From Caldisericia bacterium (GTDB lineage: Bacteria; Caldisericota; Caldisericia; UBA6126): a DNA stretch of 64,000 nucleotides. Below the pieces are notes generated by a model. The model had not been told where the DNA came from, searched no databases, and worked only from the letters and a program-made list of their open reading frames with translations. Positions within the stretch are counted from its first letter, which is position 1. The number at the start of each line of letters is the position of its first letter. The stretch spans positions 5,436-69,435 of the forward strand of contig DAOSES010000005.1 of assembly GCA_035363255.1 (NCBI GenBank). The letters are read 5' to 3'. Positions 1 through 64,000 of this stretch are shown here, in pieces. Position numbers and translations under genes: made by a program.

Positions 1-572
1 ATAGTCGAGATTATGCAGACAAGTCAAAACCCAGCATCTTCATTACCGAGATCAGCTCCTCGGGTCCCAGCATGAGCTTCAAAATCGATTTAGTTTATGA
101 AGAGCCCTGGCTGGAAGTTAATCCATCAAAACTCAGCTTTGGAGAAATCGAAAAAGGCAAAAAACTTGCTCGTTCATTTCAACTCCAAAACAAGGGCACA
201 AGCACCCTGCGATCCGAAATCACCACTGATTACAATTGGATCAAGCTTTCTGAATCCCTGGTTTTTGGAAATGAAGCGGAGCTTCAGGTCACAGTGGACA
301 CTTCCAACATGACCCTTGGTTTCAACCAGGGTACCATTGATATCAACTCCAATGGAGGCAAACGTAAAGTCAGCATTGAAGTTGAAGTAATTCGAAAATA
401 TGGCGATCTCAATGGAGACAACAAGGTGGACGACCAGGATTGGGCCGTTTTTCGAAGAGCTTATGGCAGCCGAAAGGGAGATCCAAACTACCAGACATCT
501 GCCGATTTTAATAAAGATGAACTCATTAATCTTTTGGATTTACATATTTTTTCCGGGAATTATGTTCCCTGA
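1..572 (+). CDS. 3'-end of a secreted protein gene (5'-truncated by the window edge) ending in a dockerin-like Ca-binding module
   Basis: The frame of ORF 72..572 is open back to nt 3 with no stop, so the gene very likely begins upstream of the window. The C-terminus has two dockerin-type 12-residue loop segments (DLNGDNKVDDQD..., ADFNKDELINLLDL...), each followed by a hydrophobic helix. Confidence 0.6.
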   Translation, partial: SRDYADKSKPSIFITEISSSGPSMSFKIDLVYEEPWLEVNPSKLSFGEIEKGKKLARSFQLQNKGTSTLRSEITTDYNWIKLSESLVFGNEAELQVTVDTSNMTLGFNQGTIDINSNGGKRKVSIEVEVIRKYGDLNGDNKVDDQDWAVFRRAYGSRKGDPNYQTSADFNKDELINLLDLHIFSGNYVP

Positions 573-639
573 ACAAGCTGAACCTCGACTGCTTTTTTCT
601 GTGCTATCTCTGATTTTTTAGATAGTCATCCAAATCCCC

Positions 640-1206
640 ATGACCTCCCTTCATCGATCGCAGGAAACAAAGCTCATCCAAAGGTGTAAAAAGGGTGATG
701 CTGAAGCCATGACGATCATCTATGAGTCCTTTAGCGAAGAGCTCCTACGCTCTGCTATTCTATTGTGTAAAAACTTGGACGATGCACAGGATATGGTGTC
801 CCAGGCTTTTATCTTATTCTTTAAATCGATCGATCGGTTTAATACCGACTACCCCCTTCGACCCTGGTTGCATCGAATATTGAAAAATGAAGCTATGACT
901 CTTTTTCAGAAACGAAGTCGAGGATTTGCATCCGAAGAAGATATAAAAATAAATTTAAATAGTTCTGAACCAAATGGGGAGGAAGAAGTATTTACTGCAG
1001 AGGAGACTAGATATTTAAAGGAGGCAATGGAGCAATTGAAGGAAGAAGAACGGTGGATACTTCAGGCATATTATTTTCAGGAATTGAGCATCAAAGATCT
1101 TGCCATAAGTCTTGAAATACCTGAAGGAACAGTAAAAAGCAGGTTATTTAATGCCCGTGCTTCTTTAGCCAAAAAAATACAAGCTCTAATGCAAAAACAA
1201 CTATGA
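640..1206 (+). CDS. ECF-family RNA polymerase sigma factor (sigma-70 regions 2 and 4)
   Basis: 188 aa. Region 2-like segment (DAQDMVSQAFILFFKSIDRFN...RPWLHRILKNEAM). C-terminal region 4 HTH (LSIKDLAISLEIPEGTVKSRLFNARASLAKK). Its stop overlaps the next start (ATGA). Confidence 0.85.
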   Translation: MTSLHRSQETKLIQRCKKGDAEAMTIIYESFSEELLRSAILLCKNLDDAQDMVSQAFILFFKSIDRFNTDYPLRPWLHRILKNEAMTLFQKRSRGFASEEDIKINLNSSEPNGEEEVFTAEETRYLKEAMEQLKEEERWILQAYYFQELSIKDLAISLEIPEGTVKSRLFNARASLAKKIQALMQKQL

Positions 1207-3524
1207 AAAACCACGACAAACTTTGCCATAAACTGCAAGAAACTCTTCTATTGCATGGCAAGCAGTCCTTATCTCCTCGCTTGTCTCAGCATCTACTCTC
1301 TTGCAGAGAATGTCAGGAATTCTTGCAAGGCGAAGAACTTCTACAAGCTTTTAAAACTGAGCTTAAGACTCGATCTCTCAAGCTTGATCCCGCCCATGAT
1401 TTTGAGGTTCGCAATACAATCGTAGCCACTGCTCTACGTTTGCAAAATACCAAATCCAGCCATGTATGGTGGAAAAAACCAGCGATATCATTAGTGTCTT
1501 TTGTTTTGCTTCTTGGTCTGTTTTGGGGCACTTGGCCCATACTGAGCAATTACCCTATATGGGACTATCAAGTGCAAGAAAAAATCACACAGCTTTTGAA
1601 CGATGAAACCTTGAGTGTAGCATCCCCAGAAGCTGATAGAGCTGTTTCCATGCGAGCTGTTGATGCAGAAAAGGACACAGATCAATTGTTAAGATTTGCT
1701 AGCTGGGCTCTTCCAGGCGCTGAAAGTCAAAAAGCATTTTGGACTTCCGATCAAGAGATGGCGCAACGTTTTTATTGGATATGGATTCGCTTTCTTTCCG
1801 AAAAAAGTCAGCAATCCTACCTCAAAGTCCAGCAATTGCTTGATACTCATGGCGACACTAAAGCAGTGCGAATGCTCAAATTACCCCTACGCAAAACAGT
1901 TAAGGAATTTGAGAAATACCTCAAACCCTTCCGTCTTGGACCCAAAGATGAAGCCTTCGAGGCAGATGTCTTGGTTTTATCCGTTAATCTTAAACAAGCC
2001 TTGATTCGAGTGGATGCATTAGACGAACCACTGCACCTTGATCCAGTGCTTCTCAATCAGATGTATCCTGGAAAAATGCTTCGACTTACCATCAAGAAAG
2101 AAAATTCTTTATACTATGTGCTTGCGCTTTCTGAGCCTTTGCTTTCTTCCAGTCTTATTGAAGGAGCAATCAGCAGTGTAAACCAACAACAAATTATCAG
2201 TAGTAGTTTTTCCAATCCTCTGGAACTGAATGAAAAAACTTTTTTCAACAATATTAGTCAAGCAGAACTAAAAGCCAACACTGAAGATATTTACTGGTTA
2301 CGAGTCTTGTTTACTGATGATACAGCCCATGTTTTAAGCTTAAACCGACGAGGACATCCCTTCCAACAGACCCTGAGTGGTACTATCGATCGCATGAGTT
2401 CCTACGGTTTTACGCTAAAAGACTACCCTCTACATTTTTATTTTACCTCTCCTCCACTTATTTTTCCCTCCACTTATTCCCTTAACGAAATTGCTAATCG
2501 TAGTTTTTGGATTACGGTGGATGGCATCCAATATGAGGATCAGGTTCGTCTAACAAAGATACAAGTACTTGAAAACCCCCTGGATCCCTTTCCCGATCAA
2601 GACTACCTCCTGGCTTCAGCTAATTCGGAAAAACCCCTTCTTTCCTCTCCTGCTCAAGGTCCTATCGAAAAACGACAGGGTGGTTCATTGAGATCCCCTC
2701 TTGCTTCTTCATCCAAAGAATCAAACAGTTTAAACTTGGATTACATCATAGGGACAACGGGCCACACTCTTCATCTCGCTTCAGGAAAGAATATCACCTA
2801 CAAATCATCTTACCTTGCTCCTGGCTCCAAAATTCAATGGGAAGGATCTGTTTCTGAAATTTTATCCAGCCCAGAGATTGCGCTTGGTCGATGGAAAACC
2901 CTGCAATCTTCGTATCGTTTGATCAACCGATTCGACAATGGAGTTCTTGTGCTACGTTTAAAAGAGGACAGCAAACCCCTCTATATCTATACCTCCGAGA
3001 AGATTCCCGATGAAGGAATTTTGCAGGCAAAAGTCGTAGAACACGAACATCTCCTCATTGCAGTTGAAAGCAGAAGCTTTACTCTTTCTCACGTATTGAG
3101 TGTTCGAGGAACTGTAGTGCAAACCATGAACAAAGAAAGCAGTTTTCTTCTTGATAATGGAACCATGTTTGTGATCGATGAGTTAAGTCAGATTATTCAT
3201 GGTCCCATATGGCACGGAAGCACTGTTGTCGTCAAAGGCACTATGATTGATCAGGTTTTTAAAGCTTTTATTGTTGAAGTGGAAAGTGAAGAGCTTATTT
3301 TTACTGGCTTAATCGTATCTATCGACCACGATCAAGGTCTGATACATCTCGATTCTGGTGCGAGCATCTTCATCAACGACAAGACCGTTTTTTCTTTCCC
3401 CAGATCTTCGCTTAAAGTGGGTTCTGCGGTGCTTATCAGAGCGCGAAGAGAAGCCTCCAGCTTTATTGCTGTAGAGATCCTCGACGCCAAGGACCATGTG
3501 TCGGACAAAGGAGCAAACACATGA
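1203..3524 (+). CDS. anti-sigma factor: zinc-finger anti-sigma domain, one TM helix and a ~650-aa extracytoplasmic domain
   Basis: N-terminal H..(x)..CRECQEF zinc-binding anti-sigma motif, followed by the hydrophobic segment ISLVSFVLLLGLFWGTWPIL. Translationally coupled to the ECF sigma gene by a 4-nt overlap. The rest of the protein has no recognisable family. Confidence 0.65.
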   Translation: MKNHDKLCHKLQETLLLHGKQSLSPRLSQHLLSCRECQEFLQGEELLQAFKTELKTRSLKLDPAHDFEVRNTIVATALRLQNTKSSHVWWKKPAISLVSFVLLLGLFWGTWPILSNYPIWDYQVQEKITQLLNDETLSVASPEADRAVSMRAVDAEKDTDQLLRFASWALPGAESQKAFWTSDQEMAQRFYWIWIRFLSEKSQQSYLKVQQLLDTHGDTKAVRMLKLPLRKTVKEFEKYLKPFRLGPKDEAFEADVLVLSVNLKQALIRVDALDEPLHLDPVLLNQMYPGKMLRLTIKKENSLYYVLALSEPLLSSSLIEGAISSVNQQQIISSSFSNPLELNEKTFFNNISQAELKANTEDIYWLRVLFTDDTAHVLSLNRRGHPFQQTLSGTIDRMSSYGFTLKDYPLHFYFTSPPLIFPSTYSLNEIANRSFWITVDGIQYEDQVRLTKIQVLENPLDPFPDQDYLLASANSEKPLLSSPAQGPIEKRQGGSLRSPLASSSKESNSLNLDYIIGTTGHTLHLASGKNITYKSSYLAPGSKIQWEGSVSEILSSPEIALGRWKTLQSSYRLINRFDNGVLVLRLKEDSKPLYIYTSEKIPDEGILQAKVVEHEHLLIAVESRSFTLSHVLSVRGTVVQTMNKESSFLLDNGTMFVIDELSQIIHGPIWHGSTVVVKGTMIDQVFKAFIVEVESEELIFTGLIVSIDHDQGLIHLDSGASIFINDKTVFSFPRSSLKVGSAVLIRARREASSFIAVEILDAKDHVSDKGANT

Positions 3525-5158
3525 AAAAAATTCAAAGTTTATTTCTTGTGATCGTATTTCTCTTTTCAGCAAACACGATGACGAGAGCCAAACAAGAATC
3601 TCGCCTAAGTGTTTTTATTGAAAAGCCTTTTTTTGGGGAGGCCTCTGCCTTTCGTTTTTTAATGGATTCGTTACCCTTTCAGCTTGAAACAGAAACCATT
3701 ATCATTAGCTTCCCTTCCAACTATCAATTTCAGATCGATATTCAGAGCAAAGATCTCCTCCTGGGTGAAGGCGTAGAATTACTTTCACTTACTCTCTTAA
3801 ATTCCAATAGCCTTGAGTTGAAAGCTGTTTTTAATCCTACCCAAGCACTGGATTTTAAGATCTTGCAAAGTGCAGGTATCACCAATCCATTAGAATGGAA
3901 CAAATCATCTGTTTTTGCTCTACAATTTTTAAACAACAACTTTGTCGTGTTATCATCAGCAGTTCCGCTCCGAGCCCCCAATAACACTATCGTTGTATCT
4001 CCATCAGCACAACCTTCCAAGGGTGAAATCTGGCTCAAGCAGTCTATTGAACTTACCTTGAGCTCAACAACAAGCCCCGAAATCAGATATTCCTTGAATC
4101 AAGGCAAAGAATATGTCTATCACGAATCGCTAAAGCTTTCCGAGGGTGTTCATGAGTTGACTTATTATGGAGTTCGAACAAGCGGAGCCAAAGAAAGCTT
4201 GAAAATAGAAACTTTTTACATTGACATCAGCCCTCCACAGGTGAAAGTGCTTTCGCCCCAAAACAATCATCTTAGCAACAAATCTCAGCTTGAGGTATTG
4301 TTTGAGATTCAAGACCTGTCCCCTACTCGACTAATCATCAATCAAACTGGAGAATACCTGGTACCGAAAGAGGGACGACTTGGTATCAAATACGAGCTAA
4401 AACCTGGGCGCAACACGATAAATTACAAAGTGATTGATTCTGCAAATCATCTGTTCGAATCCACCCTTACCCTTTTTCTTGATGTAACTCCTCCCTATCT
4501 TGTTATTCTTTCCCCTCAACGCGATGAAGTCATATGTACCTCAAAAGTCGATATCACTGGCAAAGCAGAGCTTGACAGTCAGGTATGGATTGGGGATATT
4601 CCCGTCAAACTTGACTCCTATGGCAATTTTTCCCTTCAATGGACCCCAAAAGAGGGCATCAACCAACTCCTGGTGAGAGCTTTGGATAAGGCAGGAAATG
4701 AAAGCAGGCGAGACTTGCAGTTTATGGTGTTTCCAGGGATGGCTATCGAAGCCTGGATCGGTCAAAATCAGGCAAAAGTCAATGGAAAAGATAAAGAAAT
4801 CAATCCCGCTCCCTTCATCGACCGTATGAGCAATGAAGTTTATTTTCCGCTTCGTTTCATTGCCGAAACCTTGTCCTACGAACTCCTTTGGGTGGCTCAG
4901 GGCTCTTATGTTTCCATGAAAAAAAACACTTGGGAAATACGGCTTAGGCCATTAGATCCTTTGGTTCAAATAAGAAACTCAGAACAGGTTGAAGATGTGC
5001 GTTTACAATATGTTCCTACGGTATATCAAGGATCCACCATGATCCCAGCAGAATTTATCAAACGTATCCTTGGGGGTGATGTGATTTTTGATACCACTGC
5101 CAAAAAAACCATCCTTCATTTTTGTGAAAAAACACCTTCTTCAGAAATAAGGAAATGA
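3521..5158 (+). CDS. secreted surface protein: signal peptide, Ig-like domains, two C-terminal Cu_amine_oxidN1-like wall-binding repeats
   Basis: Signal peptide MKKIQSLFLVIVFLFSANTMTRA. Ig-like segments with the ...LVRALDKAGNES... pattern. C-terminus VNGKDKEINPAPFIDRMSNEVYFPLRFIAETLSYEL plus a second degenerate copy. 4-nt overlap with the upstream gene. Confidence 0.7.
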   Translation: MKKIQSLFLVIVFLFSANTMTRAKQESRLSVFIEKPFFGEASAFRFLMDSLPFQLETETIIISFPSNYQFQIDIQSKDLLLGEGVELLSLTLLNSNSLELKAVFNPTQALDFKILQSAGITNPLEWNKSSVFALQFLNNNFVVLSSAVPLRAPNNTIVVSPSAQPSKGEIWLKQSIELTLSSTTSPEIRYSLNQGKEYVYHESLKLSEGVHELTYYGVRTSGAKESLKIETFYIDISPPQVKVLSPQNNHLSNKSQLEVLFEIQDLSPTRLIINQTGEYLVPKEGRLGIKYELKPGRNTINYKVIDSANHLFESTLTLFLDVTPPYLVILSPQRDEVICTSKVDITGKAELDSQVWIGDIPVKLDSYGNFSLQWTPKEGINQLLVRALDKAGNESRRDLQFMVFPGMAIEAWIGQNQAKVNGKDKEINPAPFIDRMSNEVYFPLRFIAETLSYELLWVAQGSYVSMKKNTWEIRLRPLDPLVQIRNSEQVEDVRLQYVPTVYQGSTMIPAEFIKRILGGDVIFDTTAKKTILHFCEKTPSSEIRK

Positions 5159-5166
5159 GGTGTAGC

Positions 5167-8100
5167 ATGAAAAAAGTTCTATCTTTACTGTTACTTGTCA
5201 TCTTGCTGATGGGCACATCACCTGTGAATGCCCAGGAACCTGCAAGAATAGTCATTTCTCCGAATGTTCAATGCCTGCAATTGGGTGAACAAGTCACTCT
5301 TACGGCCCAAGCTTATGATGCAAGTGGAGCATTGATACCAGGGGCTGCTTTTGATTGGTCCTTGCAAGGGCCAGGGAGCTTGTCTTCCAGCAGTGGATCG
5401 ACCGTCACCTATCAAGCCAATCGTGATGGGCAGGTAGTGATAACGGTTCGCTCTGGAACGGTAAGCGCGAGTATTCGTTTTTCTGTGGGCAGTGGAAAAG
5501 TCAGCAATGTCCAGGCTCGAGTCGATCCAGATACTGCTGGTGCAGTGGCTGAATACTACATTTTTTTTGAAACAGATGATTGTGGCATCCTGGAAGCAGG
5601 CGATCAAATATATGTGGCTTTTCCTATAGGCACGATTCTTCCCAATTATTATCATTGTAGTACGGTGACCGTCAACGGAATGATAGCCTCCTATGAGGTA
5701 CGAGAATCCAGCGATCGATCTAAAAGTCCTATTCTTATCATCACCATCCCCAACAATTTTCGTCCTTCTTCATCCATTTATATACGAGTATGCAAAGTAA
5801 TTAATCCCCGTGGTGGCAGTTGTTACGTCCTGGCGGTTGCTACCAGCAGACAAACTCAGTGGGTGCTTTCTTCACCCTATTCCATCCGTGGATCTATCAT
5901 TAGTCCTCCCATGGTGGAAGTTAAGCCTGATATTGCGGGAGAAACAGCTGTTTATAAGATCACTTTTAAAACTTCTAATTCAGGTCGTTTGTCAGGGTGT
6001 TATGGTAGTTTCATTATGGTGGAATTTCCAGTCGGAACCAGGATGCCTCGTGAGATATTACCCGAACACATTATGGTCAACCGGGTGCCAAGCTGTCCTC
6101 ATATCAAACCGGAAATCAATGGACGTACTGTTAAAATTTTCCCTCAGATGGTAGTTATTGAAGACTCCGATGTCGAGATTGAATTTACCCTCGAAGCAGG
6201 CTTTGGCAATCCCGAAAAACCCGACGATTATCAGTTGGCGGTATGGACTTCTTCTGACACCATACGAGTTCTTTCACGTTCGTATAAAATCAGGGCATCT
6301 ACTATCGAAGATTTGCAAGTCGAGGTGGATAAGCCATTTATTCAAACTCCTTCAGCCTATACTATTCGCTTCAAGACAGGACTGGTAGGGCGATTGGGTA
6401 TCGGTGCTTTGATAACCATCTATTTCCCCTCTTCCATGACGATGCCAAGTCCAGTCAGACCAGGAAGTATCAAGATCAATGGGGTTCCCACCATCAAAAA
6501 TCCCATCTTTGACGGAAAAACCATATTGCGTATTCCCACTCCCGTTGAGATCGAAGCACGTAGCCAAGTCGAAATTGTCATCAGTGAAGAGTTTGGTCTC
6601 ATTAATCCTCCCGATCCAAGACGTTATTTTCTTGAAGTGCAGACAGCAAAAGAAGGTACATTGGTTAAATCAAATGAGTTTGTGATTGGTCCAAGCGTGG
6701 TTGGAGAGGTTTCAGTTCGTCTGAGCATGCCCTATATTGGAGTTGCAAGCGCTGTTGAGTTGTCTTTTGTTTCTGGTGGTGGCGGTAAAATGACTGCTGA
6801 GAAAGATAGAATTTTCATTGTTTTCCCCAAAGGCACTCACATCCCCAATGCAATCCAAAAAAGCGCTATCACCATCCAGGGGCAAAGCATACCCGTTACC
6901 CCATTTATAAAGAAAGACATCGGAGAAATCATGCTCCATGTCCCTGTTGACATTCCAGCCCAGAGCAAGGTAGTCGTGCGATTTGAAGAAAGCGCAGGTC
7001 TGCTCAATCCGTCTCAGACAGGTTTTTATCGATATCAAGTGGCTACATCCAGGGAAGTCTCCTACATACAATCCCCTCCCATTGAAATCACAGAATCCAC
7101 TGTGCGTTTTGTCCAAGTAAAAGTACTTCACAATACGATCAAAGAGCTCAGTCGTATGAGTATCTCTTTCCAACTGGGGGATGCTGGAAAGCTCGAGAAG
7201 AACGATCGTATTCGTTGTTTTTTTGATGCAGGATTTGTTTTTCCAGACAGCATAGACAAAGGAATCATATTGAATAGCGTACCATTAGATCCTTCTGATA
7301 TCATAGTGGATGCCTCAAGAGATATGATTGAAATACGCTTGAACGAGGAATACCCTGAAGGTAGTTTGATGAGTCTTGAAATCCAGGAAAGCGCCGGAAT
7401 CAGAAATCCAGCCCAGGCAGGAATGCATCAGATAGGCATTTCAAGTAGCAGTGAAACCCGAACCATAGCTTCTCCCGAATTTCGCATCATTCCCTTACCC
7501 AGCACAGAATATGCTCTGGATCCAATGATCCCTGATGGTCAAAATGAATGGTACATTTCTGAACCAAGCTTGACCCTGAATATAGACACAGAAGACAAAG
7601 AACGAGCTGAAAGCTATGTTTCCATCAATGGATCCGAATGGAGCAAATACACTGAGCCTATATCTTTTGCTTCTGGAGAATACTTGATTGAGTTCTACAG
7701 TCAACATAGCGATTCTGCAAAAGAACAAAAACAGAGCATTTCGATCAAAGTGGACACCAAAGCTCCCATTATTCAGCTTAGCGAAAAAACCGTCTATACC
7801 AATAAAGGCAATTACAAGCTTTCTCTTGCCATTATCGAGTCCTGGTTTGATTATGCAATGGTAGGAGAGCAGAGAATCGATTCCCTGATTGAAGGTAGAT
7901 TGATTGCAAATGTATCTCTTCAGGAAGGTGAAAACAAGCTCATCATACTAGTGTATGATCTTGCGGGACATCGGAGTGAAGAGCATCTAACCCTGGTATT
8001 GGACACCCAGGCTCCCAAGCTTGAAATCTCACAACCTCTACCCTGGTCGAAATCGATTCGAAGCAGAATCTGGATAAGTGGAACCACGGATCCCGATGCT

Positions 8101-8643
8101 GAAATTTTCTGTAATGACAAACCCTTGCGACACATCGAGGGTAGCTTCGAAGGTTTTATTCCTCTTCTTCCTGGCCTGAACGCTTTAAATTTTCTTGCCG
8201 TGGATCGTGCAGGAAATGAAAAAAAATATACTCTTCCCGTCCAGTATGCTGAAAAATTCCAAGCTGAGATTTTTATCGACAAAACCAAAGCTCAAAGCAG
8301 TTTTGGGGAAATTCATTTTGATGCTCCGCCCTTTATTGAAAAGTCATATACCATGGTTCCTCTGAGAGTTTTTGCTGAACTTTTAGGCTATCAGATTGAA
8401 TTTGAGCCAGTTTTTCAAATCATCACCATGAGTGAGTTTGGAGGAAAAACTATTCGTGCCCAGGTAGGCAACACCATTTTTACAGTGAACGATCAAAAGA
8501 AAACCTTAGCTGTTGCTCCTATGATTCGCAATGGCAGAACCTTTGTACCTTTGCGTTTCTTTGCGGAAGAATTTGGTTTTGAAGTATCTTATCGAAAGGA
8601 AAGTCACAGCGTATTATTAACATACCATGAACCTACTGAGTAG
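5167..8643 (+). CDS. large secreted surface protein (~1158 aa): Big_2 domain, ~5 copies of the ~135-aa KNP module, conserved C-terminal cassette with 2x Cu_amine_oxidN1
   Basis: Probable start at ATG 5167 (MKKVLSLLLLVILLMGTSPVNA signal peptide); the ORF track begins at 5155. Big_2-like segment IVISPNVQCLQLGEQVTLTAQAYDASG.... Module ends VINPRGGSCYVL, FGNPEKPDDYQL, LINPPDPRRYFL, LLNPSQTGFYRY, IRNPAQAGMHQI. C-terminus has WYISEP...KVDTKAPII, an Ig-like domain and two FVPLRFFAEEFG-type repeats. Confidence 0.8.
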   Translation: MKKVLSLLLLVILLMGTSPVNAQEPARIVISPNVQCLQLGEQVTLTAQAYDASGALIPGAAFDWSLQGPGSLSSSSGSTVTYQANRDGQVVITVRSGTVSASIRFSVGSGKVSNVQARVDPDTAGAVAEYYIFFETDDCGILEAGDQIYVAFPIGTILPNYYHCSTVTVNGMIASYEVRESSDRSKSPILIITIPNNFRPSSSIYIRVCKVINPRGGSCYVLAVATSRQTQWVLSSPYSIRGSIISPPMVEVKPDIAGETAVYKITFKTSNSGRLSGCYGSFIMVEFPVGTRMPREILPEHIMVNRVPSCPHIKPEINGRTVKIFPQMVVIEDSDVEIEFTLEAGFGNPEKPDDYQLAVWTSSDTIRVLSRSYKIRASTIEDLQVEVDKPFIQTPSAYTIRFKTGLVGRLGIGALITIYFPSSMTMPSPVRPGSIKINGVPTIKNPIFDGKTILRIPTPVEIEARSQVEIVISEEFGLINPPDPRRYFLEVQTAKEGTLVKSNEFVIGPSVVGEVSVRLSMPYIGVASAVELSFVSGGGGKMTAEKDRIFIVFPKGTHIPNAIQKSAITIQGQSIPVTPFIKKDIGEIMLHVPVDIPAQSKVVVRFEESAGLLNPSQTGFYRYQVATSREVSYIQSPPIEITESTVRFVQVKVLHNTIKELSRMSISFQLGDAGKLEKNDRIRCFFDAGFVFPDSIDKGIILNSVPLDPSDIIVDASRDMIEIRLNEEYPEGSLMSLEIQESAGIRNPAQAGMHQIGISSSSETRTIASPEFRIIPLPSTEYALDPMIPDGQNEWYISEPSLTLNIDTEDKERAESYVSINGSEWSKYTEPISFASGEYLIEFYSQHSDSAKEQKQSISIKVDTKAPIIQLSEKTVYTNKGNYKLSLAIIESWFDYAMVGEQRIDSLIEGRLIANVSLQEGENKLIILVYDLAGHRSEEHLTLVLDTQAPKLEISQPLPWSKSIRSRIWISGTTDPDAEIFCNDKPLRHIEGSFEGFIPLLPGLNALNFLAVDRAGNEKKYTLPVQYAEKFQAEIFIDKTKAQSSFGEIHFDAPPFIEKSYTMVPLRVFAELLGYQIEFEPVFQIITMSEFGGKTIRAQVGNTIFTVNDQKKTLAVAPMIRNGRTFVPLRFFAEEFGFEVSYRKESHSVLLTYHEPTE

Positions 8644-10027
8644 TTTTTTATTTTATTCTGCCCTATTTTTCTATACTCTCACTGCTTTTTTCTTTTTGCG
8701 ATTGTTTGTCTGGAAAAGATATAGTGAGTATTTTTATTGGAAAAAGCGACCCTTCATCTCCTCTCTTGATTTAAGCTATCTTGCTCGTCATCAAAAAAGT
8801 GATTTACCATTTCTGAGCATTCTTGTTCCTGCTCGAGATGAAGCCCTGGTGATTGAAAAAACCATCTCCAACCTTTGCCAGATGGAGTATTCTCCCAGCC
8901 ATTATGAGATTATAATCATCACCGACGAAAGAGAAGAAATCGCATTTCTTAAAAAAGCCAGGTCCAACCTTCCAACAACTGCAAGCATAGCCCGTGATTG
9001 GCAAGTAAAATGCTTTCAGCAAGGCCCACGCATCAAAGTGCTTACTGTCCCCCTGGGTTTTGATGGTCAATATCAGGGAAAGGTTTCTTCCGTCCAGTTT
9101 CCATCTACCAAAGGCAGAGCCCTTAACTATGCCCTGTCTTATCTTGATGGTCGATCCACGGTTCTTGGTTTTTATGATGCAGAAAGTCGCCCGGATCATA
9201 AAACTTTTCTCTACGTCGCTCATGAATACCTTATTAAAAAAGAAGGAATGGCGATATTGCAAGGACCACTATTTCAAGTGAGAAATTTCTATCGCCTGGG
9301 TCCAGTGTCTCGCCTGGGGGGTTTGTTTAAAGCCATATCTCATGATTGGTACCTCCCTGTGATTTTTAAAACCCTTCCCTTTGTGGGGGGTACTCATTTT
9401 TATGCAATACGGAGCCTGGTGGAACAGGTCAGGGGTTTTAATCTCTCTGCTTTGACCGAAGATTTAGATTTTGGTATTCGAGCTTATCAACACAAACAGC
9501 AAAAAGTTGAATTTCTGCCTTTGGTCTCCACCGAACAAACTCCCCCACGTTTCAGGCAATATTTTCAACAACGTTTGCGATGGGCCTCTGGACATCTACA
9601 AGTGATGTCAGCTCTCAGCAAGCGCGATCCCATCTTTTGGCATCTTTTTTTCAAAGGACCTTTTGAATGGCTCTTGTATCAGGGATCAGCATTTACAGTG
9701 ATAGGGCTCAATCTCTTACTGCTTTCCACCCGCTTTGGATGGGTCCCAGCCACTATGATCCATTTTCCTCTTAGTATGGAGTATGTTTTTGGTTTTCTTA
9801 ATATTCCTTATTTTCTTTTTTCTTATTACTGCTTTCGTCGCTATGCTTTCACCTACGACCGTGATAAGCATCTCACGCATATGTTTCCAGGTTTTGATTT
9901 AATCAGAATCATAAGCTCTTCTCTCTTGGTTTTTCTTTTGCCATTACCTTACACCTATGCCATAGCTCTGCATTTTTTTCGAAAAAAACCCTTAATATGG
10001 GTTAAAACCGCAAGAACAGCTGAATAA
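8627..10027 (+). CDS. integral-membrane family-2 glycosyltransferase (processive GT2, cellulose-synthase/PgaC-like)
   Basis: N-terminal TM segment. GT-A fold motifs: ILVPARDE, the DxD-like IIIITDE, and QQRLRWASGH (the Q(Q/R)xRW motif). Several C-terminal TM helices. 17-nt overlap with the upstream surface-protein gene. Confidence 0.75.
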   Translation: MNLLSSFLFYSALFFYTLTAFFFLRLFVWKRYSEYFYWKKRPFISSLDLSYLARHQKSDLPFLSILVPARDEALVIEKTISNLCQMEYSPSHYEIIIITDEREEIAFLKKARSNLPTTASIARDWQVKCFQQGPRIKVLTVPLGFDGQYQGKVSSVQFPSTKGRALNYALSYLDGRSTVLGFYDAESRPDHKTFLYVAHEYLIKKEGMAILQGPLFQVRNFYRLGPVSRLGGLFKAISHDWYLPVIFKTLPFVGGTHFYAIRSLVEQVRGFNLSALTEDLDFGIRAYQHKQQKVEFLPLVSTEQTPPRFRQYFQQRLRWASGHLQVMSALSKRDPIFWHLFFKGPFEWLLYQGSAFTVIGLNLLLLSTRFGWVPATMIHFPLSMEYVFGFLNIPYFLFSYYCFRRYAFTYDRDKHLTHMFPGFDLIRIISSSLLVFLLPLPYTYAIALHFFRKKPLIWVKTARTAE

Positions 10028-10127
10028 ACTGTCTTAGAATCTTCATTTAAAACAGCTATTTTCTCAAGCTTTATTTAAAACTTATTAATCAATTTTGATT
10101 ATTTTTTAAAAAAACTGTATTTTATTC

Positions 10128-10156
10128 TTGACAAATAAGAATACTATTTGTAAAGT
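10128..10156 (+). promoter_or_regulatory. candidate sigma-70 promoter for the DUF4143 ATPase gene (possibly near-leaderless transcript)
   Basis: TTGACA (10128-10133), 17-nt spacer, TAAAGT (10151-10156). ATG at 10163 is only 6 nt downstream. Confidence 0.4.
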
Positions 10157-10162
10157 CAAGGT

Positions 10163-11338
10163 ATGTTTAAAGAACGTGAGATTTTAACATCTCTACAACC
10201 TTTTTTATATAGTCCAGAGGCCGTATTCATAACAGGCATGCGCCGTACGGGCAAAACCTCCATATTAAAATACCTTTATACAAAATTTGATACCAAAAAC
10301 AAATTATTCCTGGATCTCGAAAATCCCATCAATCGAAAGTACTTTGAATCTGACAACTACGAAAAAATAAAATCTTCTCTCGAGATTCTCGGACTCGACT
10401 TTACCACTCCAAAAATTGCTATTTTCCTTGATGAAATCCAATACTTTCAAACACTCCCATCGATTGTCAAATACTTCATTGATACCTACCGGGTAAAATT
10501 CTTTTTAACCGGATCTATTCATTATTATTCACAAAAACTATTTGACGAATCTCTTGCTGGAAGAAAAGTAGTTTTTGATCTCTTTCCCCTTACATTTAGG
10601 GAGTTTTTACGCTTTAAAGGCAAAAAACTCAACCCCCCCATCAACAACAATGGAGGCATATCCAAAGCCATTTTTGACGTCTTATCCACCATGTACGAAG
10701 AATATATTTTGTTTGGTGGTTTTCCTGAAGTAGTACTCAAAAAAACGATCGAAGAAAAAAACCGTATTCTTGATGATATCTTTGCTTCTTTTTTTAAATT
10801 TGAGGTAGTCCAATTGAGTTCCTATCGAAAAAGTGAGGTCATTCGCGATCTCATGCTCTTACTCATGAAGCGCACCTGTCATCGTCTGGACATCCAAAAA
10901 ATATCCCACGAACTTGGAATATCTCGCGCAACCACCTACGAATACCTACGCTTTTTAGAGGATTCCTATTTTATTCGCATTGTTCGCCCCTATCTTAGCG
11001 AAAATTCCTTAGAGATTCGAAAATCAGCCCGAGTTTATATCTGCGACAGTGGGCTTGTCAATCAGTTCACCCGAGTCCCTGAAGAATACCTTTTCCAAAA
11101 CAGCGTTTTCCAAAACCTTCAAACCAAAGGCACTCTCCAATACTACGAACGAAAAAGTGGAGCAGGTATCCATTTTATCCTCAACGAAAAGCAAGCTTTC
11201 CAAGTCACTCTCCATCCAAACAAATCCGATCTAAGTCGGCTTAAAAGACTGGCGAGTGAGCTCGAATTAACTGAGTTTGCTCTTGTTTCCAAGCATTATT
11301 CCGAGCTCGAAGCGGTGGAGTACGCCTTTATGGTCTAA
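10163..11338 (+). CDS. AAA-family ATPase with C-terminal DUF4143 domain
   Basis: Walker A GMRRTGKTS, Walker B-like IFLDEIQY, and a C-terminal segment typical of DUF4143. AT-rich intergenic regions on both sides. Candidate own promoter TTGACA-17-TAAAGT immediately upstream. Confidence 0.7.
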   Translation: MFKEREILTSLQPFLYSPEAVFITGMRRTGKTSILKYLYTKFDTKNKLFLDLENPINRKYFESDNYEKIKSSLEILGLDFTTPKIAIFLDEIQYFQTLPSIVKYFIDTYRVKFFLTGSIHYYSQKLFDESLAGRKVVFDLFPLTFREFLRFKGKKLNPPINNNGGISKAIFDVLSTMYEEYILFGGFPEVVLKKTIEEKNRILDDIFASFFKFEVVQLSSYRKSEVIRDLMLLLMKRTCHRLDIQKISHELGISRATTYEYLRFLEDSYFIRIVRPYLSENSLEIRKSARVYICDSGLVNQFTRVPEEYLFQNSVFQNLQTKGTLQYYERKSGAGIHFILNEKQAFQVTLHPNKSDLSRLKRLASELELTEFALVSKHYSELEAVEYAFMV

Positions 11339-11459
11339 ATGAACCAAGCGATGAACCTGCTAAAAAAAGGATGGTATTTAGTTTATGATGAATAAAAAAA
11401 ATAACGACTATATTACAAAGTTTATGGATAATCGATTTTTAATGCAAAGGAGAAATATA

Positions 11460-14400
11460 ATGAGAAAAGGAATTAGTCTAAGTATTGTGCTATTTCTCGT
11501 TCTTTCTCAGTTCGTTTTTGTGCAACCTGCAGCTGCTCTTTCCGCAGCAAATGTTACCGTTACTCCCCCCATCGCTGGCAAAGAGGCTTCCTATTCCATC
11601 GCTTTCACTACCGGAGCCCTGCCAGCCCATGAAATACCTGCAAGCACCGGCTATATCCGCATCACCTTCCCCTCAGGCACCACCATCCCCACCACCATCA
11701 CCGCGGCTGATGTTACGGTTAATGCAGTGGCCACCCCTTCCAATCCCACGGTCTCAGGTAGTTCGGTGCGTGTCATGGTTCCATCTTCCATCACACCCAG
11801 CTCTCCTGTTACTCTTCTTTTTGCGCTCAATGCCGGCATTAAAAATCCCACTACCACCACAGGAAATCTCAAGCTCAAAGTTGAGACAGGATACCTGGTA
11901 GGCACTACTCAAACAGTCATCGAATCAGCAGTTGATTCCAACCCCTATTTCATCGGTTCTCCCGCCACGGTTACTCCTGCTGTCAACACCGATCTCAGCA
12001 CTTTTGTGGAATACAAAGTGGTTTGGAAGCTTGGCAATGAAGGCGCTCTTAGCAAAAACTCCGGCACCATCACCCTCACCTTTCCTCCTGCTTTTGATAT
12101 GCCTGATGGCGCTTATCTAAACGCAATTCCTGGTACCTATATCATGGTCAACAATACCCGTCTAAATGCTTCTGCCACTTGCACCAAAGCTCTTCCTGCG
12201 GATCCTCTCGTTATTACTTTTACCACTCCTGTCGATTTAGCCAACAACGCAACCGTTACAGTTCTTTTGACCAATCAAGTGGGTATGAAAAATCCCATCG
12301 CTGGAGACTACACTATCCAGGTCAAAACATCCAAAGAAAACACTGACATCCAATCAGAGTCTTTTGCGATCGTCAATGCCGTCAAATTTAACATCGACCT
12401 TGATCCAGTCAAACCAGGCATACAAGGCGTGGTGGTTGATCCCCCAGTAGTCAGTGCGGAAGCCGAATATGTCATCGCCTTTCAAAACAATATTCCCCTT
12501 TCTGTGAATGTTGGCACCATCACTATCGCCTTCCCTACCAGCACCATGCTTCCCACTTCCATCCCCTCTTCTGCAGTTATTTTTGATGTGGGTGGCGTTG
12601 TCACCGATTTGGTCTTTACTCCTGCTCGTTCGGGCAACAATGTGACTATTACTGTTCCCGTAAATATTCCAGCCAATTCTGATATCACCATAACTTTCCA
12701 GCGGTCCTTAAAAGTCAAAAATCCCACTACTGCCAATATATATCACCTTCAGGTCATGACCTCTTCCCAACCCCATTATCGGGTTTCCACACCTTATGCT
12801 ATCGGCACAGCAGTCACTGGTATCAAGGTGACCCCTTCTCCCGATACTTCCAACACAGAAAACGTTCAATACCTGGTTGAATTCAAACTCGGTGCCAATG
12901 GTGCCCTTACCGCCAACACCGACAAAATATATATCATGCTCAAGGTGGCAGCTCCTGTGATGCCTTCCACCCTCACCCCAGCCTCGGTTTTGGTAGGCAA
13001 TGATCGTACTCTGGTAGCCACCGAAGTTGAAAATACCACCCTGCCAGCTGACCCCCTGCTTGCTGGATATCAGCGCTTTATTGTCACTCCTCCCAAGGAT
13101 ATTGCTGCCAATCAAACAGTTAAAGTTACTTTTCTTTCTTCGGCAGGCCTCAAAAACCCCACTCCAGAAAGTCTCAGAGGCTATGTACGCACCAACAAGG
13201 AACCCATTCTTAGCGACTCTCCCTTTTATTTGATAGTGGATGCCGCAGAAGTTGGAAATATTGTCGTAGATCCTCCTTCCTCCGGAGTGGAAGCAGGCTA
13301 TACCATACCAGTCACCATAGGTCAGGCTTTGGCAAAAGATACAGACACCATCACCATTGCTTTCCCGATGGCCACCACTATTCCAACCTCTATTGCTCCT
13401 GGCAGTATCACGGTCAATGGTCTTGGACTTAATTTTGCTCCAACAGTTTCAGGTAGAAATATCACTTTCCGAGTTCCTGCCAATTATCCAGCCACCACTC
13501 TATTAACCATAGAGTTTACCAAAGCAGTCAAAATCAAAAACCCCACCACTCCAGGTCTTTATACCCTCCAGGTTATGACTTCCATGCAACCCAACTACCG
13601 AGTTTCTCCCCCCTACGGCATTGGCTCTTCGGTAACCAACGTAAAAGTGACTCCAAGCCCAGATACTGCCAGCACCACCAATGCTGTTTATGTGGTAGAA
13701 TTCAAACTAGGTGCCAACGGTGCCCTCAGTGGAAACACCGATAAAATATATATCATGCTCAAACTGGATGCTCCAGTGATGCCATCCACTCTCTCTCCCG
13801 CTTCAGTGCTGGTAGGAAATGATCGTACGGTCATCTCAACTGAAATCGAAAATACTACTCTTCCTGCAGATACTTTACCTGCAGGTTATATTCGCCTTGT
13901 GGTCACTCCTCCCAAAGATATCGCCGCCAATCAAAACGTTAAAGTGACCTTTCTGGCTTCAGCAGGGCTTCAAAACCCTCTTCCAGGAAGCTTGAGAGCT
14001 TTTGTGCGCACCAACAAAGAACCCATTGTGATGGATTCAGCTTATTATTTAATCGTTGATGCTGTCCTGGTTGGAAATGTTGTGGTAGATCCTCCCTCCA
14101 CCAGTTCTGAGGCTTCCTATACTTTCCCCATCACCATTGGCAGAGCTATGGTCAAAGATATCGACACTGTCACGGTAGCTTTTCCTCAAAGCAACACCAT
14201 TCCCACCAACATTACCCCCGGAAGCATCACCGTCAATGGCTTACCTCTCAATTTTGCCCCCACGATTTCTTCCCGCACCGTAACTTTCCGTGTTCCAGAC
14301 AACTATATTGCCGGAACTGTACTTAATATCGTATTTACCAAATCTGCAAAGATTAAAAACCCCACCACTGCAGGGCTCTATGAATTGCAGGTCATGACTT

Positions 14401-17400
14401 CCATGCAACCCAACTACCGAGTTTCTCCCCCTTATGGCATTGGAACATCGGTATCAGGCTTGAAAATTACCCCCAGCCCCCAGACAAAACTTTCAACTGA
14501 TGTTCAGTATGTGGTTGAATTTCGTTTGGGTGCTAATGGAGCTTTGCGAGGAAACACCGACAAAATTGTTCTTTTACTGCCTCTCACTTCCCCCCTCATG
14601 CCCTCCACCATTCCTGGCTCATCGGTGATGGTAGGCAATGATCTTTGCACCATAGCTATAGCAGTGGAAAATACGACAGCTCCTACCGACGCACTTCCTG
14701 GAGTTGAATATGTAAGAATTATCGTCACTCCTCCCAAAGATATAGCTTCAGGTCAAAATGTAAAAATCACCTTCCTGCCCTCAGCAAGCCTTCAAAACCC
14801 CAATGCAGGAAATTGGCGTGCCTATGCGCGTACTTCTCAAGAGCCTATCGTCGTCGAATCTGATTACTACCTAATAGCTGATGCCATCGACATCACAGCA
14901 GTAAATGTAAACCCTCCCTCAGTTTCGGTCGAAGCTCAATATACGATTACATTCGATATAGGCACTAATTTAAACCAAAACACTGGAACCATCACTGCTT
15001 CCTTCCCAACAGGCACCACTATTCCCACCACTATTCCCACGAGTGCTGTCCAAATCACCCAAAACGCCATCACCCAAAACCTTACCGTCAATCCCCAGGT
15101 TTCTGGCACTCGTGTAATTATCACCGTTCCAATGAATTTAATAGCCAACCCTTTATGGCCTATTACCCTGGTTTTCCAAAAAAGTGCAGGCATCAAAAAC
15201 CCCACCAAGCCAGGTCTTTATACCCTTCAAATGATGACCTCTGCTCAGCCCTATTTCCGAGAATCCCCCATGTACACCATCGGTTCTTCGGTTTCTGCAG
15301 TCAAAATTACTCCCATGCCCAATACCATGGCAGAGCAAAACGTTGAATATCATGTGGAGTTCAAAACTGGAGCAGTAAATCTCAGAGCTAATCTTGACCA
15401 GATTTTCGTCTGGCTCCCCATTTCTGGCGTTGGTCCTTCTCCTTTGTCTCCCGCCACAATCCTGGTCAATGGTGTTTACACCAGCTTAAGCACTACCCAT
15501 GTGCTCGACACCATCAATGCCGTAAACTACCAAAAATTTATGATCACCGTACCCGCGGAAGTCAAACAAAACTCTACCGCAAAAGTAGTTTTCCTCAGCT
15601 CCTGTGCTTTAGCAAATCCTCTTGCAGAAGGCATCTATAAAGGGTATGTCGCCACTTCTCTCGAAGATATCCCCATCGAGTCGGAGCTCTACGGAATTGT
15701 AGATTCTGTTACTTTCCCTGGCTTTATCCCTCCTGGTGACTTAAGATCAGTGCTTCCAAAACCTAATGCTATTAAGCTTCCTGCCCAATATTTACTATCT
15801 TTCCGTACCACCATAGGCAAGCCAACCCTGCAAGCCAACATTGGCACGGTATCAGTAGTTTTCCCTGCAGGCACCAAAGTCCCAGGCACCATATCCGCTG
15901 GCTCGATCTATGTTTCCAAGACTCCTACCCCTATATGGGCACCCGGGACCCCCGACAACGTAGTTTGCAATCCTCCCTCCGGGACGGTAGTCACCCAACC
16001 CGTGATAGTATCCGGGCAAGAGGTTACCTTCCGTACGCCTATGGATATTTTTGGCGGTGAAACAGTCTATGTGCTCTTCTGTTTGTCTGCCAACATCGAA
16101 AATCCACCCGATCCTGGCTTATACCATTTACAGATCAAAACAAGTTCTCAACCCAATTATGGTATATCCAGATCTTATCTCATTCGTTCCACCATCGAAA
16201 AACCAGTCGTTACTCCTATTCCTGCCGTCACTGCTGAACTGGCGGAATATACGATTCGCTTCAAACTCGGTGCCCAAGGAGCATTGACTCCCAATGTTGA
16301 CAAGATATTCCTTGCTTTCAAGAAGGATCCCCTTAATGTGAACGATTATACTACCCCCCCTGCAGGCAACCTTGCTCCCTCCACTATTCGTGTCAACGGC
16401 GTCTTTACCACTGCCTTCAATATTGTCCAAACTGGGCCTGTGCTTCCCCCCAATGTGGACAATGCCCCTGGCTGGACAGAATATCGCTGGATAGAAATTC
16501 AAAGCCCCATGGCTTTAGATGCAAGCCAGGAAGTTACCATTCAGATTTTAGAATCTGCAGGACTAATCAACCCCATCAATGCAGGCAATCATATGCTGGT
16601 CGCTTGGACCAATAAAGAGCCAGTGGCGATAGGGTCTTTTGAATACATCCTGGGTGATGCAATCAAAAATGTTACGGTTCCGGTTTCTCATCCCAATCCT
16701 CGTACTGCAGGCAGCATTGCTGAATATCAAATTGAATTCAATCTTGGAGCATCTCCGGTAAGTGCTCTTAATGCCAATGTAAGCACAGTTACTGTTACCT
16801 TCCCTGAAGGTACTATTCTTCCAAGCTCCATCAATCCTGCAGATATTAAAATTCGACAGGGAGTAAATCCTTTTGCTTCATCACTTCCCCCAGTAGTCAT
16901 AAGTGACCGTTCCATCCAGTTTGTTGTTCCAAATTCTATAGCTGCTGGTTCTTCCGTAACTGTACTCTTCGCCAAAGGAGCAAAAATCAGTAACCCAACA
17001 ACACCAGGTTCTTATCGGCTTAAGGTTCGCACTTCTTCTCAGCCGATTGATGCTCATTCCAATTACTATACTATTCTCTCCACCAGCGGAATTCCCAAAG
17101 TGAGTGCTGATCCTGCGGTCATCAACTACGAAAATACAGCTTATACCGTCGAGTTTACCAGTGGGCAAAATGGCTCTCTGAGTGCAGGCATCGACAAGAT
17201 TAAAATCTATTTTGATCCTACATTAGCTGGATTTAATGACAATCCAGACCCATATCCACAATTGAATACAGCCATACCTCCTAATTCTATTCATGTTAAT
17301 GGGGTTCCCATATCAAGCATTCCCGAAAAGATTAACTCTCTTACTCGTTTACAATACTTACAATTTTTTACTCCTGTTGATATTGCCGCTGGTGAATTAG

Positions 17401-20400
17401 TAATAGTCGAAATCTTGGGTCTTACTGGTATTAAAAATCCTGGAGTTGTTGGGCCTTATCGATTAGTAATTGAAACCACCTCTGAACCCACCCCGGTCGA
17501 GTCTATGGAATTTAGTCTCTTTTCATCCATCACTGCTCCTCTCGTGACTCTTTCCGTTTCTGATGCTACTCCTCCCAAACCCAAGGGCACCAGTCCTCAT
17601 GCCAAGGTTCAGGTTAAAATTGATTTCAATACTGGCCCCGCAGGCAATCTGGTAAAAGATATTGGCACTCTAAGCATTGAGTTTCCTTTTGATACTTATC
17701 TGCCACTTGCTTTTGCTCCTGGCAGCATTCGAGTCAATGGCATCACTCTCGTGGAAGCCCCTGTGGTAGATCTTGAACATCGCAAAATAACCATGAAAAC
17801 TCCTGTACATATTGCTTCCAATGCCGCAGTGGAAATTATTTTCACTGAATTGGCCGGAGTAAGAAATCCTACTCAACCTGGCAACTATACCCTCAAGGTA
17901 GCTAGCTCTTCAGAGCCCTTGTTTATTCGCTCCACTCCTTACGTGATTGAGGGGCTTTCTGCCGCAAGCGTGGAAGTTGATCCCTGTTTGTTTGATAGCG
18001 CTATGGCGAAATATCATATTAGCTTCCAAAACACACTTCCCATTCTCTCTGGTTCCACCATCATTATTGAGTTTCCCCATGGCACCAAATTGCCTTCAGT
18101 GATCCAGGGTAGTTATGTTCTGGTCAATGGAAGACCTGCCAATGTGGGCACTTTCCCTCAGGTAGCAGTCAATCTGCAAACAGTAGAAATTAAAGTACCC
18201 GAAAATATTCCTGGCTTATCCGTGATTGACATCGTCTTCCTTCCCGAAGCCCGTATCACCAATCCTCCCAGCGGAAACTATATGCTCAAGATCCGTACCA
18301 ATACTGCTGATCCTGATTTTCGCTTTATCGAATCTCAGCCTTACTATATCTGCCAGCTCATTTCGTTGGCATCAGTAGAGATTACTCCCCAAAATCCCAC
18401 CCTGGAAAAGAATTCCACTCGAGCTTTTACTGCTATTGTAAAAGACGATCAGGGCAATGAAGTCAAGTCGGGTTTACAATTCAATTGGACCTTGGAAGGC
18501 ACTGTAGGCAATATCTCGCCCAATAATGCCCGTACCGTTACCTTTACTGCCGGATCCCAAGCTGGAAAAGGCAAGCTGTCTGTTCAAGTCAGAGCTTATG
18601 GCACCCCCGATCCCGTCACAGCATCTACCGATATTACTATCGCTGCCAGTCTGGCATCCATTACCATATCTCCAAGCTCTGCTACCGTCCAAACAGGTAA
18701 AACTCAAACTTTTACCGCAACTGCAAAAGATGAATTAGGCGCAACCCTAAATATAGACGTTGATTGGACCCTCATTGGAGCATTAGGCTCCTTGAGTCCT
18801 GCCAAAGGCAAGACCACTACCTTCACTGCCAGCAGCACCGAAGGAACCGGACAAATCAAAGCTTCTGCCACTTTCGGAGGAGTTAGCAAAGAAGCTACTT
18901 CTTCTATCACTGTCAGCTCCGAAGCTGCTCCACCTCCCCCCCCTCCTCCTCCCCCACCCCCTGCTGATGTTCAACCTTTCACTGTGGTGGTAGCTCCATC
19001 CAATGTTCGCAGTAGTCAGGCAGAGATTAACTTCTCCTTTACAGTATCTGCTTTGGCAAACGTGGACAATGGACTCTTTGACATGACTATACCCGAAGCT
19101 TTCCCAGCGCCAATCCTGACCTCTTCTTCAGCAGGTTTTGTTGAAGTCAAGGGAGGAGCGGGAGTTGAATTAGCCACCCCTATTTCCATCAATCAACGAA
19201 CAATAACCATCACAGTCACCAAAATGACTCGGGGACAAATCTTTACTTTGTCGTATAGTCGCGTGACTGCTCCTGAACGTCCTGGTGAATATGTTTTTAT
19301 TTGTAATGGAAAAGCTAAAGCCGATGCAAGCATGAAAGAAGTTACCGAACAACCCAAAGTCACCGTCGTATCAGCCTCTGATGGTGCTGGTAGAGCTACC
19401 ATTCAGCCTAACGAAGCTTCAGCTGGAGCTATTGGTCAGCAGTTTGCCATTACTTTTATCGCTGATGCTATCATGGATGGAGGAGCCATTTCAGTGACTA
19501 TTCCTGATGGTTGGTCACGTCCCTCTCTTAACGCCACCTCCCCTGGATTTATAAAAATGGGTGAGATGACAGCAGAAGTTGGCTCTCTCGAAGTTTCTGG
19601 AAACGTCATCACCTTACCCATCGAAAAACTCGATATCAATCAAAAATTTACCATCCTTTATACCAATGTTGAAGTTCCCAAAAATCCCAATACCTACTCA
19701 TTCCTTGTGAAAAGTAAAGGCTTGGGTGGAACTCTCAAACCTATCGTTCTCAATCCCTCGGTCAAAGTGGACAACACCCGCATTGCAGACGGAAAAGTTG
19801 AAGTAAAGCCCAATATGACCAACACCCCCGCAGAATACTCCATCACCTTCCGTTCCTCTCTCAGTGGCTTCCTGCCCAAAGATATCGGCAAAATTACCCT
19901 GGTCTTCCCCGCCGAAACTACCTTACCCTCTTCCATTCCCTCCGATCAGGTCACAGTGAATGGAAAAGTGGTAACACAAGCCATTGAAGTCGATCCTCTT
20001 CGTAGCACTCTTAGCTTGAGCGTTCCTGAGGATTTACCCTCCAATTCGCTCATCATTGTAAAGTTTTCAGAAAAAGCAAATATCATCAATCCCAAGACTC
20101 CCAAAGAAGATTACCGCATTATGATTTCCACTACCTCAGATTCCATCCCAACAGCCAGTGCCAATTTCCGTATTGTGGTGTCTTTGTTGCGTAATGTTAA
20201 AGTTAGCGTTTCGCCCATTGTTCCTGGAGCAAGTGCTGCCTACAACATCAAGCTGATGGTGGGTGGAGCTGGAGCCTTAAACATCAATCAAGATACTATT
20301 ACTTTGGTCTTCCCCTCTGATACTGTTTTGCCGGCTACTATCGCTGCCAATAGCATCACTGTAAACGGAACACCGCTTCAAGTGCGTCCTCAGATCGATA

Positions 20401-22190
20401 TTGCTCAACGCAAACTCACCCTATCTCTCCCTGTAAGAATTGAAAACGATGCGGAAGTGACCATCGACATTCTATCTTCAGCCAACCTGAAAAATCCTAC
20501 CCGGGATGGAATGTACAAGCTCAAAGTTTCCAGCTCAAAGGAAAGCAATCCTGTCGAGTCGGAAGCTTATCAGATTGGAACTTCACTTCTTGGAGATGTG
20601 AAGGTTTCCCTTTCTTCCTCAGTAGTAGAAACACCCAATGTAACCTATACGGTTAGTTTCCGTACAGGAGCATATGGATCCCTTAATGTAGGCGATACCA
20701 TCACAGTTAATTTTGATAGAAGATACCGACATACCTCAATTCAGGCATATCAAGTAAGTGTAAATGGCGTTGTATTGAGTATCACCCCAGAAATCCAAGA
20801 AGGGCATATCATTGTTCTCAAAACTCCCATTGCGGTATCAGCTCAAAGCAATGTTACTCTCGCCATCAGTGGCATCACCAACCCCTCCGAAGCAGGCGAA
20901 TATACCCTTTCTCTCGCTACTCAGGCAGAACCTATGCCAGTTGTTTCAACTCCTTATCGAGTGGGTATGGTGCTGGAAACCAAAATTACTATCAATCCTG
21001 AAGAAGCCAATGGGCTTGCTGGATGGTACACCATTGCTCCCAACATCCTCTTTACCAATGAAGTCAGCTCTGCTCAGATCTTTTATTCCTGGGATCAGGG
21101 TAATTTCCAACTCTATACAGGTGGATCGATTCGAGCTCCTGAAGGGATCCATCTTTTAACCTGGTACTCCACTGCAGAAAACTTCGAAGATGAAGCCAAG
21201 CAGAGTATGCAATTCAAGGTGGATACCAAAGCCCCCATGATCAGGATCACCAAACCCGTCGAAGGATTTGTTGCCACTACCCCCACCCTCGTGGTTGAGG
21301 GCGAAGTGGACGAAGAGCATTCCTTTACAGTGAACGTAAATGAACGACCTGCTACCGTTACCGACAAGCGATTCAGCATCACTGTCACTCTCAATCCTGG
21401 TGAAAACTGGCTGGATATTGTGGCTACTGATGAAGCTGGTAATCGAAGCATTAGTCCTCGAATGCGAGTCAACTATGCGGTTCCAGCAGAAATCAAATTC
21501 AATATTACCTCTCCCAAAGCCTTGTCTTTTGTTTACCCAGAGCTCAAACCAGCTCAACTGGCAGGCTCTTTCCAACTCACTGCAGCAATTAGGGTAACGG
21601 GCACTATTCAACCTGCAAACGCCAATACGCTCAATGTAATCATCCTTGGAAAAATGGAAAAAGCATTGACCATCCCTATTGCAGCTGATGGTTCTTTTGA
21701 TGGTGTTGTTAATCTACCAGTTACTGCTGGGCTCAATGGCATCACTTTCAGTGTCACCGACACAGCAACGGGTAAGGATTATTCCACTTCAGTGGCAGTG
21801 GTTTCCAAAGTTACTGTTACGCTTCAAATCGGAAATGCTCTTGCCTTCATGAACGATAAAGAATATCGTCTGGATGCTCCTCCCTATATCAAGAATTCTC
21901 GCACCATGCTTCCCATGCGTTTTATTGGAGAATCCTTTGGGGCAACGATAGGATGGAATGCAGAACAGCGCAAGGTTTCCTACACACTGGACAACATTGT
22001 CATTGAACTCGTCATTGGCAATGTTAACGCTTCAGTAAAGCGTGGCGAAAAAACCGAACAGCATAAGCTGGATGTAGCTCCTGAAATAGTCAATGGCAGA
22101 ACATTTGTCCCAGTTCGCTTTGTTTCTGAACAACTTGGCGCAGAGATAAAATGGGACGCAAACACTAAGAAAGTAACGATAGTAAAATAA
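11460..22190 (+). CDS. giant secreted surface protein (~3576 aa): ~20 tandem ~135-aa KNP modules, 2 Big_2 domains, poly-Pro linker, C-terminal cassette with 2x Cu_amine_oxidN1
   Basis: Best start ATG 11460 (MRKGISLSIVLFLVLSQFVFVQPAAA signal peptide), preceded by RBS AAGGAG 7 nt upstream. The ORF track starts 75 nt earlier at 11385. Continuous ORF with no stops. Module ends IKNPTTTTG, VKNPTTAN, IKNPTTPG and similar. Big_2 segments near aa 2330-2500. 13x Pro. WYTIAP...KVDTKAPMIRI. Two C-terminal TMLPMRFIGESFG- and TFVPVRFVSEQLG-type repeats. Confidence 0.85.
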   Translation: MRKGISLSIVLFLVLSQFVFVQPAAALSAANVTVTPPIAGKEASYSIAFTTGALPAHEIPASTGYIRITFPSGTTIPTTITAADVTVNAVATPSNPTVSGSSVRVMVPSSITPSSPVTLLFALNAGIKNPTTTTGNLKLKVETGYLVGTTQTVIESAVDSNPYFIGSPATVTPAVNTDLSTFVEYKVVWKLGNEGALSKNSGTITLTFPPAFDMPDGAYLNAIPGTYIMVNNTRLNASATCTKALPADPLVITFTTPVDLANNATVTVLLTNQVGMKNPIAGDYTIQVKTSKENTDIQSESFAIVNAVKFNIDLDPVKPGIQGVVVDPPVVSAEAEYVIAFQNNIPLSVNVGTITIAFPTSTMLPTSIPSSAVIFDVGGVVTDLVFTPARSGNNVTITVPVNIPANSDITITFQRSLKVKNPTTANIYHLQVMTSSQPHYRVSTPYAIGTAVTGIKVTPSPDTSNTENVQYLVEFKLGANGALTANTDKIYIMLKVAAPVMPSTLTPASVLVGNDRTLVATEVENTTLPADPLLAGYQRFIVTPPKDIAANQTVKVTFLSSAGLKNPTPESLRGYVRTNKEPILSDSPFYLIVDAAEVGNIVVDPPSSGVEAGYTIPVTIGQALAKDTDTITIAFPMATTIPTSIAPGSITVNGLGLNFAPTVSGRNITFRVPANYPATTLLTIEFTKAVKIKNPTTPGLYTLQVMTSMQPNYRVSPPYGIGSSVTNVKVTPSPDTASTTNAVYVVEFKLGANGALSGNTDKIYIMLKLDAPVMPSTLSPASVLVGNDRTVISTEIENTTLPADTLPAGYIRLVVTPPKDIAANQNVKVTFLASAGLQNPLPGSLRAFVRTNKEPIVMDSAYYLIVDAVLVGNVVVDPPSTSSEASYTFPITIGRAMVKDIDTVTVAFPQSNTIPTNITPGSITVNGLPLNFAPTISSRTVTFRVPDNYIAGTVLNIVFTKSAKIKNPTTAGLYELQVMTSMQPNYRVSPPYGIGTSVSGLKITPSPQTKLSTDVQYVVEFRLGANGALRGNTDKIVLLLPLTSPLMPSTIPGSSVMVGNDLCTIAIAVENTTAPTDALPGVEYVRIIVTPPKDIASGQNVKITFLPSASLQNPNAGNWRAYARTSQEPIVVESDYYLIADAIDITAVNVNPPSVSVEAQYTITFDIGTNLNQNTGTITASFPTGTTIPTTIPTSAVQITQNAITQNLTVNPQVSGTRVIITVPMNLIANPLWPITLVFQKSAGIKNPTKPGLYTLQMMTSAQPYFRESPMYTIGSSVSAVKITPMPNTMAEQNVEYHVEFKTGAVNLRANLDQIFVWLPISGVGPSPLSPATILVNGVYTSLSTTHVLDTINAVNYQKFMITVPAEVKQNSTAKVVFLSSCALANPLAEGIYKGYVATSLEDIPIESELYGIVDSVTFPGFIPPGDLRSVLPKPNAIKLPAQYLLSFRTTIGKPTLQANIGTVSVVFPAGTKVPGTISAGSIYVSKTPTPIWAPGTPDNVVCNPPSGTVVTQPVIVSGQEVTFRTPMDIFGGETVYVLFCLSANIENPPDPGLYHLQIKTSSQPNYGISRSYLIRSTIEKPVVTPIPAVTAELAEYTIRFKLGAQGALTPNVDKIFLAFKKDPLNVNDYTTPPAGNLAPSTIRVNGVFTTAFNIVQTGPVLPPNVDNAPGWTEYRWIEIQSPMALDASQEVTIQILESAGLINPINAGNHMLVAWTNKEPVAIGSFEYILGDAIKNVTVPVSHPNPRTAGSIAEYQIEFNLGASPVSALNANVSTVTVTFPEGTILPSSINPADIKIRQGVNPFASSLPPVVISDRSIQFVVPNSIAAGSSVTVLFAKGAKISNPTTPGSYRLKVRTSSQPIDAHSNYYTILSTSGIPKVSADPAVINYENTAYTVEFTSGQNGSLSAGIDKIKIYFDPTLAGFNDNPDPYPQLNTAIPPNSIHVNGVPISSIPEKINSLTRLQYLQFFTPVDIAAGELVIVEILGLTGIKNPGVVGPYRLVIETTSEPTPVESMEFSLFSSITAPLVTLSVSDATPPKPKGTSPHAKVQVKIDFNTGPAGNLVKDIGTLSIEFPFDTYLPLAFAPGSIRVNGITLVEAPVVDLEHRKITMKTPVHIASNAAVEIIFTELAGVRNPTQPGNYTLKVASSSEPLFIRSTPYVIEGLSAASVEVDPCLFDSAMAKYHISFQNTLPILSGSTIIIEFPHGTKLPSVIQGSYVLVNGRPANVGTFPQVAVNLQTVEIKVPENIPGLSVIDIVFLPEARITNPPSGNYMLKIRTNTADPDFRFIESQPYYICQLISLASVEITPQNPTLEKNSTRAFTAIVKDDQGNEVKSGLQFNWTLEGTVGNISPNNARTVTFTAGSQAGKGKLSVQVRAYGTPDPVTASTDITIAASLASITISPSSATVQTGKTQTFTATAKDELGATLNIDVDWTLIGALGSLSPAKGKTTTFTASSTEGTGQIKASATFGGVSKEATSSITVSSEAAPPPPPPPPPPPADVQPFTVVVAPSNVRSSQAEINFSFTVSALANVDNGLFDMTIPEAFPAPILTSSSAGFVEVKGGAGVELATPISINQRTITITVTKMTRGQIFTLSYSRVTAPERPGEYVFICNGKAKADASMKEVTEQPKVTVVSASDGAGRATIQPNEASAGAIGQQFAITFIADAIMDGGAISVTIPDGWSRPSLNATSPGFIKMGEMTAEVGSLEVSGNVITLPIEKLDINQKFTILYTNVEVPKNPNTYSFLVKSKGLGGTLKPIVLNPSVKVDNTRIADGKVEVKPNMTNTPAEYSITFRSSLSGFLPKDIGKITLVFPAETTLPSSIPSDQVTVNGKVVTQAIEVDPLRSTLSLSVPEDLPSNSLIIVKFSEKANIINPKTPKEDYRIMISTTSDSIPTASANFRIVVSLLRNVKVSVSPIVPGASAAYNIKLMVGGAGALNINQDTITLVFPSDTVLPATIAANSITVNGTPLQVRPQIDIAQRKLTLSLPVRIENDAEVTIDILSSANLKNPTRDGMYKLKVSSSKESNPVESEAYQIGTSLLGDVKVSLSSSVVETPNVTYTVSFRTGAYGSLNVGDTITVNFDRRYRHTSIQAYQVSVNGVVLSITPEIQEGHIIVLKTPIAVSAQSNVTLAISGITNPSEAGEYTLSLATQAEPMPVVSTPYRVGMVLETKITINPEEANGLAGWYTIAPNILFTNEVSSAQIFYSWDQGNFQLYTGGSIRAPEGIHLLTWYSTAENFEDEAKQSMQFKVDTKAPMIRITKPVEGFVATTPTLVVEGEVDEEHSFTVNVNERPATVTDKRFSITVTLNPGENWLDIVATDEAGNRSISPRMRVNYAVPAEIKFNITSPKALSFVYPELKPAQLAGSFQLTAAIRVTGTIQPANANTLNVIILGKMEKALTIPIAADGSFDGVVNLPVTAGLNGITFSVTDTATGKDYSTSVAVVSKVTVTLQIGNALAFMNDKEYRLDAPPYIKNSRTMLPMRFIGESFGATIGWNAEQRKVSYTLDNIVIELVIGNVNASVKRGEKTEQHKLDVAPEIVNGRTFVPVRFVSEQLGAEIKWDANTKKVTIVK
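12420..14880 (+). repeat. intragenic tandem triplication of a ~0.82-kb (≈273-codon, two-module) unit inside the 3576-aa gene
   Basis: Near-identical DNA strings (e.g. atgac[ct]tc[ct]...caactaccgagtttctccccc) recur at about 12,756, 13,575 and 14,393. The proteins show ~70-80% identical 273-aa blocks (VKVTPSPDT...KIYIMLK...LKNPTP...LIVDA). Confidence 0.8.
18925..18963 (+). repeat. C-rich tract encoding a 13-residue poly-proline linker (contains a C8 homopolymer at 18934..18941)
   Basis: Sequence gct cca cct ccc ccc cct cct cct ccc cca ccc cct, translated AAPPPPPPPPPPPPPADV. Lies between the Big_2 pair and the C-terminal module block. Confidence 0.9.
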
Positions 22191-22243
22191 AAAATGATGT
22201 ATACAAGGGCATCTTTCCTTTGCAAGCATAAAGGAGGACTCAG

Positions 22244-25200
22244 ATGAAGTTAAAAAAATGGTTTAGTTTGTTCTTAAGCTTGGTGTTGCTCTATTCCTGG
22301 ATACCATTGGGCAGGGCAGCCATCAGCAATCTGATCAATACCCCCACTCCCAACACAGCGGGTTCGAACGCTTCTCAACGAATCCGATTCATTAATGCAG
22401 TCACGATACCCGTGGGTGGTCGCGTTGAAGTCACCTTTCCTCAACAGTTTGATCTGAGTAGTGGAGGAGACTGGATTCCAGCGGATATCGTTTTAAACTT
22501 TCAAGGAGGGCCAGCAGTTACGGTCAGTGATGTGATACGTAATGGTCAAAAAATCTCCTTTGGCATTGGTGGAGCTGCTTCAGGAGTTGGATTTCAGGAG
22601 TTCACCCTCAATGCGCTGAGGATTATTAATCCCCCTACCCCCGGAACTTACACCGTATCTCTCACCACTCTTGGCATCACTGGAACCCAACTGGAAGGTA
22701 CAGCCACCTCTGCTTCATTTGAAATTATACAGGATATGAGTGCCGCTTCGGTCACGGTGGAACCCGATATTGCAGGGGCTAATGCCAAGATGACCATCCA
22801 ATTTCGTCTTGGAACTGGAACTTCTCGTAGTCTATATACGGGAGATCGTATCCGTGTTGCTTTTGATGCCAATGTGGTGGATTTGACCAAAGTTACCACC
22901 GTCCCCGGCACCATCCAACGATCGTTCCTAAAAGTAAATCAATCAGCAGTTACTACTGACCCCACCATCACTCCTGGTGAGCCTGGGGTGAGTCGGGGTA
23001 TTGTGGAAGTGATCATTCCCCAAAATATCACCTCCAGCGCTACCCAGGGTGCTGCTGTAACGATTACTTTCGAAACAGGCGCAGGCATTCTCAATCCAAA
23101 CGATGCTCCCTGGACTCGACGAGTGGAAGTTACCACCCTGCGAAGTAATGGCATCACCATTATCGAAGGTCCTGTGGCCTCAAATTTCTATGCCATTCGC
23201 ACCACCGTTGCTGCTCCCAAGGTGTTTGTCAGACCTGAAATAGTTGGTATGAACGCTGAATATCATTTATCCATGAAGCTTGGAGCTAACAGCAGTTTAC
23301 TCAAAAACTCTGGAAGGATTGATGTAATTTTCCCAGAAGGCACGCAAATGCCAGCTTCTATCCCAGCTTCTGCCATTCGCATCAACACTGCAGTAGCAGA
23401 ACCTGCCTTTCCCTGCGATGGACCCGATTCCCCTCCTTTTGAGCCTTTGGTTTCGGGACATAAGGTCTCTTTTGTGATGCCAGTGGATGCAGTAGCAAAC
23501 AATTTTATTTGTATTGTTTTCAAGGCTTCCAGCGGAATAAAAAATCCCACAAGTCCTAGAGTATATCACCTACAGATTTCTACTTCCTCGGATCCCTCCA
23601 TAATATCTTCTCAAAGTTATTCCATTCGTCTTTCAGGAAGAGCCCAAGTTACTCCAGACCCTGCGAAATCCTCCGAAAGAGCTCAATATACTATCCAATT
23701 CCAGACTGGAGTCGATGGAGCCCTATATCCCTTTGGCACTGCTGGAACCAACAAAAATATTATGATTACATATCCTGCTGGTTTTATACTTCCTGCAGGA
23801 ATTGCAGCTGGCTTGATAACAGTCAATGGAGTTGCTACCACTGAAGCTGCAGTTATTGCAGCCCAGGTGATTACTTTTCCAGTTCCCCAGGTGATCGAAA
23901 ATAACTCCTCCGTCACCATAATCATTAAAAAAGATGCTGGAATCATCAATCGAAAGATTGCGGAGTCTCCTGAATATCATAGTCTTGTGATAGAAACTGA
24001 CAAAGAAAAAGGTCCCAACAAGATTATTTCTGACCAATTTATGTTGTATTCACCCATTACCGAAGTCTATGTGGTTCCTGGTGATCTTGGGGTTGGAGTG
24101 GTTAGTCGATATGAAGTCAGTTTTAAAATTGGTGATGTGGTAGAGGGTTTGAAACCCAATGACCGTATCAGCATTGAATTTCCCGCTGGCACTACCTTAC
24201 CCTCTTTTATCTCCACAGGAAATGTTCGACTTCAGAACGATGCAGGAGTTTCTCCTTCTTCTTTAATTATTGCTGGAAACACTATTCACTTGACTCTTCC
24301 AGCTACCTTTGTGCCTGTTCCTCCTCCTCCTGGCATCAACAATGTAAAAGTAATCTTTTTCCAAAGCTCGGGCATACGAAATCCCGAAAATCCAGGTTCT
24401 TATCGAGCCACGGTATATACTTCACGCGAAAATACTCCAGTTTTATCTGAGTTTTATACGATTGGTACTGTTTCGGGTCAAGTTCAAGTAACTGTTGACC
24501 CCAACAAAACGGGCTATTGCACTACCAGTGCTGAGGGTGCTCATTACACCGTCCAATTTACCACGGGTCAAACAGGTGGCGTTTCTTCCGGACAGCGTAT
24601 TATGCTGGTATTTTCTCCTGAATATGGTCCCATTTTTACCGTCAACCATCCCCTGAATCTTATTCCAGCAGGCACCATTCTTGTTAATGGCATACCTACC
24701 CAAATCAACACCACCATCGACAATGCTCCCACCCCTCAACATCCTCTTGGGTCCAAAATGCTCTCCATTATTTCTCCCGTCAGCATCAGTTCTCAAAGTG
24801 TAGTAAAAATTGATTTGCTTTCTTCTGCAAACATTGATAATCCTCCAGTGTCTATCACCCCCCAACCTTTCTTCTTACGTGTTTTTACAGATAGTGAACC
24901 CAGTGTTATCTCTGGATTGTACTACCTGATCTCAACCATTCGAGGCATTGGGGCTGGCTGTCACGATCCTCTCGGAGTGGAGTTGACCAATCAACTCACC
25001 CGCATGGGAACTGATATCAAGATATCTTTGCGTACAGGTATAGTAGGTGCTCTCAATTCTGGCTCAGACAGGCTCCGAGTGAAATTTCCAGCCGAAACTC
25101 ATATTCCCAGCTTTATTTCTGGCCAATACATTCGAATCAACACTGTGGACAATTTTGCAACCAGTGTAAGCGTTTTGAATCCCAGTATTTCTGACAAAAC

Positions 25201-28200
25201 CGTAGCTTTCGAAATTCCATATGGGCTTACCATCGGAAATAACGCTACCGTATTTATCTATTTCCAACAGGGTGGAGGCATTGTTAATCCTTCTGTTCCT
25301 GGAAACTATCAACTTTTTGTATCCAGCACCAAAGAACCAACAGAAGTTGCTTCTCTTCATTATACTATCGAAGGAATCAGCATTTCACGTCCTACCGTAG
25401 CTCCTCTTCCTACGCTGGCTGGAGCAGAAAAAACCCAATATACTATAAAATTCATGACTGGTGCTTATGGGAGTTTGAATATTGGTGATACCATCAATTT
25501 TGAATTTCCTGCTGGAACCGATATCGATCCAACACCTCCCAGAAATCCTCTAAATCCAAGAACAATCTCTGCACAACATGTTTTGGTCAATGGAGTTCCT
25601 TGTATTATTGCACCCACCGTCATTAGTGCCACGCAGGTGATGATATATAGTCCAGTGGTCGTGCCTTCCAATTCGCGAGTCACCATTCTTTTCACCAAAG
25701 ATGCCAAAATCAAAAACCCTATCGCTGCAGGAGATCTTTATACCCTCAGAATGTGGACTATGAGAGAAGGTAGCTCAAGCAATCCCTTAGTATCGGATGC
25801 ATATGAGATTTCTTCAGCTACTAAAATCACGAAACCCGTAGTTACGGTAAGTCCCTGCACCCCCTACAGCCCCTCTCGTTATGTGCTCGAGTTTTATACT
25901 CCCACCGCTATGACAGCCAATGTCGATGCTTTTGACATCGATTTCCCTTCCGGAACCTTTATCCCTTCCAGCATGGATGCTTCCAAAATATTGTTCAGCA
26001 CTCAAGACAATCAAAACGTATCCTGTCAAATTAATCCTGTGATAGCTGCCTATCGAATCACCCTCACCACCCCTATCAATGTCAATGCCAATAGCTACGT
26101 TAAAATCGATTTACTACGTGATGCCGGTCTGCAAAATCCAGTCGCAGGTAACTACAATTTACAAATTGCTACCGTTGGAGCTATCCCTCCCAATCAGAAT
26201 GAATCCTATGCTTATTACATCTGCCCGGATCTTGATTTTGGACGCTTGGAAATTACACCTTCCAGTATGCGTCTTCCTGTAGGCAAAACTCAAATTTTTG
26301 TAGCCAGAGCTTATGACACCCAGGGTCAACTCATGGATTATGGTGTGACTTATCGCTGGAATCTTTCCTCAAATATTGGTATGTTAGAAAACAATCATAC
26401 CCAGACCACCGAATTTTATGCTCGCAACATGGGTTCAGCCAATTTATCAATGGTAGCAGAGTATGGCAATCGATCCATCTCCACCAGTGTTAGCGTGGTA
26501 GTCACAGGGCCAATGACTCGAATTCAATTGACACCCTCGGGCATTACCACCTCCAAGGGCTTGAAAACTCGTTTTACGGTTCAGGCTTTTGATGCCAACA
26601 ACGAAGCTGCTGAAGGAGTTCTTTACCAGTGGACGGTAAGCCCAGAGCTTGGTGTGATCACACCTGTCCCTCTAAGCGACGAAGTTGAATTCCACGCAGA
26701 TACCGAAGGGCAATGCGTGATACGGGTAAGGGGAACACAGGGCGGTTTGGTCCAAGAAGCTGAAGCTCAGGTGACAATCAAAGTAGGTGTCAATAATCTA
26801 GTGATCATGCCCTCCCAGCTTGGCAGCAACCCTCAACCCGGAGAAATTCTTGGACCCTTCACAGTTGAGCTCCAAAATCCTTTGAATCAAACTATCCCTG
26901 CATTTACTGAAACTCCCATCACTCTATCCTCCACTACTCCCCATGGTAGATTCTCTCTTGATGGTATCAACTGGACAAGCTCCAATCAACTTCATACCTC
27001 CATTATGACCAACTTTGACAAGACTCAGCCCTTCTACTTGTGTGTCTTGGAAGCAGGAGATTGTACTATTGTTGCCTCTTCTGATGACTACAACTCCTTC
27101 TTGATGCCATTATCTGTTCGCGGACACAAAAAAGGGATGGTCTTTTTATCTCCTCCGCAAAACCTGCGTAGAAACGTTATATCTGAAAAAATCAGCATCC
27201 AGATCCAAGATATTCTTGGTCAACCCTATGCAGTCAATAAAGACACGATGATACAGCTTAACTCCTCTTCTCCCCAGGGTCAATTTTCCAAGACCATGGA
27301 TCCATGGATACCCCTCGAAAGATTCCTGCTTTCTCCAAGCCAGCACACCCTGGAATTGTATTATCGTGACTCTCGGGAAGGCACCCTGTCCATCACAGCA
27401 AGCAATCCAATCTTTGGCAGTGTTTCGCAGATATTCAATGTTGCTTCTCCTGGCGCTGTCAGTGCTCCAGAAGTTGTAGTCAAACCTGCTGTTTCTGGTT
27501 TATCCGCCAGCTATCAGATATCTTTCCATGTCGGTTTTGATGGTGCTCTGGAAGCTTCTCGAGACTTCATCGAAGTGGTGTTTCCAGAAGGCACTCGTCT
27601 TCCCCAAAGCATCCCAGCCTCAATGATAACCATCAATTCACAGAGTTTGATACAAACTCCAGTCATCAACACTTCTTTGCGAAGTATTCGCATGATAGTT
27701 CCCAGCTCCATATCCTCTACTGAACGGGTGGACTTGGTGATTCCTTCCATTACCAATCCTGAGCGTACTGGAAAATATACCCTAAAAGTAGCTACCAGTG
27801 TCCAAGCTACCTATTCCGATTCCCAGCCATACACCATCGATTATTCCACGATTTCTGATTTGAGCTGTGAAGCTGTGCCTTCTATTGCTGGATCGATAGC
27901 AGAACAGCGAATCAACTTCAAAACAGGATTAAAAGGAGCCTTGGAAGCGGAGCAGGACATCACACTCATCTTTGATTTTGCCTACGAACTCCCTGCGGTG
28001 ATCAGCTCTGCACATGTTCTATTTAATGGAATTCCCCTACCTTTTGACCCCAGTGTCAGTGGCAAGGCAATTGTCATTAAAGCTCCTCGATCCATATCAG
28101 CTGAAACTCTTGTCAATATTGTATTTAGCAAGGAATGCGGGATTAAAAATCCCCTCTATCCTGGCACTTACCATATCCAGGGCTTCACCTCCGCAGAACA

Positions 28201-29845
28201 GGCTATGATCAAATCTTCTCCTATTGAGATTGTGCAACACTCCTTGATCCGAGATTTGGTGATCAAACCTCAGCCTGCGATGATATCCAAGGGGGCTGAA
28301 TATACGATTACCTTCAACACAGGACCATATGGAGCGCTAACTCAACAGGATTTTATCACTTTAAGCATGCCGGATTTAATGATGCCTCTCAACCTACCTC
28401 CTTCTTCGGTAGCTATCAACAATATACGAATTCAGCAAGCTATTGCTGTCCAAAACAATACGATTCAACTCCCTGTTCCAGCTTTTATCCCTGCGAGTGA
28501 AAAAATCACCGTTGTAATTTATCGTCAAGCAGGCATCATCAATCCTGCCAAATCCGCCAATGATTATCGCATTATGGCTCATACCAGCAAAGAGCCCTAT
28601 CCAGTGTCTTCCGCCCCATTCACTATCGAGCCTCAACTTGAAATCACCCACATGATCAACCCTCCAAATCCAGATGGAGCCAACAATTGGTATATCAACG
28701 AACCTATCATTATCTTTACTTCCAATGTTCAAGCTCGTATCTATTATAGAATTGACCAGGGCGCTGAAAGAGAGTATCTTGAGCCTATTCGACTAAGCGA
28801 ACACGGTCAACATACCATCTATTATCGTGGCACCTCTCTTCTGGGTAATGAATCCGAAGTCAAGTCCTTTACTTTCCAATACGATGGCACAGCACCAATC
28901 ATCGAAACCAATATTGGAGAAGATATTTCCTATACTCGAGAACAACGCATGGCTTTTAGTATCCTTATCAAAGACATTTCTCGCGTGACCATCACCCTTA
29001 ACGACCAAGCTATTCAACTCATCAACAATAGTTATTCAACTATTCTTGACCTTAAGACAGGTGAAAACAATTTTGTGATCAGGGCTATGGATGAAGCAGG
29101 TAATGTTTCCACTCTCCATAAAAAAATCATTTTCAAGTCTCAGCCTCCCATGCTCTTGATCACCTCTCCCACTTCCTTCCAAATGATACAGGACATCTAT
29201 TTTGCCACAACCAGCGCTGGTTCAGAGCTATTTGCGAATGTACGAATCAAAGGGTCCACCGAGATAGGAGTAGAAGGTTTGGAACTCATTTCTGACACCT
29301 TCAAGGGCTTCTCATTAACTATTCCTGTGGATTCCCTGGGTAATTTTGATCGAGTCGTGGGTATTCGCAGTATGGCAGGAGACAATGTTTTAACCATCAA
29401 AGCAGTGGATAAGGTGGGAAATGAAACTCGAGTCATGATCAGCTACATTCTGCGTATTACTGTTCGTCTGCGCATTGGAGTTGAAACAGGTTATGTCAAC
29501 GGAACTCCGGTCCAATTAGGCAGTAAACCTTACCTGAAATACAACAAACATACCATGGTTCCCTTCCGTTTGATTGCTGAGTCACTTGGTGCAACGGTAG
29601 GTTGGGAGCAGGCTACGCGAAAAGTTTCTTATGATTTCCGCGGAGTTCATATTGATTTATGGATAGGAAGCAAAACTGCTGAAGTGACCGATCAAAATGG
29701 CAGAAGGAGAACAGTGACCCTCTTAGCTGAGCCTGAGTTACTTAGTGGACGTACCTGGGTACCTTTGCGTTTTGTTTCCGAAGCTCTGGGTGCTAAAGTA
29801 GATTGGGACGCTAAACTTTGGGAAGCAATCGTCTCCTATCCTTAG
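22244..29845 (+). CDS. giant secreted surface protein (2533 aa): ~12 KNP modules, 2 Big_2 domains, C-terminal cassette with 2x Cu_amine_oxidN1
   Basis: RBS GGAGG before ATG 22244. Signal peptide MKLKKWFSLFLSLVLLYSWIPLGRAA. Module ends IINPPTPGTYTV, IKNPTSPRVYHL, IRNPENPGSYRA, IVNPSVPGNYQL, IKNPLYPGTYHI and others. Big_2 pair (LEITPSSMRLPVGKTQIF..., IQLTPSGITTSKGLKTRF...). WYINEP...YDGTAPIIE. C-terminal HTMVPFRLIAESLG and TWVPLRFVSEALG repeats. Confidence 0.85.
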   Translation: MKLKKWFSLFLSLVLLYSWIPLGRAAISNLINTPTPNTAGSNASQRIRFINAVTIPVGGRVEVTFPQQFDLSSGGDWIPADIVLNFQGGPAVTVSDVIRNGQKISFGIGGAASGVGFQEFTLNALRIINPPTPGTYTVSLTTLGITGTQLEGTATSASFEIIQDMSAASVTVEPDIAGANAKMTIQFRLGTGTSRSLYTGDRIRVAFDANVVDLTKVTTVPGTIQRSFLKVNQSAVTTDPTITPGEPGVSRGIVEVIIPQNITSSATQGAAVTITFETGAGILNPNDAPWTRRVEVTTLRSNGITIIEGPVASNFYAIRTTVAAPKVFVRPEIVGMNAEYHLSMKLGANSSLLKNSGRIDVIFPEGTQMPASIPASAIRINTAVAEPAFPCDGPDSPPFEPLVSGHKVSFVMPVDAVANNFICIVFKASSGIKNPTSPRVYHLQISTSSDPSIISSQSYSIRLSGRAQVTPDPAKSSERAQYTIQFQTGVDGALYPFGTAGTNKNIMITYPAGFILPAGIAAGLITVNGVATTEAAVIAAQVITFPVPQVIENNSSVTIIIKKDAGIINRKIAESPEYHSLVIETDKEKGPNKIISDQFMLYSPITEVYVVPGDLGVGVVSRYEVSFKIGDVVEGLKPNDRISIEFPAGTTLPSFISTGNVRLQNDAGVSPSSLIIAGNTIHLTLPATFVPVPPPPGINNVKVIFFQSSGIRNPENPGSYRATVYTSRENTPVLSEFYTIGTVSGQVQVTVDPNKTGYCTTSAEGAHYTVQFTTGQTGGVSSGQRIMLVFSPEYGPIFTVNHPLNLIPAGTILVNGIPTQINTTIDNAPTPQHPLGSKMLSIISPVSISSQSVVKIDLLSSANIDNPPVSITPQPFFLRVFTDSEPSVISGLYYLISTIRGIGAGCHDPLGVELTNQLTRMGTDIKISLRTGIVGALNSGSDRLRVKFPAETHIPSFISGQYIRINTVDNFATSVSVLNPSISDKTVAFEIPYGLTIGNNATVFIYFQQGGGIVNPSVPGNYQLFVSSTKEPTEVASLHYTIEGISISRPTVAPLPTLAGAEKTQYTIKFMTGAYGSLNIGDTINFEFPAGTDIDPTPPRNPLNPRTISAQHVLVNGVPCIIAPTVISATQVMIYSPVVVPSNSRVTILFTKDAKIKNPIAAGDLYTLRMWTMREGSSSNPLVSDAYEISSATKITKPVVTVSPCTPYSPSRYVLEFYTPTAMTANVDAFDIDFPSGTFIPSSMDASKILFSTQDNQNVSCQINPVIAAYRITLTTPINVNANSYVKIDLLRDAGLQNPVAGNYNLQIATVGAIPPNQNESYAYYICPDLDFGRLEITPSSMRLPVGKTQIFVARAYDTQGQLMDYGVTYRWNLSSNIGMLENNHTQTTEFYARNMGSANLSMVAEYGNRSISTSVSVVVTGPMTRIQLTPSGITTSKGLKTRFTVQAFDANNEAAEGVLYQWTVSPELGVITPVPLSDEVEFHADTEGQCVIRVRGTQGGLVQEAEAQVTIKVGVNNLVIMPSQLGSNPQPGEILGPFTVELQNPLNQTIPAFTETPITLSSTTPHGRFSLDGINWTSSNQLHTSIMTNFDKTQPFYLCVLEAGDCTIVASSDDYNSFLMPLSVRGHKKGMVFLSPPQNLRRNVISEKISIQIQDILGQPYAVNKDTMIQLNSSSPQGQFSKTMDPWIPLERFLLSPSQHTLELYYRDSREGTLSITASNPIFGSVSQIFNVASPGAVSAPEVVVKPAVSGLSASYQISFHVGFDGALEASRDFIEVVFPEGTRLPQSIPASMITINSQSLIQTPVINTSLRSIRMIVPSSISSTERVDLVIPSITNPERTGKYTLKVATSVQATYSDSQPYTIDYSTISDLSCEAVPSIAGSIAEQRINFKTGLKGALEAEQDITLIFDFAYELPAVISSAHVLFNGIPLPFDPSVSGKAIVIKAPRSISAETLVNIVFSKECGIKNPLYPGTYHIQGFTSAEQAMIKSSPIEIVQHSLIRDLVIKPQPAMISKGAEYTITFNTGPYGALTQQDFITLSMPDLMMPLNLPPSSVAINNIRIQQAIAVQNNTIQLPVPAFIPASEKITVVIYRQAGIINPAKSANDYRIMAHTSKEPYPVSSAPFTIEPQLEITHMINPPNPDGANNWYINEPIIIFTSNVQARIYYRIDQGAEREYLEPIRLSEHGQHTIYYRGTSLLGNESEVKSFTFQYDGTAPIIETNIGEDISYTREQRMAFSILIKDISRVTITLNDQAIQLINNSYSTILDLKTGENNFVIRAMDEAGNVSTLHKKIIFKSQPPMLLITSPTSFQMIQDIYFATTSAGSELFANVRIKGSTEIGVEGLELISDTFKGFSLTIPVDSLGNFDRVVGIRSMAGDNVLTIKAVDKVGNETRVMISYILRITVRLRIGVETGYVNGTPVQLGSKPYLKYNKHTMVPFRLIAESLGATVGWEQATRKVSYDFRGVHIDLWIGSKTAEVTDQNGRRRTVTLLAEPELLSGRTWVPLRFVSEALGAKVDWDAKLWEAIVSYP

Positions 29846-29877
29846 AGTAAAAAAGCATATCCGCCCAAATTTTACTA

Positions 29878-29912
29878 CCGGGTTACCTTTAAAAGTAACC
29901 CGGTTTTTTTTA
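29878..29912 (+). terminator. rho-independent terminator downstream of the surface-protein operon
   Basis: Perfect 9-bp stem CCGGGTTAC / GTAACCCGG with an 8-nt loop, followed by T9. Located 33 nt after the stop at 29845. Confidence 0.8.
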
Positions 29913-29930
29913 TTATTTTTGAAAATAGTT

Positions 29931-29958
29931 TTGTTTATGCAAGAATAATAAGTATAAT
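29931..29958 (+). promoter_or_regulatory. candidate sigma-70 promoter for the trxA-rimP-nusA-infB operon
   Basis: TTGTTT (29931-29936), 16-nt spacer, TATAAT (29953-29958), in the AT-rich gap upstream of trxA. Alternative TTGACA at 29959-29964. Confidence 0.35.
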
Positions 29959-30085
29959 TTTGACATAAGAGATAAATTGCAAATAAGGGGATATATTAGC
30001 TTATATACGATTATATGAGCTATAGCGAGATATTGTATTTATTGTTGATTTGATTTTTTTTATTTTGTAAGGTTGGAGGTTGACG

Positions 30086-30424
30086 ATGAGCGGTAAATAT
30101 ATCGAGATTACTTCAAAGGAAGATTTTTCTGAAAAAGTATTACAAGCAAACCTACCTGTATTGGTTGATTTCTGGGCACCCTGGTGTGGACCCTGTCGTA
30201 TGGTGGGGCCCATCCTCGAAGAATTAGCCCAAACCTACGAAGGCAAAATTGTCGTTGCCAAAGTAAACACCGACGAAAACAGCGATCTTGCCTACGAATA
30301 CTCCATCATGAGCATTCCCACTATCATGATGTTCAAAAACGGAAAAATGGCCGACAAAATGATCGGAGCCCTACCCAAAGATGAGTTGGTCAAGTTTATT
30401 GACCAACACACCAAAGCTCAATAA
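30086..30424 (+). CDS. trxA: thioredoxin
   Basis: WCGPC active site and thioredoxin fold length. RBS GGAGG 30075-30079. ATG 30086 preferred over the TTG at 30080 used by the ORF track. Confidence 0.9.
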   Translation: MSGKYIEITSKEDFSEKVLQANLPVLVDFWAPWCGPCRMVGPILEELAQTYEGKIVVAKVNTDENSDLAYEYSIMSIPTIMMFKNGKMADKMIGALPKDELVKFIDQHTKAQ

Positions 30425-30443
30425 AGAAAGCGGAACCATTTCC

Positions 30444-30893
30444 GTGAACAGGGAGGCATTGCTCGACGAAGTACGATCATTAGTGATGCGTATGGGATTT
30501 TCACTTCTCGACCTTCGTGAAACCCAACAAAAGGCCGAACGACTGATTCGTTTTGCTATTTTCAAAACTGAAGGAGTCAGCGTTGGCGATTGTGCTCGAG
30601 TCACCCTTGCTGTTCGAGATTTTATTCTCATGCATCATCCCGAAGAAGACCTTCGTGTGGAAGTTTCTTCGCCTGGTGCTGAACGTATTTTCAAGAGTTT
30701 AGACGATTATAAGCTTTTTGTGATGCGTAAAGTACAACTTACCTTAAAAAGCGGGGAAGTTTTACAACTAATGTATAAAGGTCTCGATGAAGCTTCGTCT
30801 CAGCCAGTATTTATCCAAAGCAAAGCTGGAATCGAGACGGAGTTTGTCGTAGCCATGGCAGATATTGCCAAATGTCGCTTAGTGTTGGAATAG
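30444..30893 (+). CDS. rimP: ribosome maturation factor RimP
   Basis: SSPGAER motif and RimP-like N-terminus (LLDEVRSLVMRMGFSLLDL). The start is uncertain; GTG 30444 is proposed. The ORF-track start at 30381 overlaps trxA. Confidence 0.7.
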   Translation: MNREALLDEVRSLVMRMGFSLLDLRETQQKAERLIRFAIFKTEGVSVGDCARVTLAVRDFILMHHPEEDLRVEVSSPGAERIFKSLDDYKLFVMRKVQLTLKSGEVLQLMYKGLDEASSQPVFIQSKAGIETEFVVAMADIAKCRLVLE

Positions 30894-30906
30894 GAGTGTA
30901 AAAAAA

Positions 30907-31938
30907 GTGCGTCCAGAAGAATTGTTTCAGGCAATTGACGAGCTATGCAAATTGAGAGACATAAAGAAAAAAGACTCTCTCTATCAAGCTATTCAGTCTG
31001 GCCTACAATTGGCATTCCGAAAATCCTCCGGTTCTGACAGCGTAGAAGTCTATATAGACGAAAAAAAGAAAGAATTCAAAATCATTGAGCGCAGAAAAGT
31101 AGTTGCGCGAGTTACTTCTATTCATCGCGAGATTTCTCTCAAAGAAGCCCTCAAAATAAATCCATCTCTTTCCATCGGCGACACTCTCGAAACTATCAAA
31201 TCGCCCTCTGATCTCGACCGCATTGCAGCCGATACCTTCAAACAAGTTGTAATGCAAAAGTTGCGCGATGCAGAAATCGACACTATATACGAAGATTTTA
31301 AAGCCAGAGAGCACGAAATGATACTTGGTGAGGTCAGCAAAATAACCTACCGAAACGTTTTTGTCAATTTGGGGCGAATAGAAGGCATTCTTCCCGAAGA
31401 AGAGCAGATCCGAAACGAACGTTATCGAAATGGTGAAAAGCTGCATTGCTATATCTTAAATGTCATGCGAAACCAGCGTGATCCCCATATCCGTTTGTCT
31501 CGAACCCATCCCCACCTGGTAGTCAAGCTTATGAATATTGAGATACCCGAACTCCAACAAAAGCTCATCGAAATCAAAAATGTTGTTCGAGAGCCTGGTG
31601 TTCGCTCCAAGGTTTCTGTCTTTTCAAAAGAAAGTAAAATTGATCCCGTTGGTACCTGTATTGGCACCAAGGGCACTCGTATCAACGCTGTGGGGCAATA
31701 CCTTAATGGCGAAAAAATTGATGTGATACGCTGGAACGAGGATATCAAAATCTATATCGCCCATTCCCTCAGTCCAGCTAAAGTTTTGCCAGAATGCGTC
31801 GAATTGGATTTAGAAAATAAACATGCCAAAGTTTTCGTTGACCAGGAATATTTCTCTTTGGCCATCGGCAAGGATGGGTTGAACGTTAAGCTGGCTGCTC
31901 GTCTGACTGGGTTTAAAATGGATGTGGCTGTCAGATAA
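30907..31938 (+). CDS. nusA: transcription termination/antitermination factor NusA (short form, no C-terminal AR repeats)
   Basis: N-terminal NusA domain, S1, and KH1/KH2 (GPGVRSKVSVFSKES..., IGKDGLNVKLAARLTG). GTG start. Confidence 0.85.
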   Translation: MRPEELFQAIDELCKLRDIKKKDSLYQAIQSGLQLAFRKSSGSDSVEVYIDEKKKEFKIIERRKVVARVTSIHREISLKEALKINPSLSIGDTLETIKSPSDLDRIAADTFKQVVMQKLRDAEIDTIYEDFKAREHEMILGEVSKITYRNVFVNLGRIEGILPEEEQIRNERYRNGEKLHCYILNVMRNQRDPHIRLSRTHPHLVVKLMNIEIPELQQKLIEIKNVVREPGVRSKVSVFSKESKIDPVGTCIGTKGTRINAVGQYLNGEKIDVIRWNEDIKIYIAHSLSPAKVLPECVELDLENKHAKVFVDQEYFSLAIGKDGLNVKLAARLTGFKMDVAVR

Positions 31939-31978
31939 CGAGGCTTATGGGATGGATGTAAAGGGAGGTTAAGGATAT

Positions 31979-34045
31979 ATGAGCGAACAAAAGGTTCGTG
32001 TTTACGAACTAGCCAAAGAATTAAATAAAACTTCACAGGAATTGGTTGAAATCCTGAACGACCTTGGTGTTACCGTTAAAAGTTATCTTTCAACCATAGA
32101 AGAAGATACTGCTGCCCTCGTTAAAGATATTTGTTCAAGCCCAAAAGAGAGCAAAAAAAAGACTTCAACACCCCCTTCAACCCCCGAAACTCCTTCTTCC
32201 AAAACAAGCAGCAGCAAAACCAGTCCTCCCAAAACGCCTTCCAGCAAAGTTGCCTCTCCTGCCAAAGAAACACCTCAAAAAGAAGCTCCTCACAAAGAAC
32301 AACCTCAAGCCAGCCCTCCCAAACCTGCCTCAACTCAAAACCCTGAGCCAAGCAAGACCCCTCTTCCTTCCAATGCCTACAATCTCATCAAACTTTCTCG
32401 AAAATGTCAAACCACGCCCTCAGAAATGGAGATCAAACTCCTTAAATATGGTGTGGTCCTAAGTTCTTCCGATATGCCAGTACCCAATTTTGTTGCTTTA
32501 TCCATTATGGAAATGTATGGGCTTGAGCCAGACAAGGATTTAAGCCCCGATCTGGACGAAAGCCTTTATATTCCCAGGGCTCCGGTTATCACTATCATGG
32601 GCCATGTTGACCACGGCAAAACCACTCTTCTGGATACCATTCGTTCCACCAGAGTGGCTGACAAAGAGCTTGGAGGCATCACTCAGGCTTTGGGTGCCTA
32701 TTCGATTCAGGTGCAAGGCAAAAAAATCGTTTTTATTGATACGCCTGGTCACGAAGCTTTCACAGCTATGCGCGCCAGTGGATCTGAAGTCACTGATATT
32801 GTCATTTTAGTAGTTGCCGCAGATGATGGAGTGAAAGAGCAAACCATCGAAGCCATCAATCATGCTAAAGCTGCTCGGGTGCCTATTATCGTTGCCATCA
32901 ACAAAATAGACCGCGAAGGAGCCAATCCAGATGTGGTGAAAAGCCGACTTTCCGAATTCAATCTCACTCCCGAAGAGTGGGGTGGAGATACTATCATGGT
33001 TCCGATTTCCGCTAAAAATAATACTGGTATAGACGAACTACTTGAGCTCATTTTGTTAAAAGCTGAAATGATGGATCTGCGCACCAACGCCAAAGCCAGT
33101 TTTGCTGGAACCGTTATCGAATCCAGCATTACCAAAGCTTTTGGTGCTGAAGCTGCTATTATTGTTCAAACCGGAACCCTCAGCCTGGGCGATCGCATTA
33201 CCGATGGTATCCAGGAATACAAAATCAGAGCAATGTACGACGACCGCGACAAAAAAATTAAAACTCAAAAAGCTCTCGCTCCTATCAAACTTCAAGGTCT
33301 ATCTGATATTTTGCGTCCTGGGGCGATCCTCAAAATAGCCGACAAAAACCTTTTCAGCGCTTCTTCCCTCCTGCGTCCAGCCGAAGCCACTATTAGCGAA
33401 AACCCCTTCGATTTGGACTCCCTTTTCCAAAATGAAACAGAGCAAAAAATCTATTCAGTAATTGTAAAAGCCGACGGTGAAGGTACCTTGAGCGCTACAG
33501 ATGTAGCTCTTTCCAAAATAAAGGTGGAAGGCGTTGAGCTTCGTGTTATTCATCGTGGTGTCGGAATTATCACCGAAAATGACGTATTGCTTGCCAGTGT
33601 CAGCCAGGGAAGAATCGTGGGTTTCAATGTCACCGCCACTCCTGGTGCTCGTAAAGAAGCTCTCGATCGTAAAGTTGAGCTTTCCAACTATCGCATCATT
33701 TTTGATATGATTGACGATATTAAAAAAGGTATGGAAGGCACGCTGGAGCCCGAAAAGATTGAACAGGTACTGGGTACGGTGGAAGTCAAAGCTACATTCA
33801 AGATTCCCAAAGGTCTTATAGCGGGGTGTATTGTTCGGAGCGGAGTAGTCCAAAAAAATGCGAAGGTTCGCATTGTTCGCAACCGAAACATCCTTCTCGA
33901 AACCACCATATCTTCTCTCAAACGATTCAAAGAAGATGTGCGTGAAGTTAGGGAAGGTTTTGAATGTGGAATCGGTCTCGACAACTTCAATGATATCAAG
34001 ATTGGAGATATCCTCGAGGTATTTCAGATCATCGATAAAAAATGA
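31979..34045 (+). CDS. infB: translation initiation factor IF-2
   Basis: RBS AAGGGAGG. Pro/Ser/Lys-rich N-terminal linker. G domain [24 protein letters not shown]. Confidence 0.95.
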
Positions 34046-34323
34046 ACATCGGGCTGTTGAGAGTGTCCTTGTTTATCCCTGGAGCCACCTCTCTCAAGGA
34101 TAAACGGCAGGTGCTACACTCCATGATAACACGTGTAAAAAACAAATTTAATGTTGCTTTAGCTGAAATTGAAGCGCAGGATTTGCATCAACGTTGTGAG
34201 TTGGGTATCGTATCCATCAATACCTCCCGCTCTGAGTTGGAACGAACCCTCGATTATGTACTTTCTTTTATCGAAAGCAACCCCGACTGCCAGCTTATGC
34301 AAGTCGAAACGGAGTTTTTATGA
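34042..34323 (+). CDS. DUF503 family protein (conserved between infB and rbfA)
   Basis: 93 aa. Position and sequence typical of the DUF503/YlxP-like family. Start overlaps the infB stop. Confidence 0.6.
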   Translation: MNIGLLRVSLFIPGATSLKDKRQVLHSMITRVKNKFNVALAEIEAQDLHQRCELGIVSINTSRSELERTLDYVLSFIESNPDCQLMQVETEFL

Positions 34324-34703
34324 ATATACGCAAGATCCGAATTGAACAATCGATTCAGAGCGAGATTTCGCAGATGCTTCTTAAAGAGCTTCGCGATCCC
34401 CGAATTGGTTTTTGCACCATATCTCATGTTCGCCTAAGTCAGGATTTTCGCTATGCTTCGGTTTATGTTAGTTTCATCGGTGGCAAGGATGCAGTTGAGC
34501 AAGGCATGAAGGGTTTGCAATCTGCCTCAAAAACGATACAAGCGATGCTGGCTCATCGGCTCAATCTTAAATTTACTCCTTATATCCGCTTCATATATGA
34601 CGATGCTATCGAAAAAGGAATAGCTCTTATCGAAAAAATCAGGGAAGTAGTCCCTCCCGAGGATAGCGAAGAAGATGAAAACGATTCCAACGCTAAACTT
34701 TGA
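34320..34703 (+). CDS. rbfA: ribosome-binding factor A
   Basis: RbfA-like KH fold sequence (RIEQSIQSEISQMLLKELRDPRIGFCTISHVRLSQDFRYASVYVS). Confidence 0.85.
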   Translation: MNIRKIRIEQSIQSEISQMLLKELRDPRIGFCTISHVRLSQDFRYASVYVSFIGGKDAVEQGMKGLQSASKTIQAMLAHRLNLKFTPYIRFIYDDAIEKGIALIEKIREVVPPEDSEEDENDSNAKL

Positions 34704-35631
34704 CAAGTCTCAGCATTATATCCTTTGCACTCATCGAGAGCCTGATCCTGATGGCGCTGGAGCTCTTCTTGCGCTATGGAATCTCATCACCTCCCTTGGA
34801 ATACGAAGCACTCCTTATTTAGATGCTTGTCCCGTTTATATGAGTTTTCTGCCCGGTTATACCGAGTTAAGATCGCTTCCCCCTGTCACCTCAGAGCAGG
34901 ATTTCACTCTGATAGCTCTCGATTGTGGTCATGAAAGCAGAATATGGCCTCTCGAAATGTTTCATTCAGCAAAAACCTGCTGGAACATTGATCATCATGC
35001 CGATAATCCCCATTTTGGCCATATCAATAGAGTGGACACCACCTCTTCTTCCACCTGTGAGCTTCTTTTCACGATGATGCAGGAAAATGCCATCCCACGA
35101 AATTCCTCCATCAATACCAACCTACTCTCAGGAATGCTTTTTGACACTGGAGGTTTCCGATATCCCAACACCACTGCTCAAACCCTACAGATAGCAACTC
35201 AACTTGTTGCTGAAGGAGCTCCATTGGCAGATATTTCCGAAAGAGTTTTCAGTCGTTGGTCAGAAAAAAGCTATCGCGCGCTTAAACTAGCCTTGGATAA
35301 CTTGGAACGACCCCTCGCCAAGGAATTCCTACTCTCCTGGATACCCTACTCTGCTATTCGCGAAGAAGGGCTTTCCGAAATAGATTTTGAAGGGGTGGTT
35401 CAGGTGCTCCGAGAAGATCTATCTGCCAAAATCATCATACTCATTCGAGAAATGAATCCCAATCAGTTCAAAGCCAGTCTCCGTTCCAAAGATGATTTCA
35501 GTATCAATGATATTGCTCTTCGATTTCAAGGCGGAGGGCATCGTCTTGCAGCAGGATTCAGCATAAAAAATCTCAAGGCAGAAGACCTTCGCACTAAGTT
35601 GCTTCAAGAGGTTCAAAACAAGTTAAGATGA
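34675..35631 (+). CDS. nrnA: DHH-family bifunctional oligoribonuclease / pAp phosphatase NrnA
   Basis: DHH motif (IDHHADN) and DHHA1 GGGH motif (GGGHRLAAGFS). Confidence 0.8.
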   Translation: MKTIPTLNFDKSQHYILCTHREPDPDGAGALLALWNLITSLGIRSTPYLDACPVYMSFLPGYTELRSLPPVTSEQDFTLIALDCGHESRIWPLEMFHSAKTCWNIDHHADNPHFGHINRVDTTSSSTCELLFTMMQENAIPRNSSINTNLLSGMLFDTGGFRYPNTTAQTLQIATQLVAEGAPLADISERVFSRWSEKSYRALKLALDNLERPLAKEFLLSWIPYSAIREEGLSEIDFEGVVQVLREDLSAKIIILIREMNPNQFKASLRSKDDFSINDIALRFQGGGHRLAAGFSIKNLKAEDLRTKLLQEVQNKLR

Positions 35632-36368
35632 ATCCCTCATCCAAGTCAATCCTTCCCACTGTCCCAGGGGGCCTTTTATTAATCAACAAACCTCGGGGTT
35701 GGCGGTCTTTTGATGTGGTAAGGTATTTTCAACAAATGACTTCCATGAAGAAAATCGGCCATTCCGGCACTTTGGACGAAGCGGCTACCGGGCTGATGAT
35801 ACTTGCTTTTGGCAAAGATACAAGCGCCCTTAACACTTTGCTTAATTATTCCAAATCCTACTTGTTTCGTATGACCCTGGGAGCATCCTCTGATACCCTG
35901 GATGCTCATGGCAGTAAATGGACCTGGTCGAAGCTTGATCTAAATGAAATTAGCGAGGAGCTCATTCAATATCACATTCAAACCAAATTCCAGGGAATGA
36001 TAGATCAGGTTCCTCCCATCTATTCCTGCCTCAAAAAAGAAGGAAAACGTTTGCATGAATATGCCCGAAAAGGCGTTGAAATCTCCATAGAACCCAGAAA
36101 AATCACTATTCATTCGCTAAGTTTGATATCGCTCATCAAGCAAAGCTATCAACCCCACATGCTTTTCGAAGTATCTTGTTCTTCAGGCACCTACATCCGC
36201 TCACTCTGTCGAGACCTTGGAGCTTGTTTTGGTGCCAGGGCCTATTTGGCAGATTTATGTCGTACTTCCATTGGTCCCTTTCATTTTTCTCAAGCTTGCC
36301 CTCCCCGTTCCATCAAAAGCCTTCAAGATCTCAAAAACAGGCTGATAAGTGCTCAGGATTTGCACTAA
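35628..36368 (+). CDS. truB: tRNA pseudouridine(55) synthase TruB
   Basis: Catalytic motif GHSGTLDEAATG. Conserved operon position. Confidence 0.9.
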   Translation: MNPSSKSILPTVPGGLLLINKPRGWRSFDVVRYFQQMTSMKKIGHSGTLDEAATGLMILAFGKDTSALNTLLNYSKSYLFRMTLGASSDTLDAHGSKWTWSKLDLNEISEELIQYHIQTKFQGMIDQVPPIYSCLKKEGKRLHEYARKGVEISIEPRKITIHSLSLISLIKQSYQPHMLFEVSCSSGTYIRSLCRDLGACFGARAYLADLCRTSIGPFHFSQACPPRSIKSLQDLKNRLISAQDLH

Positions 36369-36376
36369 GTTTTTTT

Positions 36377-37333
36377 ATGAAAATCCTTACCGATCTTGCT
36401 TCTTTTGCCAGATTTTATCCTGAAGCTCGAAGTGCCATATGCATTGGTAATTTTGATGGGCTTCATGCTGGGCATCAACGCATCATCACTTCGATGGTTC
36501 AAGACGCCCAGAAAGCGCATCTACTTTCCTTGGTTTTGACTTTTCAGAGCAACACACGACGATGGAAAGACACGGTTTGTCTCTTGAGCTCCTTTGACGA
36601 AAAAGTGGCTTTGATTCGAAAATGGGGAGTGGATGTCTTACTGAGCTTGCCCTTTCCAGGCTATATTGCTGCCCAATCTCCCCGTGTTTTTGTTTTGCAC
36701 GTGCTTAAAAAGCAGTTAGGGATGCAAGCTTGTTATGTGGGAGAGAATTTTCGTTTTGGAAAAGACAGAAAAGGCAATACCGATTTTTTACGCCATTTTT
36801 CTGAACGTCTTGGTTTTTGCCTGCATGCCAGTGAAATGCTTCAATGGAATGAGCAAACTATCAGTTCTTCCCTGATTAGGAGCATGATTCATCAGGGCAA
36901 GGTGGAAGAGCTCATCCCCATGCTGGGAAGACCTTATGAAATGGAAGGCTTGGTTGTCAAAGGCTATGGTCGTGGCAGACAGCTTGGTTTTCCTACTGCC
37001 AATACTCTCGCCCTGGATTCATTAAAATGCACACCCGCAGAGGGTATATATGCTACTATCAGCATCTGGGAGCATCAAGCCTTCCTGTCCCTTACTCACA
37101 TAGGACCTCAACCTACATTTCAGGGTATGAGAAGCTCGATCGAAACTCATATACTGGATTTTGACCAGCAAATCTATCAACGAAGCCTCAAATTGAGATT
37201 TCTAAAAAGACTTCGCGATATCTATTCTTTTAATACTGCCGAAGCTTTAAAACAGCAAATTCAACGTGATATAGCTCTTCTGGGCAGTTTGAAAATCAAT
37301 GAAAATTCCATTTCGACTTTTCTTCATCCGTAA
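36377..37333 (+). CDS. ribF: bifunctional riboflavin kinase / FMN adenylyltransferase
   Basis: N-terminal nucleotidyltransferase motif GNFDGLHAGHQ and a C-terminal riboflavin kinase domain. True start ATG 36377; the ORF-track start at 36176 overlaps truB and is an artifact. Confidence 0.85.
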   Translation: MKILTDLASFARFYPEARSAICIGNFDGLHAGHQRIITSMVQDAQKAHLLSLVLTFQSNTRRWKDTVCLLSSFDEKVALIRKWGVDVLLSLPFPGYIAAQSPRVFVLHVLKKQLGMQACYVGENFRFGKDRKGNTDFLRHFSERLGFCLHASEMLQWNEQTISSSLIRSMIHQGKVEELIPMLGRPYEMEGLVVKGYGRGRQLGFPTANTLALDSLKCTPAEGIYATISIWEHQAFLSLTHIGPQPTFQGMRSSIETHILDFDQQIYQRSLKLRFLKRLRDIYSFNTAEALKQQIQRDIALLGSLKINENSISTFLHP

Positions 37334-39167
37334 CAGCTCGAATTTTGTTGAGATAGTTTTCCAGCTCTTCTCCCTCAAGTACTTCTTTTTCGATGAGTAG
37401 CTGGCTGATTTCTTCTATCACTTCTTTTTTAGCTTTGATGAGGTTTTTGGCCTCTTCATAAGCAGTGCAGATGATTTTGCTAACTTCTGCATCGATGAGT
37501 TTTCCTGTTTCTTCGCTGTAGTCACGTTCTTTTGCAAAATCTCTTCCGAGAAATACTGGTCCGTGGTCTTTTCCAAAGGTGCGAGGACCCAACTCTGTGC
37601 TCATCCCGTATTTGCATACCATATCCGCAGCGATACGAGTGGAGCGAAGCAAGTCGTTTTCAGCTCCAGTGGAAACGTCTCCAAGTAGTATTTCTTCCGC
37701 AGCTCTACCCCCTAAGAGGGCAGATATGGTGTGAATCAAATCCTGGCTGGATCGTAGGTATTTGTCTTCATAGGGCACTTGTAAGGTATAGCCCAGAGCC
37801 ATGCCTCGAGAAATGATAGAAATTTTATGGACGGGTTCCTGGTCGGTAAAGTTGCGGATGACAGCAGCATGTCCGGTTTCGTGGATGGCGATGATTCTTT
37901 TTTCTTTTTCGTTAACCACCCGACTCTTTTTTTCTGGGCCAGCTATGATGCGATCGATGGAGGATTCAATATCATTCATTTCGATGTTTTGTTTGGATCT
38001 GCGGGTAGCCAGGATGGCAGCTTCATTGAGTAGGTTTTCAAGGTCGGCTCCGGTAAAACCTGCGGTTCGACGAGCTATAATGGTTAGATTGACTTCGGGA
38101 GTCATAGGTTTGTTTTTGGCATGTATCTTCAAGATTTCTTCTCGTTCAGTGCTGTTGGGCATATCCACTACTATCTGGCGGTCAAAACGGCCAGGTCTCA
38201 ATAGCGCTGGATCAAGCACATCCGGACGGTTGGTTGCTGCTATGATTATGATTCCTGCGTGAGGATCAAAGCCATCCATTTCCACTAAAAGCTGGTTGAG
38301 GGTTTGCTCACGTTCGTCATGCCCTCCACCCAGTCCAGCTCCTCTTTGACGACCTACAGCATCTATTTCATCAACAAATATAAGGGCAGGAGCAAACTTT
38401 TTAGCTTGCGCAAACAAATCTCTTACGCGAGAAGCTCCTACACCTACAAACATTTCGACAAACTCAGAACCCGAAACGCTGAAAAAAGGCACCTTGGCTT
38501 CACCAGAAATGGCTTTTGCCATCAAGGTTTTTCCACAGCCAGGAGGGCCAACCAATAAAACTCCTTTGGGCACCTTAGCTCCCATTTTGGTAAATTTCTT
38601 GGGTTCTTTTAAAAATTCGACGATTTCGAGCATTTCCTCTTTGGCTTCATGAAGACCCGCCACATCCTTGAAAGTGATTTTGGGCCCCTCTGACATAAAT
38701 AGCTTGGCGGTACTTTTTCCAAAATTGAAAACTTGCCCGCCAGCAGAGGATTGCATGGTTCGGCTGAGTAAAAACCAGAAAAAAAGAATAATTAAAATAG
38801 TGGAACCAATACTAATCACATGACCCCATATGTTGGAGGAAGGAGCAACTACTTCAAAGGGAATCTGGTGTTCCTGTAGTTTCTCCACCAAGCTGTTGCG
38901 TTGATCGGGGTAGATGACTACAGTATAGCTTTTTTCATCGGGTAAATCTCCAGTGATGCGTGTTTCGTCGATTTTAGCAGATTTGATTTGATTGCTTTCA
39001 ATGTAAGCAAGAAACTCATGGGATTTTAGGGTAAGGGGGCTTCGAGAATTTCGGCTGTCGTAAATGGATGCAAACATGATCAAAACGATCACGGGCAAGA
39101 GTATTGGAAGAATATTGAAGGAAGGCTTTTTTTTTCCTGCTGCGTTTTTTCCTTGCTTTGATTTCAT
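37296..39167 (-). CDS. ftsH: ATP-dependent zinc metalloprotease FtsH
   Basis: Two N-terminal TM helices, AAA Walker [12 protein letters not shown], and zinc motif HETGHA. Confidence 0.95.
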
Positions 39168-39739
39168 TCAGTTTCTCCTTTTAGTTCCATTTCTTCAGGG
39201 ATGTAGGCAACAATTGGAAGATGTCGGTAATCTTCACAGGCGTCCATTCCATATCCCACTACAAAGTGGTTGGGCACGGTAAATCCGATGTAATCAGCTT
39301 GTATATCCACTTCTCTTCGTGAGGGTTTGTCAAGCATACTGCATATTTTGACTGATTTTGCTCCACGTTGTTCCATGATTTTTTTTAAGTAGGCAATGGT
39401 ATAGCCTGAGTCCATGATATCTTCCACCAGAATCACTGCTTTACCAAATACATCAAACTGAATGTCACGAATTATCTGAACATTTCTTGAAGTCTTGGTT
39501 TTCATTCCATAGCTCGAAGTTTGGAAAAAATCCATTTGGATGGGAAAAGGCGATAAAGCTCTACCAAGGTCTGCAAGGAAAACATAAGCACCTTTGAGGA
39601 CGCCTATTAAAATTAAGGAAGTTTCTTGCTTGTGGTCGTGAAGTATTTCTTTGGCAAGATCTTTGACTCGTGCTTGCAGTCGGGTTTCGCTGATGAGCGG
39701 AGTTAAACCCTCTGGACATGGATCTTTAATATTCTTCAT
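39164..39739 (-). CDS. hpt: hypoxanthine-guanine phosphoribosyltransferase
   Basis: PRPP-binding motif VLIVEDIMDSGYT. Conserved tilS-hpt-ftsH arrangement. Confidence 0.9.
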   Translation of the reverse strand: MKNIKDPCPEGLTPLISETRLQARVKDLAKEILHDHKQETSLILIGVLKGAYVFLADLGRALSPFPIQMDFFQTSSYGMKTKTSRNVQIIRDIQFDVFGKAVILVEDIMDSGYTIAYLKKIMEQRGAKSVKICSMLDKPSRREVDIQADYIGFTVPNHFVVGYGMDACEDYRHLPIVAYIPEEMELKGETE

Positions 39740-40755
39740 TGTGTTTTTTCCTTTTCATTCTTTTTAAAATATACCCAATTTTTCTTAGTACATATACTCC
39801 AATAGGTATCATTATAACGAAATTGGACGCTTTGGTGAATTCCCTGGCAAATACTGACCAGGGTATGATAGTAAAAGTCACGGGTATGTCCTACGCAAAC
39901 TTGTCTGGCATGGCGAATAAGTCGGTATTGATAGGCTCTGTGAAGCTCAAGATAAAGAGGTCTGCGAATTCGTATCAGAGGTTCTGGTTCAGGAGTCGCT
40001 TCCCAAAGAGGCAATTTCAGTAGTTGAAAAAAAGAATGCTTGAAACAATCCTGCTCCAGGCTCAAAATATCTTTAAAGCGAAGCAGGGAAGAGCTGATTT
40101 GGGGATTGATTTTTTTTAAAAGAGGTAGGACTGAGTTGCGCAGGAGATTTCGGGTAAAGCTGGTATCCACATTACTTTCATCCAGGCTATAGGGGTAGTT
40201 TTGAGTGTGCAGATAGTCCAGGAGGGTTTCCTTGTCAAAATCAAGCAAGGGCCGGAGAATACGTCGATTGGGTTCGAAGGGGGGGAGGAGATTTGCTAAT
40301 TTTTCCGGACTGGTGCCACGAATCAGGTTGAACAACATGGTTTCAAGCAAATCGTCCTTGGTATGCCCTACCCCAAGAGCATCGAGATGGTAGGTGGACA
40401 TGATCTTGAAAAAAAATTCATATCGCTTGTTCCGCGCTTTTTCCTCCAAGCCAGTTCCTCGAACCTCTTCCCATTCTTTGCTCGTGACCTTGATGCAATG
40501 AAGGGGGATCTGAAGTTCAGCGCAACATTTTCTGACTAGAGCTTCTTCCTGATCGGAGGCAGGTCCTCTAAATTGGTGGTTGAGATGAGCCACATGCAAA
40601 CTTATGGGAACCACATGACTGCTTTCATAAAACAAATGCAGAAGAGCCATGGAATCAGGACCCCCACTTACGGCAAGCAGGATGGAGCCTATCCCCTGAG
40701 TATGCACTTGCTGAAGCAAAAGGCTTTGAAAATGTTTGAGGATAGTAGCAGACAT
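39736..40755 (-). CDS. tilS: tRNA(Ile)-lysidine synthetase
   Basis: PP-loop SGGPDSMAL. The length fits a short TilS. Confidence 0.85.
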   Translation of the reverse strand: MSATILKHFQSLLLQQVHTQGIGSILLAVSGGPDSMALLHLFYESSHVVPISLHVAHLNHQFRGPASDQEEALVRKCCAELQIPLHCIKVTSKEWEEVRGTGLEEKARNKRYEFFFKIMSTYHLDALGVGHTKDDLLETMLFNLIRGTSPEKLANLLPPFEPNRRILRPLLDFDKETLLDYLHTQNYPYSLDESNVDTSFTRNLLRNSVLPLLKKINPQISSSLLRFKDILSLEQDCFKHSFFQLLKLPLWEATPEPEPLIRIRRPLYLELHRAYQYRLIRHARQVCVGHTRDFYYHTLVSICQGIHQSVQFRYNDTYWSICTKKNWVYFKKNEKEKTQ

Positions 40756-40762
40756 TTTAACC

Positions 40763-40836
40763 TGGCGGCACAGGGATTTGAACCCCGGACACTACGGGTA
40801 TGAGCCGTATGCTCTGACCAACTGAGCTATGCCGCC
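40763..40836 (-). tRNA. tRNA with CAT anticodon (elongator tRNA-Met or tRNA-Ile2 lysidine substrate)
   Basis: Minus-strand sequence GGCGGCATAGCTCAGTTGGTCAGAGCATACGGCTCATACCCGTAGTGTCCGGGGTTCAAATCCCTGTGCCGCCA folds as a cloverleaf with anticodon loop CTCATAC. G1:C72 is paired, so it is not an initiator tRNA. CCA is not encoded. Confidence 0.85.
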
Positions 40837-40847
40837 ATGACATATGA

Positions 40848-41159
40848 TTATTTTTCAACGGGAAGTATTATAACATATTCTCCGTCTTTGACCATATCCA
40901 TCTGACGTGCCATGATTTCAAGGAAATCCGGAGCTTTTGTTAGATTAATTTCTTCCTGTATTTTTTCAATTTCTTGAAGCAAACGATTGTTTTCTTTTTC
41001 TACTCTGTGATAGACAAACTCAAGTCGAATATATTTGAAAGCGGTATTCAAGATAAGCATGGAGATAAATAGCAGAACCATGTTCATAAAGAAAATGGCT
41101 GGTTTGAAAACTTTTACTTTTTTCTTTTTTGAAGAATGCTGGCTACTAATATTTCGCAT
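40848..41159 (-). CDS. FtsB/DivIC-like septum formation initiator (small TM + coiled-coil protein)
   Basis: 103 aa. Lys-rich N-terminus, TM helix IFFMNMVLLFISMLILN, then a coiled coil (KENNRLLQEIEKIQEEINLTK). Confidence 0.5.
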   Translation of the reverse strand: MRNISSQHSSKKKKVKVFKPAIFFMNMVLLFISMLILNTAFKYIRLEFVYHRVEKENNRLLQEIEKIQEEINLTKAPDFLEIMARQMDMVKDGEYVIILPVEK

Positions 41160-41707
41160 TCAGGTAAAACTCCATGTTCTTTTTGATATTCACGTATTTC
41201 ATGATCTGCTTCAGATGCGCTGAGACCAATATCCATCAACCAGACTCTGGTTTCCGCCCAGCTATCTGAGGCTCCTTCCTCAAGGGGTAAGTCTTCTTCT
41301 GTCAACTCGTATTTTTTCATTTTTGAAGATAAATAGGGAATCATTTTCTTTGCACTGTTTTGCCCAATCCCAGGAACAGAAGTCAAGACATCAATCTGCT
41401 CTGATATCACGGCTCGAGCAAGCTCAGCTGGAGTGAGTTGACGCAAGACCTGCATGGCTGTTTTGGGTCCAATGCCCGGGGCTTCAGTCAACCATTCAAA
41501 ACACTTGCTTTCAATTTCTTTAAAAAAACCATACAAAACCATCTGTTCTTCTTTAATGCGCAATAAAGTATGCACAAAAACCGAAGACCCAGGGATGGCA
41601 GGACCAGGATCAGCCATAATAATCTTAAAAAACAAACCCGAAGGGCTTTCCAGTATCACATAGTCTTCGCCTTTTTGATAAATGGTGCCCTTAACAGCGT
41701 GAAGCAT
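41114..41707 (-). CDS. ruvA: Holliday junction DNA helicase RuvA
   Basis: Starts MLHAVKGTIYQKGEDYVILESPSGLFFKI (RuvA domain I), followed by HhH motifs (GIGPKTA, VPGIGQNSAKK). The 68-aa N-terminal extension in the ORF track is an artifact. Confidence 0.85.
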   Translation of the reverse strand: MLHAVKGTIYQKGEDYVILESPSGLFFKIIMADPGPAIPGSSVFVHTLLRIKEEQMVLYGFFKEIESKCFEWLTEAPGIGPKTAMQVLRQLTPAELARAVISEQIDVLTSVPGIGQNSAKKMIPYLSSKMKKYELTEEDLPLEEGASDSWAETRVWLMDIGLSASEADHEIREYQKEHGVLPECEILVASILQKRKK

Positions 41708-42230
41708 ATTCCGGCCCTCCGTCAGAGAGATGATAGCACAAAGCAACAGCCACTGCATCACAAGCATCATCAGAAGCAGGTAGGGAGTGCCCCAGCATGC
41801 CCTCTGCCACCAACTGAACCTCATGTTTGCTTGCTTGACCATACATGGTGAGGGTTTTCTTAATCTCCAGAGGAGTATATTGAAAAACCTGGATATCTTG
41901 AAGCGCACCAAATAGCATCAAAACTCCTCTGACAGCTTCAATACTTAGAGCAGTTTTTGCGTTTTTGCTAAAAAAAACTTTTTCCATGGCGACACAGCGA
42001 AAAGAATATTTTTGGCTTAATTGTTGTAAAAACTCAAATATAAGTTTGAGACGGTATTCGAGGGCTTGGGGGGTGGTAGTAAACACCCCCGCATCCAAAA
42101 CTGACAACTGACCCTCGTCTTCACACAAGCAGGCAAAACCCAGACGCGCAACGCCTGGATCAAGCCCAAGGATTAGTTTTTTTGACTCCGATGACTTAGT
42201 TGCTATTGTAGAAGGCTTCGATTTCTTCAT
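41691..42230 (-). CDS. ruvC: crossover junction endodeoxyribonuclease RuvC
   Basis: ILGLDPGVARLGFA catalytic N-terminus, RNase H-like fold. Start uncertain: no ATG follows the yebC stop, so the ATG at 42230 or a non-ATG start is possible. Confidence 0.75.
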   Translation of the reverse strand: MKKSKPSTIATKSSESKKLILGLDPGVARLGFACLCEDEGQLSVLDAGVFTTTPQALEYRLKLIFEFLQQLSQKYSFRCVAMEKVFFSKNAKTALSIEAVRGVLMLFGALQDIQVFQYTPLEIKKTLTMYGQASKHEVQLVAEGMLGHSLPASDDACDAVAVALCYHLSDGGPEYASRC

Positions 42231-42951
42231 CGGAGATATCGAAGTTGGCAAAAACTTCATCGACATCATCATGGTCTTCCAGGTCGGAGATGAGCTTCAG
42301 CATTCTGATTGCTTCGTCCCCTGTAAGTTTAACGGTGGTGGTGGGTACTTTGACTTGGTCAACCGACTCGGTTTCTATTTTCTTTTCGTCAAGGATATCT
42401 TTTGCTTTGTAGAGATCGGTGGGTCCAACAATCAAAGCAAACTGCTCCCCTTCTTGTTGAACATCCTGAGCTTCTACCAAACCAGCGATGTCATAGGCTT
42501 CGTCTTCAGTCATAGAGTTTTTTAGTACAATCTTTCCTACAGGATTGAACATCCAGGCGACGCAACCTTGTTCTCCCATGTTTCCACCAAATTTGCTGAA
42601 AACTTTGCGAATCTCTGCGCTGGTACGGTTCTTGTTGTCGGAAGTGACATCGACTAAAATGGCTACTCCATTGGGGCCATAACCTTCGTAGGTGAGTTCT
42701 TCAATGACGGTTCCGTCCTGAAGCTCTCCCGTACCCCTCATTAAAGCTCGTTTGATGTTGTCGTTGGGCATACCCGCAGCTTTTGCCTTTTCGATAGCAG
42801 TACGCAGACGCGGATTACTATCTGGGCTCCCGCCTCCAACTCTTGCAGCAATGGTAACTTCTTTGCCTACCTTGGTAAATATTTTACCTCTTTTGGCATC
42901 CTCTGCCTGTTTTTTTCCTTTAATATTGTGCCATTTGGAATGACCTGACAT
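42196..42951 (-). CDS. yebC: YebC/PmpR-family transcriptional regulator
   Basis: MSGHSKWHNIKGKK N-terminus, diagnostic of the family. Confidence 0.9.
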   Translation of the reverse strand: MSGHSKWHNIKGKKQAEDAKRGKIFTKVGKEVTIAARVGGGSPDSNPRLRTAIEKAKAAGMPNDNIKRALMRGTGELQDGTVIEELTYEGYGPNGVAILVDVTSDNKNRTSAEIRKVFSKFGGNMGEQGCVAWMFNPVGKIVLKNSMTEDEAYDIAGLVEAQDVQQEGEQFALIVGPTDLYKAKDILDEKKIETESVDQVKVPTTTVKLTGDEAIRMLKLISDLEDHDDVDEVFANFDISDEEIEAFYNSN

Positions 42952-42972
42952 ATTGTTTTTCCTCCTTATTCC

Positions 42973-43545
42973 TTACTTATATATAGCATTTATAAACATT
43001 TGATGAATTCGTGTATCCTTGGTAAGCTCGGGGTGGAAAGTCAAACCCCAGACATTGCGGTCAATCACCCATACAGGGTGGCCAGCTTTGTCTCTGGCGA
43101 GAATTTTCACTTCCTGACCCACCGACTGAATAAGGGGGGCTCGTATGAAAACTGCTCGAAACGTTTCCTTAAAGCTCTCAATTGCAACCTCCTCACAAAA
43201 GCTATCATATTGTGGCCCATAGCCATTTCGTTGAACACTGATGCGCAATAAGCCCATCGAAAGTTGATTTTCACGATCAACCTTTTCTGCTAATATGATA
43301 ATACCTGCACAAGTAGCCAAAACAGGCAAACCATCTTTGATTTTCTCTTTGAGGGGCTCATACAAGCCCGTAGTTTGGAGAAGTTTTAAAAAAGTGGTAC
43401 TTTCTCCCCCGGGAATAATGAGTCCATCAATCTTGTCGAGTTCACTGGCTTGTTTTATGCGAAGGGTGGAACAGCCAAGATCATGCATCATTTGTTCATG
43501 TTCTTCGACCGAACCTTGAAAGCCAAGAACACCAAAAAGTTTCAC
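42973..43545 (-). CDS. pdxT: pyridoxal 5'-phosphate synthase glutaminase subunit
   Basis: Class I glutamine amidotransferase, with GxCAG catalytic Cys (ATCAGII) and His near the C-terminus. Confidence 0.9.
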   Translation of the reverse strand: MKLFGVLGFQGSVEEHEQMMHDLGCSTLRIKQASELDKIDGLIIPGGESTTFLKLLQTTGLYEPLKEKIKDGLPVLATCAGIIILAEKVDRENQLSMGLLRISVQRNGYGPQYDSFCEEVAIESFKETFRAVFIRAPLIQSVGQEVKILARDKAGHPVWVIDRNVWGLTFHPELTKDTRIHQMFINAIYK

Positions 43546-43549
43546 AGCG

Positions 43550-44446
43550 CTAAATACCTCGTTTAGCGGTTTTTTCCTGTTCTGAAAGGCTTTGAACGCT
43601 TTGACCTTTCATGGGGTCTCCCATACCTTCAGAAACTTTGGCAATTAGTTCGGGATCATTCCAATGAGCTACAGCCTGCACAATGGCTTTAGCGGTTTTT
43701 TCGGGATTGGAGGACTTGAAGACTCCCGACCCTACGAAGACTCCATCCGAACCAAGCAACATCATTAAGGCAGCATCAGAAGGAGTAGCCACTCCACCAG
43801 CAGCGAAATTGACCACAGGAAGCTTCCCGCTGAGTTTGATTTCCTGTAAAAGCTGAATGGGCACCATCAGACGTTTGGCTTCGGTAAACAACTCGTCTTC
43901 TTGCATGTGCACCACTTTACGAATCTCCGATTGTACTCGACGCATATGACGAACCGCTTCCACGATATCGCCTGTGCCAGCTTCGCCTTTGGTACGGATC
44001 ATGGCAGCACCCTCGGAAATTCTTCGGAGGGCTTCACCCAGATCTCTGCAACCACAAACAAAAGGGATGCGAAACTTGCTTTTGTCGATATGGTTTTCTT
44101 CGTCGGCGGGGGTTAATACTTCGCTCTCGTCAATGTAGTCCACTTTGAGTGCTTGAAGGACTTGAGCTTCCACAATATGACCGATACGGCATTTTGCCAT
44201 AACGGGGATGGATACTGCCTGTTGAATCTCTTTAATTTTGATGGGATCAGTCATACGGGCTACCCCACCCATGGCTCGGATGTCAGAGGGTACCCGTTCC
44301 AGAGCCATAACAGCCACTGCTCCGGCTGACTCAGCAATAAGCGCTTGCTCAGCAGTAGTAACATCCATGATGACTCCGCCTTTTAGCATTTGAGCTAATC
44401 CGCGTTGAGTTGTAATTAAATCTTTATCCAATTTTTTCACCACCAT
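43550..44446 (-). CDS. pdxS: pyridoxal 5'-phosphate synthase lyase subunit
   Basis: Highly conserved PdxS/SNZ sequence (GGVIMDV...AVMALERVP...). Confidence 0.95.
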
Positions 44447-44509
44447 ATATATTTCTTAGCTTAACCATAAAATTATAATGCGTTTTTTTAAAAAAACAGG
44501 TTTTTTTGC

Positions 44510-46036
44510 TTAGAGCCTAAAAGAGTCATCGGGAGTTTTAAGCCATTGTAGAATAAATTCCTCCGCCTCTTTTCGGTTGTTGACTTGTTTTAAATGTTGA
44601 GCTTCAAGCAGAGAGGATAGAATTTTGCCTACCTGGGGAGAGGGTTCAATTCCAAGCAAGTTCATGATTCCATTGCCATCCATCAGGGGAGTGATTTTTT
44701 TTAAGTCTTCTCTAAATCCGTAATCCAACATTTCACCAAGAAAAGCTTCATATTGATACAGGGTTCCCATGGGGATACGTTTGGTGGCATATGCATCCGC
44801 AAGTGCCAATAGCAAGAGCAGAATACCTTCGTCGCCCAGATCTCTGAAAAAACGATATTTGGCTCGATCAGTAATTTCTTCTGAGTTCGATAATTGGTGA
44901 GGGCGCATGTGTTCCAATATTAAATGTTCTATACGCTCAATTTCTTTGTTGGCAAGCTTTAATTCTTTAAGGAAAAATTGAGCTTTTTCAGCTCCGTTTT
45001 CTTCGTGATGAAAAAAACGCAAACGTTCATTTTCGATGCTCAGAGTGTCGGGTTTGCCAATGTCATGCAAAAGACTTGACAATTTAAGCAAAACTTCGTT
45101 GCTATGTTCTGTGGATAGGGTTTGGTCCAACAATTCAATAAGTTTTTCGCTGTGAGGGAAATCGTGTTTTCGGATGCGTAGAATGATTTGTTCAAGATAT
45201 TGCAGAGTTTCGAGGGTATGTCTTCGCACTTGAAGGTCGGAGGTATAGGCTTCATCCATCGAGCGAAAGCTTTCAATAAATGGAAATACCACTGAGAGCA
45301 GGGAGCTCTTGTCCATCAGTTGAAGCCAGTCATAACTGTCAGGAAAGGCAAGAATTTTCAGCCATTCATCTCGAATGCGTTCTCCTGAAACCTTATACAG
45401 AAGCTCCTTGTGTGCGTAAATTTGTTCCTGGGTAAAATCGTCGATAAAGCCTTCGATTTCTCCTGCAAGACGATACGCCCTTAAGAGGCGCAGTGGATCA
45501 TCCTGAAAGGAGGAGGGATTGTGTATCCTTATCTTGCGCATTCGAAGATCTTCAATACCCTGGAAATAGTCGAGAACAGGCATACGAGTTTCTCCTCGAC
45601 TCAAAACCCTGAGAAAATTATCGAGAGGAAGACAAAGAGCATCAATGCTAAAATCTCTTAAAAACAAATCATCTATCAGTTCCTCTCCTCGTATCCCATT
45701 AATATCAATCTGGGCTTGATCTGTGGAGATTCGGTAGGTGGCTCTTTCAGCGTCAAGTTCAAAAAAGGAATGGTTCAGGGAATGGGCAAGATGTTCCGCC
45801 ACGATTTTGGAATCCGACAGGGGATCTACCAGCAAATCCATATCAAAGCATTTTTTGTGAATTCCTAAAAGAGCATTCCTCAAGGCTCCACCTACAATAT
45901 AGATCTGTGTAGTGGGGACCTTGTTCAGCAAGCTCTCGAGAGCTTTTATCCAGGACAAGCGCTCCAAGTGGGAAGATAAGACCATAAGCTCAACGTTTTT
46001 CTCATTCGTCATAGTCCTGCACCCAACCTTTCTCAA
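44510..46036 (-). CDS. cca: CCA-adding tRNA nucleotidyltransferase (poly(A) polymerase head + HD domain)
   Basis: Nucleotidyltransferase motif YIVGGALRNALLG..DMDL and HD motif LLHDIGKP. Start may be the downstream ATG (MTNEKN). Confidence 0.8.
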   Translation of the reverse strand: MRKVGCRTMTNEKNVELMVLSSHLERLSWIKALESLLNKVPTTQIYIVGGALRNALLGIHKKCFDMDLLVDPLSDSKIVAEHLAHSLNHSFFELDAERATYRISTDQAQIDINGIRGEELIDDLFLRDFSIDALCLPLDNFLRVLSRGETRMPVLDYFQGIEDLRMRKIRIHNPSSFQDDPLRLLRAYRLAGEIEGFIDDFTQEQIYAHKELLYKVSGERIRDEWLKILAFPDSYDWLQLMDKSSLLSVVFPFIESFRSMDEAYTSDLQVRRHTLETLQYLEQIILRIRKHDFPHSEKLIELLDQTLSTEHSNEVLLKLSSLLHDIGKPDTLSIENERLRFFHHEENGAEKAQFFLKELKLANKEIERIEHLILEHMRPHQLSNSEEITDRAKYRFFRDLGDEGILLLLLALADAYATKRIPMGTLYQYEAFLGEMLDYGFREDLKKITPLMDGNGIMNLLGIEPSPQVGKILSSLLEAQHLKQVNNRKEAEEFILQWLKTPDDSFRL

Positions 46037-46925
46037 AGCCGCAAGCTTCCAATGCCTCCACCGCTTGTTGATACTCTTCTCGTAAAAGTTTTCTTCGCAT
46101 ATAGGGGTGCTGAAAAGCTTGGTAAGCTGGGAAGTATTGACTCATCAGACTCACATATACTTCCGATCCCAACAAAGCTTTGAGTTGGTGGATCACTGCA
46201 ACAGTTTCTGAGGTATAGTGAGGTAAAATGAGTATGCGGACAATCATTCCTTTTTGCAAGATTTCTTCCGAATCAAACAGCTCATAGGGAAGTTGTTTTC
46301 GACAAGCTTGGAGCACCGCAACATTACGGGCATGATAGGATCTTGCTCCAGACAACTCTTTTGCAGTTTCATCGCTAAAATAGCGACTATCCACCAAATA
46401 TCCATCAACAAAATAGGAAAACCAGCGTAAAGCTCGGTCGCTTTCCCATCCGGAGGTATTGTAGATGACAGGGATGCGCAAGCCCTGCTCTCGGGCTATC
46501 AGAAGAGCACGGAAGGCGGAAGGTAGAAATTGGGTGGCAGTCACCCAATTTAGATTGTGTGCTCCTTCTTTTTGCAGTTTCAGCATTCGAGTGGCAAGGT
46601 CTTCATCGCTCAAGATCTGACCATGATGAAGTTGGGACAAGGGGTAATTTTGACAATAAAGGCATGAGAGAGTGCAATGAGAAAAAAATAGGGTGCCTGA
46701 GCCACGGGTGCCAGTAATGGGAGGCTCTTCTCCCCAATGAAGAGATGCGCTTCCCAGTTTAACTTGATCACTTGCGCGGCAAACCCCCAACGCTCCTTGC
46801 TTTCGATTAACTTTGCATTCATGGGGGCAAAGACGGCAAGAGGAATACTCCTCAGCCATCTCCTCAGCTATTAAGTTTAGCTCCGAAGCGCTATATTGCA
46901 GGTAGAAGGGCTCAGGGAAGAGCAA
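46002..46925 (-). CDS. radical SAM protein, PflX-like (COG1313 family, homolog of pyruvate formate-lyase activating enzymes)
   Basis: N-terminal Cys cluster CRLCPHECKVNR..GALGVC and radical-SAM CxxxCxxC (CTLSCLYCQNY). Confidence 0.7.
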   Translation of the reverse strand: MLFPEPFYLQYSASELNLIAEEMAEEYSSCRLCPHECKVNRKQGALGVCRASDQVKLGSASLHWGEEPPITGTRGSGTLFFSHCTLSCLYCQNYPLSQLHHGQILSDEDLATRMLKLQKEGAHNLNWVTATQFLPSAFRALLIAREQGLRIPVIYNTSGWESDRALRWFSYFVDGYLVDSRYFSDETAKELSGARSYHARNVAVLQACRKQLPYELFDSEEILQKGMIVRILILPHYTSETVAVIHQLKALLGSEVYVSLMSQYFPAYQAFQHPYMRRKLLREEYQQAVEALEACGFEKGWVQDYDE

Positions 46926-47523
46926 GTTCTTTTTCCACAGACTGCAAACATGCAGAAAATCGATCGAGACAGCTTTGTTTCATTGCATTGGCTTCATTCA
47001 TCATGCTTTGAACCATATTTTCATCTTTGATGGAAGCCGCATTGATCAAGATGTTCAAATAAGCTCCCTCGACTGCGGTTCGGAGCAGGGAAGAAGCTGA
47101 GCCAAGATCGCTGATCATGCTTTTTTTGCATACTTCAGCTAGCCGGGTAAGGTGCTTACTAGCTTCGAAACAAGACTGCATAGTTTTTAATGGCACAGAA
47201 GCTGCATGTTGAATAGCTTTTTGCATGGCTTGTCTGCGAAGGGCTTTTTGATCTTCAGTTTCTTTGGCTAAGCGCATAGCTTCCATATATGCATTGAATG
47301 ATTCGGCATCCTCATCAATCAGGGCGATCAAGTGGTCTGACAGAGCTTTAAGGCTTGGAAGCATATCATTGTCTGGCTCCAATTCAGCATAAGAAGCCAC
47401 CATCAGCAAGAGACCACAACCCATGGCTCCACTGGCAGCTGCTGCAGATCCCCCTCCAGGGGTGGGAGTTTTTGAAGCCAGGGCATTAACAAAATCCTGA
47501 ACAGCAAGCATACTTAATTTCAT
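46912..47523 (-). CDS. cyclodeaminase/cyclohydrolase family protein (FTCD C-terminal domain-like)
   Basis: TPTPGGGSAAAASGAMGCGLLLMV motif characteristic of formiminotransferase-cyclodeaminase / methenyl-THF cyclohydrolase-like proteins. Confidence 0.7.
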   Translation of the reverse strand: MKLSMLAVQDFVNALASKTPTPGGGSAAAASGAMGCGLLLMVASYAELEPDNDMLPSLKALSDHLIALIDEDAESFNAYMEAMRLAKETEDQKALRRQAMQKAIQHAASVPLKTMQSCFEASKHLTRLAEVCKKSMISDLGSASSLLRTAVEGAYLNILINAASIKDENMVQSMMNEANAMKQSCLDRFSACLQSVEKELALP

Positions 47524-47600
47524 AGTTTACCTTATCTCCAATTCCTCATATAATGTAGTTCTAGTATTAGTATATAAAATATAGGGGGAAGTGTGCAACT

Positions 47601-48893
47601 ATGAAGCAGGTGTTTTTAGTCGGTCGATATTCGGTAGGCAAATCTTCCCTTTTCAATCGCATCACTGGAAGGCGCAATCTTGTCATGGAAGACAAAGGCA
47701 CCACTCGCGATATCATCCAGTTTTCCTATGAGTTTCAAGGCAACGATTATCTCCTCTCCGATTCTGCTGGTCTTGAGTCCATTACCGCCGAATCCATTCT
47801 CAGTATCCAACAGGAAATGATCATCCAGGAAATGAAACGATCTAATGTGATTGTGCTGGTGGTGGATGGGACCGCAGGTATTGTTCCTCAGGACAGAGAG
47901 CTCCTGGAGTTTTTACGCAAACACCACTTACTCAAAAAGACGGTGCTGGCAGTCAACAAATGCGATCGCAAGCATTTTCACCCCGAGGAATTTTATGAAC
48001 TTGGACTTAACGCCATATACCCCACTTCAGCAGCCGATGGTAGCGGAGTCTATGAGCTCATGGAAGCTATCGCAGAAATGAGCGGAGAGCATCCTGAAGC
48101 TCAGGATGTTCCTGAAAGTCGCGTCATTACCCTGGTTGGCAAACCCAATGCCGGAAAATCCACTCTAATGAACGCCTTGTCTGGCAAAGAGCGTTCTTTG
48201 GTCAGTAGTCAAGAATTTACCACTCGCGATCCCGTCAGAGAAATGATCAAACGTGGAGAGCAAGCCTTCACCCTGGTAGATACCGCAGGCATCCGATCCC
48301 GCTGGATGCACCAATTTGGTACCGTCTATCTCAGTATGAGGCGCACAGTTCGCGAGATTCGACTCGCTCAATTAGTCTTGTTTTTGCTTGATGCTGAGCA
48401 AGATATTGCTCGAGAAGATCAAAAAATAGCCCGTACTCTGCTGGACGAAAAAAAGGCCTGCGTCGTTGCTGTCAACAAAAAAGATCTTATCGAAGATCGC
48501 GAGGCCTTCCAACATATCATGCAAACCCGCCTTCGCTTTTTAGATGTTTATCCAGTGGTTTATATCTCAGCCCTCAAACGAGAAGGCTTTGAAGAAATGT
48601 TCAACACGCTTCAACAAGTCTATGAAGCCCACCACAAAAAGATTCCAACCCCCCAGATCAACCGAGTGCTTCAACGTATCATGTCGGAACATCCTCTTCC
48701 CATTGGAGGTCTCAAGATCTTGTATGCTACCCAGGTGTCCTGTGCTCCGCCCACTATTCTCTTTTTTGTCAACCACAAAGAGTTTTTCACCGATTCCATC
48801 CTCAACTACTTCAAAAAACATCTCACCCAGGAGCTTGGGCTCAAGGGTAGTCCTGTCCAGATACATGTGCGCAACCGCAGAGAAAAAGCATGA
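47601..48893 (+). CDS. der: ribosome-associated GTPase Der/EngA (two G domains + KH-like domain)
   Basis: First G domain VGRYSVGKSSLFN. Second G domain VGKPNAGKSTLMNAL, DTAGIR, NKKD. Confidence 0.9.
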   Translation: MKQVFLVGRYSVGKSSLFNRITGRRNLVMEDKGTTRDIIQFSYEFQGNDYLLSDSAGLESITAESILSIQQEMIIQEMKRSNVIVLVVDGTAGIVPQDRELLEFLRKHHLLKKTVLAVNKCDRKHFHPEEFYELGLNAIYPTSAADGSGVYELMEAIAEMSGEHPEAQDVPESRVITLVGKPNAGKSTLMNALSGKERSLVSSQEFTTRDPVREMIKRGEQAFTLVDTAGIRSRWMHQFGTVYLSMRRTVREIRLAQLVLFLLDAEQDIAREDQKIARTLLDEKKACVVAVNKKDLIEDREAFQHIMQTRLRFLDVYPVVYISALKREGFEEMFNTLQQVYEAHHKKIPTPQINRVLQRIMSEHPLPIGGLKILYATQVSCAPPTILFFVNHKEFFTDSILNYFKKHLTQELGLKGSPVQIHVRNRREKA

Positions 48894-49900
48894 GTTGGAA
48901 AGTCAGCGTCATAGGTGCTGGAGCTTGGGGCACTACCATGGCTTTGCTCCTTGCCAAAAAAGGTCATCAGGTTACCCTATGGGAAAATTTTCCTGAGCAG
49001 TGCCAGGAGCTTCAACGCAAAAAAGAAAACACTCGTTATCTTCCTGGGGTTTGTCTTGAAAACCCCCAACTCACCTTTTCCTCAGAGCTTTCATCTGTCC
49101 TCAGATCTGCAGACTTAATTATCCTTGCCACCCCATCCAAATTTTTAGAACAATTCTTACCCAAAATGCTCCCACATCTCAATTCACAGCAACTTTTTCT
49201 TTCACTGGTCAAAGGGATTCTTCCGCGACCTGTGCCCCGTCTCCTGCTTGAAGATATTCAAGAGCTTCTTCCTATTCTTCGTCCTTCCCACATGGCGGTG
49301 CTTTCGGGTCCCAACTTTGCCAAAGAAATAGCGCTTGATCTTCCAGCAGCTACGGTCATATCTGCTCCAGACACTGCTTATCTCCAAGAACTTCAAAACT
49401 ATCTATCCACCCCAAACTTTCGTGTTTATACCAACCCCGATCTTATTGGAGTCCAGCTCGGAGGGATCATGAAAAATGTTATCGCCATTGCGGGGGGTCT
49501 TTTAGATGGTCTTCATATGGGATACAATGCCAAATCTTCCCTTATAGTCAGGGGTACCAGCGAAATGAGTCGTTTGTTTGTGGCGATGGGAGCCCAGCAA
49601 GAAACTCTTTATGGTCTCTCGGGCCTGGGCGACCTGATTGGCACCTGCACCAGCCCTCTCAGTAGAAACTGGTGGGCAGGCACCCAACTTGCTACAGGGA
49701 TCAGCTATGCAGAGCTTCAACGCACCACTGGCACTACCGTGGAAGGTATTGACTCTCTGCCAGGTTTGCTCAATTTAGCCCAAAGCCTCAAGATAGAGCT
49801 TCCTATCAGCCAGGAAATTTACGCCATTGCCTTTCAACAAAAAGATATTCGTCAGTCTCTCCAGGAGTTAATGTCTCGCAAACTCCGCACCGAAAGCTAA
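48890..49900 (+). CDS. gpsA: NAD(P)H-dependent glycerol-3-phosphate dehydrogenase
   Basis: Rossmann motif VIGAGAWGTTMALLLA. Conserved der-gpsA adjacency, with a 4-nt overlap. Confidence 0.9.
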   Translation: MSWKVSVIGAGAWGTTMALLLAKKGHQVTLWENFPEQCQELQRKKENTRYLPGVCLENPQLTFSSELSSVLRSADLIILATPSKFLEQFLPKMLPHLNSQQLFLSLVKGILPRPVPRLLLEDIQELLPILRPSHMAVLSGPNFAKEIALDLPAATVISAPDTAYLQELQNYLSTPNFRVYTNPDLIGVQLGGIMKNVIAIAGGLLDGLHMGYNAKSSLIVRGTSEMSRLFVAMGAQQETLYGLSGLGDLIGTCTSPLSRNWWAGTQLATGISYAELQRTTGTTVEGIDSLPGLLNLAQSLKIELPISQEIYAIAFQQKDIRQSLQELMSRKLRTES

Positions 49901-49913
49901 GTTTTTTTCTTTT

Positions 49914-49941
49914 TTGTAAATTTAAAAAAGCATTGTATAAT
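49914..49941 (+). promoter_or_regulatory. strong sigma-70-type promoter for the tRNA-Pro pair
   Basis: TTGTAA (49914-49919), 16-nt spacer, TATAAT (49936-49941), about 15 nt upstream of the first tRNA. Confidence 0.55.
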
Positions 49942-49956
49942 ACTTGATGATTTAGT

Positions 49957-50034
49957 CGGAGCGTGGCGCAGTTTGGCTAGCGCACCAGCATGGGGTGCTG
50001 GGGGTCGGAAGTTCGAATCTTCTCGCTCCGACCA
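49957..50034 (+). tRNA. tRNA-Pro (anticodon GGG), CCA encoded
   Basis: CGGAGCG TG GCGC AGTTTGGCTA GCGC A CCAGC ATGGGGT GCTGG GGGTC GGAAG TTCGAAT CTTCT CGCTCCG A CCA: cloverleaf with anticodon GGG. Confidence 0.9.
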
Positions 50035-50053
50035 TTTTTTTTTGAAACAACCT

Positions 50054-50130
50054 CGGGAAGTGGCTCAGCTTGGTAGAGCGCTTGGTTCGGGACTAAGAGG
50101 TCGCGGGTTCGAATCCCGCCTTCCCGACCA
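50054..50130 (+). tRNA. tRNA-Pro (anticodon CGG), CCA encoded
   Basis: CGGGAAG TG GCTC AGCTTGGTA GAGC G CTTGG TTCGGGA CTAAG AGGTC GCGGG TTCGAAT CCCGC CTTCCCG A CCA: cloverleaf with anticodon CGG. Confidence 0.9.
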
Positions 50131-50258
50131 AAAACGATCCTGTTCTTCCCAAACTCGTATCTCAAGTCAGTTCAAAGACCAATGATTCTATCTCCAAACA
50201 TACCTCTTGTATCCAAATCATGTATAATTAAAAAGAAAGTAAATGAATGTAAAAGGTC

Positions 50259-52013
50259 GTGGTGACACAGATGGAAGAAAAAAATTTAGATGTATTAAGG
50301 CATTCTTGTGCACATCTTATGGCGCAAGCACTAAAACGTTTATATGGAGAGGTCAGTCTCGGGATCGGTCCCTCTATCGAGAACGGATTTTATTATGACA
50401 TCGATATGGAACATCGACTTGTACCCGAAGATTTAGCTCTTATCGAAGAAGAAATGAAAAAAATAGCTCAGGAAAATCTCCCCATCCTTCCCAAAACCAT
50501 CCTCCGAGAGCAGGCAATCCAACTTTTTACACAACGCAAAGAGCCCTACAAGCTCGAACTTATCAAAGAGCTTCCCCACGACGAACCCATTCACGTTTTT
50601 GAACAGGGCGAATTCGCTGATCTTTGCAAGGGTCCTCATCTCGAAAAAACCGGGCAGATCCGTTTCTTTAAGTTGCTTTCTATCGCTGGAGCTTACTGGA
50701 AAGGTAGCGAACACAACCCCATGCTTCAACGCATCTATGGCACTGCCTTCTATACCAAAGACGAACTCAAAGCCTATCTATTCCAACTCGAAGAAGCAAA
50801 AAAACGCGATCACCGAAAACTCGGAAAAGATCTGAAACTTTTCTTTTTTGATGAAGCTGTCGGCAGTGGTCTTCCCCTCTGGTTGCCCCGGGGAGCCAAA
50901 CTCCGCGACATCATCGAACGCTACGAAATGGACCTTCATGAGTGCCATGGATATAGCATTATTCGCACTCCACATCTTGGTTTTGCAGGTCTGTGGCACA
51001 CCTCGGGTCATCTATCCTTTTATCGTGATTCCATGTATCCCGAAATGGATGTAGATCACCAACAATACATCGTAAAACCCATGAATTGCCCCTTCCACAT
51101 GACAGTTTACAAAAACGATATGCACAGCTATCGCGAGCTTCCTATCCGGCTGTTTGAGCTTGCCAGCGTTTATCGCAACGAAAAATCGGGCGTACTTCAC
51201 GGGCTTTTACGAGTGCGAGGCTTTACCCAGGACGATGCCCACATTTTTTGCACCGAAGACCAGCTCGAACAAGAAATCTGCAATGCTATGCAACTTACCA
51301 AAAAGATGCTATCTGATTTTGGCTTTACTCAATACAAAATCTACCTCAGTGTTCGAGACCCCAAACAACTCACTGGCAAATACATAGGAGATCCCTCCCA
51401 ATGGGACATGATCGAACAAAAATACGAACAAATCATCCAGCGAATGGGTCTGGACTATCAGGTAGATCCTGGGGAAGCCAAATTTTACGGGCCAGCCATC
51501 GATCTTAAAATCAAAGATGCCTTGGGTAGAGAGTGGCAATGCACCACTATTCAAGTAGATTTCAACCTTCCATCCAAATTTGAACTAAGCTACATCGGGG
51601 AAGATGGTCAGGCTCATGTTCCTTTTGTGATCCATAGAGCCTTATTAGGCTCCATGGAGCGATTTATCAGCGTTTTGTTGGAGCATTATGGTGGCGACCT
51701 CCCCCTTTGGCTCGCTCCAGAGCAGGTGCGTCTTGTACCAATATCCGACGAACAGCTTGATTACTTGTCCGAAGTGGAACAAATACTCAGACATGAGGGG
51801 CTTCGCGTTGAAGTTGATCGACGCAATGAGCGGATGAATTCCAAAATTCGTCTCGCAGAGCACGAAAAAATCCCCTTTGTTGTTGTGGCAGGCAAAAAAG
51901 AAGCCGAAGATAAAACGCTTTCCATTCGAAAGCGCCATGGTGAGAATCTCGGAGAAATGGATGTGAGTTCTTTTGCAGAGCTTTTAAAAAAACAGATCTG
52001 CGAAAAAAGCTAA
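50259..52013 (+). CDS. thrS: threonyl-tRNA synthetase (short form lacking the N-terminal TGS domain)
   Basis: Editing-domain HxxxH motif (LRHSCAHLMAQA) and class II aaRS motifs, plus a C-terminal anticodon-binding domain. Start is GTG 50259 or ATG 50271. Confidence 0.9.
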   Translation: MVTQMEEKNLDVLRHSCAHLMAQALKRLYGEVSLGIGPSIENGFYYDIDMEHRLVPEDLALIEEEMKKIAQENLPILPKTILREQAIQLFTQRKEPYKLELIKELPHDEPIHVFEQGEFADLCKGPHLEKTGQIRFFKLLSIAGAYWKGSEHNPMLQRIYGTAFYTKDELKAYLFQLEEAKKRDHRKLGKDLKLFFFDEAVGSGLPLWLPRGAKLRDIIERYEMDLHECHGYSIIRTPHLGFAGLWHTSGHLSFYRDSMYPEMDVDHQQYIVKPMNCPFHMTVYKNDMHSYRELPIRLFELASVYRNEKSGVLHGLLRVRGFTQDDAHIFCTEDQLEQEICNAMQLTKKMLSDFGFTQYKIYLSVRDPKQLTGKYIGDPSQWDMIEQKYEQIIQRMGLDYQVDPGEAKFYGPAIDLKIKDALGREWQCTTIQVDFNLPSKFELSYIGEDGQAHVPFVIHRALLGSMERFISVLLEHYGGDLPLWLAPEQVRLVPISDEQLDYLSEVEQILRHEGLRVEVDRRNERMNSKIRLAEHEKIPFVVVAGKKEAEDKTLSIRKRHGENLGEMDVSSFAELLKKQICEKS

Positions 52014-52084
52014 GCACTTTAGCTTGACATTCTTTTAAACTTCAGGTAATAAAGTATGGAAATTTTTTTTGATGGAGGTAATGT

Positions 52085-52603
52085 ATTACACAGCGACATA
52101 GAACTAATCAGGCCATCGCCGCTAAAGAGATTAGGCTCATTGATGAAAATGGTCATCAGGTTGGGCTGACCCTCACGCTCGAGGCTCTCCGAAGAGCCCG
52201 GGAAGTTGGATTGGATCTTGTGGAAATTGCTCCACACAGTAATCCTCCCGTATGCAAGATTATGGATTACGGCAAATTCATATATGAAACTGCCAAAAAG
52301 ACCCGCGAATCCAAAAAAAAGCAGGTGTCCAACGATCTAAAAACGATTAAAATTCGTTTAAATATTGGCGAATCTGATTTTTTGGTAAAGGTCTCACGAA
52401 TTATAGAGTTCCTGGAGGACGGCGATAAAGTCAAAATGATGATATTGTTCAAGGGTCGGGAAATCATTTATAAACAGAGAGGCTTCGAGATTTTGGAACG
52501 TATCGCTGAAACGGTCCAAAAGCATGGACATATCGAACGTAAGCCCAAGCTTGAAGGCAGAAATATTATCGCCATCATAGCTCCAATTTCAAAGAAAGGA
52601 TAA
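52085..52603 (+). CDS. infC: translation initiation factor IF-3, initiating at an ATT codon
   Basis: Frame open from 52082 after an in-frame TAA. GGAGG at 52074-52078 lies 6 nt before ATT 52085. Translation ITQRHRTNQAIAAKEIRLIDENGHQVGLTLTLEALRRAREVGLDLVEIAPHSNPPVCKIMDYGKF... matches the IF-3 N-domain. The ORF track (52211) starts at an internal Met. Confidence 0.75.
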   Translation: MTQRHRTNQAIAAKEIRLIDENGHQVGLTLTLEALRRAREVGLDLVEIAPHSNPPVCKIMDYGKFIYETAKKTRESKKKQVSNDLKTIKIRLNIGESDFLVKVSRIIEFLEDGDKVKMMILFKGREIIYKQRGFEILERIAETVQKHGHIERKPKLEGRNIIAIIAPISKKG

Positions 52604-52607
52604 GAAT

Positions 52608-52814
52608 ATGAAAAACAAAATTAGGTCTTGCCGAGGAGCGATGAAACGCTTCAAGGTAACAGGCACCGGAAAAATAATGTATATGCCTACCGGGCACAGT
52701 CATTTCATGGAAAAAAAATCTGCAGGCACCAAAGCTGGTCAGCGTTGTCAGCGTGAAGTTCCAAAATCTGACTACAAAAATGTTCGAGCCCGTATCATCA
52801 ACGTCAAACTTTAA
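52608..52814 (+). CDS. rpmI: 50S ribosomal protein L35
   Basis: 68 aa, with the KRFKVTGTGK motif. Confidence 0.85.
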   Translation: MKNKIRSCRGAMKRFKVTGTGKIMYMPTGHSHFMEKKSAGTKAGQRCQREVPKSDYKNVRARIINVKL

Positions 52815-52846
52815 ACCCTATCTAAAATAGACCAAGGAGAAAACAG

Positions 52847-53203
52847 ATGAGAGTAAAAGGTGGCTTTACCCGCAGACAAAGGGTAAAAAAAATACTAAAA
52901 AGAGCAAAAGGTTTTAGAGGAGCCTCCTCCCGCCAATTTTGTGTAGCCAAAGAAAAAGTACTTCATGCCGAACGTTACCAATATGTCAGCCGCAGGATCC
53001 TGAAGCGTGATATGCGAGCCCTCTGGATTCAACGCATCAATATTGCTGTCAGACTCAACGATCCAGACATGAATTATTCCACATTTATTCATGGTCTCAA
53101 AAATGCAGCCATCGATCTTGACAGAAAAGTTCTTGCTCAAATGGCTGTTGACAACAAGGAAGCCTTCTCCCAAATAGTACAGACTGCCAAAAACGCCCTC
53201 TAA
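52847..53203 (+). CDS. rplT: 50S ribosomal protein L20
   Basis: [25 protein letters not shown]... matches L20. RBS AAGGAG. Confidence 0.95.
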
Positions 53204-53216
53204 ACCAGGAATTTCC

Positions 53217-54554
53217 ATGGGAAATTACTTTGGCACAGATGGCATTCGCGGGATAGCTTCCACTGTATTATCACCCGAAAAGGTGCTATACATCGGGCAG
53301 GCTATAGGGCGTTATGCCCTAGAAACCTGCAAATCCAGTGAGTGCTGGATAGGTATTGGCAAAGACACCCGGCTATCAGGAGACACCATCGAACATGCTC
53401 TTGTTGCTGGTTTGCTTTCCATGGGAGTTTCTGTCAAGAGTTTTGGTATTTTACCCACCCCAGGCATTGCTCGAATACTTCGCATCGAAAATTGCCATCT
53501 CGGAATAGTAATTTCCGCTTCCCACAATCCTGTTGAATACAATGGGCTGAAAGTATTTGCAGGTCAAGGCATCAAACTTAACGATGAGCAGGAAGCCCGA
53601 ATCGAATACTGGATAGAAAAAGCAAAACTCGGTCTTCCTCTTTCCAAACACCCTGGAAGCCATCTTCTCTACGACCGTGCCCCCACAGACTATACCCAGT
53701 CCATACTCAATCAATACCCCAAACTACGTCTCGATGGCATCAAAATTGCTGTCGATTGTGCCTATGGCGCCACCTGGTTCACCACTCCCCATGTGTTAGA
53801 GCAATTGGGTGCTCAGGTTTTCGCAGTTGCCAACACTCCCGATGGTTCTCGCATCAACGTCAATTGCGGATCCACCTACCCCGACTTTATTCAGGAAGCA
53901 GCTACCCAAGAGGCATTTCCCTATGATATAGCTTTTTCTCATGATGGCGATGGCGATCGAGTGCTTGCACATTATCAAGGCCAATTGGTGGATGGCGATC
54001 ATATGCTCGCCCTAACCGCACTATTTCGCCAAAAGCGGTCCAATCTCCAACCATCCACCATCGTCGGCACCGTCATGACCAACTCCGGCATCGAACACTT
54101 CCTTAGCAAAACCCAGATTCATATGCATCGCTCTCCAGTTGGAGATCGCTACGTTCTCGAAGATATGCTCCGACTCAAAGCCCCCATGGGGGGAGAACAA
54201 TCAGGACACCTTATTTATATTGACAAAGGTTTTACTGGGGATGGTCTGGTTTCCATCCTCGAAACCCTCCAAGCATTAGTTCCCAATGATTTTCACAAAC
54301 TTGATGAAATTCAGCAAATTCCCCTCCTGTCCCAGGTTCTTCTCAACATCAAAGTCAAAGACAAGCAAACCGTACTTCAATCCAAGCGTTTTTCAAGCGA
54401 ACTGGAAAAAATACAAAATGAGTATCCTCAGGTAAGACTCGTTGTTCGCCCTTCTGGCACAGAGCCCTTATTTAGAATTCTGACGGAAGCACCTGATCCT
54501 GCCCTGGCTAAGCAATTAGCCCAGCATTTGGCCGATCTGGCTGTCTCTTTATAA
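53217..54554 (+). CDS. glmM: phosphoglucosamine mutase
   Basis: GTDGIRG N-terminus and the active-site Ser loop SASHNPVEYNGLK. Confidence 0.9.
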   Translation: MGNYFGTDGIRGIASTVLSPEKVLYIGQAIGRYALETCKSSECWIGIGKDTRLSGDTIEHALVAGLLSMGVSVKSFGILPTPGIARILRIENCHLGIVISASHNPVEYNGLKVFAGQGIKLNDEQEARIEYWIEKAKLGLPLSKHPGSHLLYDRAPTDYTQSILNQYPKLRLDGIKIAVDCAYGATWFTTPHVLEQLGAQVFAVANTPDGSRINVNCGSTYPDFIQEAATQEAFPYDIAFSHDGDGDRVLAHYQGQLVDGDHMLALTALFRQKRSNLQPSTIVGTVMTNSGIEHFLSKTQIHMHRSPVGDRYVLEDMLRLKAPMGGEQSGHLIYIDKGFTGDGLVSILETLQALVPNDFHKLDEIQQIPLLSQVLLNIKVKDKQTVLQSKRFSSELEKIQNEYPQVRLVVRPSGTEPLFRILTEAPDPALAKQLAQHLADLAVSL

Positions 54555-54575
54555 GTCGTCAGATCCCATTACGCA

Positions 54576-57500
54576 ATGTCGATGGTTCATTTACATACCC
54601 ATTCCGAATTTAGTTTATTGGATGGACTCAATCGTATAGAGCGCATGGTTTGCGCCGTACGAGATTTGGGTCAGCATTCTCTTGCCCTTACCGACCATGG
54701 CGTCATGTATGGCGTGATTGATTTTTATAAAACCTGTCTAGCCCATAAGATTAAACCCATTATCGGCTGTGAACTATATTTTACCGACAAATCCCGCCAT
54801 CAAAAAGAATCAAGAGAAGATGCAGTCAACTATCACCTTATTCTTCTTGCCAAAAACTATCAAGGCTACCAAAACCTTTGCAAATTGGTTTCTTTAGCTC
54901 ATATCGAAGGTTTTTATTACAAGCCAAGACTCGATTGGGAGCTTCTGGAACAACACCATGAAGGTTTGGTGGCGATGTCCGCATGTATCAAGGGTCATGT
55001 GCCATACCTTCTTTTATCAGATCGCCCCGAGGAAGCTCGTCAAGTGGCTATGCGATACCAAGCTCTATTCAACGACGACTACTACCTTGAAGTTCAAAAT
55101 CATGGTCTTCCCGAGGAATTGAAAGTAAACCCTTTGCTGGCAGAGCTTGGAAAAGAACTAAACATTCCCCTGGTTGCCACTCAGGATGCCCATTATCCCT
55201 GCAGATCGGATGCCTATGCCCACGATTTACTGCTCTGTGTTCAAACCCTCAGCGACTACGACGACCCCCAGCGAATACGATTCAGCAACGACGAGTTTTA
55301 TATCAAATCTCAAGCTGAAATGCAGGAGCTTTTCAAAGAATACCCCGAAGCAGTGAGTAATACCGAGTTAATTGCTGAAAAGTGCAACATCGAGTTTGAT
55401 TTCGATCAATATCATCTGCCTGTCTATCAAAACGAAAACGTAAAAACAGTAGAAGAGCGCAAGGCATATCTCCAGGAGCTCTGCTATGCCGCATTACCCA
55501 AACGTTATGGATCTGATCCTTCTTCCGAAGTCTTAGAACGTCTCGAATACGAGCTCAAAATCATCAATGACATGCATTTTGTCGACTACTTCCTTGTCGT
55601 CCAGGATTTTGTCAATGAAGCCAAGCGGCGAAATATCTATGTAGGACCTGGCAGAGGTTCTGCAGCTGGCAGTATAGTGAGTTATCTTCTCAATATCACA
55701 GGCATTGACCCCCTCCAATACAAGCTCTATTTTGAACGTTTTCTCAATCCAGCTCGTATCAGTATGCCCGATATAGATATCGATTTTGAGGACGAACGTC
55801 GCGATGAAGTGATCGCTTATGTGCGCGAAAAATATGGAGCCTACAAAGTAGCCCAGGTAGCCACCTTTGGCAAGATGGAAGCCCGGGGAGTCATCCGAGA
55901 TGTAGCCCGAGCCTTCAAATATGATCAAAGCTGGGTCAATCGTCTCAGCAAAACCATTCCTTTTGGAAGATCCCTCGAAGAAGCCTATACCCTTTCTCCC
56001 GAGTTCAAACAAATTATAGATGAAAACGAGGATAATCGCCGGCTATATGATACTGCCAGGGATATTGAAGGGCAAACCCGCAATTTTTCTGTCCATGCCG
56101 CCGGAGTAGTGATAGGCGACACCGAGCTTTGGAACTATGTTCCCCTTCAGCTCGATAAAAACAAACATTTGGTGGTTCAATACGACAAAGACACCGTCGA
56201 AAAGATGGGTTTGCTTAAAATTGACTTTCTTGGTCTGCGCAACCTTACCGTAATTCGAGAATGTATTCAGCTCATCAACGAGCAACACCAAAAAGTCATC
56301 GATGTCGAAAAGATCCCCCTAAACGACCCTGAAGTCTTTCAGCTCTACAAAAAAGCTGCTACTAAGGGGGTATTTCAGGTCGAAAGCAGAGGAATGCGGC
56401 AAATCTTTAAAGAACTCGATCCCTCCGACATCGAAGATGTGATTGCGGTTATAGCGCTCTATCGTCCTGGTCCCATGGAGTTTATCAAGACCTTTATCCG
56501 CAACAAGGCACACCCCGAAGAAATTGTTTACGAACACCCTGTGCTTGAGCCTATTTTAAAAAACACCTACGGAATATGTGTTTATCAGGAACAGGTAATG
56601 TCCATTGCCCAGGTGATGGGTGGTTTCAGTCTCGGAGAAGCCGACTTGCTTCGAAAAGCCATGGGAAAAAAGAAAAAAGAGATTATGGAAGAGCTGAAAG
56701 GTGATTTTCTTCAGCGATCCCAAGCTCAGGGCTATACTCCAGAGGTAGCCAAAAGTATCTTCGAAAAACTGGAATTTTTTGCAGGATATGGCTTCAACCG
56801 TGCTCATGCCGCTGCTTATGGGCTTATCTCCTACCAAACCGCATGGTTCAAGGTCAGATACCCTGTCGAATATATGACCGCTCTTCTCAACAGCGTCAAA
56901 GACGACGAAAAAAAGCTTTCCGAGTATATTGCCGAATGCTATCAAATGAAAATAGAAGTGCTCCCTCCAGACATCAATCAGAGCCAAATCCATTTTACCA
57001 TTGAAAACAATAAGATCCGTTTTGCCCTTCTGGCAATAAAAAATGCTGGCAAAATCGCCTTAGAGCTAATCATCGAAAATCGTCAACAACAAGGACCTTT
57101 CCGCCACTACACCGATTTTGCCAAACGGATGAGCAGTGGAAAAGTCAACAAAAAAGTCATCGAATCTCTTATCAAAGCGGGTGCCTTTGATGTTTTTGAA
57201 GCTGATAGAACTTTTCTTCTTCAGCACATCGATGGAAACTGTGAGCCGGAAGTATCGCTTTTCGGAGCTTTGGAGCCATCACCTTCGCCCTTGGAAAAAA
57301 AACCAGTCAAAATAGATTATCATCAACATATGCACTACGAGAAAGAAGCTCTGGGTTTTTACTTTTCCATGCATCCCTTTGCTCCCTATCTCGAGACCTA
57401 TCCAGACTTCGCCTGCCCTCCCATCGAAGAGCTTCAAGAAGAAATTCCCGAACAAGAAATTCTGGTGGAAGTGTTTGGCTTGATTGAAAGTATTCGTCAA

Positions 57501-57986
57501 CCCCGAAAAAAGAATGGAACTAGCAATGGCAACACCGTTGTAATCGTCACTGTCGCTGATATGACTTCTTCCATGGAATTTGTGGCTTTTGGCAAAACAG
57601 CCGAAAACTTGCTCCAATGCAAAGACCAGGAAACCGCAGTTTTGCTCAGTATTCGAATACGTAAAGAGGAAGATCGGGTTCGAGCCAGTTTGGCAGATAT
57701 CAAACGTATGATCACACGCGAAGAAATGATCCGCGAACAAAGTGCTCATTGGAGGCTTGAGCTCTGCCTTGATTTGGATGTTCTCAGCTCTGAGCATCTG
57801 TCGCAAATTAGACAGTGCCTCCAGAAATATGCTGGCACCAACAGCATACAACTCATGATGAAAAAGTCCCCCTGGTTGATACGAGCAGGCACCTCATTGC
57901 AAGTGGAAAAAAGTCAACAACTCCTGCTGGAGCTTGAAGCGCTGACTGGTAGCCAGCTGATCGGATGGAAACGTTGCTTAAACTGA
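54576..57986 (+). CDS. dnaE: DNA polymerase III alpha subunit
   Basis: PHP domain (HLHTHSEFSLLDG), polymerase core, OB fold. 1136 aa. Confidence 0.95.
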   Translation: MSMVHLHTHSEFSLLDGLNRIERMVCAVRDLGQHSLALTDHGVMYGVIDFYKTCLAHKIKPIIGCELYFTDKSRHQKESREDAVNYHLILLAKNYQGYQNLCKLVSLAHIEGFYYKPRLDWELLEQHHEGLVAMSACIKGHVPYLLLSDRPEEARQVAMRYQALFNDDYYLEVQNHGLPEELKVNPLLAELGKELNIPLVATQDAHYPCRSDAYAHDLLLCVQTLSDYDDPQRIRFSNDEFYIKSQAEMQELFKEYPEAVSNTELIAEKCNIEFDFDQYHLPVYQNENVKTVEERKAYLQELCYAALPKRYGSDPSSEVLERLEYELKIINDMHFVDYFLVVQDFVNEAKRRNIYVGPGRGSAAGSIVSYLLNITGIDPLQYKLYFERFLNPARISMPDIDIDFEDERRDEVIAYVREKYGAYKVAQVATFGKMEARGVIRDVARAFKYDQSWVNRLSKTIPFGRSLEEAYTLSPEFKQIIDENEDNRRLYDTARDIEGQTRNFSVHAAGVVIGDTELWNYVPLQLDKNKHLVVQYDKDTVEKMGLLKIDFLGLRNLTVIRECIQLINEQHQKVIDVEKIPLNDPEVFQLYKKAATKGVFQVESRGMRQIFKELDPSDIEDVIAVIALYRPGPMEFIKTFIRNKAHPEEIVYEHPVLEPILKNTYGICVYQEQVMSIAQVMGGFSLGEADLLRKAMGKKKKEIMEELKGDFLQRSQAQGYTPEVAKSIFEKLEFFAGYGFNRAHAAAYGLISYQTAWFKVRYPVEYMTALLNSVKDDEKKLSEYIAECYQMKIEVLPPDINQSQIHFTIENNKIRFALLAIKNAGKIALELIIENRQQQGPFRHYTDFAKRMSSGKVNKKVIESLIKAGAFDVFEADRTFLLQHIDGNCEPEVSLFGALEPSPSPLEKKPVKIDYHQHMHYEKEALGFYFSMHPFAPYLETYPDFACPPIEELQEEIPEQEILVEVFGLIESIRQPRKKNGTSNGNTVVIVTVADMTSSMEFVAFGKTAENLLQCKDQETAVLLSIRIRKEEDRVRASLADIKRMITREEMIREQSAHWRLELCLDLDVLSSEHLSQIRQCLQKYAGTNSIQLMMKKSPWLIRAGTSLQVEKSQQLLLELEALTGSQLIGWKRCLN

Positions 57987-59761
57987 TTCGTTCGGTCCGT
58001 TTCCAGGTAGTCATGTTTACCAGTTTGCTGGTTATTTTGGGCAATGGTTTTCTGGCAGTCTTTATTGTTCGACAATACACTGAAAGTCTGGTCAGAGAAA
58101 AATACGAAAAGCTTGGTCAACATGCCAGATACCTGGCTCAGGTTTATCTCATCATCGACAACAATACCCAAAACAATGCCCGTACTCAGTTCAATGCCCA
58201 AAATCCTGGTCCTGATTTTCGTAGCTACGAAGACATCTATGCCCAACAGCGCCGAGAATGGCTTGAAAGCCCCTTAAAAGACCATACTGGTGGCTTGATG
58301 GAATACTCCGAAGAATTGGGTGCAGGCTTTTACTTCAGCGATCTTAAGCGAATTATGGCTTTTCAAGTCGATCCTCGTTTTATTGAGTATGATCGTCTGG
58401 TATATGCGGTGCCTGTCGAGCCTGAAGGGTCCTTTGTTTGGGTGGAAGAGTCCTATCACAACATCAATATTCAATTTAAAGCCCTCAATCAGAGAGCTTT
58501 CCAAATCACTTTTCTTATCATCCTTATCACTTTGTTTCTTGCTGGCCTATTCACCTGGTCCTTTTCAGTGCGAATGAAAAAAATTCTCACTACGCTTTCA
58601 CTGCTACAAAAAGATTTGCATGCTCCAGTCCCCTTTCTGAGCGGAGAATTCGGGCATATCTCAGAAGGGATCCGCTCCCTTGCCGAAGCTTTGATACGCA
58701 CACGATCTCGTTCCGAGCTCATTTTACGTAGCGCAAAAACGGGTATGATTGCCTTTGATCTTGATTTAAACATCGTGATGATCAATGAAGCCGCAGAGCA
58801 GTACCTGGAATGTAATGGAAACACTCTCGGCAATCTTGAAGTGCTCGATCGTCTTGGGCATCTGATAAGCACCACCATACAACAAGCCTTTGAAAGTGGA
58901 AATACCTATTCCTTCGATGGTATGCGCAAGGTAGTCGAATCCAAAGAAAAATATTTCAATATGACCATTATCCCCAACCAGGGAGATTCTGATGTAAAAA
59001 TGGTACTGGTTACCCTTGAAGATGTGAGTGAAAATGTCAAACTCATCAAAGAAGCTGAGAAAAACGAATCTCTTAAAATGCTTGGACTTTTTACCACCGG
59101 AGTTGCTCATGAAATCCGCAATCCACTTACCTCTATTAAGGGTTTTATCCAACTTTTAAACAAAAAAATGCAGGATCAAACTGATAATGCACGTTTGCTT
59201 CATTTGGTACTCCGAGAAATAGAACGTCTCGAAAACCTGATCAAAGACCTTATCACCTATGCCAGGCCCTCCAAGCCAAACTTTGAGTGGGTTCCGGCTG
59301 GCCCTTTGCTTGATACTATCGTGCAAGTTCTTGCTCCTCGCATCAGTCAGAAAAAAGCTGAAGTTTTACAGCTCGAACTGGACGAGTTGGAGCTTTTTAT
59401 CGATCGCCGGCAAATGTATCAGGTTTTCTTCAATCTCATACTCAATGCTATTCAAGCTGTTCCCTCCGAGAATGGGATCATCAAACTCCGAGCTGAAAAA
59501 CAGGAGCATTATGTCGATTTGATCGTGGAAGATAACGGTCGAGGTATAGAGAAAAGTGATTTTGGTAAAATCTTTACCCCCTTTTACACCACCAAAGATA
59601 AGGGTACAGGACTTGGTTTGGCTATCTCAAGGCGCATGATAGACGACCATGAAGGTAAGATTCTTTTTGATAGTATAGCAGGTGAGGGAACCATTTTCCG
59701 TGTTCGTTTATTCAAATATCGAATACGCAAATCAAACGATTTACAAGCACTTTCTGCCTGA
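57965..59761 (+). CDS. two-component sensor histidine kinase (2 TM, PAS, HisKA, HATPase_c)
   Basis: TM helices near aa 10-35 and 190-210. H-box GVAHEIRNPLTSIKGF. N/G boxes (LILNAIQAV, DNGRGI, GTGLGLAIS). 22-nt overlap with dnaE. Confidence 0.85.
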   Translation: METLLKLIRSVRFQVVMFTSLLVILGNGFLAVFIVRQYTESLVREKYEKLGQHARYLAQVYLIIDNNTQNNARTQFNAQNPGPDFRSYEDIYAQQRREWLESPLKDHTGGLMEYSEELGAGFYFSDLKRIMAFQVDPRFIEYDRLVYAVPVEPEGSFVWVEESYHNINIQFKALNQRAFQITFLIILITLFLAGLFTWSFSVRMKKILTTLSLLQKDLHAPVPFLSGEFGHISEGIRSLAEALIRTRSRSELILRSAKTGMIAFDLDLNIVMINEAAEQYLECNGNTLGNLEVLDRLGHLISTTIQQAFESGNTYSFDGMRKVVESKEKYFNMTIIPNQGDSDVKMVLVTLEDVSENVKLIKEAEKNESLKMLGLFTTGVAHEIRNPLTSIKGFIQLLNKKMQDQTDNARLLHLVLREIERLENLIKDLITYARPSKPNFEWVPAGPLLDTIVQVLAPRISQKKAEVLQLELDELELFIDRRQMYQVFFNLILNAIQAVPSENGIIKLRAEKQEHYVDLIVEDNGRGIEKSDFGKIFTPFYTTKDKGTGLGLAISRRMIDDHEGKILFDSIAGEGTIFRVRLFKYRIRKSNDLQALSA

Positions 59762-59779
59762 TTTAGTTATAATAGTAGC

Positions 59780-61087
59780 ATGGCAAAATATACGATATTA
59801 GTTGCAGACGATGAAGAAGGTGTGAGAGAGCTATTCAAAGAGATAGCTCTCGAAGAAGGTTTTAGGGTGTTGCTTGCCAAAGATGGCATTGAAGCAGTTC
59901 AAAAAGCAAGATCCGAAATCCCCGATGTTATTATTCTCGATATACGCATGCCCGATATGGATGGTATGGAAGCTTTTCGACGCATCAAAGAAAGTTTGAT
60001 GAATGTTCCCGTGATTTTTATTACTGCCTTCGGAACCTCCGACTTAGCGATAGAAGCAATGAAAAATGGGGCCTACAACTATCTCACCAAACCTTTTGAC
60101 ATCGATGAAATACGCATCGTCATTCGCAGGGCAATCCAACTCCGTCAACTCACCAACGAAGTCGCGGTGCTCCGTTCTGGTGGAAGCAATATCACTGCCG
60201 ACCAGGATGAGCTTCATGGTCATTCCCCCGTAATGCAAGAAATCTACAAGTCGATCGGACGCATTGCCGACAACGATGCAGCTGTTTTGCTGATTGGCGA
60301 AAATGGCACTGGCAAAGAGCTTATTGCCCGTAAAATTCACGAAAATTCCAATCGAAAGCTTTTGCCATTCGTCCTGATCAATTGTTGTCAGGAGCCTGCC
60401 ATTCTTGCCAACGAGCTCAAACTTATTCCGAGTTCTGAGTGTTCCGTTTTTTTTAGAAACATCGAAAAACTCCCCTCTTCCTCCCAACACTTGCTCATGG
60501 AAATTCTAAACCAAAAACCCAAATGGCGTATTATGTCGTCCAGTACTACCGATTTATCCCAAGAAGCTTCCTCTTCTCTATTTCGTGAAGACTTGTATTA
60601 TCTCATCAAGGTGGTACCCATCCAAATCTCGCCTCTGCGAGACCATATCGAAGATCTGGAAGACCTTGCTCTCTACTTTATGAAACGCTTCTGTATCCGT
60701 TACGGAAAAATTATCAACGGTTTTACTGCCGAAGCCCTCAAAGTCCTTCAAGGGCATCACTGGCCCGGAAATATGGATGAACTGGAAAATGCCGTAGCCC
60801 ATGCAGTTATAGTAGCAACTGGCACTCTGATTACAGCAGATGATTTGCCTGTTTCTCTTCGCGAAACACGCCATCCTACCATCAGTTCTCAAAAAAAACT
60901 ATTGCATGGTTTAAGTCTTCACGCCGCAGTAAAACAATTTGAAAAACAACTTATCCTTGACGCCCTCCAACAAGCTGGCGGTAGCAAGACCAAATCCGCT
61001 GAATTATTGGGCATTTCAAGGCGATCCCTCTTCAACAAAATGAAAGAATTTCAACTGCTCAAAGAAAACGAAACTGAACCAAATTGA
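59780..61087 (+). CDS. NtrC-family response regulator with degenerate sigma-54 activator domain (REC + AAA+ lacking GAFTGA/Walker B, + Fis-type HTH)
   Basis: REC domain (LVADDEEGVRE...DIRMPDMDG) and Walker A GENGTGKE. The segment where ESELFGHEKGAFTGA...LFLDEIGE would sit is shortened to ...LKLIPSSECSVFFRNIEKLP. C-terminal HTH KSAELLGISRRSLFNKMKE. Confidence 0.8.
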   Translation: MAKYTILVADDEEGVRELFKEIALEEGFRVLLAKDGIEAVQKARSEIPDVIILDIRMPDMDGMEAFRRIKESLMNVPVIFITAFGTSDLAIEAMKNGAYNYLTKPFDIDEIRIVIRRAIQLRQLTNEVAVLRSGGSNITADQDELHGHSPVMQEIYKSIGRIADNDAAVLLIGENGTGKELIARKIHENSNRKLLPFVLINCCQEPAILANELKLIPSSECSVFFRNIEKLPSSSQHLLMEILNQKPKWRIMSSSTTDLSQEASSSLFREDLYYLIKVVPIQISPLRDHIEDLEDLALYFMKRFCIRYGKIINGFTAEALKVLQGHHWPGNMDELENAVAHAVIVATGTLITADDLPVSLRETRHPTISSQKKLLHGLSLHAAVKQFEKQLILDALQQAGGSKTKSAELLGISRRSLFNKMKEFQLLKENETEPN

Positions 61088-61245
61088 GCTAAAACTCTAT
61101 TTTTTTTATAAAAAAATTAAGAAAAAGCTTGTTTTTTCTTGATTTTTTTGTAAACATTGCTTAAATTGAGGATAAATGAATGAATTGTATTGTTTTAACC
61201 TCGCAAGAAGCAAGCGATGCTTTAAATTAAAAGGGGGAAAAAGAA

Positions 61246-64000
61246 TGAATAATCGTAGATGGAGATTTTTAAGCATCTTCATAACTACCGCTTTAATGTT
61301 TAGCTCTTTAGCTGGCATCAACCTTCACACTGCCCGTGCAGATGTTCAAAACACCCAGGTTACACCCTATCCCAGAGAAGCCGGCAAAAATGCTTCTTAT
61401 CGTGTTGGCACCAACATCAATGCCGCATTAAACGCCGGCACTGATTCCATTTCAGTCATCTTCCCAAAAGAAAATCGTATCGAATCCATGATCTCAAGTG
61501 CCAACATTTCCGTCAATCCCAAGCGATTGAACCGAGCTGACTTCGAACTTGACTATACCCGTGGCACCATCAACCTCCTCGCCCCCCTCCAAAAGGGCGA
61601 TCGGGTGACTGCCAGCTATCGCTACGATCCGGGTGTAGCCTATACCGGGCTTCCCCGCAGTGTCAAATTTTACGATCACACTTTCGCACCCGGAGATATT
61701 CGTCGTGGAAACGGTGTTTTAGACCCAGGCGAATGGATCTACGAAGATCGCACCAACAACAACAAACTCGCCGTGGGCGACCGACGCCTTTGCGTGGTTG
61801 TAGCTCCTGGTAATGTTTACCGAGCTGGTTCACTGGTTCAAATCGGTGATGCCGATCTCGTAGCTGCCGGTGGAAACGAGCTTGGTCCTCTTACCAACTA
61901 TCCTGTCTCCAACTTGAAATTTGTCGATGTGGACGACAATGGTATCTACTCCGAAAACGACTGGCTTATCGACGATCGCGACAACAACGACCTTCTCAGC
62001 GCTGGCGACCGAGTCATCACCGGCTACCTCTGGTATGTTGCCGGTATGGTTGTCAATCAAACCGACCTCGACCGTTTCAATCCCACCAACCTTGCCGCCC
62101 AGATTGGAGCTAGCTTCGCTCCCTTGGCTGGCACTCTCCGTCACGCCGAAAATGTCAACAAAAACAACCAATACGACGATGGCGAATATATCTACAACGA
62201 TGCTGATGCCAACAATCGCGTCAGTGCTGGCGATACCCGTTTTACCTGGGTGTATTCCAACACCGTGGTATATCCCAGACTCAGCATTGTACTCGCCGCC
62301 GACAAAGATGTAGGCACCACCCTCGTTGCTTTCATCAACAATGCCCCCACCCGCCAAGAAACCACCTACAACCCCGGTATCTTCCCTCTCAACTACTTCA
62401 AAACCATCTACTCCCATGTTGGCGCCGCCGCTGCTCTTGTTGAGCCCGGCAATCTCCGCCTTTCTCCTGCCCAACGAGCTGTATTCAATCCTTTGGTAGG
62501 CAATGTTGCTGCCAACGACCCGGATGCAGGTCAAACCCTTTTCCAGTTCAACACCAACGAAAAATACGCTGGCTTCAATCCTTTAGCCTATTCCCAAGAC
62601 GATCCCATCTACCGCGATTTAGACAATACCGCAACCGTCACGGAAGGCGACCTTCGCCTCACCGATTTCAGCGTTTGGGTGGATAGCACCCGTATCCTCT
62701 ATACCGCTGGATCCACTGTTCGCAAAGGCGAATACGATCTTGGTCTCGTTCTCAGCGATCTGGATGTTTTACCCATAAAACACACCGAAATTGGTGTTCC
62801 CAACGCTCAGTTCGATCCAGGAGAACTTATTTATGATGATGTCGATGCCAACAATCGCGTTAGCGCAGGCGATGTTCGATACGATTTTAATGGTATCCAA
62901 TCCGCCAATATCACTGTCCCTGCGGCTTATCCCGATGCTGGTCTTACCCTAACCCGAGGATGGACCGATATCACCAACGAAGTCCTCATTTCCTATGCCA
63001 ACGGTGGCGAACGTCAGCTCCAACTTAACAACAAACCCGTGGTACGCCCCGTAGTCCCTATCTCCAACGACGTCAACCATCGTCTCACTCCTCTCACCAT
63101 TCCTGGCGGAGATATGCGTGGCAAAGGCAAATTCTATTATGTTATTACTGCCGTCAGCGATATCGTTGGCGAATCCGATACCTGGGAAGAACGCATGGTG
63201 GATTTCATTTCCGGTTCTACCACCAATGCTGTCAAAATTGAATGGTCTCCTGTTCCCAATGCCAGCAAATACCGCATATATCGAACTCCCAACCAAGGCA
63301 CCTACGAAGAAACCTCCCTGATAGCCCAGGTTATGGCTCCCATCACCCACTACATCGACCTCGGTGGCGAAGCCCTCAATGGCATGCCTCCTTCCATCTA
63401 CTCCTCTTCCTTCACCGTCCTCACCCTCAATCGTACCGATCCCGTCACCGGCACCAGCTCCGATCGTCGTCTGGTGGAGTTTGATCTCTCCGACTACAAA
63501 CTCGATCTCGCTTCCGGTAACATCACCTTCCGCCGTCCTCTCAAATCTCTCGATACCATCGTTGCAGACTACGATCGAGGCATCAAAGTCACCAACGAAA
63601 GCGTCATGTTCCAAGCCATCCAAGGTCGCGGAAAGCTCCGTCATGGCGAAGTTCTCGACCCCAATATCTATGGCGAAGAACTCTATCCTGTCAAGCTTCA
63701 TCGTATCTCTGCCGCCAATCCAAACGATCCTACCCTTCTGGTGCGCGGAGTTGACTACGAATTCGAAGATGAAAACCGCAACAAAATCGAAGGACTCAAA
63801 AAAGGTGAAATCACCTTCTTCATCCAACTCCTTCAAACCGATATTGTACGAGCCGAATACACCCATCGCCGTCAGGTTCGTGGCGATATGATCAAAGTTG
63901 CCACCGGCAACGAGACCACCGTCCGTACCTCCGAAGGCAACATCATCGCTCATACTGACATTATTATGAAGGGTCGCACCCTTTCCTCTGCTCCTGTCAT
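61246..64000 (+). CDS. partial (3'-truncated by window end) secreted repeat protein with four EF-hand/dockerin-like 12-residue Ca-binding loops
   Basis: Not in the ORF track because no stop falls in the window. RBS AAGGGGG precedes ATG 61246. Signal peptide MNNRRWRFLSIFITTALMFSSLAGINLHTARA. The open frame runs 918+ codons to nt 64000. Repeats GEWIYEDRTNNNKLAVGDRRL, NDWLIDDRDNNDLLSAGDRVI, GEYIYNDADANNRVSAGDTRF, GELIYDDVDANNRVSAGDVRY. Confidence 0.8.

Follow-up and report, generated by a model that had tools for sequence, protein, structure and literature searches.

The first 29,912 nt of the 64-kb stretch of Caldisericia DNA analysed here (the window) carry nine co-directional genes, g1 to g9, which we interpret, with a probability of about 0.55, as a lineage-specific, chromosomally fixed and regulated surface-coat or surface-fibre system of Caldisericia. 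The locus is most likely a lineage-specific version of the familiar giant repeat surface proteins, not a new class of machine.

Gene organization and transcription units

All nine ORFs of the locus (1-29,912) were confirmed on the + strand, as described in the first-pass annotation, and the strong terminator said to close them was located at 29877..29912 (+), behind g8 and g9. It consists of a hairpin at 29877-29904 (10-bp stem with 6 GC pairs, 8-nt loop) followed by a T8 tail. The gene order given earlier was wrong, since the glycosyltransferase (GT2, g6) and ATPase (g7) genes lie between g5 and g8, the second and third genes for secreted proteins. The sigma factor, anti-sigma, g4, g5 and GT2 genes were translationally coupled via overlaps of 4 nt (g2/g3, g3/g4 and g4/g5) and 17 nt (g5/g6); a g5 start at 5167 would turn the g4/g5 overlap into a gap of 8 nt. 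An AT-rich gap of 135 nt before g7 holds a sigma-70-like promoter (TTGACA-17-TAAAGT, 10128..10156, +), recognized by a 10/12 consensus match only, and g8 and g9 form a separate unit with an ECF-type motif in front and the terminator behind. Instead of the single operon proposed earlier, the locus probably comprises at least three transcription units.

The description of the locus as a separate island did not hold either, as its composition did not differ from that of the rest of the window and the co-directional gene string runs on both sides. Horizontal acquisition as an island was rejected, given the lack of a compositional break and the same chromosomal neighbours (L28, MGMT-type and GAF) in relatives. 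Collapse of repeats during assembly, raised earlier as a possible artefact, is not a concern because the repeat copies are too diverged, with identities of 25–30% at the protein level and no more than 84% at the DNA level, the latter over short stretches. An Rfam scan of the 64-kb window returned three tRNAs and nothing else.

Secreted proteins and their repeated module

Sec-type signal peptides were read from the sequence of g4, g5, g8 and g9, and a module HMM detected copies of a ~135-aa module in all four: one (weak) in g4, 5 in g5, 21 in g8 and 12 in g9. The 545-aa product of g4 (3521..5158, +) combines its single module with a C-terminal cassette (Pfam Cu_amine_oxidN1 2.9e-16, Glucodextran_B 3.8e-11; confirmed by cassette alignment), and g4 orthologues were present in all related loci. 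For g5 (5167..8643, +), module HMM and Pfam matches gave a protein of 1158 aa, or 1162 aa from the alternative start at 5155, with a Big-like N-domain, five modules and the cassette. The family to which it belongs, with five modules in ~1050–1160 aa (~1055 aa in Caldisericales), occurs in many Caldisericota genomes.

The g8 ORF opens at 11385 (11385-22190, 3601 aa). Its start was revised to 11460 because an SD sequence (AAGGAG) and ATG (MRKGISL...) are conserved there in the orthologues, and this is very probably the true start, yielding a secreted giant protein of 3576 aa (11460..22190, +). Modules begin directly behind the signal peptide in both g8 and g9. In g8, 16 modules arranged in ~272-aa di-module units are followed by two Big_2/Invasin_D3-like domains (aa 2326-2530), a poly-Pro linker, 5 more modules, two of them divergent and BslA/DUF2808-like, and a cassette with a doubled stalk domain. 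The second giant protein, g9 (22244..29845, +; 2533 aa), was resolved by module HMM, Pfam and cassette alignment into 9 modules, two Big_2-like domains (Big_2/Invasin_D3-like, aa 1330-1530), two further beta domains, 3 modules and the cassette. The tandem modules, paired Big_2 domains and tail of the earlier layout were thus recovered, but the Big_2 domains lie in the middle of both proteins and not just before the tail. In two loci (L002 and L003) the g8 equivalent is broken into 2–4 ORFs, anchor-less and anchor-bearing; either a single 3576-aa chain is not a conserved requirement, or these two assemblies carry frameshifts. A further paralogue was observed elsewhere in the window, at 61245.

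The ~135-aa module has a predicted YweA/BslA-like Ig fold. In the AF2 model, g5 appeared as a row of all-beta beads; in the fold ranking of the module, YweA/BslA, YcnI and other Ig folds stood above cohesin, and the Pfam families DUF2808 and BslA were matched only below cut-off. A PDB sequence search with a 25-module profile found no relative of the module, and such searches with the g8 di-module, the anti-sigma, g5 and the AAA protein gave nothing usable. A Foldseek search of the PDB with the whole g5 model brought up nothing but generic tandem-Ig proteins such as HYDIN, alpha-2-macroglobulin, complement and GhpA, which did not discriminate between families.

Shared C-terminal cassette

The claim that four secreted paralogues share a C-terminal tail was confirmed by Pfam, which found Glucodextran_B and Cu_amine_oxidN1 at the end of each, and by alignment of the tails in register over ~380–400 aa, each closing with two 'G-R-T-x-V-P-x-R-F' half-repeats. 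Three small Ig/beta-barrel domains of the glucodextranase-B/OmpL47 type (in g9 an NF047446 OmpL47-type barrel domain, 1.1e-16) and the Cu_amine_oxidN1 'stalk' domain make up the cassette, and Caldisericota genomes contain it at as many as 5 loci each. No SLH or CWB2 match was obtained in the locus proteins with Pfam or NCBIfam. The fusion partners of PF07833 include solute-binding proteins, amidases, CAP, cyclophilin and peptidases, a range that fits a retention module. Wall attachment through Cu_amine_oxidN1 had been cited earlier as established knowledge from Clostridia; the host here belongs to Caldisericota, and in PMC4137172 and bioRxiv 10.64898/2026.09.23.753664 wall binding by this domain is itself a prediction. 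We infer that the shared tail binds the wall.

Diderm bacteria of Bacteroidota and candidate division KSB1 also use the ~135-aa module, in proteins sorted by the T9SS (per-module E-values as low as 1e-27 to 1e-36). These ten-module proteins of ~1610 aa end in FlgD_ig and a T9SS sorting domain in place of the stalk cassette; PF18962 or PF13860 occurred only in such distant homologues (P0011-P0034), whereas the window proteins carry stalk repeats at the C-terminus. Because the module carries a T9SS sorting domain in those phyla, the C-terminus can be regarded as a lineage-specific sorting or anchoring device.

Sigma factor and anti-sigma

The ECF-type sigma factor encoded by g2 (640..1206, +; 188 aa) matched Sigma70_r2 (4e-9), Sigma70_r4_2 (1.5e-13) and TIGR02937 sigma70-ECF (3e-24; 85.5 bits against a cut-off of 42.9), and comprises regions 2 and 4 only. 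Motif, TM and homologues identified g3 (1203..3524, +) as a membrane anti-sigma of 773 aa with an N-terminal ZAS domain, one TM helix (aa 95-113) and an outside region of ~660 aa, in agreement with the sigma/anti-sigma pair with a large outside domain that had been noted before. Its zinc-type ligands H30-x3-C34-x2-C37 and C8 were invariant in 15 sequences, and the Pfam zf-HC2 model gave no match at E<=0.01. The outside region starts with a helical segment (aa 119-243) that is followed by OB-fold-like beta barrels. Built as an array of OB-fold barrels, this domain gave no sequence match in Pfam, NCBIfam or the PDB. The anti-sigma family formed only 18 clusters among 1.84 billion representative proteins, and a homologue stood in this context in every sigma-bearing locus examined (L004-L006, L008, L009, L011, L012 and L014).

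SigW-RsiW of B. subtilis is an ECF sigma/ZAS anti-sigma module of envelope stress, and SigW recognizes the consensus TGAAAC-N16-CGTA. The pair described here resembles modules of this type in that its sigma factor is limited to regions 2 and 4, its co-translated anti-sigma crosses the membrane once and bears HxxxCxxC, and its candidate promoter, TGAACC-N16-(C/G)GTAT, is close to the SigW consensus. It differs in the ~660-aa OB-fold-barrel outside domain, which has no described relative, and in its presumed regulon of giant surface proteins instead of detoxification and wall-repair genes.

Motif conservation pointed to TGAACC-N16-GTATT at 11352..11378 (+) as a candidate ECF-type promoter for g8-g9. 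The pattern TGAACCN{15,17}SGTAT matched once in the 64-kb window (expected 0.12), and 12 of 100 shuffles also gave one match; across 86 loci, 10 of its 12 matches lay at the orthologous spot before g8. When it was relaxed to TGAAC[CG], the motif stood at all g8 orthologues (11/11), 43–82 nt before SD and ATG, and in the alignment of the g8 upstream regions TGAAC was invariant while the flanks diverged. The ECF-type motif also precedes another pair of genes for secreted cassette proteins (locus L033), and a variant, TGAACC-N16-CTATT, lies upstream of the sigma gene in L006, L009 and L011. Target promoters of ECF type, with a GAAC-like -35 and a CGT-like -10, usually stand before the sigma gene as well. 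Autoregulation of the sigma factor was not evident in the clade of the window because no clean motif copy precedes the sigma gene there (the TGAACC at 579 is followed by a poor -10 and is missing from L004 and L005). A conserved TGAACC...GTATT at 966 lies inside the sigma ORF and was given no weight because it is coding sequence. Gene adjacency and the shape of the consensus make it plausible that the sigma factor acts on the giant genes via the conserved motif before g8.

Glycosyltransferase, ATPase and protease

The product of g6 (8627..10027, +) is a membrane-embedded GT2 identified by Pfam (Glyco_trans_2_3 1.1e-15, Glyco_tranf_2_3 1e-11), by processive-synthase motifs (ARDE with D71, YDAES with D184, TED at 276-278 and QQRLRW at 313-319) and by TM segments at 6-24, 349-367 and 422-451, one N-terminal and the rest C-terminal. 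It shares the D, D, TED, Q(Q/R)xRW pattern and the flanking of the catalytic domain by TMs with processive synthases such as BcsA, PgaC/IcaA, NodC and hyaluronan synthase; unlike these, it lacks a PilZ domain and partner subunits and is translationally coupled to a surface-protein gene. Matches to PgaC_IcaA (partial, 1e-11; 44.5 bits vs. a cut-off of 422) and CelA (3e-9; 35.5 vs. 699) in NCBIfam remained far below every equivalog cut-off, so that g6 reaches none of the named synthase families (BcsA, PgaC, NodC, etc.); its best PDB match was BcsA (E 0.002). Its adjacency to the g5 orthologue was kept in all related loci.

The cytoplasmic ATPase encoded by g7 (10163..11338, +) combines AAA_14 (3.4e-26) and a PD-(D/E)xK-type DUF4143 domain (3e-15) with a wHTH-like stretch, and PADLOC assigned it to PDC-S01 (1.3e-51 over residues 3-355), a ubiquitous family and unvalidated defence candidate (PMC12988326). 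Earlier it had been counted as a member of the apparatus. The gene is indeed present, and its position is conserved in all related loci, but given a ubiquitous family and an own sigma-70-like promoter, synteny is what ties it to the system, and g7 is probably a passenger and not part of the surface system.

The window edge cuts g1 (3' part at 1..572, +), leaving an ORF at 72-572 with the frame open to base 3; the full gene on the source contig (L001 282-1946, 554 aa) matched Peptidase_M6 (1.4e-8), BACON_2 (BACON/HYDIN-type Ig) and Dockerin_1 (7e-8) in Pfam. Its product is predicted to be a secreted metalloprotease of the M6 (InhA-like) type that ends in a type I dockerin-like tail. This gene precedes the sigma gene only in the closest clade (L004 and L005) and is absent there in L006-L014; it is probably not core to the locus.

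Conservation in relatives

An arrangement leading from the sigma factor to the giant genes, suggested earlier as a target for synteny searches, recurred in about eight species-level Caldisericia genomes (syntenic loci L004, L005, L006, L008, L009, L011, L012, L014, L003/L007 and L015). The order was maintained although g5 orthologues were only 46–48% identical and the anti-sigma matched only at E 1e-55 to 1e-66. Across the phylum, the g5-type protein kept its length, five modules and cassette at only ~28% identity. Caldisericales had no such sigma factor beside the g5-like gene and showed sigma-70 extended -10 promoters instead, and for the genus Caldisericum no full-length g5-type gene was seen among 80 loci. 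Homology to an already characterized cluster, named earlier as an objection to novelty, was considered as well: sequence and literature searches yielded no characterized homologue of the locus, and the literature search no characterization of a Caldisericota S-layer or envelope.

Proposed function and alternative explanations

In the surface-coat or surface-fibre system that we propose, the ZAS domain of the anti-sigma would hold the sigma factor at the membrane, while the ~660-aa array of OB-fold barrels would sense a glycan or the condition of the wall or coat; release of the sigma factor would turn on g8-g9. All four secreted proteins would be exported through Sec and retained on the cell wall by the common ~390-aa tail, with 5, 12 or 21 YweA/BslA-like Ig modules sticking out as rods of growing length. 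The co-translated processive GT2 may make a beta-linked polymer that serves as ligand of the tail or as a matrix around the rods.

The phylum-wide constancy of g5-type length, module number and cassette would also suit a structural envelope, in which the five-module family forms a regular S-layer or 'outer membrane-like' sheath and g4, g8 and g9 act as accessory lattice or spacer proteins, not as inducible fibres or adhesins. In Caldisericales the g5-type gene stands alone behind a strong extended -10, a long leader rich in hairpins and a perfect SD, much like an S-layer gene, and a Nitrosopumilus tandem-Ig S-layer protein was among the fold matches. Such matches are, however, generic for tandem Ig arrays, the genus Caldisericum showed no full-length g5-type gene among the 80 loci, and proteins of 2533–3576 aa under an ECF-type promoter resemble inducible fibres more than a constitutive lattice; we therefore consider this explanation rather unlikely. 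More speculative, and improbable as a whole, is the idea that the 'outer membrane-like' Caldisericota envelope is a wall-tethered coat of YweA/BslA-like Ig modules, made up of the g5-type protein and its giant paralogues, embedded in a dedicated GT2 product and monitored during assembly by a new OB-fold-array anti-sigma sensor.

That the genes form no functional unit, with fast-duplicating surface paralogues that by chance neighbour an unrelated ECF pair as well as a GT2 and a defence-type ATPase, would agree with the stand-alone family and own promoter of g7, the extension of the co-directional string on both sides and the occurrence of more paralogues elsewhere, such as that at 61245. Against this stand the 4–17-nt overlaps that tie sigma, anti-sigma, g4, g5 and GT2, the gene order retained despite the divergence of g5 and anti-sigma, the rarity of the anti-sigma family together with its presence at every sigma-bearing locus examined, and the motif conserved before g8, which make a chance assembly distinctly unlikely. 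Least probable, and very unlikely in our view, is cellulosome-like docking, with modules of the giant scaffolds binding g1 and similar enzymes by their dockerin-like tails. The Dockerin_1 match of g1 prompts this idea, as do two proteins of an unrelated Caldisericaceae locus (L027) that bear the g1 tail as well (51% identity over 65 aa) and are encoded next to genes for cassette proteins. Yet no locus protein had a Cohesin Pfam match, even when the non-module segments were searched at E up to 1, the module profile had no PDB sequence relative, and the fold ranking favoured YweA/BslA, YcnI and other Ig folds; a cohesin or scaffoldin identity of the giants was rejected on these grounds. The locus also contains no carbohydrate-active enzymes or glycoside hydrolases, its sole dockerin protein being the M6-type protease, and g1 is missing from the locus in most related genomes.

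Comparison with known systems and significance

The surface-coat or surface-fibre reading places the secreted proteins near the fibrillar adhesins and giant Ig-repeat surface proteins of monoderm bacteria (Monzon et al., PMC8286594, PMC9210967), with which they share a Sec signal, a tandem Ig-like 'stalk' array (of 5, 12 or 21 modules here), a C-terminal region, here a putative one, for retention at the cell surface, and paralogue families of quickly varying repeat number. They differ in that the repeat is an undescribed ~135-aa module, that the putative retention region is a ~390-aa cassette ending in Cu_amine_oxidN1 instead of LPXTG, SLH, CWB2 or LysM, and that Pfam and NCBIfam recognized no adhesive tip domain, which runs counter to the fibre reading. 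BslA and YweA, the biofilm surface-layer proteins of B. subtilis (PDB 5MKD), are small and single-domain, whereas the proteins of the locus line up as many as 21 copies of the fold in a chain predicted to be wall-tethered, and the module sequence scores under the Pfam cut-off.

The locus reveals no new principle. It does show that a single family of Ig-like modules is joined to one kind of C-terminal sorting device in monoderm-type bacteria and to another in diderm bacteria, a distinction that helps to annotate 'hypothetical' giant proteins in metagenomes, and it presents a shared tail that behaves like a general retention tag of the phylum. Caldisericota have one cultured species, in which an outer-membrane-like layer was seen, but BamA is reported to be absent from the phylum (PMC4104836). 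For the surface of these bacteria, the locus provides concrete candidates: a widespread five-module family, a putative retention tail, a giant-protein operon with a candidate ECF-type promoter and a sensor without described relatives.

Organization and genomic context of the locus

Nine ORFs, all on the + strand as the first-pass annotation had read them, occupied positions 1–29,912: g1 (3′ part, 72–572, with its frame open to the window edge), the sigma factor gene g2 (640–1206), the anti-sigma factor gene g3 (1203–3524), genes of the secreted proteins g4 (3521–5158) and g5 (5155 or 5167–8643, two starts being possible), the glycosyltransferase gene g6 (8627–10027), the ATPase gene g7 (10163–11338), and genes of the secreted giants g8 (11385–22190, start later revised) and g9 (22244–29845). 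The reported overlaps were recovered (4 nt for g2/g3, g3/g4, and g4/g5; 17 nt for g5/g6), as was the closing terminator, a GC-rich 10-bp hairpin followed by T8 (29877–29904). Since the G+C content of the locus equals that of the remaining window and the co-directional string runs on downstream into a nusA-infB-rbfA-truB block, the term "island" can be retained only as a descriptive label. The housekeeping context (30381–37333 and 40762–50130) comprises this rimP/nusA/infB/rbfA/truB-like block, which lies directly after the terminator, followed by ftsH, hpt, and tilS on the minus strand, a tRNA-Met gene (40762–40837), and two neighbouring tRNA-Pro genes (49957–50130).

Modular architecture of the secreted proteins

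Proteins g4, g5, g8, and g9 are paralogues of one another, and each N-terminus reads as a K/R-rich n-region, a hydrophobic core, and an A-x-A-type site. An iterated HMM search counted one (weak), five, 21, and 12 modules of ~135 aa in g4, g5, g8, and g9, respectively; in g8 they alternate as a ~272-aa di-module, with a DNA period of 819 nt. Because the repeat copies are so diverged (25–30% identity at the protein level and at most 84%, over short stretches, at the DNA level), the giant ORFs are safe from the assembly collapse raised earlier as a concern. The two Big_2 domains assigned to each giant were present, but mid-chain rather than next to the C-terminal cassette, as a Big_2/Invasin_D3-like pair (g8 aa 2326–2530; g9 aa 1330–1530), which in g8 is followed by a poly-proline linker. 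The module profile had no relative among PDB sequences, and its matches to DUF2808 (7 of 25 modules) and BslA (E 2.5e-6, 27.9 bits vs. a cut-off of 38.7) were below threshold. It was therefore regarded as an Ig-like module not described before, which may be distantly related to BslA/DUF2808.

The common cassette was corroborated by Pfam and NCBIfam, with Glucodextran_B/OmpL47-barrel domains and Cu_amine_oxidN1 (the stalk domain) on all four proteins. Their final 380–400 residues align in register and comprise three small beta domains, then two half-repeats with "GRTxVPxRF" ends. Wall attachment by Cu_amine_oxidN1, put forward by the first-pass annotation as established knowledge, is a prediction. 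The stalk domain also occurs in fusions with unrelated proteins that lie outside the cytoplasm (solute-binding proteins, amidase_3, CAP, cyclophilin, caspase-type peptidases, and fn3 arrays), and a single Caldisericota genome can carry the larger cassette at as many as five separate loci. Proteins of ~1610 aa from Bacteroidota and KSB1 contain ten such ~135-aa modules and end in a T9SS sorting domain, indicating that the C-terminus is the part that varies with envelope type. These patterns fit a retention role of the tail.

A further secreted ORF with a Sec signal (61245–64000, + strand, at least 918 aa) leaves the window end. It has a single partial module of the same type (aa 34–122, E 2.6e-12), and acidic "DxDxNG / SxGD" repeats in common with a 1875-aa cassette protein of the fetched locus L033.

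Sigma/anti-sigma pair and candidate promoter

The assignment of g2 as an ECF sigma factor was confirmed by Pfam and NCBIfam. Its partner g3 had no family match in Pfam, NCBIfam, PADLOC, or PDB, and when 1.84 billion representative proteins were scanned exhaustively with HMMER, only 18 clusters were found, nearly all of 730–780 aa. Alignment of 15 of these clusters revealed invariant C8, H30, C34, and C37, which by sequence are an HxxxCxxC zinc-type anti-sigma signature; one hydrophobic helix spans aa 95–113.

In the spacer between g7 and g8 lies a candidate ECF-type promoter, TGAACC-N16-GGTATT (11352–11378, +). The motif is shaped like an ECF promoter and is similar to the consensus of Bacillus subtilis SigW, TGAAAC-N16-CGTA. 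The pattern TGAACCN{15,17}SGTAT matched once in the 64-kb window vs. 0.12 expected, a count that is weak evidence by itself since 12 of 100 shuffles also had at least one match. Over 1.35 Mb of fetched loci it matched 12 times, ten of these at the orthologous position 5′ of the g8 orthologue; another match, in L033 (same genome as L012), precedes a secreted cassette-protein pair (355 and 1875 aa). Relaxed to TGAAC[CG], the motif was present at all 11 g8 orthologues, 43–82 nt 5′ of an SD-preceded ATG that opens a signal peptide M(R/K)KGI...LSQF, and in the aligned upstream regions an invariant TGAAC stands between diverging flanks. The conserved SD and signal peptide place the g8 start at 11460, giving 3576 aa, the length first proposed.

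A TGAACC-N16-CTATT variant occurs 5′ of the sigma gene in three related loci (L006, L009, and L011) and at 61075–61101 of the window, ~145 nt before the likely start of the paralogue ORF at 61245; the clade of the window itself showed no clean site 5′ of sigma. A link between g2 and the TGAACC motif is inferred. L004, L005, and L012 share with the window a further TGAACC-N16-GTATT match within the sigma ORF (966–992, +), which may either serve the anti-sigma and later genes as an internal promoter or simply reflect conservation of the coding sequence.

Glycosyltransferase and ATPase

Pfam and NCBIfam placed g6 in GT2 (Glyco_trans_2_3 type). Motifs of processive beta-glycan synthases (D, D, TED, and QQRLRW) are present, TM segments lie at either end, and the closest named matches (PgaC/IcaA, CelA, and BcsA) all scored far below family cut-offs. 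The g6 start overlaps the g5 end, and this adjacency is retained in every related locus. In one clade (L006, L008, L009, and L011), the main GT2 has a ~125-aa insertion in the catalytic domain, and an additional GT2 paralogue, encoded divergently on the − strand (~4700–6200; 474 aa, 32% identity with g6), lies just 5′ of sigma.

The same databases identified g7 as AAA_14 plus DUF4143, and it matched the PADLOC candidate PDC-S01 (E 1e-51), a very common single-gene family in which an ATPase is joined to a PD-(D/E)xK domain and for which defence is a candidate role only (PMC12988326). Although its place between GT2 and the giant gene is kept in all related genomes, position alone ties it to the surface proteins. 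With a 135-nt AT-rich gap and a promoter-like sigma-70 site (TTGACA-17-TAAAGT, 10128–10156) before it, g7 is probably a passenger rather than a part of the surface system.

Conservation among Caldisericota

Module homologues and full-length g5 homologues, named "stalk domain-containing protein" at NCBI, came almost only from Caldisericota metagenome-assembled genomes; the earlier Clostridia framing is incorrect. Identity of g5 in the closest species representatives was 78% (L010) and 65% (L012). Searches of window proteins against all ORFs of fetched loci, together with direct neighbourhood look-up, recovered the order sigma, anti-sigma, g4-type, g5-type, GT2, AAA_14/DUF4143, giant protein in L004, L005, L006, L008, L009, L011, L012, L014, L003/L007, and L015, complete or over the part held by the contig. 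The synteny sought by the first-pass annotation thus recurs in about eight species-level genomes, and common upstream neighbours are L28, an MGMT-type protein, and a GAF protein. In more distant loci the g5 orthologue is only 46–48% identical and the anti-sigma is matched only at E 1e-55 to 1e-66. L002 carries a Peptidase_S8 gene inserted after GT2. The g8 equivalent is split into 2–4 ORFs in L002 (10001–20769) and L003 (7988–18843) and is also broken in L004 (17178–19309), the first ORF being a module array without tail and the last tail-bearing; these are either true gene fissions or assembly frameshift errors.

Proposed function

The locus is best read as a surface-fibre or surface-coat system specific to Caldisericia. 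Instead of the single operon first proposed, it probably comprises three transcription units: (g1?)-sigma-anti-sigma-g4-g5-GT2, translationally coupled; g7, from its own predicted promoter; and g8-g9, from the candidate ECF-type promoter to the terminator. Anatomy, conservation, and motif are observed; signalling, anchoring, and polymer supply are inferred, and the scheme proposed for them is as follows. The outside domain of the anti-sigma would sense the condition of the wall or coat, and freed sigma would drive the giant genes. Secreted products would leave via Sec and be retained at the wall through the cassette, with 5, 12, or 21 Ig modules pointing outward, while GT2 may supply a polymer serving as cassette ligand or matrix.

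The gene overlaps, the depth of the synteny, and conservation of the motif speak against the view that the genes are merely adjacent and form no functional unit. An S-layer or sheath role for the g5 family is plausible given its layout in the distant order Caldisericales (L018–L026 and L085). There, a g5-type protein of ~1055 aa (~28% identity) with exactly five modules plus cassette is encoded alone between SIMPL genes (two flanking ones in L085), behind extended −10 sigma-70 promoters (TGGTATAAT) about 200 nt upstream, long leaders that contain stable hairpins, and a perfect AAGGAGGT SD, a layout typical of structural (S-layer-like) genes expressed at a very high level.

A dockerin-docking scaffold would draw on g1, whose tail matched Dockerin_1 in the Pfam/NCBIfam search. 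On the JGI metagenome contig Ga0116195_1000078, identical to the window, g1 is whole (554 aa, with Peptidase_M6, a BACON/HYDIN-type Ig domain, and dockerin); at the locus it is confined to the closest clade. A g1-type dockerin-like C-terminal tail (51% identity over 65 aa) recurs on two large secreted proteins of L027 (7426–12884; 1048 and 765 aa), both adjoining three cassette-protein genes, which suggests a recurrent tag in Caldisericota. As no cohesin is present, this scaffold is a weak alternative to the surface-fibre or surface-coat reading.

The literature and database search found no characterised homologue of, or paper on, the locus. Taken singly, giant Ig-repeat surface proteins, ECF switches, and processive GT2s are familiar; the novelty lies in the module family, the cassette, the OB-array sensor, and the host phylum. 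The main appeal of the locus lies in the question of what makes up the outer layer of Caldisericota (PMC4104836).

Follow-up and report, generated by a model that had tools for sequence, protein, structure and literature searches.

An old A-B domain array with a chimeric middle unit in the gene of a giant, probably envelope-associated Caldisericota protein

The gene and its repeat units

The window (the whole 64,000-nt stretch of Caldisericia DNA that was analysed) carries a giant gene whose 3601-aa product is recorded in identical form under JGI 3300009707 (contig Ga0116195_1000078); a start at the alternative ATG at 11460 would give 3576 aa instead. Read directly from the translation, a Sec signal peptide (MRKGISLSIVLFLVLSQFVFVQPAAALSA) is probable, and the segment is conserved in the more distant orthologue P0010 (57% aa identity). 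The repeats begin directly after it, no distinct N-terminal head domain being detected. Searching the whole protein against Pfam returned Cu_amine_oxidN1, Glucodextran_B and weak matches to DUF2808 and to the Ig-like Invasin_D3, the last of these under the Pfam cut-off, with neither a recognisable adhesive (ligand-binding) domain nor any match to an SLH or S-layer family. The Cu_amine_oxidN1 C-terminus is common to three neighbouring paralogues, and the gene neighborhood also contains an ECF sigma factor and a GT2 glycosyltransferase. Judging from its domain content, Cu_amine_oxidN1 is the probable envelope anchor, and this giant protein is probably secreted and envelope-associated. It belongs to an uncharacterised wider family of about 1,600 representative clusters that includes many giant proteins.

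A two-module A-B unit occurs eight times over aa 62-2335 (U0 to U7, Table 1), and the protein holds further modules besides these. The two module types are distinguishable, A modules scoring a mean of 71 bits against A modules and a mean of 38 bits against B modules. The protein aligns best with itself at an offset of 273 aa, and the 819-nt (273-codon) register is strict through about 12.44-14.92 kb, the start-to-start spacings of the repeat families being 819/819 and 819/822 nt. Tandem Repeats Finder, with a longest period of 500, reported nothing in the array. The sequence-only reading had placed three consecutive two-module units of about 819 nt here, and this was borne out, with limits that agree to within about 35 nt. 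It had also described these units as more alike than the other modules of the gene, as we found: amino acid identity is 64, 64 and 51% for U1/U2, U2/U3 and U1/U3, compared with 41-47% between these units and U4 and 24-37% for the remaining units with one another. U1-U3 are not an isolated triplet, U4 being a fourth, more diverged member of the group.

The units are less similar than had first been described. Protein identity of about 70-80% applies to sub-regions, such as module B of U1/U2 (77%) and module A of U2/U3 (71%), and not to whole units; identities of 70-85% are confined to sub-regions throughout. At the DNA level, U1/U2, U2/U3 and U1/U3 are 65, 65 and 56% identical, about 35% of bases differing between U2 and either neighbour. 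The long identical strings reported earlier come down to one run of 38 nt (ATGACTTCCATGCAACCCAACTACCGAGTTTCTCCCCC) and two of 20 nt, one of which lies at 13902 and matches at offset 822, and only five in-register exact runs of at least 14 nt exist at offsets 819/822. Neighbouring units have pS of 0.61-0.68 and dS of about 1.3-1.7, values near saturation that make relative dating from synonymous sites imprecise, and the synonymous sites of U1/U3 are saturated. With dN of 0.25-0.29 for U1/U2 and U2/U3, dN/dS is about 0.17, and divergence of the units has been under purifying selection.

Table 1. Features of the giant gene, in window coordinates
Feature	Position	Strand	Basis or remark
Giant, probable surface-protein gene	11385..22190	+	ORF list and translation; 3601 aa from ATG 11385
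Probable Sec signal peptide	11460..11546	+	Basic start, hydrophobic core and A-x-A motif in translation
U0 (modules A0-B0), old copy	11568..12407	+	33-36% aa identity to U1-U3
U1 (modules A1-B1), 277 codons	12444..13274	+	BLASTP against U2: 64%, E=1.6e-111
20-nt exact repeat common to U1 and U2	12924..12943	+	Second copy at 13743-13762
U2 (modules A2-B2), 273 codons, chimeric middle unit	13275..14093	+	Informative sites U3-like at first, then U1-like
38-nt exact repeat, U2 copy	13575..13612	+	Longest exact shared string
Inferred unequal-crossover junction in U2	13623..13662	+	A/B module boundary; best breakpoint
U3 (modules A3-B3), 274 codons	14094..14915	+	BLASTP against U2: 64%, E=1.5e-117
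38-nt exact repeat, U3 copy	14394..14431	+	Equals 13575-13612
U4, older sister of U1-U3	14916..15734	+	41-47% aa identity to U1-U3; 73% bootstrap
U5-U7, old two-module copies	15810..18389	+	27-37% aa identity to U1-U3; 28-35% among themselves
Glucodextran_B-like domain, aa 3284-3355	21234..21449	+	Pfam PF09136, E=2.1e-11
C-terminal Cu_amine_oxidN1 domain, aa 3489-3599	21849..22181	+	Pfam PF07833, E=2.4e-48; better-scoring of two stretches

A chimeric middle unit

The two modules of U2 have different closest relatives. In the window, A2 and A3 are 71% identical and A1 and A2 48%, while B1 and B2 are 77% identical and B2 and B3 59%. Over the three lineages that could be compared at the DNA level (the window and contigs L001 and L002), A2-A3 identity is 70-81% against 48% for A1-A2, and B1-B2 identity is 77-84% against 59% for B2-B3; the same module contrast is present more weakly in P0010. 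The switch of informative sites along U2 is highly significant in all three DNA-level lineages (Fisher p 1.6e-10, 3.4e-9 and 2.5e-18), and in each of them the optimal single breakpoint lies at alignment columns 156-169; the equivalent positions of the junction are 12804-12843 for U1 and 14442-14481 for U3. Unequal crossing-over in a tandem array is the textbook route to a hybrid repeat. As U2 is chimeric with a junction common to three lineages, the unequal-crossover origin proposed from the sequence is supported, U2 being what one such event would be expected to yield in taking two units to three. The 819-nt in-register spacing and the hybrid unit at the junction both match the textbook case, as does short-tract conversion between neighbouring units afterwards. 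Nothing about the event is unusual; it is old, and the array has since behaved like single-copy sequence.

We think it likely that the segment at 12.44-14.92 kb is an old tandem A-B expansion by unequal crossover whose copy number is now fixed. The ancestral gene would already have contained a series of A-B units, and a single out-of-register homologous crossover between two adjacent units, joining them at the A/B boundary, would have converted two units into three. The first domain of the new U2 would derive from the unit downstream, hence the likeness of A2 to A3, and the second from the unit upstream, hence that of B2 to B1. This crossover would be older than the divergence of at least three lineages with 72-82% DNA identity, and probably also than that of a fourth lineage (57% aa identity). 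Counting against this order, the paralogue dS given above is nominally below the window-L002 orthologue dS (1.5 to saturated). Purifying selection would then have acted on an array of unchanged unit number in every relative found, and later gene conversion would have swapped patches of about 30-90 nt between neighbouring units, differently in each lineage. The extra unit would likely have lengthened a rod-like stalk by two domains. The distances separating A1, A4 and the ancestor of A2/A3 are about equal and give no order for the older events.

The same module contrast could come from a single-step triplication, one unit giving three, if A1 and B3 then diverged faster because these edge domains face different neighbours, with no chimeric crossover at all. 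The junction does coincide with a domain boundary, as expected from domain-specific rate differences, and the contrast at synonymous sites is weak, owing to saturation. That contrast nevertheless runs in the same direction (pS 0.64 versus 0.72-0.78 for the A modules and 0.63 versus 0.68-0.71 for the B modules). A1 is also about as far from A2 as from A3, and B3 about as far from B1 as from B2, which is the symmetry that a two-step model predicts, and A1 is no nearer to A2/A3 than to A4. We regard the single-step route as unlikely.

Unit number among relatives

Relatives were recovered at several depths. Contig L006 (GCA_964576405.1) is 97% identical to the window at the nucleotide level over a gap-free 2472-nt alignment. 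L001 (82% nt identity) is collinear over 15 kb with 89 gap positions only and has unit lengths of 277/273/274. L002 (72% nt identity) is collinear with the window and is matched at 99.85% identity by L003, an independent JGI contig. P0010, at 3580 aa, is collinear and contains all eight units. Between the window, L001 and L002, unit lengths differ by no more than one codon. U1-U3 correspond one-to-one in every relative, and the total of eight units is likewise the same throughout, making five lineages with the same arrangement. In the whole-unit tree each unit formed its own orthologous clade (bootstrap 89-100), the clades of U1 and U3 each reaching 100%. Unit number is thus conserved between lineages among the assembled sequences compared, and the array is an ordinary old domain duplication, not an actively expanding repeat.

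The few identical strings between units are accounted for by lineage-specific, short-patch gene conversion. At the 38-nt run, U2 shares its synonymous states with U3 both in the window and in L001, but in L002 the states differ; this exact repeat is a short conversion patch. A permutation test, which ignores uneven conservation along the unit, likewise found lineage-specific long identical runs between units. At greater depth, in P0010 and partly in L002, units of one genome cluster together rather than with their orthologues; DNA trees built from the single modules group B1 with B2 of L002 (97%) and place its A2 inside the A3 clade (100%). We attribute this within-genome clustering to gene conversion, although parallel expansions would look similar. 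Taken as a hybrid unit formed by unequal crossover and later altered by patchy conversion, the array offers a clean worked example of both processes.

Parallel expansion would mean that separate lineages (for example window/L001, L002 and P0010) went independently from two units to three, and the shared register would follow because any unequal crossover in an existing array moves by 819-nt steps. Besides the clustering in L002, that of U2 with U3 in P0010 (77%) fits such a history, as does a B1/B2 pS in L002 (0.52) that is lower than the window-L002 orthologue pS (0.64-0.77). Yet all three DNA-level lineages have one and the same junction, the whole-unit trees give well-supported orthologous clades, and unit lengths hardly differ. 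The within-genome similarity is moreover patchy, extending over tens of nucleotides, and not uniform as after a fresh duplication. Independent expansions are therefore quite improbable.

The sequence-only reading had called the triplication recent and had pointed to copy-number variation that would change fibre or S-layer length. An array still expanding and contracting would make this a variable-length protein of the Periscope type. In Periscope Proteins, such as those with the SasG/Aap G5-E repeats, Rib/alpha C and the SHIRT domains of Sgo_0707, the repeats have high identity at both the DNA and the protein level, and repeat number varies even between similar strains (Whelan et al. 2021, PMC8201768). 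An exact 819-nt register and the greater likeness among U1-U3 would be in keeping with a recent event, and the 38-nt identical tract could aid homologous pairing. Across the wider family a protein has from 2 to 19 matched unit stretches, so over long times the number of units does vary. Evidence to the contrary comes from the dS of 1.3-1.7, the modest DNA identity, the sorting of units into orthologous clades, and unit number and lengths that are identical in five lineages, the 97% strain included; neither defining feature of Periscope Proteins is seen (PMC8201768). Between lineages, recent and continuing expansion is contradicted by these data and we consider it very unlikely. An in-register intragenic repeat is thus not the same thing as a recently expanded, length-variable surface protein, and synonymous divergence together with a comparison of relatives tells old fixed domain arrays from Periscope-type proteins.

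The array had also been thought prone to assembly collapse. Two independent assemblies of the species span it uncollapsed, namely the JGI contig (the window, identical to L004) and the NCBI MAG contig L006. Three contigs from Logan, a set of SRA-run assemblies (L007, L008 and L009), all end at window position 13604, which is 30 nt into the 38-nt repeat. Logan assembles with k=31, and a de Bruijn graph break is the inferred cause of these ends. In a weaker form the concern thus stands for such assemblies, though not for the structure reported here. That the three units were mis-assembled from a shorter or longer true array is barely credible. The Logan ends do mark a region that is hard for small-k de Bruijn assembly, and the homologue P0003, from another MAG, contains an internal duplication so nearly identical as to be suspicious. 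Yet with about 35% of its bases different from those of either neighbour, U2 cannot be a mis-join of neighbour reads, and the JGI contig, L006 and three other lineages give the same structure. As a practical matter, three independent contig ends coincide with the 38-nt patch, so the family's giant repeat genes can as a rule be expected to come out fragmented in Logan-type assemblies.

Predicted fold and comparison with known surface proteins

An AlphaFold2 model of U2 (pLDDT 89.7) is all-beta with two domains. Its best Foldseek matches in the PDB were tandem Ig-like stalk domains from surface adhesins, namely the C-terminal domains of SpaP/AspA/SspB, PrgB and intimin D0-D1, at TM scores of 0.25-0.33 and 7-13% identity, low values that support the general fold class only. 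Each unit is predicted to consist of two Ig-like beta-sandwich domains, and the A-B array would form a probable rod-like stalk.

Among Pfam families, only DUF2808 (PF10989) gave any match to the A/B modules. Over its whole length the protein scored 30.2 bits against a cut-off of 25.3, with no single stretch passing; U1 reached 16.1, U6 20.0 and a C-terminal module 28.5 bits, and U2 and U3 had no match to the profile. U1-U3 are thus below the cut-off or unmatched. The family is without known function, and the literature mentioning it offered nothing relevant.

Fibrillar adhesins have a stalk-plus-anchor architecture (PMC8286594), and the protein resembles these and other multi-Ig proteins (SpaP/SspB/AspA, PrgB, intimin/invasin) in its probable signal peptide, its long predicted stalk of repeated Ig-like domains (eight A-B units and further modules), its weak invasin-D3-like Ig domains and its C-terminal anchor-type domain. 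It differs from them in having negligible sequence similarity, Cu_amine_oxidN1 as the probable anchor, and what is probably an uncultured Caldisericota host rather than a pathogen; it showed neither an adhesive head domain nor an LPXTG motif nor an outer-membrane beta-barrel. With Periscope Proteins it shares great length, tandem domains that are predicted to fold and to form a probable rod, a C-terminal anchoring-type domain and two alternating domain types per repeat unit, comparable to G5-E in SasG, and the idea of repeat number as the setter of projection length is applicable to both. In contrast to Periscope Proteins, its units have 56-65% DNA identity with a longest identical run of 38 nt, their number is constant from the 97% strain to the 57%-aa orthologue, and no distinct N-terminal ligand-binding domain was found by Pfam.

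The significance of the array is small beyond annotation. The protein family could merit attention as part of the cell envelope in Caldisericota and in further uncultured lineages. One could speculate, with only a small chance of being right, that unit number is held by selection while conversion keeps A2/A3 and B1/B2 alike, the eight units serving as a fixed-length spacer or "ruler" for an unusual Caldisericota envelope or sheath, and that the concerted evolution reflects a shared partner or a homotypic contact. Copy number is conserved, the conversion patches are lineage-specific and four similarly anchored paralogues lie clustered together, observations that are compatible with such a ruler.

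Layout and divergence of the units

The window sequence corresponds to contig Ga0116195_1000078 of JGI metagenome 3300009707, and the 3601-aa product of the giant gene is identical to the database record from this contig; the 3576-aa product that begins at the start codon chosen in the sequence-only reading had no exact match in a protein record look-up. When the protein was compared with itself, 273 aa was the strongest self-offset, and direct-repeat detection placed copies at spacings of 819/819 and 819/822 nt over ~12.5-14.9 kb. A series of two-module units was recovered by BLASTP of one unit against the whole protein, with further copies near the C-terminus and in neighbor genes at 5155-8643 and 22244-29845. 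The in-register repeat is real and far beyond chance, because the E values were 1.6e-111 for U1/U2 and 1.5e-117 for U2/U3. Tandem Repeats Finder reported no array at U1-U3, which is explained by its maximum period of 500, below the 819-nt unit, together with the divergence of the copies (56-65% DNA identity).

Coordinates of the giant gene, its two-module units and annotated neighbors (window positions)
Feature	Residues (aa)	Position	Strand	Remarks
Giant ORF		11385-22190	+	10.8 kb, 3601 aa; 3576 aa from ATG 11460 (start of the sequence-only reading)
U0	62-341	11568-12407
U1	354-630	12444-13274
U2	631-903	13275-14093
U3	904-1177	14094-14915
U4	1178-1450	14916-15734
U5-U7	up to 2335	15810-18389
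ECF sigma factor		640-1206
773-aa protein		1203-3524		without Pfam match
GT2 glycosyltransferase		8627-10027

Whole neighboring units of the triplet (U1-U2 and U2-U3 alike) are 64% identical in protein and 65% in DNA, and U1-U3 51% and 56%, respectively. U4 shares 41-47% (aa) and 50-53% (nt) with U1-U3, and the remaining unit pairs 24-37% (aa) and 46-48% (nt, three pairs measured). The 70-80% protein identity claimed from the sequence alone is reached only in sub-regions, and the "long identical DNA strings" amount to one 38-nt run (13575-13612, repeated at 14394-14431) and two of 20 nt at most; only five exact in-register runs of at least 14 nt exist at offsets of 819/822. The observation is therefore confirmed in part, in that the repeat exists and keeps an exact register, but its copies are less similar than claimed. 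By the Nei-Gojobori method, neighboring units gave a pS of 0.61-0.68, a dS of ~1.3-1.7 and a dN of 0.25-0.29, and the synonymous sites of U1/U3 were saturated. Such synonymous divergence argues that the U1-U3 duplication is not recent, contrary to what had been proposed.

Copy number in relatives and assembly of the array

L006, a separate NCBI MAG contig (GCA_964576405.1), aligns with U1-U3 over 2472 nt without gaps and at 97% identity. Locus L001 (JGI 3300076802) has 82% nt identity and is collinear across 15 kb with 89 gap positions, and L002, labelled uncultured Caldisericota, has 72% nt identity to the window and is likewise collinear. The scan of metagenomes for relatives found only L003, a JGI contig from an independent assembly that matches L002 at 99.85% identity and is hence a second copy of that lineage; the genome scan returned L002 alone. 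At the protein level, the orthologue P0010 (3580 aa) has 57% aa identity and is collinear across all eight units. In the window, L001 and L002, U1/U2/U3 are 277/273/274 codons long, give or take one, and in a neighbor-joining tree of all units from these three lineages each unit formed its own orthologous clade (bootstrap 89-100), with U1-U3 together at 75% and U4 as sister at 73%. Since the same three units occur in L006, L001, L002, L003 and P0010, these alignments indicate a copy number fixed across every relative found, and not the variation that the sequence-only reading had expected.

The same reading had warned of assembly collapse. U2 differs by ~35% from both neighbors and two independently made assemblies of the species agree, that of L006 giving the same array, so U1-U3 are not collapsed in the window. 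The 38-nt repeat does fragment Logan-type assemblies (assemblies of SRA runs), as the Logan contigs L007, L008 and L009, each from a different sequencing run, all stop at the same base, window 13604, after 30 nt of the exact U2/U3 repeat; six samples are recorded for one of them. Logan assemblies are built with k=31, and if this value applies, the common end fits a break in the de Bruijn graph. Giant genes of this family are expected to be systematically fragmented in such assemblies.

Two relatives showed peculiarities of their own. Gene calling splits the L001 orthologue of the giant gene into three (276, 698 and 2640 aa), with an in-frame TAA at 9998-10000 (equivalent to window ~12215) and a frameshift at 12079-12115 within module A of U3 (equivalent to window ~14290-14320); the orthologue is either a pseudogene or the result of sequencing or assembly errors. 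The homologous protein P0003 (Caldisericia MAG protein PHQ76_06705, partial) carries a ~92-aa segment, IVFLSSCGFLNPSSEGNFFGYVYTSLETIK...KPALQANIGTIS, twice in almost identical form, so that it has either undergone a genuinely recent duplication or been misassembled. This is the kind of feature that the sequence-only reading had in mind.

The hybrid middle unit and exchange between units

Each unit was split into a first module, A (~122-134 aa), and a second, B (~142-162 aa). Across the three DNA-level lineages (window, L001 and L002), A2 shares 70-81% aa identity with A3 and 48% with A1, and B2 shares 77-84% with B1 and 59-60% with B3; P0010 showed a weaker form of this pattern. We then scored the state of U2 at the positions where U1 and U3 differ. 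U2 was U3-like in module A and U1-like in module B, with U3-like/U1-like counts of 96/41 in A and 46/98 in B for the window (Fisher p 1.6e-10), 89/42 and 49/102 for L001 (p 3.4e-9), and 104/38 and 31/109 for L002 (p 2.5e-18). In each of these lineages the best single breakpoint mapped to alignment columns 156-169, which places it at the A/B boundary of U2 (window 13623-13662).

A hybrid U2 is the product expected of unequal crossover, which supports this mechanism: one such event between two neighboring units would have left three, with the hybrid in the middle. The interpretation made from the sequence alone is partly supported: its mechanism holds, with an old step from two units to three in place of a recent triplication, but its claims of active variation and of assembly collapse are not borne out. 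The label "out-of-phase B-A duplication" was dropped, as it describes the same event with its junction at the A/B boundary. The distances among A1, A4 and the A2/A3 ancestor are roughly equal and favor no particular order for the earlier duplications.

By a permutation test on variable sites, paralogous units within one genome share identical runs of unusual length, and these runs are lineage-specific. For U2/U3 of the window and of L001 the run is the 38-nt tract, and in L002 runs link U1/U2 and U2/U3 at other positions; at synonymous sites both units have AAC TAC in the window as well as in L001, and AAT TAT in L002. In module-level DNA trees, B1 and B2 of L002 clustered (97%) and its A2 fell inside the A3 clade (100%). 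For P0010, U2 clustered with U3 (77%). We interpret these results as concerted evolution within a fixed array, in which short patches would have been exchanged between paralogous units by gene conversion after the expansion. Parallel expansions in separate lineages could also explain the within-genome clustering, but the junction common to the lineages and the patchiness of the similarity both count against them. Unequal crossing-over followed by gene conversion, the process we favor, is a textbook one.

U6 (window 16704-17558) showed a separate pattern. Between L001 and the window, two hot spots at aa ~1818-1850 and ~1947-2010 drop to 35-57% identity in 40-aa windows, with 10-aa and 6-aa insertions. 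L002, though more distant, agrees better with the window there, with 75-85% identity at the second hot spot but no more than 53-75% at the first, and the U6 tree joins window and L002 (99%) against L001. The dN of U6 is 0.21 versus 0.04-0.07 elsewhere, with similar dS. In one lineage, recombination may have replaced the region locally, or diversifying selection may have acted on it.

The variable-length idea of the sequence-only reading matches the Periscope Protein class, whose repeats have high DNA identity, as stressed in the describing paper, and change in number even between similar strains (PMC8201768). The array differs on both counts, with 56-65% DNA identity between repeats and the same number in all relatives found.

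Fold, family and gene neighborhood

The giant protein has a putative N-terminal Sec signal peptide, and Pfam matched a C-terminal Cu_amine_oxidN1 (2.4e-48) and Glucodextran_B, with weak matches to Invasin_D3 and DUF2808. The AlphaFold2 model of U2, made from 13 sequences, is of high confidence (pLDDT 89.7, pTM 0.71) and contains two all-beta domains. Its best Foldseek matches in the PDB are tandem Ig-like stalk domains, among them PrgB, intimin D0-D1, the antigen I/II C-terminal domains of SpaP, AspA and SspB, integrin legs and transglutaminase C-terminal barrels. With E-values down to 1e-5 and TM-scores of just 0.25-0.33, these matches support the fold class but no closer assignment. A sequence profile search of the PDB gave only chance-level LysM-kinase matches (E ~0.7).

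The unit profile matched 1588 representative proteins (clusters) at E<=1e-3 and 357 at <=1e-30. Many of the 150 matches listed are giant (up to ~4,700 aa), with 2-19 matched stretches each. Source names for homologues are few and read "hypothetical protein", from MAGs of Caldisericia and Bacteroidetes. The two-module unit defines a sizeable uncharacterized family with marginal Pfam coverage via DUF2808; literature searches on DUF2808 and on the Caldisericum envelope gave nothing usable. The giant protein probably belongs with the fibrillar multi-Ig surface proteins as a broad group, although it differs from fibrillar adhesins in that Pfam found no adhesive domain, and its role is most likely that of a long stalk or fiber of the cell envelope. 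An S-layer assignment was set aside, as no supporting domain was found.

The gene cluster (window 640-10027 and 22244-29845) holds three further paralogues ending in Cu_amine_oxidN1. Two of the three have a clear Glucodextran_B match, and A/B modules of the same kind occur in two of them at 27-33% identity. An AAA_14/DUF4143 protein is also among the neighbors. The cluster has the appearance of a co-regulated locus for envelope proteins. Within the giant protein, the stalk is broken at window ~18390-19100 (aa ~2336-2560) by an Ig-like domain pair that weakly matches Invasin_D3. Next come 12 consecutive prolines, then other modules and, near the C-terminus, A/B-like modules again.

Follow-up and report, generated by a model that had tools for sequence, protein, structure and literature searches.

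The stretch of DNA analysed here (the window, 64 kb) derives from an uncultured Caldisericota bacterium. We identified within it a gene for a 435-aa response regulator (59780..61087; all genes and protein features given below lie on the + strand), delimited by its open reading frame and by Pfam and NCBIfam domains, with no obvious Shine-Dalgarno sequence before its ATG. Directly upstream is the gene for its cognate sensor histidine kinase (57965..59761; 598 aa), containing a TM sensor region and PAS, HisKA and HATPase_c domains, which matches an AtoS-like NCBIfam model below the cutoff, and whose gene overlaps the stop codon of dnaE by 22 nt. In all orthologous loci examined the kinase gene adjoins or overlaps that of the regulator, and the overlaps found in relatives point to translational coupling. 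Downstream lies the 5' part (61245..64000) of a gene for a giant secreted surface protein (~1584 aa), recognised by its translation and signal peptide; a complete copy in a related locus (L001) carries Big_1, Big_2, Glucodextran_B and Cu_amine_oxidN1.

The regulator consists, in order, of a REC domain, a degenerate sigma-54-type AAA+ domain, an AAA lid (AAA_lid_14 in Pfam) and a Fis-type HTH domain. An earlier note on this DNA had described the receiver, the Walker A motif and the C-terminal HTH as intact, and the Pfam matches and key residues bear this out. The receiver (aa 6-115, 59795..60124; Response_reg PF00072, E 1.5e-30) retains its full acidic pocket and phospho-acceptor set, namely D10, D11, the phospho-acceptor D54, T82 and K104, which were invariant in our alignment across 29 related short proteins (29/29, the short clade) and in full-length proteins (41/41). 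The Walker A motif GENGTGKE (aa 173-180, 60296..60319) is intact in the window protein. The HTH domain (HTH_8, aa 384-424, 60929..61051; PF02954, E 1.2e-13) is supported by invariant alignment columns, and its recognition helix, LGISRRSLFNKM, is nearly the same as that of the intact orthologues, LGISRKSLFNKI. In contrast, the match to Sigma54_activat (PF00158, E 4.5e-23) is broken into two segments, and the central part of the model is missing. The AAA+ fold is nonetheless still predicted with confidence, as an AF2 model of the regulator has a mean pLDDT of 86.6, with values of 85-95 in 10-residue blocks of the central domain. The structures nearest to this model in Foldseek were NtrX, NtrC1, NtrC4, LuxO and VpsR, with FleQ also among the neighbours.

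We identified two clean deletions in the AAA+ domain. The first (N211/E212 junction, 60410..60415) is a gap of 17 residues after position 211, measured against full-length Caldisericota homologues and Desulfosporosinus, in which the missing segment reads IPExLLESELFGHEKGAFT(D/G)A. It removes the whole L1, or helix-2-insert, loop with ESELFGHEKGAFT(G/D)A, confirming that the GAFTGA loop for contact with sigma-54 has been deleted. The L1 GAFTGA loop was found in none of the 29 clade members but in all full-length homologues (48/48), and HMMER alignments of the regulator to NtrC1, NtrX and ZraR are all interrupted at aa ~207-249. The second deletion (K246/P247 junction, 60515..60520), which the earlier note had not reported, is a gap of 12 residues after position 246, and removes the L2, or pre-sensor-I, insertion FERVGGxxxxxxxA that supports L1. 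The sequence around the two gaps remains alignable, which overturns the proposal that this segment had been exchanged for a shorter, unrelated stretch.

Likewise, Walker B has not been deleted, as the earlier note had it, but substituted. The strand can be aligned as S-V-F-F-R226-N227-I against T-I-F-L-D-E-I, such that the canonical hhhhDE has become VFFRN (V223 to N227, 60446..60460), and judging from these residues the remnant is catalytically dead. The Asp is replaced by Arg or Lys, and the Glu by Asn, Asp or Ser, in all 29 short proteins, while both acidic residues are present in 41/41 full-length proteins. Further losses, also beyond those noted earlier, affect the Arg finger (the equivalent of PspF R168), which is Leu275 in the window protein (60602..60604; YYRLN to YYLIK) and is Arg in 48/48 full-length but 0/29 short-clade proteins; and sensor II (the equivalent of PspF R227), which is Asp333 (60776..60778; PGNVRELEN to PGNMDELEN) and is Arg in 48/48 full-length proteins but Asp, Asn, Glu or Gly in 29/29 of the short clade. 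The sensor I Asn is a Thr (T256) in the window protein and is lost in 27/29 clade members, and the inter-subunit residue R269 is lost or variable in the alignment. Neither a diverged GAFTGA motif nor a demonstrable ATPase motif could be recovered from the alignments.

The same lesions were found in all 29 members of a Caldisericota clade, at identities down to 43%. The open reading frame is intact at 430-440 aa across the 29 cluster representatives, the deletion boundaries in 28 orthologues are those of the window regulator, and a protein identical to the latter recurs on at least 22 contigs that were assembled independently, indicating that the lesions are neither chance events nor assembly artefacts. 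When the AAA+ core was left out of the tree, the 29 short proteins were monophyletic with the intact proteins P0031/P0032 as sister, showing for these sequences a single evolutionary origin of the degenerate state from an intact ancestor. The sister proteins and that of Caldisericum exile retain every motif, and the short protein stands in the place of the ancestral orthologue rather than being an added copy. The order glmM-dnaE-kinase-regulator-giant surface protein gene, with the giant gene always 3' of the regulator, was the same in every short-clade locus examined.

Mean identity in the receiver is 0.71 within the short clade versus 0.68 in the intact relatives, and in the HTH 0.66 versus 0.69, whereas that of the AAA+ alpha/beta core falls from 0.78 in the intact relatives to 0.44 in the short clade, the central domain evolving approximately five times faster than the receiver. 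Nonetheless every domain shows a pN well under its pS (AAA+ core, pN 0.23 versus pS 0.73; REC, pN 0.04), although the corresponding dN/dS values are only rough as dS is saturated (> 1.7). Thus the AAA+ core, though diverged, is still under purifying selection, which argues that the regulator is not a pseudogene. Lys179 of Walker A is still found in 23/29 clade members, but the branch P0024-P0030 lacks it (GTE-x-D), and in six members both the Walker A Lys and Gly are missing. The window protein and 23/29 relatives likewise keep the post-Walker-A KExxxR. Nucleotide binding may accordingly still matter in the proteins that keep Walker A.

We searched for sigma-54 promoters in the window, in six further short-clade loci and in two loci of intact orthologues. 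As the earlier note had stated, no exact TGGCAC-N5-TTGC occurs in the 64 kb, and eight matches with one mismatch all fall within coding sequence, leaving no intergenic match at up to one mismatch. No -24/-12 promoter was found beside the regulator gene in any of nine lineages. These scans returned only weak matches inside genes and are uninformative on rpoN. No rpoN gene was found among the open reading frames of the window, and our literature search found no paper on sigma-54 or rpoN in Caldisericota or Caldisericum.

The region preceding the giant gene contains instead a block, CTTGATTTTTT-N8-TTG(C/T)TTAAAT, that is conserved in 9/9 lineages while its flanks are not, and that occurs once in the window. 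We infer that this block is a sigma-70/sigma-A-type promoter (61138..61166, + strand), with a -35 element TTGATT (61139-61144), a 16-nt spacer, a TG (61158-61159) and a -10 element TTAAAT (61161-61166). No GG-N10-GC was found in this region in any of the nine lineages. The assignment is based on conservation across lineages and not on a consensus promoter and terminator scanner, which made no call between 60900 and 61400, since the -10 (TTAAAT or TAAATT) fails its fixed requirement for A at position 2. An AT-only inverted repeat (61105..61154, no strand assigned) has 22-nt arms that pair at 20/22 positions across a 6-nt spacer, and its right arm spans the -35. It was equalled by 0/300 shuffles and is tentatively put forward as a candidate operator; only one other locus (L007), that of the closest relative, conserves it, and in distant orthologous loci it is weaker or missing. 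When palindromes in the intergenic regions between regulator and giant gene were compared with shuffled sequences in search of a shared operator, only AAAAA-N5/6-TTTTT tracts recurred, and besides the promoter itself and A/T tracts no DNA motif was common to all the orthologous loci. Three tRNAs were the only Rfam hits in the window. The 5' UTR of the giant gene had none, and its RNAalifold consensus was very weak (-1.7 kcal/mol).

With a probability of about 0.7, we interpret the regulator as a functional but atypical NtrC-family member, whose AAA+ domain descends from that of a sigma-54 activator and would now serve as a catalytically dead scaffold. As both sigma-54 contact loops and the catalytic residues are lost, what remains would be an ordinary phosphorylation-controlled DNA-binding regulator. 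The earlier note suggested that the upstream kinase may control either a DNA-binding regulator independent of sigma-54 or a degenerate pseudo-activator. By inference from sequence this is supported, as the parts needed for activation are missing in 29/29 proteins while the receiver and HTH are conserved as in the intact relatives. In such a system the upstream membrane kinase would phosphorylate Asp54 of the receiver; the long linker helix between receiver and AAA+ domain would relay this, altering dimerisation or oligomerisation and the presentation of the two Fis-type HTH domains; and binding of these to DNA would activate or repress transcription by the sigma-70/sigma-A holoenzyme, with neither sigma-54 contact nor ATP hydrolysis by the regulator. 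The most likely target, given its position directly downstream and its conserved sigma-70-type promoter, is the gene for the giant, S-layer-like surface protein, although with no shared DNA motif found this is a guess from adjacency. A homologous giant gene also lies 3' of the intact sister regulator in L088 (E 8e-117). In the sister genome, however, the two genes are co-transcribed and not organised as regulator and target, which counts against this reading.

It is possible, if unlikely, that the remnant P-loop pocket binds ATP or c-di-GMP and so gates DNA binding, together with or in place of phosphorylation. The conservation of Walker A and KExxxR described above, the presence of VpsR and FleQ among the structural neighbours and the requirement of Rhodobacter NtrC for ATP binding without hydrolysis (PMC10274813) are consistent with such a role; however, the Walker A Lys and Gly are missing from six clade members, and the basic residue at the position of the Walker B Asp in 29/29 proteins would disfavour binding of Mg-nucleotide. 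A second, improbable explanation is that the protein is an anti-activator, titrator or phosphate sink. Either the dead AAA+ domain would dock on an intact paralogous EBP and form mixed rings that are unproductive, or the receiver would compete for phosphoryl groups; the protein would then lower sigma-54 transcription instead of acting on sigma-70 promoters itself. The confidently modelled fold and lid, the purifying selection on the AAA+ domain, the Walker A motif of 23/29 proteins and the occurrence of intact EBPs in other Caldisericota would all fit this. A pure titrator, however, would not need an HTH, which here is as conserved as in the intact relatives, the loss of the Arg finger and the lost or variable R269 would weaken the ring interfaces, and the short protein substitutes for the ancestral orthologue instead of accompanying it. 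Nor is an intact EBP or an rpoN gene known from these genomes.

It is very improbable that the regulator remains a sigma-54 activator, working through a non-canonical contact surface with energy provided in trans. Database annotation as sigma-54 dependent and the best NCBIfam matches (AtoC, NtrX, NtrC and ZraR) favour this, but these matches are split in two and fall far below the curated cutoffs (321 bits against 714 for the AtoC equivalog NF008469, with the NtrX, NtrC and ZraR models likewise below theirs). Both sigma-54 contact loops have been deleted outright, none of the short proteins has kept the Walker B acidic pair, the Arg finger or the sensor II Arg, no -24/-12 promoter was found in the window or beside the gene in the nine lineages, and single substitutions in GAFTGA suffice to abolish activation (PMC3162934). 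Finally, the loss of catalytic residues from a fast-evolving central domain and the lack of an obvious Shine-Dalgarno sequence might suggest that the gene has no function, being either a pseudogene in decay or an artefact of assembly or annotation. This is effectively refuted by the conserved open reading frame with its constant deletion boundaries, the 22 or more contigs, the low pN relative to pS, the fully conserved REC and HTH and the overlapping kinase and regulator genes of relatives.

A catalytically dead scaffold has precedents, as EBP homologues without GAFTGA are known to act at sigma-70 promoters with no ATP hydrolysis (PMC6158489, PMC10274813, PMC3162934). VpsR of Vibrio cholerae (PDB 7v2b) has the same REC-AAA+-HTH architecture without GAFTGA, a degenerate Walker B (N-D for D-E) and no ATPase activity, and, from a site adjoining the -35, activates the sigma-70 promoter of genes for an exterior product, exopolysaccharide (PMC6158489). 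Among solved structures, VpsR alone could be aligned by sequence to the central domain of the regulator without a break, at ~22% identity; VpsR is ~23 residues longer over this stretch, from which its L1 lesion must be small and L2 kept. VpsR also differs in binding c-di-GMP and in having no need of phosphorylation, whereas the Caldisericota protein has kept its adjacent kinase and additionally lacks the Arg finger and the sensor I and sensor II residues. Foldseek matched the full-length model best with NtrX of Brucella abortus (PDB 5m7n/o/p; E 5e-35), a full-length NtrC-family regulator that is counted among the atypical sigma-54-independent EBPs and is a dimeric repressor (PMC6158489). The central segment of NtrX, however, is of normal length (its residues 201-272 lie opposite 203-248 of the query), and NtrX belongs to another phylum with another genomic partner, NtrY.

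The NtrC proteins of Rhodobacter capsulatus and Caulobacter crescentus are paired with a kinase, have lost GAFTGA through an L1 deletion, and regulate sigma-70 promoters while still requiring the phospho-acceptor Asp (PMC10274813). In these proteins, however, L1 alone is deleted (by 8 residues in Caulobacter and more in Rhodobacter), and ATP binding, and in Caulobacter probably hydrolysis, is still used, in contrast to the window regulator, which is without L2 and the residues for hydrolysis. TyrR, PhhR and DhaR of the Proteobacteria and HupR of R. capsulatus are also descendants of sigma-54 EBPs that have become sigma-70 dependent via lesions in GAFTGA (PMC3162934, PMC6158489). All four differ in retaining ATP binding for oligomerisation, and the first three, unlike HupR, are not response regulators, having instead N-terminal ACT/PAS or GAF domains. 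A further comparison is with the intact orthologues P0031/P0032 and P0081 of Caldisericum exile (AP012051.1), which are of the same family (41-45% identity), and have the same recognition helix in the HTH as well as a kinase homologous to that of the window (38% identity for the kinase paired with the intact C. exile regulator). P0031 is also followed by a homologous giant surface protein. They differ in being 465-480 aa long and in retaining ESELFGHEKGAFTDA, FLDEIG, FERVGG, ATN, YYRLN and NVRELEN. We conclude that the window regulator is a new and more degenerate member of the sigma-54-independent atypical EBPs represented by VpsR, NtrX, the Rhodobacter and Caulobacter NtrC and TyrR.

The window regulator thus reveals no new kind of system, and its main value lies in the correction of annotation. 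In public databases it is named 'AtoC' (JGI) or 'sigma-54-dependent Fis family regulator', and from its motifs it is almost certainly neither. Such proteins, when counted, inflate predicted sigma-54 regulons, a problem raised by Francke et al. (PMC3162934). Beyond this, the intact orthologue, the sister lineage that shares the neighbouring gene, the clade with full degeneration and the sub-branch that lacks Walker A as well form a natural series for the decay of an AAA+ motor into a structural module, with the sensor and DNA-binding ends held fixed. We consider doubtful a broader scenario, in which a kinase-regulator pair that ancestrally depended on sigma-54 was turned, throughout this Caldisericota lineage, into a switch that depends on sigma-A and controls the major S-layer-like surface protein, by the excision of L1 and L2 and the replacement of the Walker B Asp by Arg or Lys in every member, giving a nucleotide-independent, 'self-filled' pseudo-ATPase scaffold, a conversion perhaps concurrent with the disappearance of rpoN from the lineage. 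If true, this would be the most complete natural conversion of an EBP from motor to scaffold so far, with the intact and converted states both found in sister lineages. The locus also hints that the expression of the giant envelope protein in these uncultured anaerobes may be under two-component control.

The ORF 59780..61087 (+ strand, 435 aa) coincides exactly with the response regulator of the earlier note. Pfam searches identified a receiver (REC) domain (aa 6-115, E 1.5e-30), two separate stretches of the sigma-54 interaction domain (PF00158, E 4.5e-23), an AAA+ lid (aa 287-368), and a Fis-type HTH (aa 384-424, E 1.2e-13) that is intact, as that note had stated. The top NCBIfam models, AtoC, NtrX, NtrC and ZraR, each matched far under their cutoffs (321 bits vs 714 for AtoC), and all four matches were broken into two pieces, one N-terminal and one C-terminal. 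HMMER alignments to the solved NtrC1, NtrX and ZraR were interrupted at the same place, with query residues ~207-249 set against ~70 target residues. The fold predicted by AlphaFold2 is compact and confident (mean pLDDT 86.6; 85-95 per 10-residue block in the central domain), with a long helix linking the receiver to the AAA+ domain, and its top Foldseek matches were NtrX, NtrC1, NtrC4, LuxO and VpsR. Directly upstream lies an AtoS-like sensor histidine kinase of 598 aa with PAS, HisKA and HATPase_c domains; there is a 22-nt overlap between its start and the dnaE stop.

When 76 homologues drawn from a search of 5.8 billion proteins were aligned with the window protein, two groups emerged. The first comprises 48 full-length homologues (455-480 aa) with the complete motif set of sigma-54 enhancer-binding proteins (EBPs): GESGTGKE, ESELFGHEKGAFT(D/G)A, FLDEIG, FERVGG, AATN, FREDLYYRLN and PGNVRELEN. 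Their sources are Caldisericum, Cryosericum and other Caldisericia, together with non-Caldisericota such as Desulfosporosinus. Intact Caldisericota orthologues (within P0031-P0111) read GAFTDA or GSFTDA, with Asp at position 5; canonical GAFTGA occurs in the non-Caldisericota-type matches that were listed last (P0112-P0120, e.g. Desulfosporosinus).

The second group is a short clade of 29 proteins (430-440 aa), the window protein among them, that share two deletions with identical boundaries. One removes 17 residues after N211, and with them the entire sigma-54 contact loop L1 including GAFTGA, a loss already recognised in the earlier note; the other, which that note had missed, removes 12 residues after K246, corresponding to the L2/pre-sensor-I loop. 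Walker B had been considered deleted as well, which proved incorrect: the strand is retained yet dead, with its Asp replaced by Arg/Lys and its Glu by Asn/Asp/Ser in 29/29 members. Also overlooked were the losses of the Arg finger and the sensor II Arg (each 29/29) and of the sensor I Asn (27/29). Walker A, described as intact, is indeed preserved in 23/29 clade members, including the window protein; its Lys is also gone in the P0024-P0030 sub-branch. Within this sub-branch, P0024 and P0026-P0030 (loci L010, L054 and L172) have lost the Walker A Gly-Lys, reading GTE-x-D for GTGKE, and in every one of them Lys stands in place of the Walker B Asp.

The gene is a real, well-conserved feature, and a working gene rather than a wreck. 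At least 22 contigs, each assembled independently, encode the identical protein, and D10, D11, D54, T82 and K104 of the receiver, which had correctly been called intact, are invariant. Mean pairwise identity in the short clade and the intact group is 0.71 vs 0.68 for the receiver and 0.66 vs 0.69 for the HTH, whereas in the AAA+ alpha/beta core it falls from 0.78 in the intact group to 0.44 in the short clade. The AAA+ motor, formerly the most constrained part of the protein, is thus now among the least, with the sensor and DNA-binding ends unchanged. Non-synonymous differences in the AAA+ core nevertheless stay well under synonymous ones (pN 0.23 vs pS 0.73; receiver pN 0.04), although ratios of this type are only rough because dS is saturated.

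In a neighbour-joining tree built from receiver, lid and HTH columns only, the 29 short proteins are monophyletic, with the intact pair P0031/P0032 as sister. All short-clade loci have the gene order rplT-glmM-dnaE-kinase-regulator, followed by a secreted protein of ~1580-1600 aa; a homologous 1958-aa protein (E 8e-117) follows the intact sister regulator in locus L088, and the kinase is homologous to the partner of the intact Caldisericum exile regulator (38% identity in the core). The tree, the shared synteny and the homologous kinase and giant protein together indicate a single loss of the sigma-54 machinery in one Caldisericota lineage. The ancestor was a sigma-54-type kinase-regulator pair, with the surface-protein gene already linked before the loss. 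The two-component system is embedded in a housekeeping string, glmM-dnaE-kinase-regulator (54576..61087, +), in every short-clade locus.

As the earlier note reported, the window holds no exact TGGCAC-N5-TTGC match, and every match with one mismatch lies inside a gene. Matches with up to two mismatches number 77 across the window vs 53 +/- 7.5 expected, many of them within repetitive giant ORFs (11385-29845), and this excess probably reflects sequence composition or codon usage, not promoters. No rpoN was found among the window ORFs, and literature searches found no published work on sigma-54 or rpoN in Caldisericota or Caldisericum. Near-consensus sigma-70 promoters precede the operon of the intact sister regulator and giant gene (TTGACA-N17-TAGAAT, L088 9925..9965) and the gene that follows the regulator operon of C. 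exile (TTGACA-N17-TATAAT, L087 12665..12695), with no -24/-12 element near either.

Regulator and giant gene (61245..>64000, +) are separated by 157 bp that show little conservation outside one block, CTTGATTTTTT-N8-TTG(C/T)TTAAAT, which is found in 9/9 lineages examined and once in the window (61138-61166). We read it as a candidate sigma-70/sigma-A promoter (-35 TTGATT, 16-nt spacer, TG, -10 TTAAAT); since it has no GG, it cannot be of the -24/-12 type. Downstream of it is a strong AAAGGGGG ribosome-binding site. An AT-only inverted repeat (61105..61154; 22-nt arms, 20/22 complementary), reached by 0/300 shuffles, has its right arm over the -35, and is kept only in the closest relative, L007; no other dyad common to the orthologous spacers was found. 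In the ~80-nt 5' UTR of the giant gene (61167..61244; also in L007, L008 and L169-L171), a conserved (G)TCTTC might base-pair with the Shine-Dalgarno sequence GGGGGA, and AAGCA/TGCTT forms a small potential hairpin; RNAalifold support for structure in this UTR is very weak (-1.7 kcal/mol), and Rfam gives no match.

The earlier note had suggested a sigma-54-independent regulator or degenerate pseudo-activator under control of the kinase, an interpretation that is supported once Walker B is corrected and the further lesions are added. By analogy with characterised relatives, as a simple sigma-70 regulator it would be phosphorylated at D54 by the kinase, controlling dimer or oligomer geometry, and the HTH pair would then bind close to a promoter of sigma-70 type, the giant gene's being the most plausible, with neither ATP hydrolysis nor sigma-54 contact involved. 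Less probably, if the genome retains rpoN or an intact EBP, the regulator may instead be an anti-activator that poisons intact EBPs.

Five secreted proteins of the window, encoded at 3521..5158, 5155..8643, 11385..22190, 22244..29845 and 61245..>64000 (all +), share a C-terminal Glucodextran_B + Cu_amine_oxidN1 module, which probably serves to anchor the surface proteins of this lineage to the envelope; two are giant (3601 and 2533 aa). An ECF-type sigma factor (640..1206, +) and an overlapping 773-aa ORF (1203..3524, +), which has no Pfam match and is possibly an anti-sigma factor, immediately precede two of these genes. Three tRNA genes are also present, at 40763..40836 (-), 49957..50031 (+) and 50054..50127 (+).

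EBP homologues without GAFTGA that act with sigma-70 form an established class, including TyrR, DhaR, HupR, PhhR, HsfA, NtrX and VpsR (PMC3162934, PMC6158489), and NtrC of Rhodobacter capsulatus and Caulobacter (PMC10274813). Closest in logic to the window protein is VpsR, a REC-AAA+-HTH protein without GAFTGA, with N-D at Walker B and no ATPase activity; acting from a position adjacent to the -35, it activates a sigma-70 promoter for exterior-polysaccharide genes (PMC6158489). VpsR is longer than the window protein by about 23 residues over the same stretch, and the central segment of NtrX, unlike that of the window protein, is of normal length. The Caldisericota clade is more degenerate than all of these, having lost both AAA+ insertions along with every hydrolysis residue.

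The double deletion occurs in no solved structure. Searching the central domain against 1.84 billion cluster representatives, we identified unrelated proteins in which L1 is missing and L2 is reduced: three EBP homologues, P0165 (447 aa), P0219 (319 aa) and P0220 (329 aa), which differ from the Caldisericota clade in sequence and length and rule out the double deletion as a unique trait. In P0165, a REC-AAA-HTH protein, Walker B, the Arg finger and sensor II are missing too; P0219 and P0220 lack a receiver domain. Their similar lesions indicate that such decay recurs. The window protein thus joins the known class as an unusually degenerate new member, of modest interest, and its main use lies in annotation and as part of a natural series of AAA+ decay.

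Follow-up and report, generated by a model that had tools for sequence, protein, structure and literature searches.

A tandem ~72-residue repeat with paired, putatively calcium-binding EF-hand-type loops in a large surface protein of a Caldisericia-like bacterium

An uncultured Caldisericia-like bacterium encodes a conserved, secreted protein of the cell surface, ~1600 residues long, whose first 918 residues lie at one end of the stretch of DNA analysed here (64,000 nucleotides of contig DAOSES010000005.1, assembly GCA_035363255.1; hereafter the window). We consider it probable that this part of the protein carries a six-unit array whose loops bind Ca2+ and which is thereby made rigid. The array consists of six tandem units of ~72 aa each (aa 139–576), and the repeat is present in none of the family or structure libraries that we searched. 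Judged by their residues, both loops of the unit space their ligands as an EF-hand or Dx[DN]xDG calcium site does. The array is thus most likely a calcium-stiffened extracellular module, with calcium binding predicted from the sequence. The features of the region are collected in Table 1.

Table 1. Features of the region, in window coordinates
Feature	Residues	Positions	Strand	Remarks
Histidine kinase and NtrC-type response regulator, directly upstream		57965-59761, 59780-61087	+	Pfam domains
Promoter-like element (putative)		61139..61167	+	TTGATT 61139-61144, ~16-17 nt spacer, TTAAAT/TAAATT 61161-61167; conserved block
RBS AAAGGGGGAA		61230..61239	+	5 nt before ATG; equivalent position conserved in loci L001 and L006
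Coding sequence	codons 1-918 of ~1600	61245..64000	+	No stop, codon statistics, homologues; runs off window
Signal peptide, MNNRRWRFLSIFITTALMFSSLAGINLHTARA then DVQ	1-32	61245..61340	+	By inspection; starts MNNRRWR, ends ARA before D
N-terminal beta domain	33-138	61341..61658	+	Profile matches; ends in motif DFELDYTRGTINLLAPLQKGDRVTASYRY
Unit 1	139-222	61659..61910	+	46.6 bits; loop A degenerate
Unit 1 loop B, DRTNNNKLAVGD	168-179	61746-61781	+	Homologues have DRDNDGRITVGD there
Unit 2	223-298	61911..62138	+	35.4 bits
Unit 2 loop A, DVDDNGIYSEND	228-239	61926-61961	+	
Unit 2 loop B, DRDNNDLLSAGD	244-255	61974-62009	+	
Unit 3	299-383	62139..62393	+	70.6 bits, best unit; pLDDT 93-98 in pair model
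Unit 3 loop A, NVNKNNQYDDGE	303-314	62151-62186	+	
Unit 3 loop B, DADANNRVSAGD	319-330	62199-62234	+	
Unit 4	384-447	62394..62585	+	27.6 bits
Unit 5	448-511	62586..62777	+	47.9 bits; loop A degenerate
Unit 5 loop B, DLDNTATVTEGD	458-469	62616-62651	+	
Unit 6	512-576	62778..62972	+	34.2 bits; loop A degenerate
Unit 6 loop B, DVDANNRVSAGD	532-543	62838-62873	+	The window protein's only full match to PROSITE PS00018
Probable FN3-type beta domain, AVKIEWSPVPNASKYRIYRT	~601-715	63045..63389	+	Profile matches and sequence motif
Remainder in window	716-918	63390..64000	+	Read from translation; protein continues past window
Antisense shadow ORF	234 aa	61830..62534	-	Codon score 0.148 vs 0.362 for + frame, same bases
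Antisense shadow ORF	334 aa	62949..63953	-	Codon score 0.094

The initial annotation had described four evenly spaced repeats, 60–230 aa apart. There are in fact six units in tandem with a period of ~72–76 aa, two degenerate ones having been missed. The motif given for the four, GE[WY]IY.D.D.NN.[VL]SAGD.R, occurs literally at one site only (aa 313); a relaxed form fits aa 162, 313 and 526, and the fourth site (aa 238, NDWLIDDRDNNDLLSAGDRV) has diverged further and falls outside the matches of the relaxed pattern. The description of the loops, with D or N at positions 1, 3 and 5 and D at position 12, was right for the four B loops of units 1, 2, 3 and 6. Seven such 12-mers are present in the window protein, compared with 0.4 expected from shuffles and a maximum of 3 in 2000 shuffles. 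The profile used to score the units was derived from 90 distant proteins (483 units) and leaves out the protein's own family; all six matched it, with 27.6 to 70.6 bits, and so belong to the new repeat family. In unit 4, both loops are gone in the Caldisericia species of the window (IYSHVGAAAALVEPGNLRL) and the second half is retained (NDPDAGQTLFQFNTNEKY); some homologues have a canonical loop B at this position, for example IYLDSDSDGTVSAGDARL in homologue P0003. Among the 12 more distant homologues, 8 have an orthologue of the unit 5 B loop that fits PS00018 in full (DMDSNGSVSEGDI or similar). Orthologous units are ~37–56% identical, and exactly six units are kept across the family.

The loop pattern, with oxygen-bearing residues at positions 1, 3, 5 and 12, is even clearer over the whole set of homologous units than in the window protein. 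Of 165 proteins, 109 contain the unit according to an iterated unit profile, which detected 589 copies at a median period of 72 aa; their consensus is f.D.d.nG.Yd.GE.iY.D.D.sG.Vs.GD.RL...Y..GS.V..GD.D.G..L..F. This consensus contains two back-to-back 12-residue loops of EF-hand pattern (D at 1, D/N at 3, D/N/S at 5, G at 6, a hydrophobic residue at 8 and D/E at 12) and a GDxDxG motif. Among the 589 units, loop A has D in 93% at position 1, D/N in 60% at 3, N/D/S in 81% at 5, G in 51% at 6, an aromatic residue in 85% at 8 and E/D in 94% at 12. The corresponding figures for loop B are D 76%, D 64%, S/D/N 72%, G/N 58%, V/I 88% and D 96%. The core of the PROSITE EF-hand pattern (positions 1–12) is satisfied in 229 of the B loops and 112 of the A loops; intact A loops, intact B loops and the GDxDxG motif showed no clear signal of co-variation by which ligands might be assigned to sites. 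The number of units per protein is 2, 4, 9 or as high as 12 among other carriers. Carriers have signal peptides and include subtilases (12 of 58), proteins with Dockerin_1 (4 of 58) and proteins with archaeal-type PGF/PEF C-terminal anchors. The repeat is thus also found in other bacterial surface proteins and proteases and, apparently, in archaeal ones; it is absent from the other large surface proteins of the window. The cluster names of ten distant members read only "hypothetical" or "S8 peptidase", and a word-indexed protein search with a repeat-pair profile returned four proteins only, with no useful names.

We obtained a good AlphaFold model of the pair formed by units 2 and 3 (pLDDT 84.5, reaching 93–98 in unit 3; pTM 0.58). 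In this model, strand 224–227, a loop, strand 240–243, a second loop and strand 256–259 follow one another, so that each loop sits between beta strands; helices are confined to a poorly predicted insert. The unit is accordingly modelled as all-beta: strand, loop A, strand, loop B and strand, followed by a second half with the pattern Y..GS.V..GD.D.G..L..F. A model of the whole protein, made from a family alignment of 14 sequences, was poor (pLDDT 51), and Foldseek searches with it gave generic Ig-like noise only. With the pair model, Foldseek found no match in PDB or BFVD (best PDB E-value 3.2). Searches of the 918 aa against Pfam and NCBIfam gave nothing above threshold. A sequence search of the PDB with the pair profile gave a best, non-significant E-value of 0.025 to 3njg, a self-cleaving peptidase of the SO1698 type; this likeness was set aside as a local resemblance over 38 residues.

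How might such an array work? If each intact loop bound one Ca2+, there would be about seven sites here, five in B loops and two in A loops. The array would owe its rigidity to the bound ions, which would fix the loop-rich units in place as calcium does in other extracellular repeat proteins, and folding or stiffness of the exposed part of the protein would then depend on external calcium. [quoted passage not shown] Some details speak against full occupancy. Loop position 6 is Asn or Asp rather than Gly in the window species, Thr occupies position 3 in loop B of unit 1, and Asn is the first residue of loop A in unit 3. Given these changes, the loopless unit 4 and three degenerate A loops, fewer than seven sites may be occupied.

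These same details lend some weight to a different explanation, namely that the acidic loops are conserved Asx-type turns in a scaffold rich in beta structure and bind no metal, and that the repeat is a calcium-independent spacer or a ligand-binding (e.g. glycan-binding) module. Calcium binding is, after all, deduced from sequence, and Gly6 is replaced in the window species. Several loops have decayed and their units persist, indicating that the fold tolerates loop loss, and loops A and B are intact or decayed independently of one another from unit to unit. The most invariant residues (D33, R35, V52 and D58) include non-ligand positions, and the conserved GD.RL after loop B could by itself be a structural beta-turn signature. 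We nevertheless regard this explanation as unlikely. In the 589 units from very distant proteins, both loops retain oxygen ligands at positions 1, 3, 5, 9 and 12 together with Gly 6 and the hydrophobic residue 8, which is the full signature of an EF-hand loop and not that of a generic turn. The number of A and B loops that fit the PROSITE core points the same way, as does the binding of metal by Dx[DN]xDG loops in all 16 contexts surveyed (PMC3123361). Moreover, all carriers are of extracellular type, where calcium is available.

The constant number of units in the family raises the question of a closed ring. Six units of similar size, kept at exactly six, could be the calcium blades of an integrin-type (FG-GAP/VCBS) beta-propeller, since such blades also have Dx[DN]xDG between strands (PMC3123361). 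This is very improbable. There was no match to FG-GAP, VCBS or any other propeller family, and the confident two-unit model retrieved no propeller from the PDB. The extra ligand of a calcium blade lies 2 residues past the motif; the repeat has its own at position 12, spaced as in EF-hands, and has two loops in each unit. Finally, the unit numbers of other carriers are a misfit for a closed propeller.

The calcium-module reading differs from that of the initial annotation in the kind of domain, which had been taken to be an EF-hand or dockerin. No Pfam EF-hand or Dockerin_1 match reached threshold, and strands rather than helices flank the loops. The loop itself is that of an EF-hand over the 589 units (12 residues, the ligand spacing 1, 3, 5, 7 by its carbonyl, 9 and 12, Gly 6 and hydrophobic 8), and Pfam EF-hand_1/6/7 matched exactly at the loops, below threshold and in some distant members only; the helix-loop-helix of an EF-hand was not seen in the pair model. 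If the loops were dockerin-type modules, the protein and the dockerin encoded at 72–572 might both dock, in a calcium-dependent manner, on cohesin-bearing scaffolds. The D1, D/N3, D/N5 and D12 pattern is indeed common to these loops and those of dockerins, the gene at 72–572 is a true dockerin gene (Dockerin_1, E = 2.3e-8), and some repeat-bearing proteins elsewhere end in dockerins. There, however, the dockerin is a separate C-terminal domain besides the repeats, which argues for two different modules. Alignment of the unit profile with the dockerin profile by hhalign gave a probability of 2.5% over 15 loop residues. Dockerin_1 (PF00404) had no match at E ≤ 1 in the 918-aa protein and a single one (E = 0.84) among 42 isolated units. 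In dockerins, the helix after each calcium loop forms the cohesin-binding face. In the repeat, the model places beta strands (RL.. and WLID) where a type I dockerin has these helices, and dockerins have no counterpart to the conserved second half of the ~72-aa unit. No cohesin was detected by Pfam in the 16 other proteins of the window, which covers part of the genome. We therefore hold docking of this kind to be extremely improbable, and the dockerin reading is close to refuted at the domain level. The tie to the dockerin gene had been drawn from their presence in the same 64-kb window, and we found no support for it; what the protein's family does share with the other large surface proteins of the window is a C-terminal Glucodextran_B plus Cu_amine_oxidN1 module. 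Calcium-dependent assembly of cell-surface proteins is in itself a reasonable hypothesis.

The plus frame that encodes the array is free of stops through 918 codons, from the ATG at 61245 to base 64000, the end of the window. Here the initial annotation was largely borne out as to the open frame, the ribosome-binding site, both antisense ORFs and, by inspection, the signal peptide. The ribosome-binding site is a Shine-Dalgarno-like, G-rich run upstream of the ATG, and the predicted signal peptide has a basic n-region, a hydrophobic core and an A-x-A end. The start, however, had been placed one base off, at 61246, and the frame read from there has 25 stops. The ORF was unlisted only because the ORF list leaves out those that run off the window, and the gene is "uncalled" within the window only; JGI and NCBI records list its orthologues as hypothetical proteins. 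The codon-usage check suggested at the time favoured the plus frame, with a log-likelihood of 0.361 per codon (0.148 and 0.094 for the antisense ORFs), equal to that of seven housekeeping genes (0.26–0.39). The plus frame has 0 stops in the region and the other five frames 12–72, and the same plus frame was found in three independent assemblies. We conclude that a real, large gene for a secreted-type protein begins here and extends past the end of the window, and that both antisense ORFs are shadow ORFs rather than genes. The converse, that the plus frame is no gene and one antisense ORF the true coding sequence, is suggested solely by the ORF list and can be dismissed as already refuted by the codon scores, the 918 codons without a stop, 13 full-length homologues of conserved domain architecture and conserved synteny.

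As a separate observation, third-position C is unusually frequent in this gene (0.469 versus ≤ 0.32 elsewhere). High-expression codon bias was considered as an explanation and set aside: the bias is shared neither by nearby ribosomal protein genes nor by the orthologues in L005 and L006, and no conclusion is therefore drawn on the expression of the gene.

The remainder of the protein was deduced from the Pfam domains of homologues of 1574–1600 aa, the gene calls of L001 and an extension provided by L004. One homologue (P0001, 1600 aa) is 92% identical over 100% of the query, and 12 further homologues of the 918-aa protein are 49–55% identical. In L004, a near-identical contig, the frame runs ~545 codons further, through a Big_2 region to the start of the Cu_amine_oxidN1 module. 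Taken together with the orthologue, this shows that the rest of the gene encodes Big_1/Big_2 Ig-like domains followed by Glucodextran_B and Cu_amine_oxidN1. The C-terminal PF09136 plus PF07833 module is present in all full-length homologues and lies beyond the part of the protein in the window; four other window proteins likewise end in it. With its signal peptide and this module, the protein belongs to the organism's own surface set. PF07833 has been treated as a wall-associated or wall-binding module (PMC4137172; bioRxiv 10.64898/2026.09.23.753664), and the Cu_amine_oxidN1 end is predicted, at the level of annotation, to bind the wall. From this domain content, the Ig-like domains, Glucodextran_B and tandem Cu_amine_oxidN1 would anchor the protein to the cell wall, with its N-terminal half projecting outward.

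The regions that flank the array in the window are also conserved. The A–D junction at the signal peptide end (A32, D33) is invariant in the family alignment, the xxA/D end being kept in 13 homologues. Conservation within the family is highest in the beta domain at aa 33–138 (mean identity of 65% to 12 distant members), which matches a domain present 8–13 times in other giant proteins (profile positions ~27–134). The beta domain has a weak, sub-threshold match to DUF2460, a phage distal tail protein (E = 1.5e-4; 21.7 bits, cut-off 30.4). Profile positions ~600–710 are matched by many distant proteins, often in multiple copies; Pfam gave no match at aa ~601–715 of the protein, and the FN3 label for this domain is a putative one that we base on sequence features. 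Residues 716–918 contain two more copies of the motif DY-x-LD-x-x-G-x-I-x-F ... Y (aa ~748–776 and ~836–873) and have 52% mean identity to distant family members; AlphaFold confidence is low there.

The gene order GlmM-DnaE-HK-RR-target is kept in 6 of 6 loci examined, and the gene downstream of the target differs in each locus where it could be read. At three loci, the 918 aa are 92, 51 and 50% identical, versus 82–92, 47–56 and 41–58% for GlmM, DnaE, HK and RR. The conservation of the protein equals that of DnaE, and its gene invariably comes after the same kinase/regulator pair; for these reasons the protein may be, more tentatively, a core envelope or adhesion component under HK/RR control rather than a variable accessory adhesin. 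The regulatory link is suggested by the conserved gene order, which may reflect general synteny. An alignment of four orthologous intergenic regions, from loci whose proteins are only ~50% identical, revealed the invariant block TTTCTTG ... TTG-TTAAATT-AG. A promoter function of the element at 61139..61167 seems plausible from its sequence; a strict sigma-70 scan, in which 9 of 12 positions are needed, did not flag it (8 matched). A sigma-54 model was dropped, since by eye the NtrC-type regulator is without the GAFTGA loop and the Walker B acidic pair and no -24/-12 element (GG-N10-GC) was seen upstream of the target.

The repeat adds a clearly bounded domain to the catalogue of extracellular modules predicted to bind calcium. 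Its carriers span at least 109 protein clusters, among them subtilases, proteins with dockerins and proteins with archaeal-type anchors. A confident AlphaFold model that has no structural neighbour in PDB or BFVD makes it a good subject for family curation and a crystal structure. For the poorly known Caldisericota, the strongly conserved large surface protein and the shared Glucodextran_B/Cu_amine_oxidN1 module are leads on the envelope. No new biological principle is involved, calcium-stiffened surface repeats being already well known. A bolder reading, which we put forward only tentatively and think doubtful as a whole, would be that the fold is new to solved structures, is a seventeenth (strand-flanked and doubled) context of Dx[DN]xDG, is a mobile calcium module of bacteria and archaea, and forms the main calcium-dependent envelope or S-layer-type block of the Caldisericia-like lineage. 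Subtilases would then have acquired the module as an insertion, elsewhere it would have been joined to dockerins and archaeosortase-type anchors, and a role as main envelope block would account for the DnaE-like conservation and the tie to a dedicated kinase/regulator pair.

The closest parallel to the loops is the EF-hand or Dx[DN]xDG loop (PS00018; Rigden et al. 2011, PMC3123361), with the same ligands at 1, 3, 5, 9 and 12, Gly at 6 and a hydrophobic residue at 8; in EF-hands and the repeat alike, the acidic ligand lies 5 residues past the DxDxDG core. The repeat differs in that its loops join beta strands, that two loops lie four residues apart in one unit and that position 12 of loop B is Asp, not Glu. 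It would thus be a further structural context for the motif rather than an EF-hand domain. Type I dockerins (PF00404) are likewise extracellular modules whose calcium loops are duplicated and share the ligand pattern, whereas the repeat has no profile similarity to them beyond the loop, no helices after the loops, another unit length and its own second half. Integrin-type calcium blades (FG-GAP/VCBS) share Dx[DN]xDG between the strands of an extracellular repeat (PMC3123361), but have their ligand 2 rather than 5 residues past the motif and one loop per blade instead of two per unit. The staphylococcal Sdr B repeats (CnaB-type) are also tandem and beta-rich, lie between head and wall anchor and have EF-hand-type loops, and calcium gives them a compact, stable conformation (PMC3775735). 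They are, however, ~110 aa long and belong to Pfam SdrD_B/CnaB, as against ~72 aa here; SdrD_B had one non-significant match (E = 0.044) among 42 units, and Foldseek gave no CnaB match. In RTX adhesins, long tandems of small beta domains, the extender repeats, are stiffened by Ca2+ and project the surface protein (PMC7493085). RTX extenders are Big-type Ig-like sandwiches that hold their calcium in the linkers and recur as many near-identical copies, whereas the array has six diverged units with two intra-unit EF-type loops and no match to an Ig-like fold; calcium stiffening of the extender repeats is, even so, the mechanism that we propose for the array.

The gene begins with the ATG at 61245 (context …AAAGGGGGAAAAAGA ATG AAT AAT CGT…) and stays open on the plus strand for 918 codons, to base 64000. 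The initial annotation had described this open frame and proved largely right, apart from the number of repeats and a start placed one base off, at 61246, from which translation has 25 stops. The frame is missing from the ORF list solely because the list leaves out ORFs running off the source sequence; two antisense ORFs are present in it. The codon-usage comparison proposed at that stage was made with a codon log-likelihood trained on seven housekeeping genes of the window. The plus frame scored at the housekeeping level (0.361 per codon; reference genes, 0.26–0.39), whereas the antisense ORFs scored 0.148 and 0.094. Over the target region the plus frame has 0 stops and the remaining five frames have 12–72. 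By these measures, both antisense frames are shadow ORFs. On inspection, the protein begins with what resembles a Sec signal peptide (MNNRRWR, a hydrophobic core, then ARA followed by DVQ). In composition, the gene stands apart from the 30 other window genes (GC 0.509 versus 0.39–0.48; third-position C 0.469 versus 0.15–0.32; third-position G 0.068), a bias absent from nearby ribosomal protein genes and from the orthologues in loci L005 and L006.

Protein searches returned one homologue, P0001, that is 92% identical across the entire query and 1600 aa long, and twelve further homologues at 49–55% identity; the full-length ones have no source name beyond 'hypothetical protein'. Eleven of the twelve have 1503–1595 aa; the sole short one, P0010 (976 aa), is encoded on a 3-kb contig. 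Conservation spans all 918 aa in the family alignment. Contig L004 (CAZJAK010000138.1, 3.3 kb) is near-identical to the window, overlaps it from aa 366 to the end of the window protein and extends the frame by ~545 codons, through a Big_2 region into the start of a Cu_amine_oxidN1 part. Because of the homologues, the family-wide conservation and this extension, we conclude that the gene is real and has ~1600 codons, the window holding the first 57%. The MAG to which L004 is assigned bears the label 'uncultured Spirochaetaceae bacterium'. The assignment is probably a binning error, since the nearest named relatives of the window ThrRS are Caldisericia MAGs (~60% identity) and L005 comes from a Caldisericota MAG.

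The initial annotation had claimed four repeats. Its literal pattern occurs at aa 313 only and, when relaxed, at aa 162, 313 and 526, the site at aa 238 being more diverged; segment alignment gave six homologous units. Seven EF-hand-like 12-mers were found (aa 168, 228, 244, 303, 319, 458 and 532), compared with a mean of 0.4 and a maximum of 3 in shuffled sequence, and that at aa 532 (DVDANNRVSAGDV) matches PROSITE PS00018 in full. When the first 918 aa of seven family members were used for an exhaustive profile search, 659 protein clusters matched (E ≤ 1e-3), and the matches fell on three distinct parts of the sequence, namely the N-terminal domain, the repeats and an FN3-like domain. Iteration of a unit profile on the family plus the 150 best of these clusters yielded 589 units; 109 of the 165 proteins carry them (1–12 each, at least 2 in all but one), and the median period is 72 aa. 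To avoid circularity, a second profile was restricted to distant proteins (483 units, 90 proteins); it recovered six domains in the window protein (see the table). The unit is absent from all other reading frames of the 64-kb window.

The consensus of the 589 units reads (F/Y)-x-D-x-[DN]-x-[NDS]-G-x-[YFW]-[DSTN]-x-G-[ED]-P-I-Y-x-D-x-D-x-[SDN]-[GN]-x-[VI]-[ST]-x-G-D-x-R-L … Y-x-x-G-[ST]-x-V-x-x-G-D-x-D-x-G-x-x-L-x-x-F. It contains two adjacent 12-residue loops, A and B. By column frequencies, both have oxygen-bearing residues at positions 1, 3, 5, 9 and 12, Gly at 6 and a hydrophobic residue at 8; the EF-hand loop has the same signature, with the acidic position 12 at the same spacing. The PROSITE core accepts 229 of the B loops and 112 of the A loops. 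Units 1, 2, 3, 5 and 6 of the window protein have an intact or almost intact loop B, and in units 2 and 3 the same holds for loop A; the four sites first noticed are four of the B loops. Both loops of unit 4 have been lost in this species, and a canonical loop is kept in some homologues (e.g., IYLDSDSDGTVSAGDARL in P0003). The window protein carries six diverged tandem beta units with EF-hand-type ligand patterns in at most two loops per unit.

A model of all 918 aa was poor (pLDDT 51), although units 3, 5 and 6 reached 75–92. Modelling of units 2–3 (aa 221–375) on an alignment of 64 diverse two-unit segments gave a mean pLDDT of 84.5, with unit 3 at 93–98. Short strands are predicted, in unit 2 in the order strand 224–227, loop A 228–239, strand 240–243, loop B 244–255, strand 256–259; helices are confined to a low-confidence insert of unit 2. 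Foldseek found no neighbour of this model in PDB (best E 3.2, probability ≤0.04) or BFVD (best E 0.84). Either the fold is unrepresented in these databases or it is too small and loop-rich for Foldseek.

The loops had been labelled EF-hand or dockerin. Neither domain label held: Pfam and NCBIfam left the repeat unmatched in the query, in ten and in 58 distant members and in 42 isolated units, the only relevant signal being sub-threshold EF-hand matches at the loops. Profile–profile alignment to a dockerin profile (the window's own dockerin plus nine from the C-termini of distant repeat proteins) covered 15 loop columns only, with 2.5% probability. A PDB sequence search with a unit-pair profile gave nothing significant. 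The proposed tie to the dockerin gene at the other end of the window was likewise not supported. In that 166-aa ORF, a BACON/Ig-like domain precedes a genuine Dockerin_1 (E 2.3e-8); cohesin was not seen among the window proteins scanned. The calcium-loop reading itself is the best one. The repeat, outside the EF-hand and dockerin families, seems to define a domain family that has not been described, and it may present a well-known calcium motif in a new structural setting.

Pfam analysis of 58 distant carriers identified 12 as S8 subtilases, whose protease part is interrupted by inserted pairs of units; GEVED (6), Dockerin_1 (4) and TSP_3 (3) also occur. Signal peptides are present in most carriers, and their C-termini include dockerins, archaea-typical anchors of the PGF-CTERM-like and PEF-CTERM-like kinds, and a duplicated helical motif. 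Because of this range of carriers, the unit is a mobile extracellular module, found in bacteria by named records and in archaea as inferred from the anchor types. The helical motif (~ELMxAIxDWKxGxLSMxDLMxxIxxWKxGSY) ends many archaeal-looking carriers (P0036, P0046, P0106, P0111, P0117, P0152, P0161 and others), has no Pfam match among the 25 most frequent of 34 matched families and could represent a docking or anchoring module not described before. A Cys-bearing variant (GFVDSDCSGxWTCPDKLYLQQ…VTIGDLRLYIPP…CGTKVEQCDKDAVYAL) alternates with canonical units in, e.g., P0134, P0073, P0077, P0104 and P0161; loop B is replaced and four Cys are gained, as if disulfides substituted for one calcium site. 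Units per protein favour 2, 4, 6 and 9 (21, 19, 23 and 17 proteins) over 3, 5 and 7 (7, 6 and 5), and two units together may form the structural module.

The target gene follows GlmM, DnaE, a histidine kinase and an NtrC-type response regulator, in that order, in six of six loci (window, L001, L005, L006, L007 and L008); the downstream gene differs in all five readable ones (MoxR ATPase, AI-2E transporter, oligopeptidase F, AbiEii, GcpE). The 918-aa part is conserved as strongly as its housekeeping neighbours (L001, 92% versus 82–92%; L005, 51% versus 47–56%; L006, 50% versus 41–58%). An exposed surface protein would not usually be so conserved, which suggests that its role is a core structural one. 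The adjacent regulator combines a receiver, an AAA+ and a Fis-HTH domain. On visual inspection, its GAFTGA loop is missing and other residues stand in place of the Walker B acidic pair (…SVFFRNIEKL…); the regulator therefore probably acts independently of sigma-54 and is perhaps inactive as an ATPase. An intergenic block (TTTCTTGATTTTTTTGTAAACATTGCTTAAATTGAGG) is conserved upstream of the gene in four loci, also ahead of orthologues with only ~50% protein identity; it could be a promoter or a binding site of the upstream regulator.

Precomputed Pfam matches place Big_1, Glucodextran_B and Cu_amine_oxidN1, and in most cases Big_2, at the C-terminus of full-length homologues. Two papers describe Cu_amine_oxidN1 (PF07833) as occurring in wall-associated proteins or as a module predicted to bind the wall (PMC4137172; bioRxiv 10.64898/2026.09.23.753664). 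Glucodextran_B plus Cu_amine_oxidN1 also ends four other large window proteins and looks like the organism's common surface-attachment module. These four lie in a block of surface-protein genes (640–29845). The motif D(F/Y)xLDxxxGxIxFxxPLxxxDxIxAxY occurs three times in the window protein; its first copy weakly matches, below threshold, DUF2460 (phage distal tail protein), and the N-terminal domain holding it is present in 8–13 copies in other giant proteins by profile search.

Coordinates of features in the window and in the window protein
Feature	Window (nt)	Protein (aa)	Remark
Dockerin ORF	72-572		166 aa
ECF sigma factor	640-1206		surface-protein block
773-aa protein	1203-3524		surface-protein block; no Pfam match; possible anti-sigma partner of the ECF sigma factor
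545-aa protein	3521-5158		surface-protein block; Glucodextran_B + Cu_amine_oxidN1 end
1162-aa protein	5155-8643		same end
GT2 glycosyltransferase	8627-10027		surface-protein block
3601-aa protein	11385-22190		same end
2533-aa protein	22244-29845		same end
Response regulator	59780-61087		directly upstream of target
Conserved intergenic block	61133-61175		candidate regulatory site
−35-like and −10-like hexamers	61139-61167		within the block
Target gene	61245-63998		plus strand
Antisense ORF	61830-62534		shadow ORF
Antisense ORF	62949-63953		shadow ORF
Motif copy 1	61536-61625	98-127	
Motif copy 2	63486-63572	~748-776	
Motif copy 3	63750-63863	~836-873	
Unit 1		153-207	46.6 bits, distant-only profile
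Unit 2		223-278	35.4 bits
Unit 3		304-372	70.6 bits
Unit 4		387-444	27.6 bits
Unit 5		448-506	47.9 bits
Unit 6		520-571	34.2 bits

For this secreted-type protein, we envisage that the C-terminus is wall-bound and that the N-terminal domain and the array are displayed outward, either as the stalk of an adhesin or as an envelope protein that forms a lattice, neither being favoured. [quoted passage not shown] Calcium would then stabilise and stiffen the loop-rich array, as it does Sdr B repeats (PMC3775735) and RTX adhesin extenders (PMC7493085). Novelty is confined to the repeat; otherwise the biology would be that of an ordinary calcium-dependent surface repeat protein.
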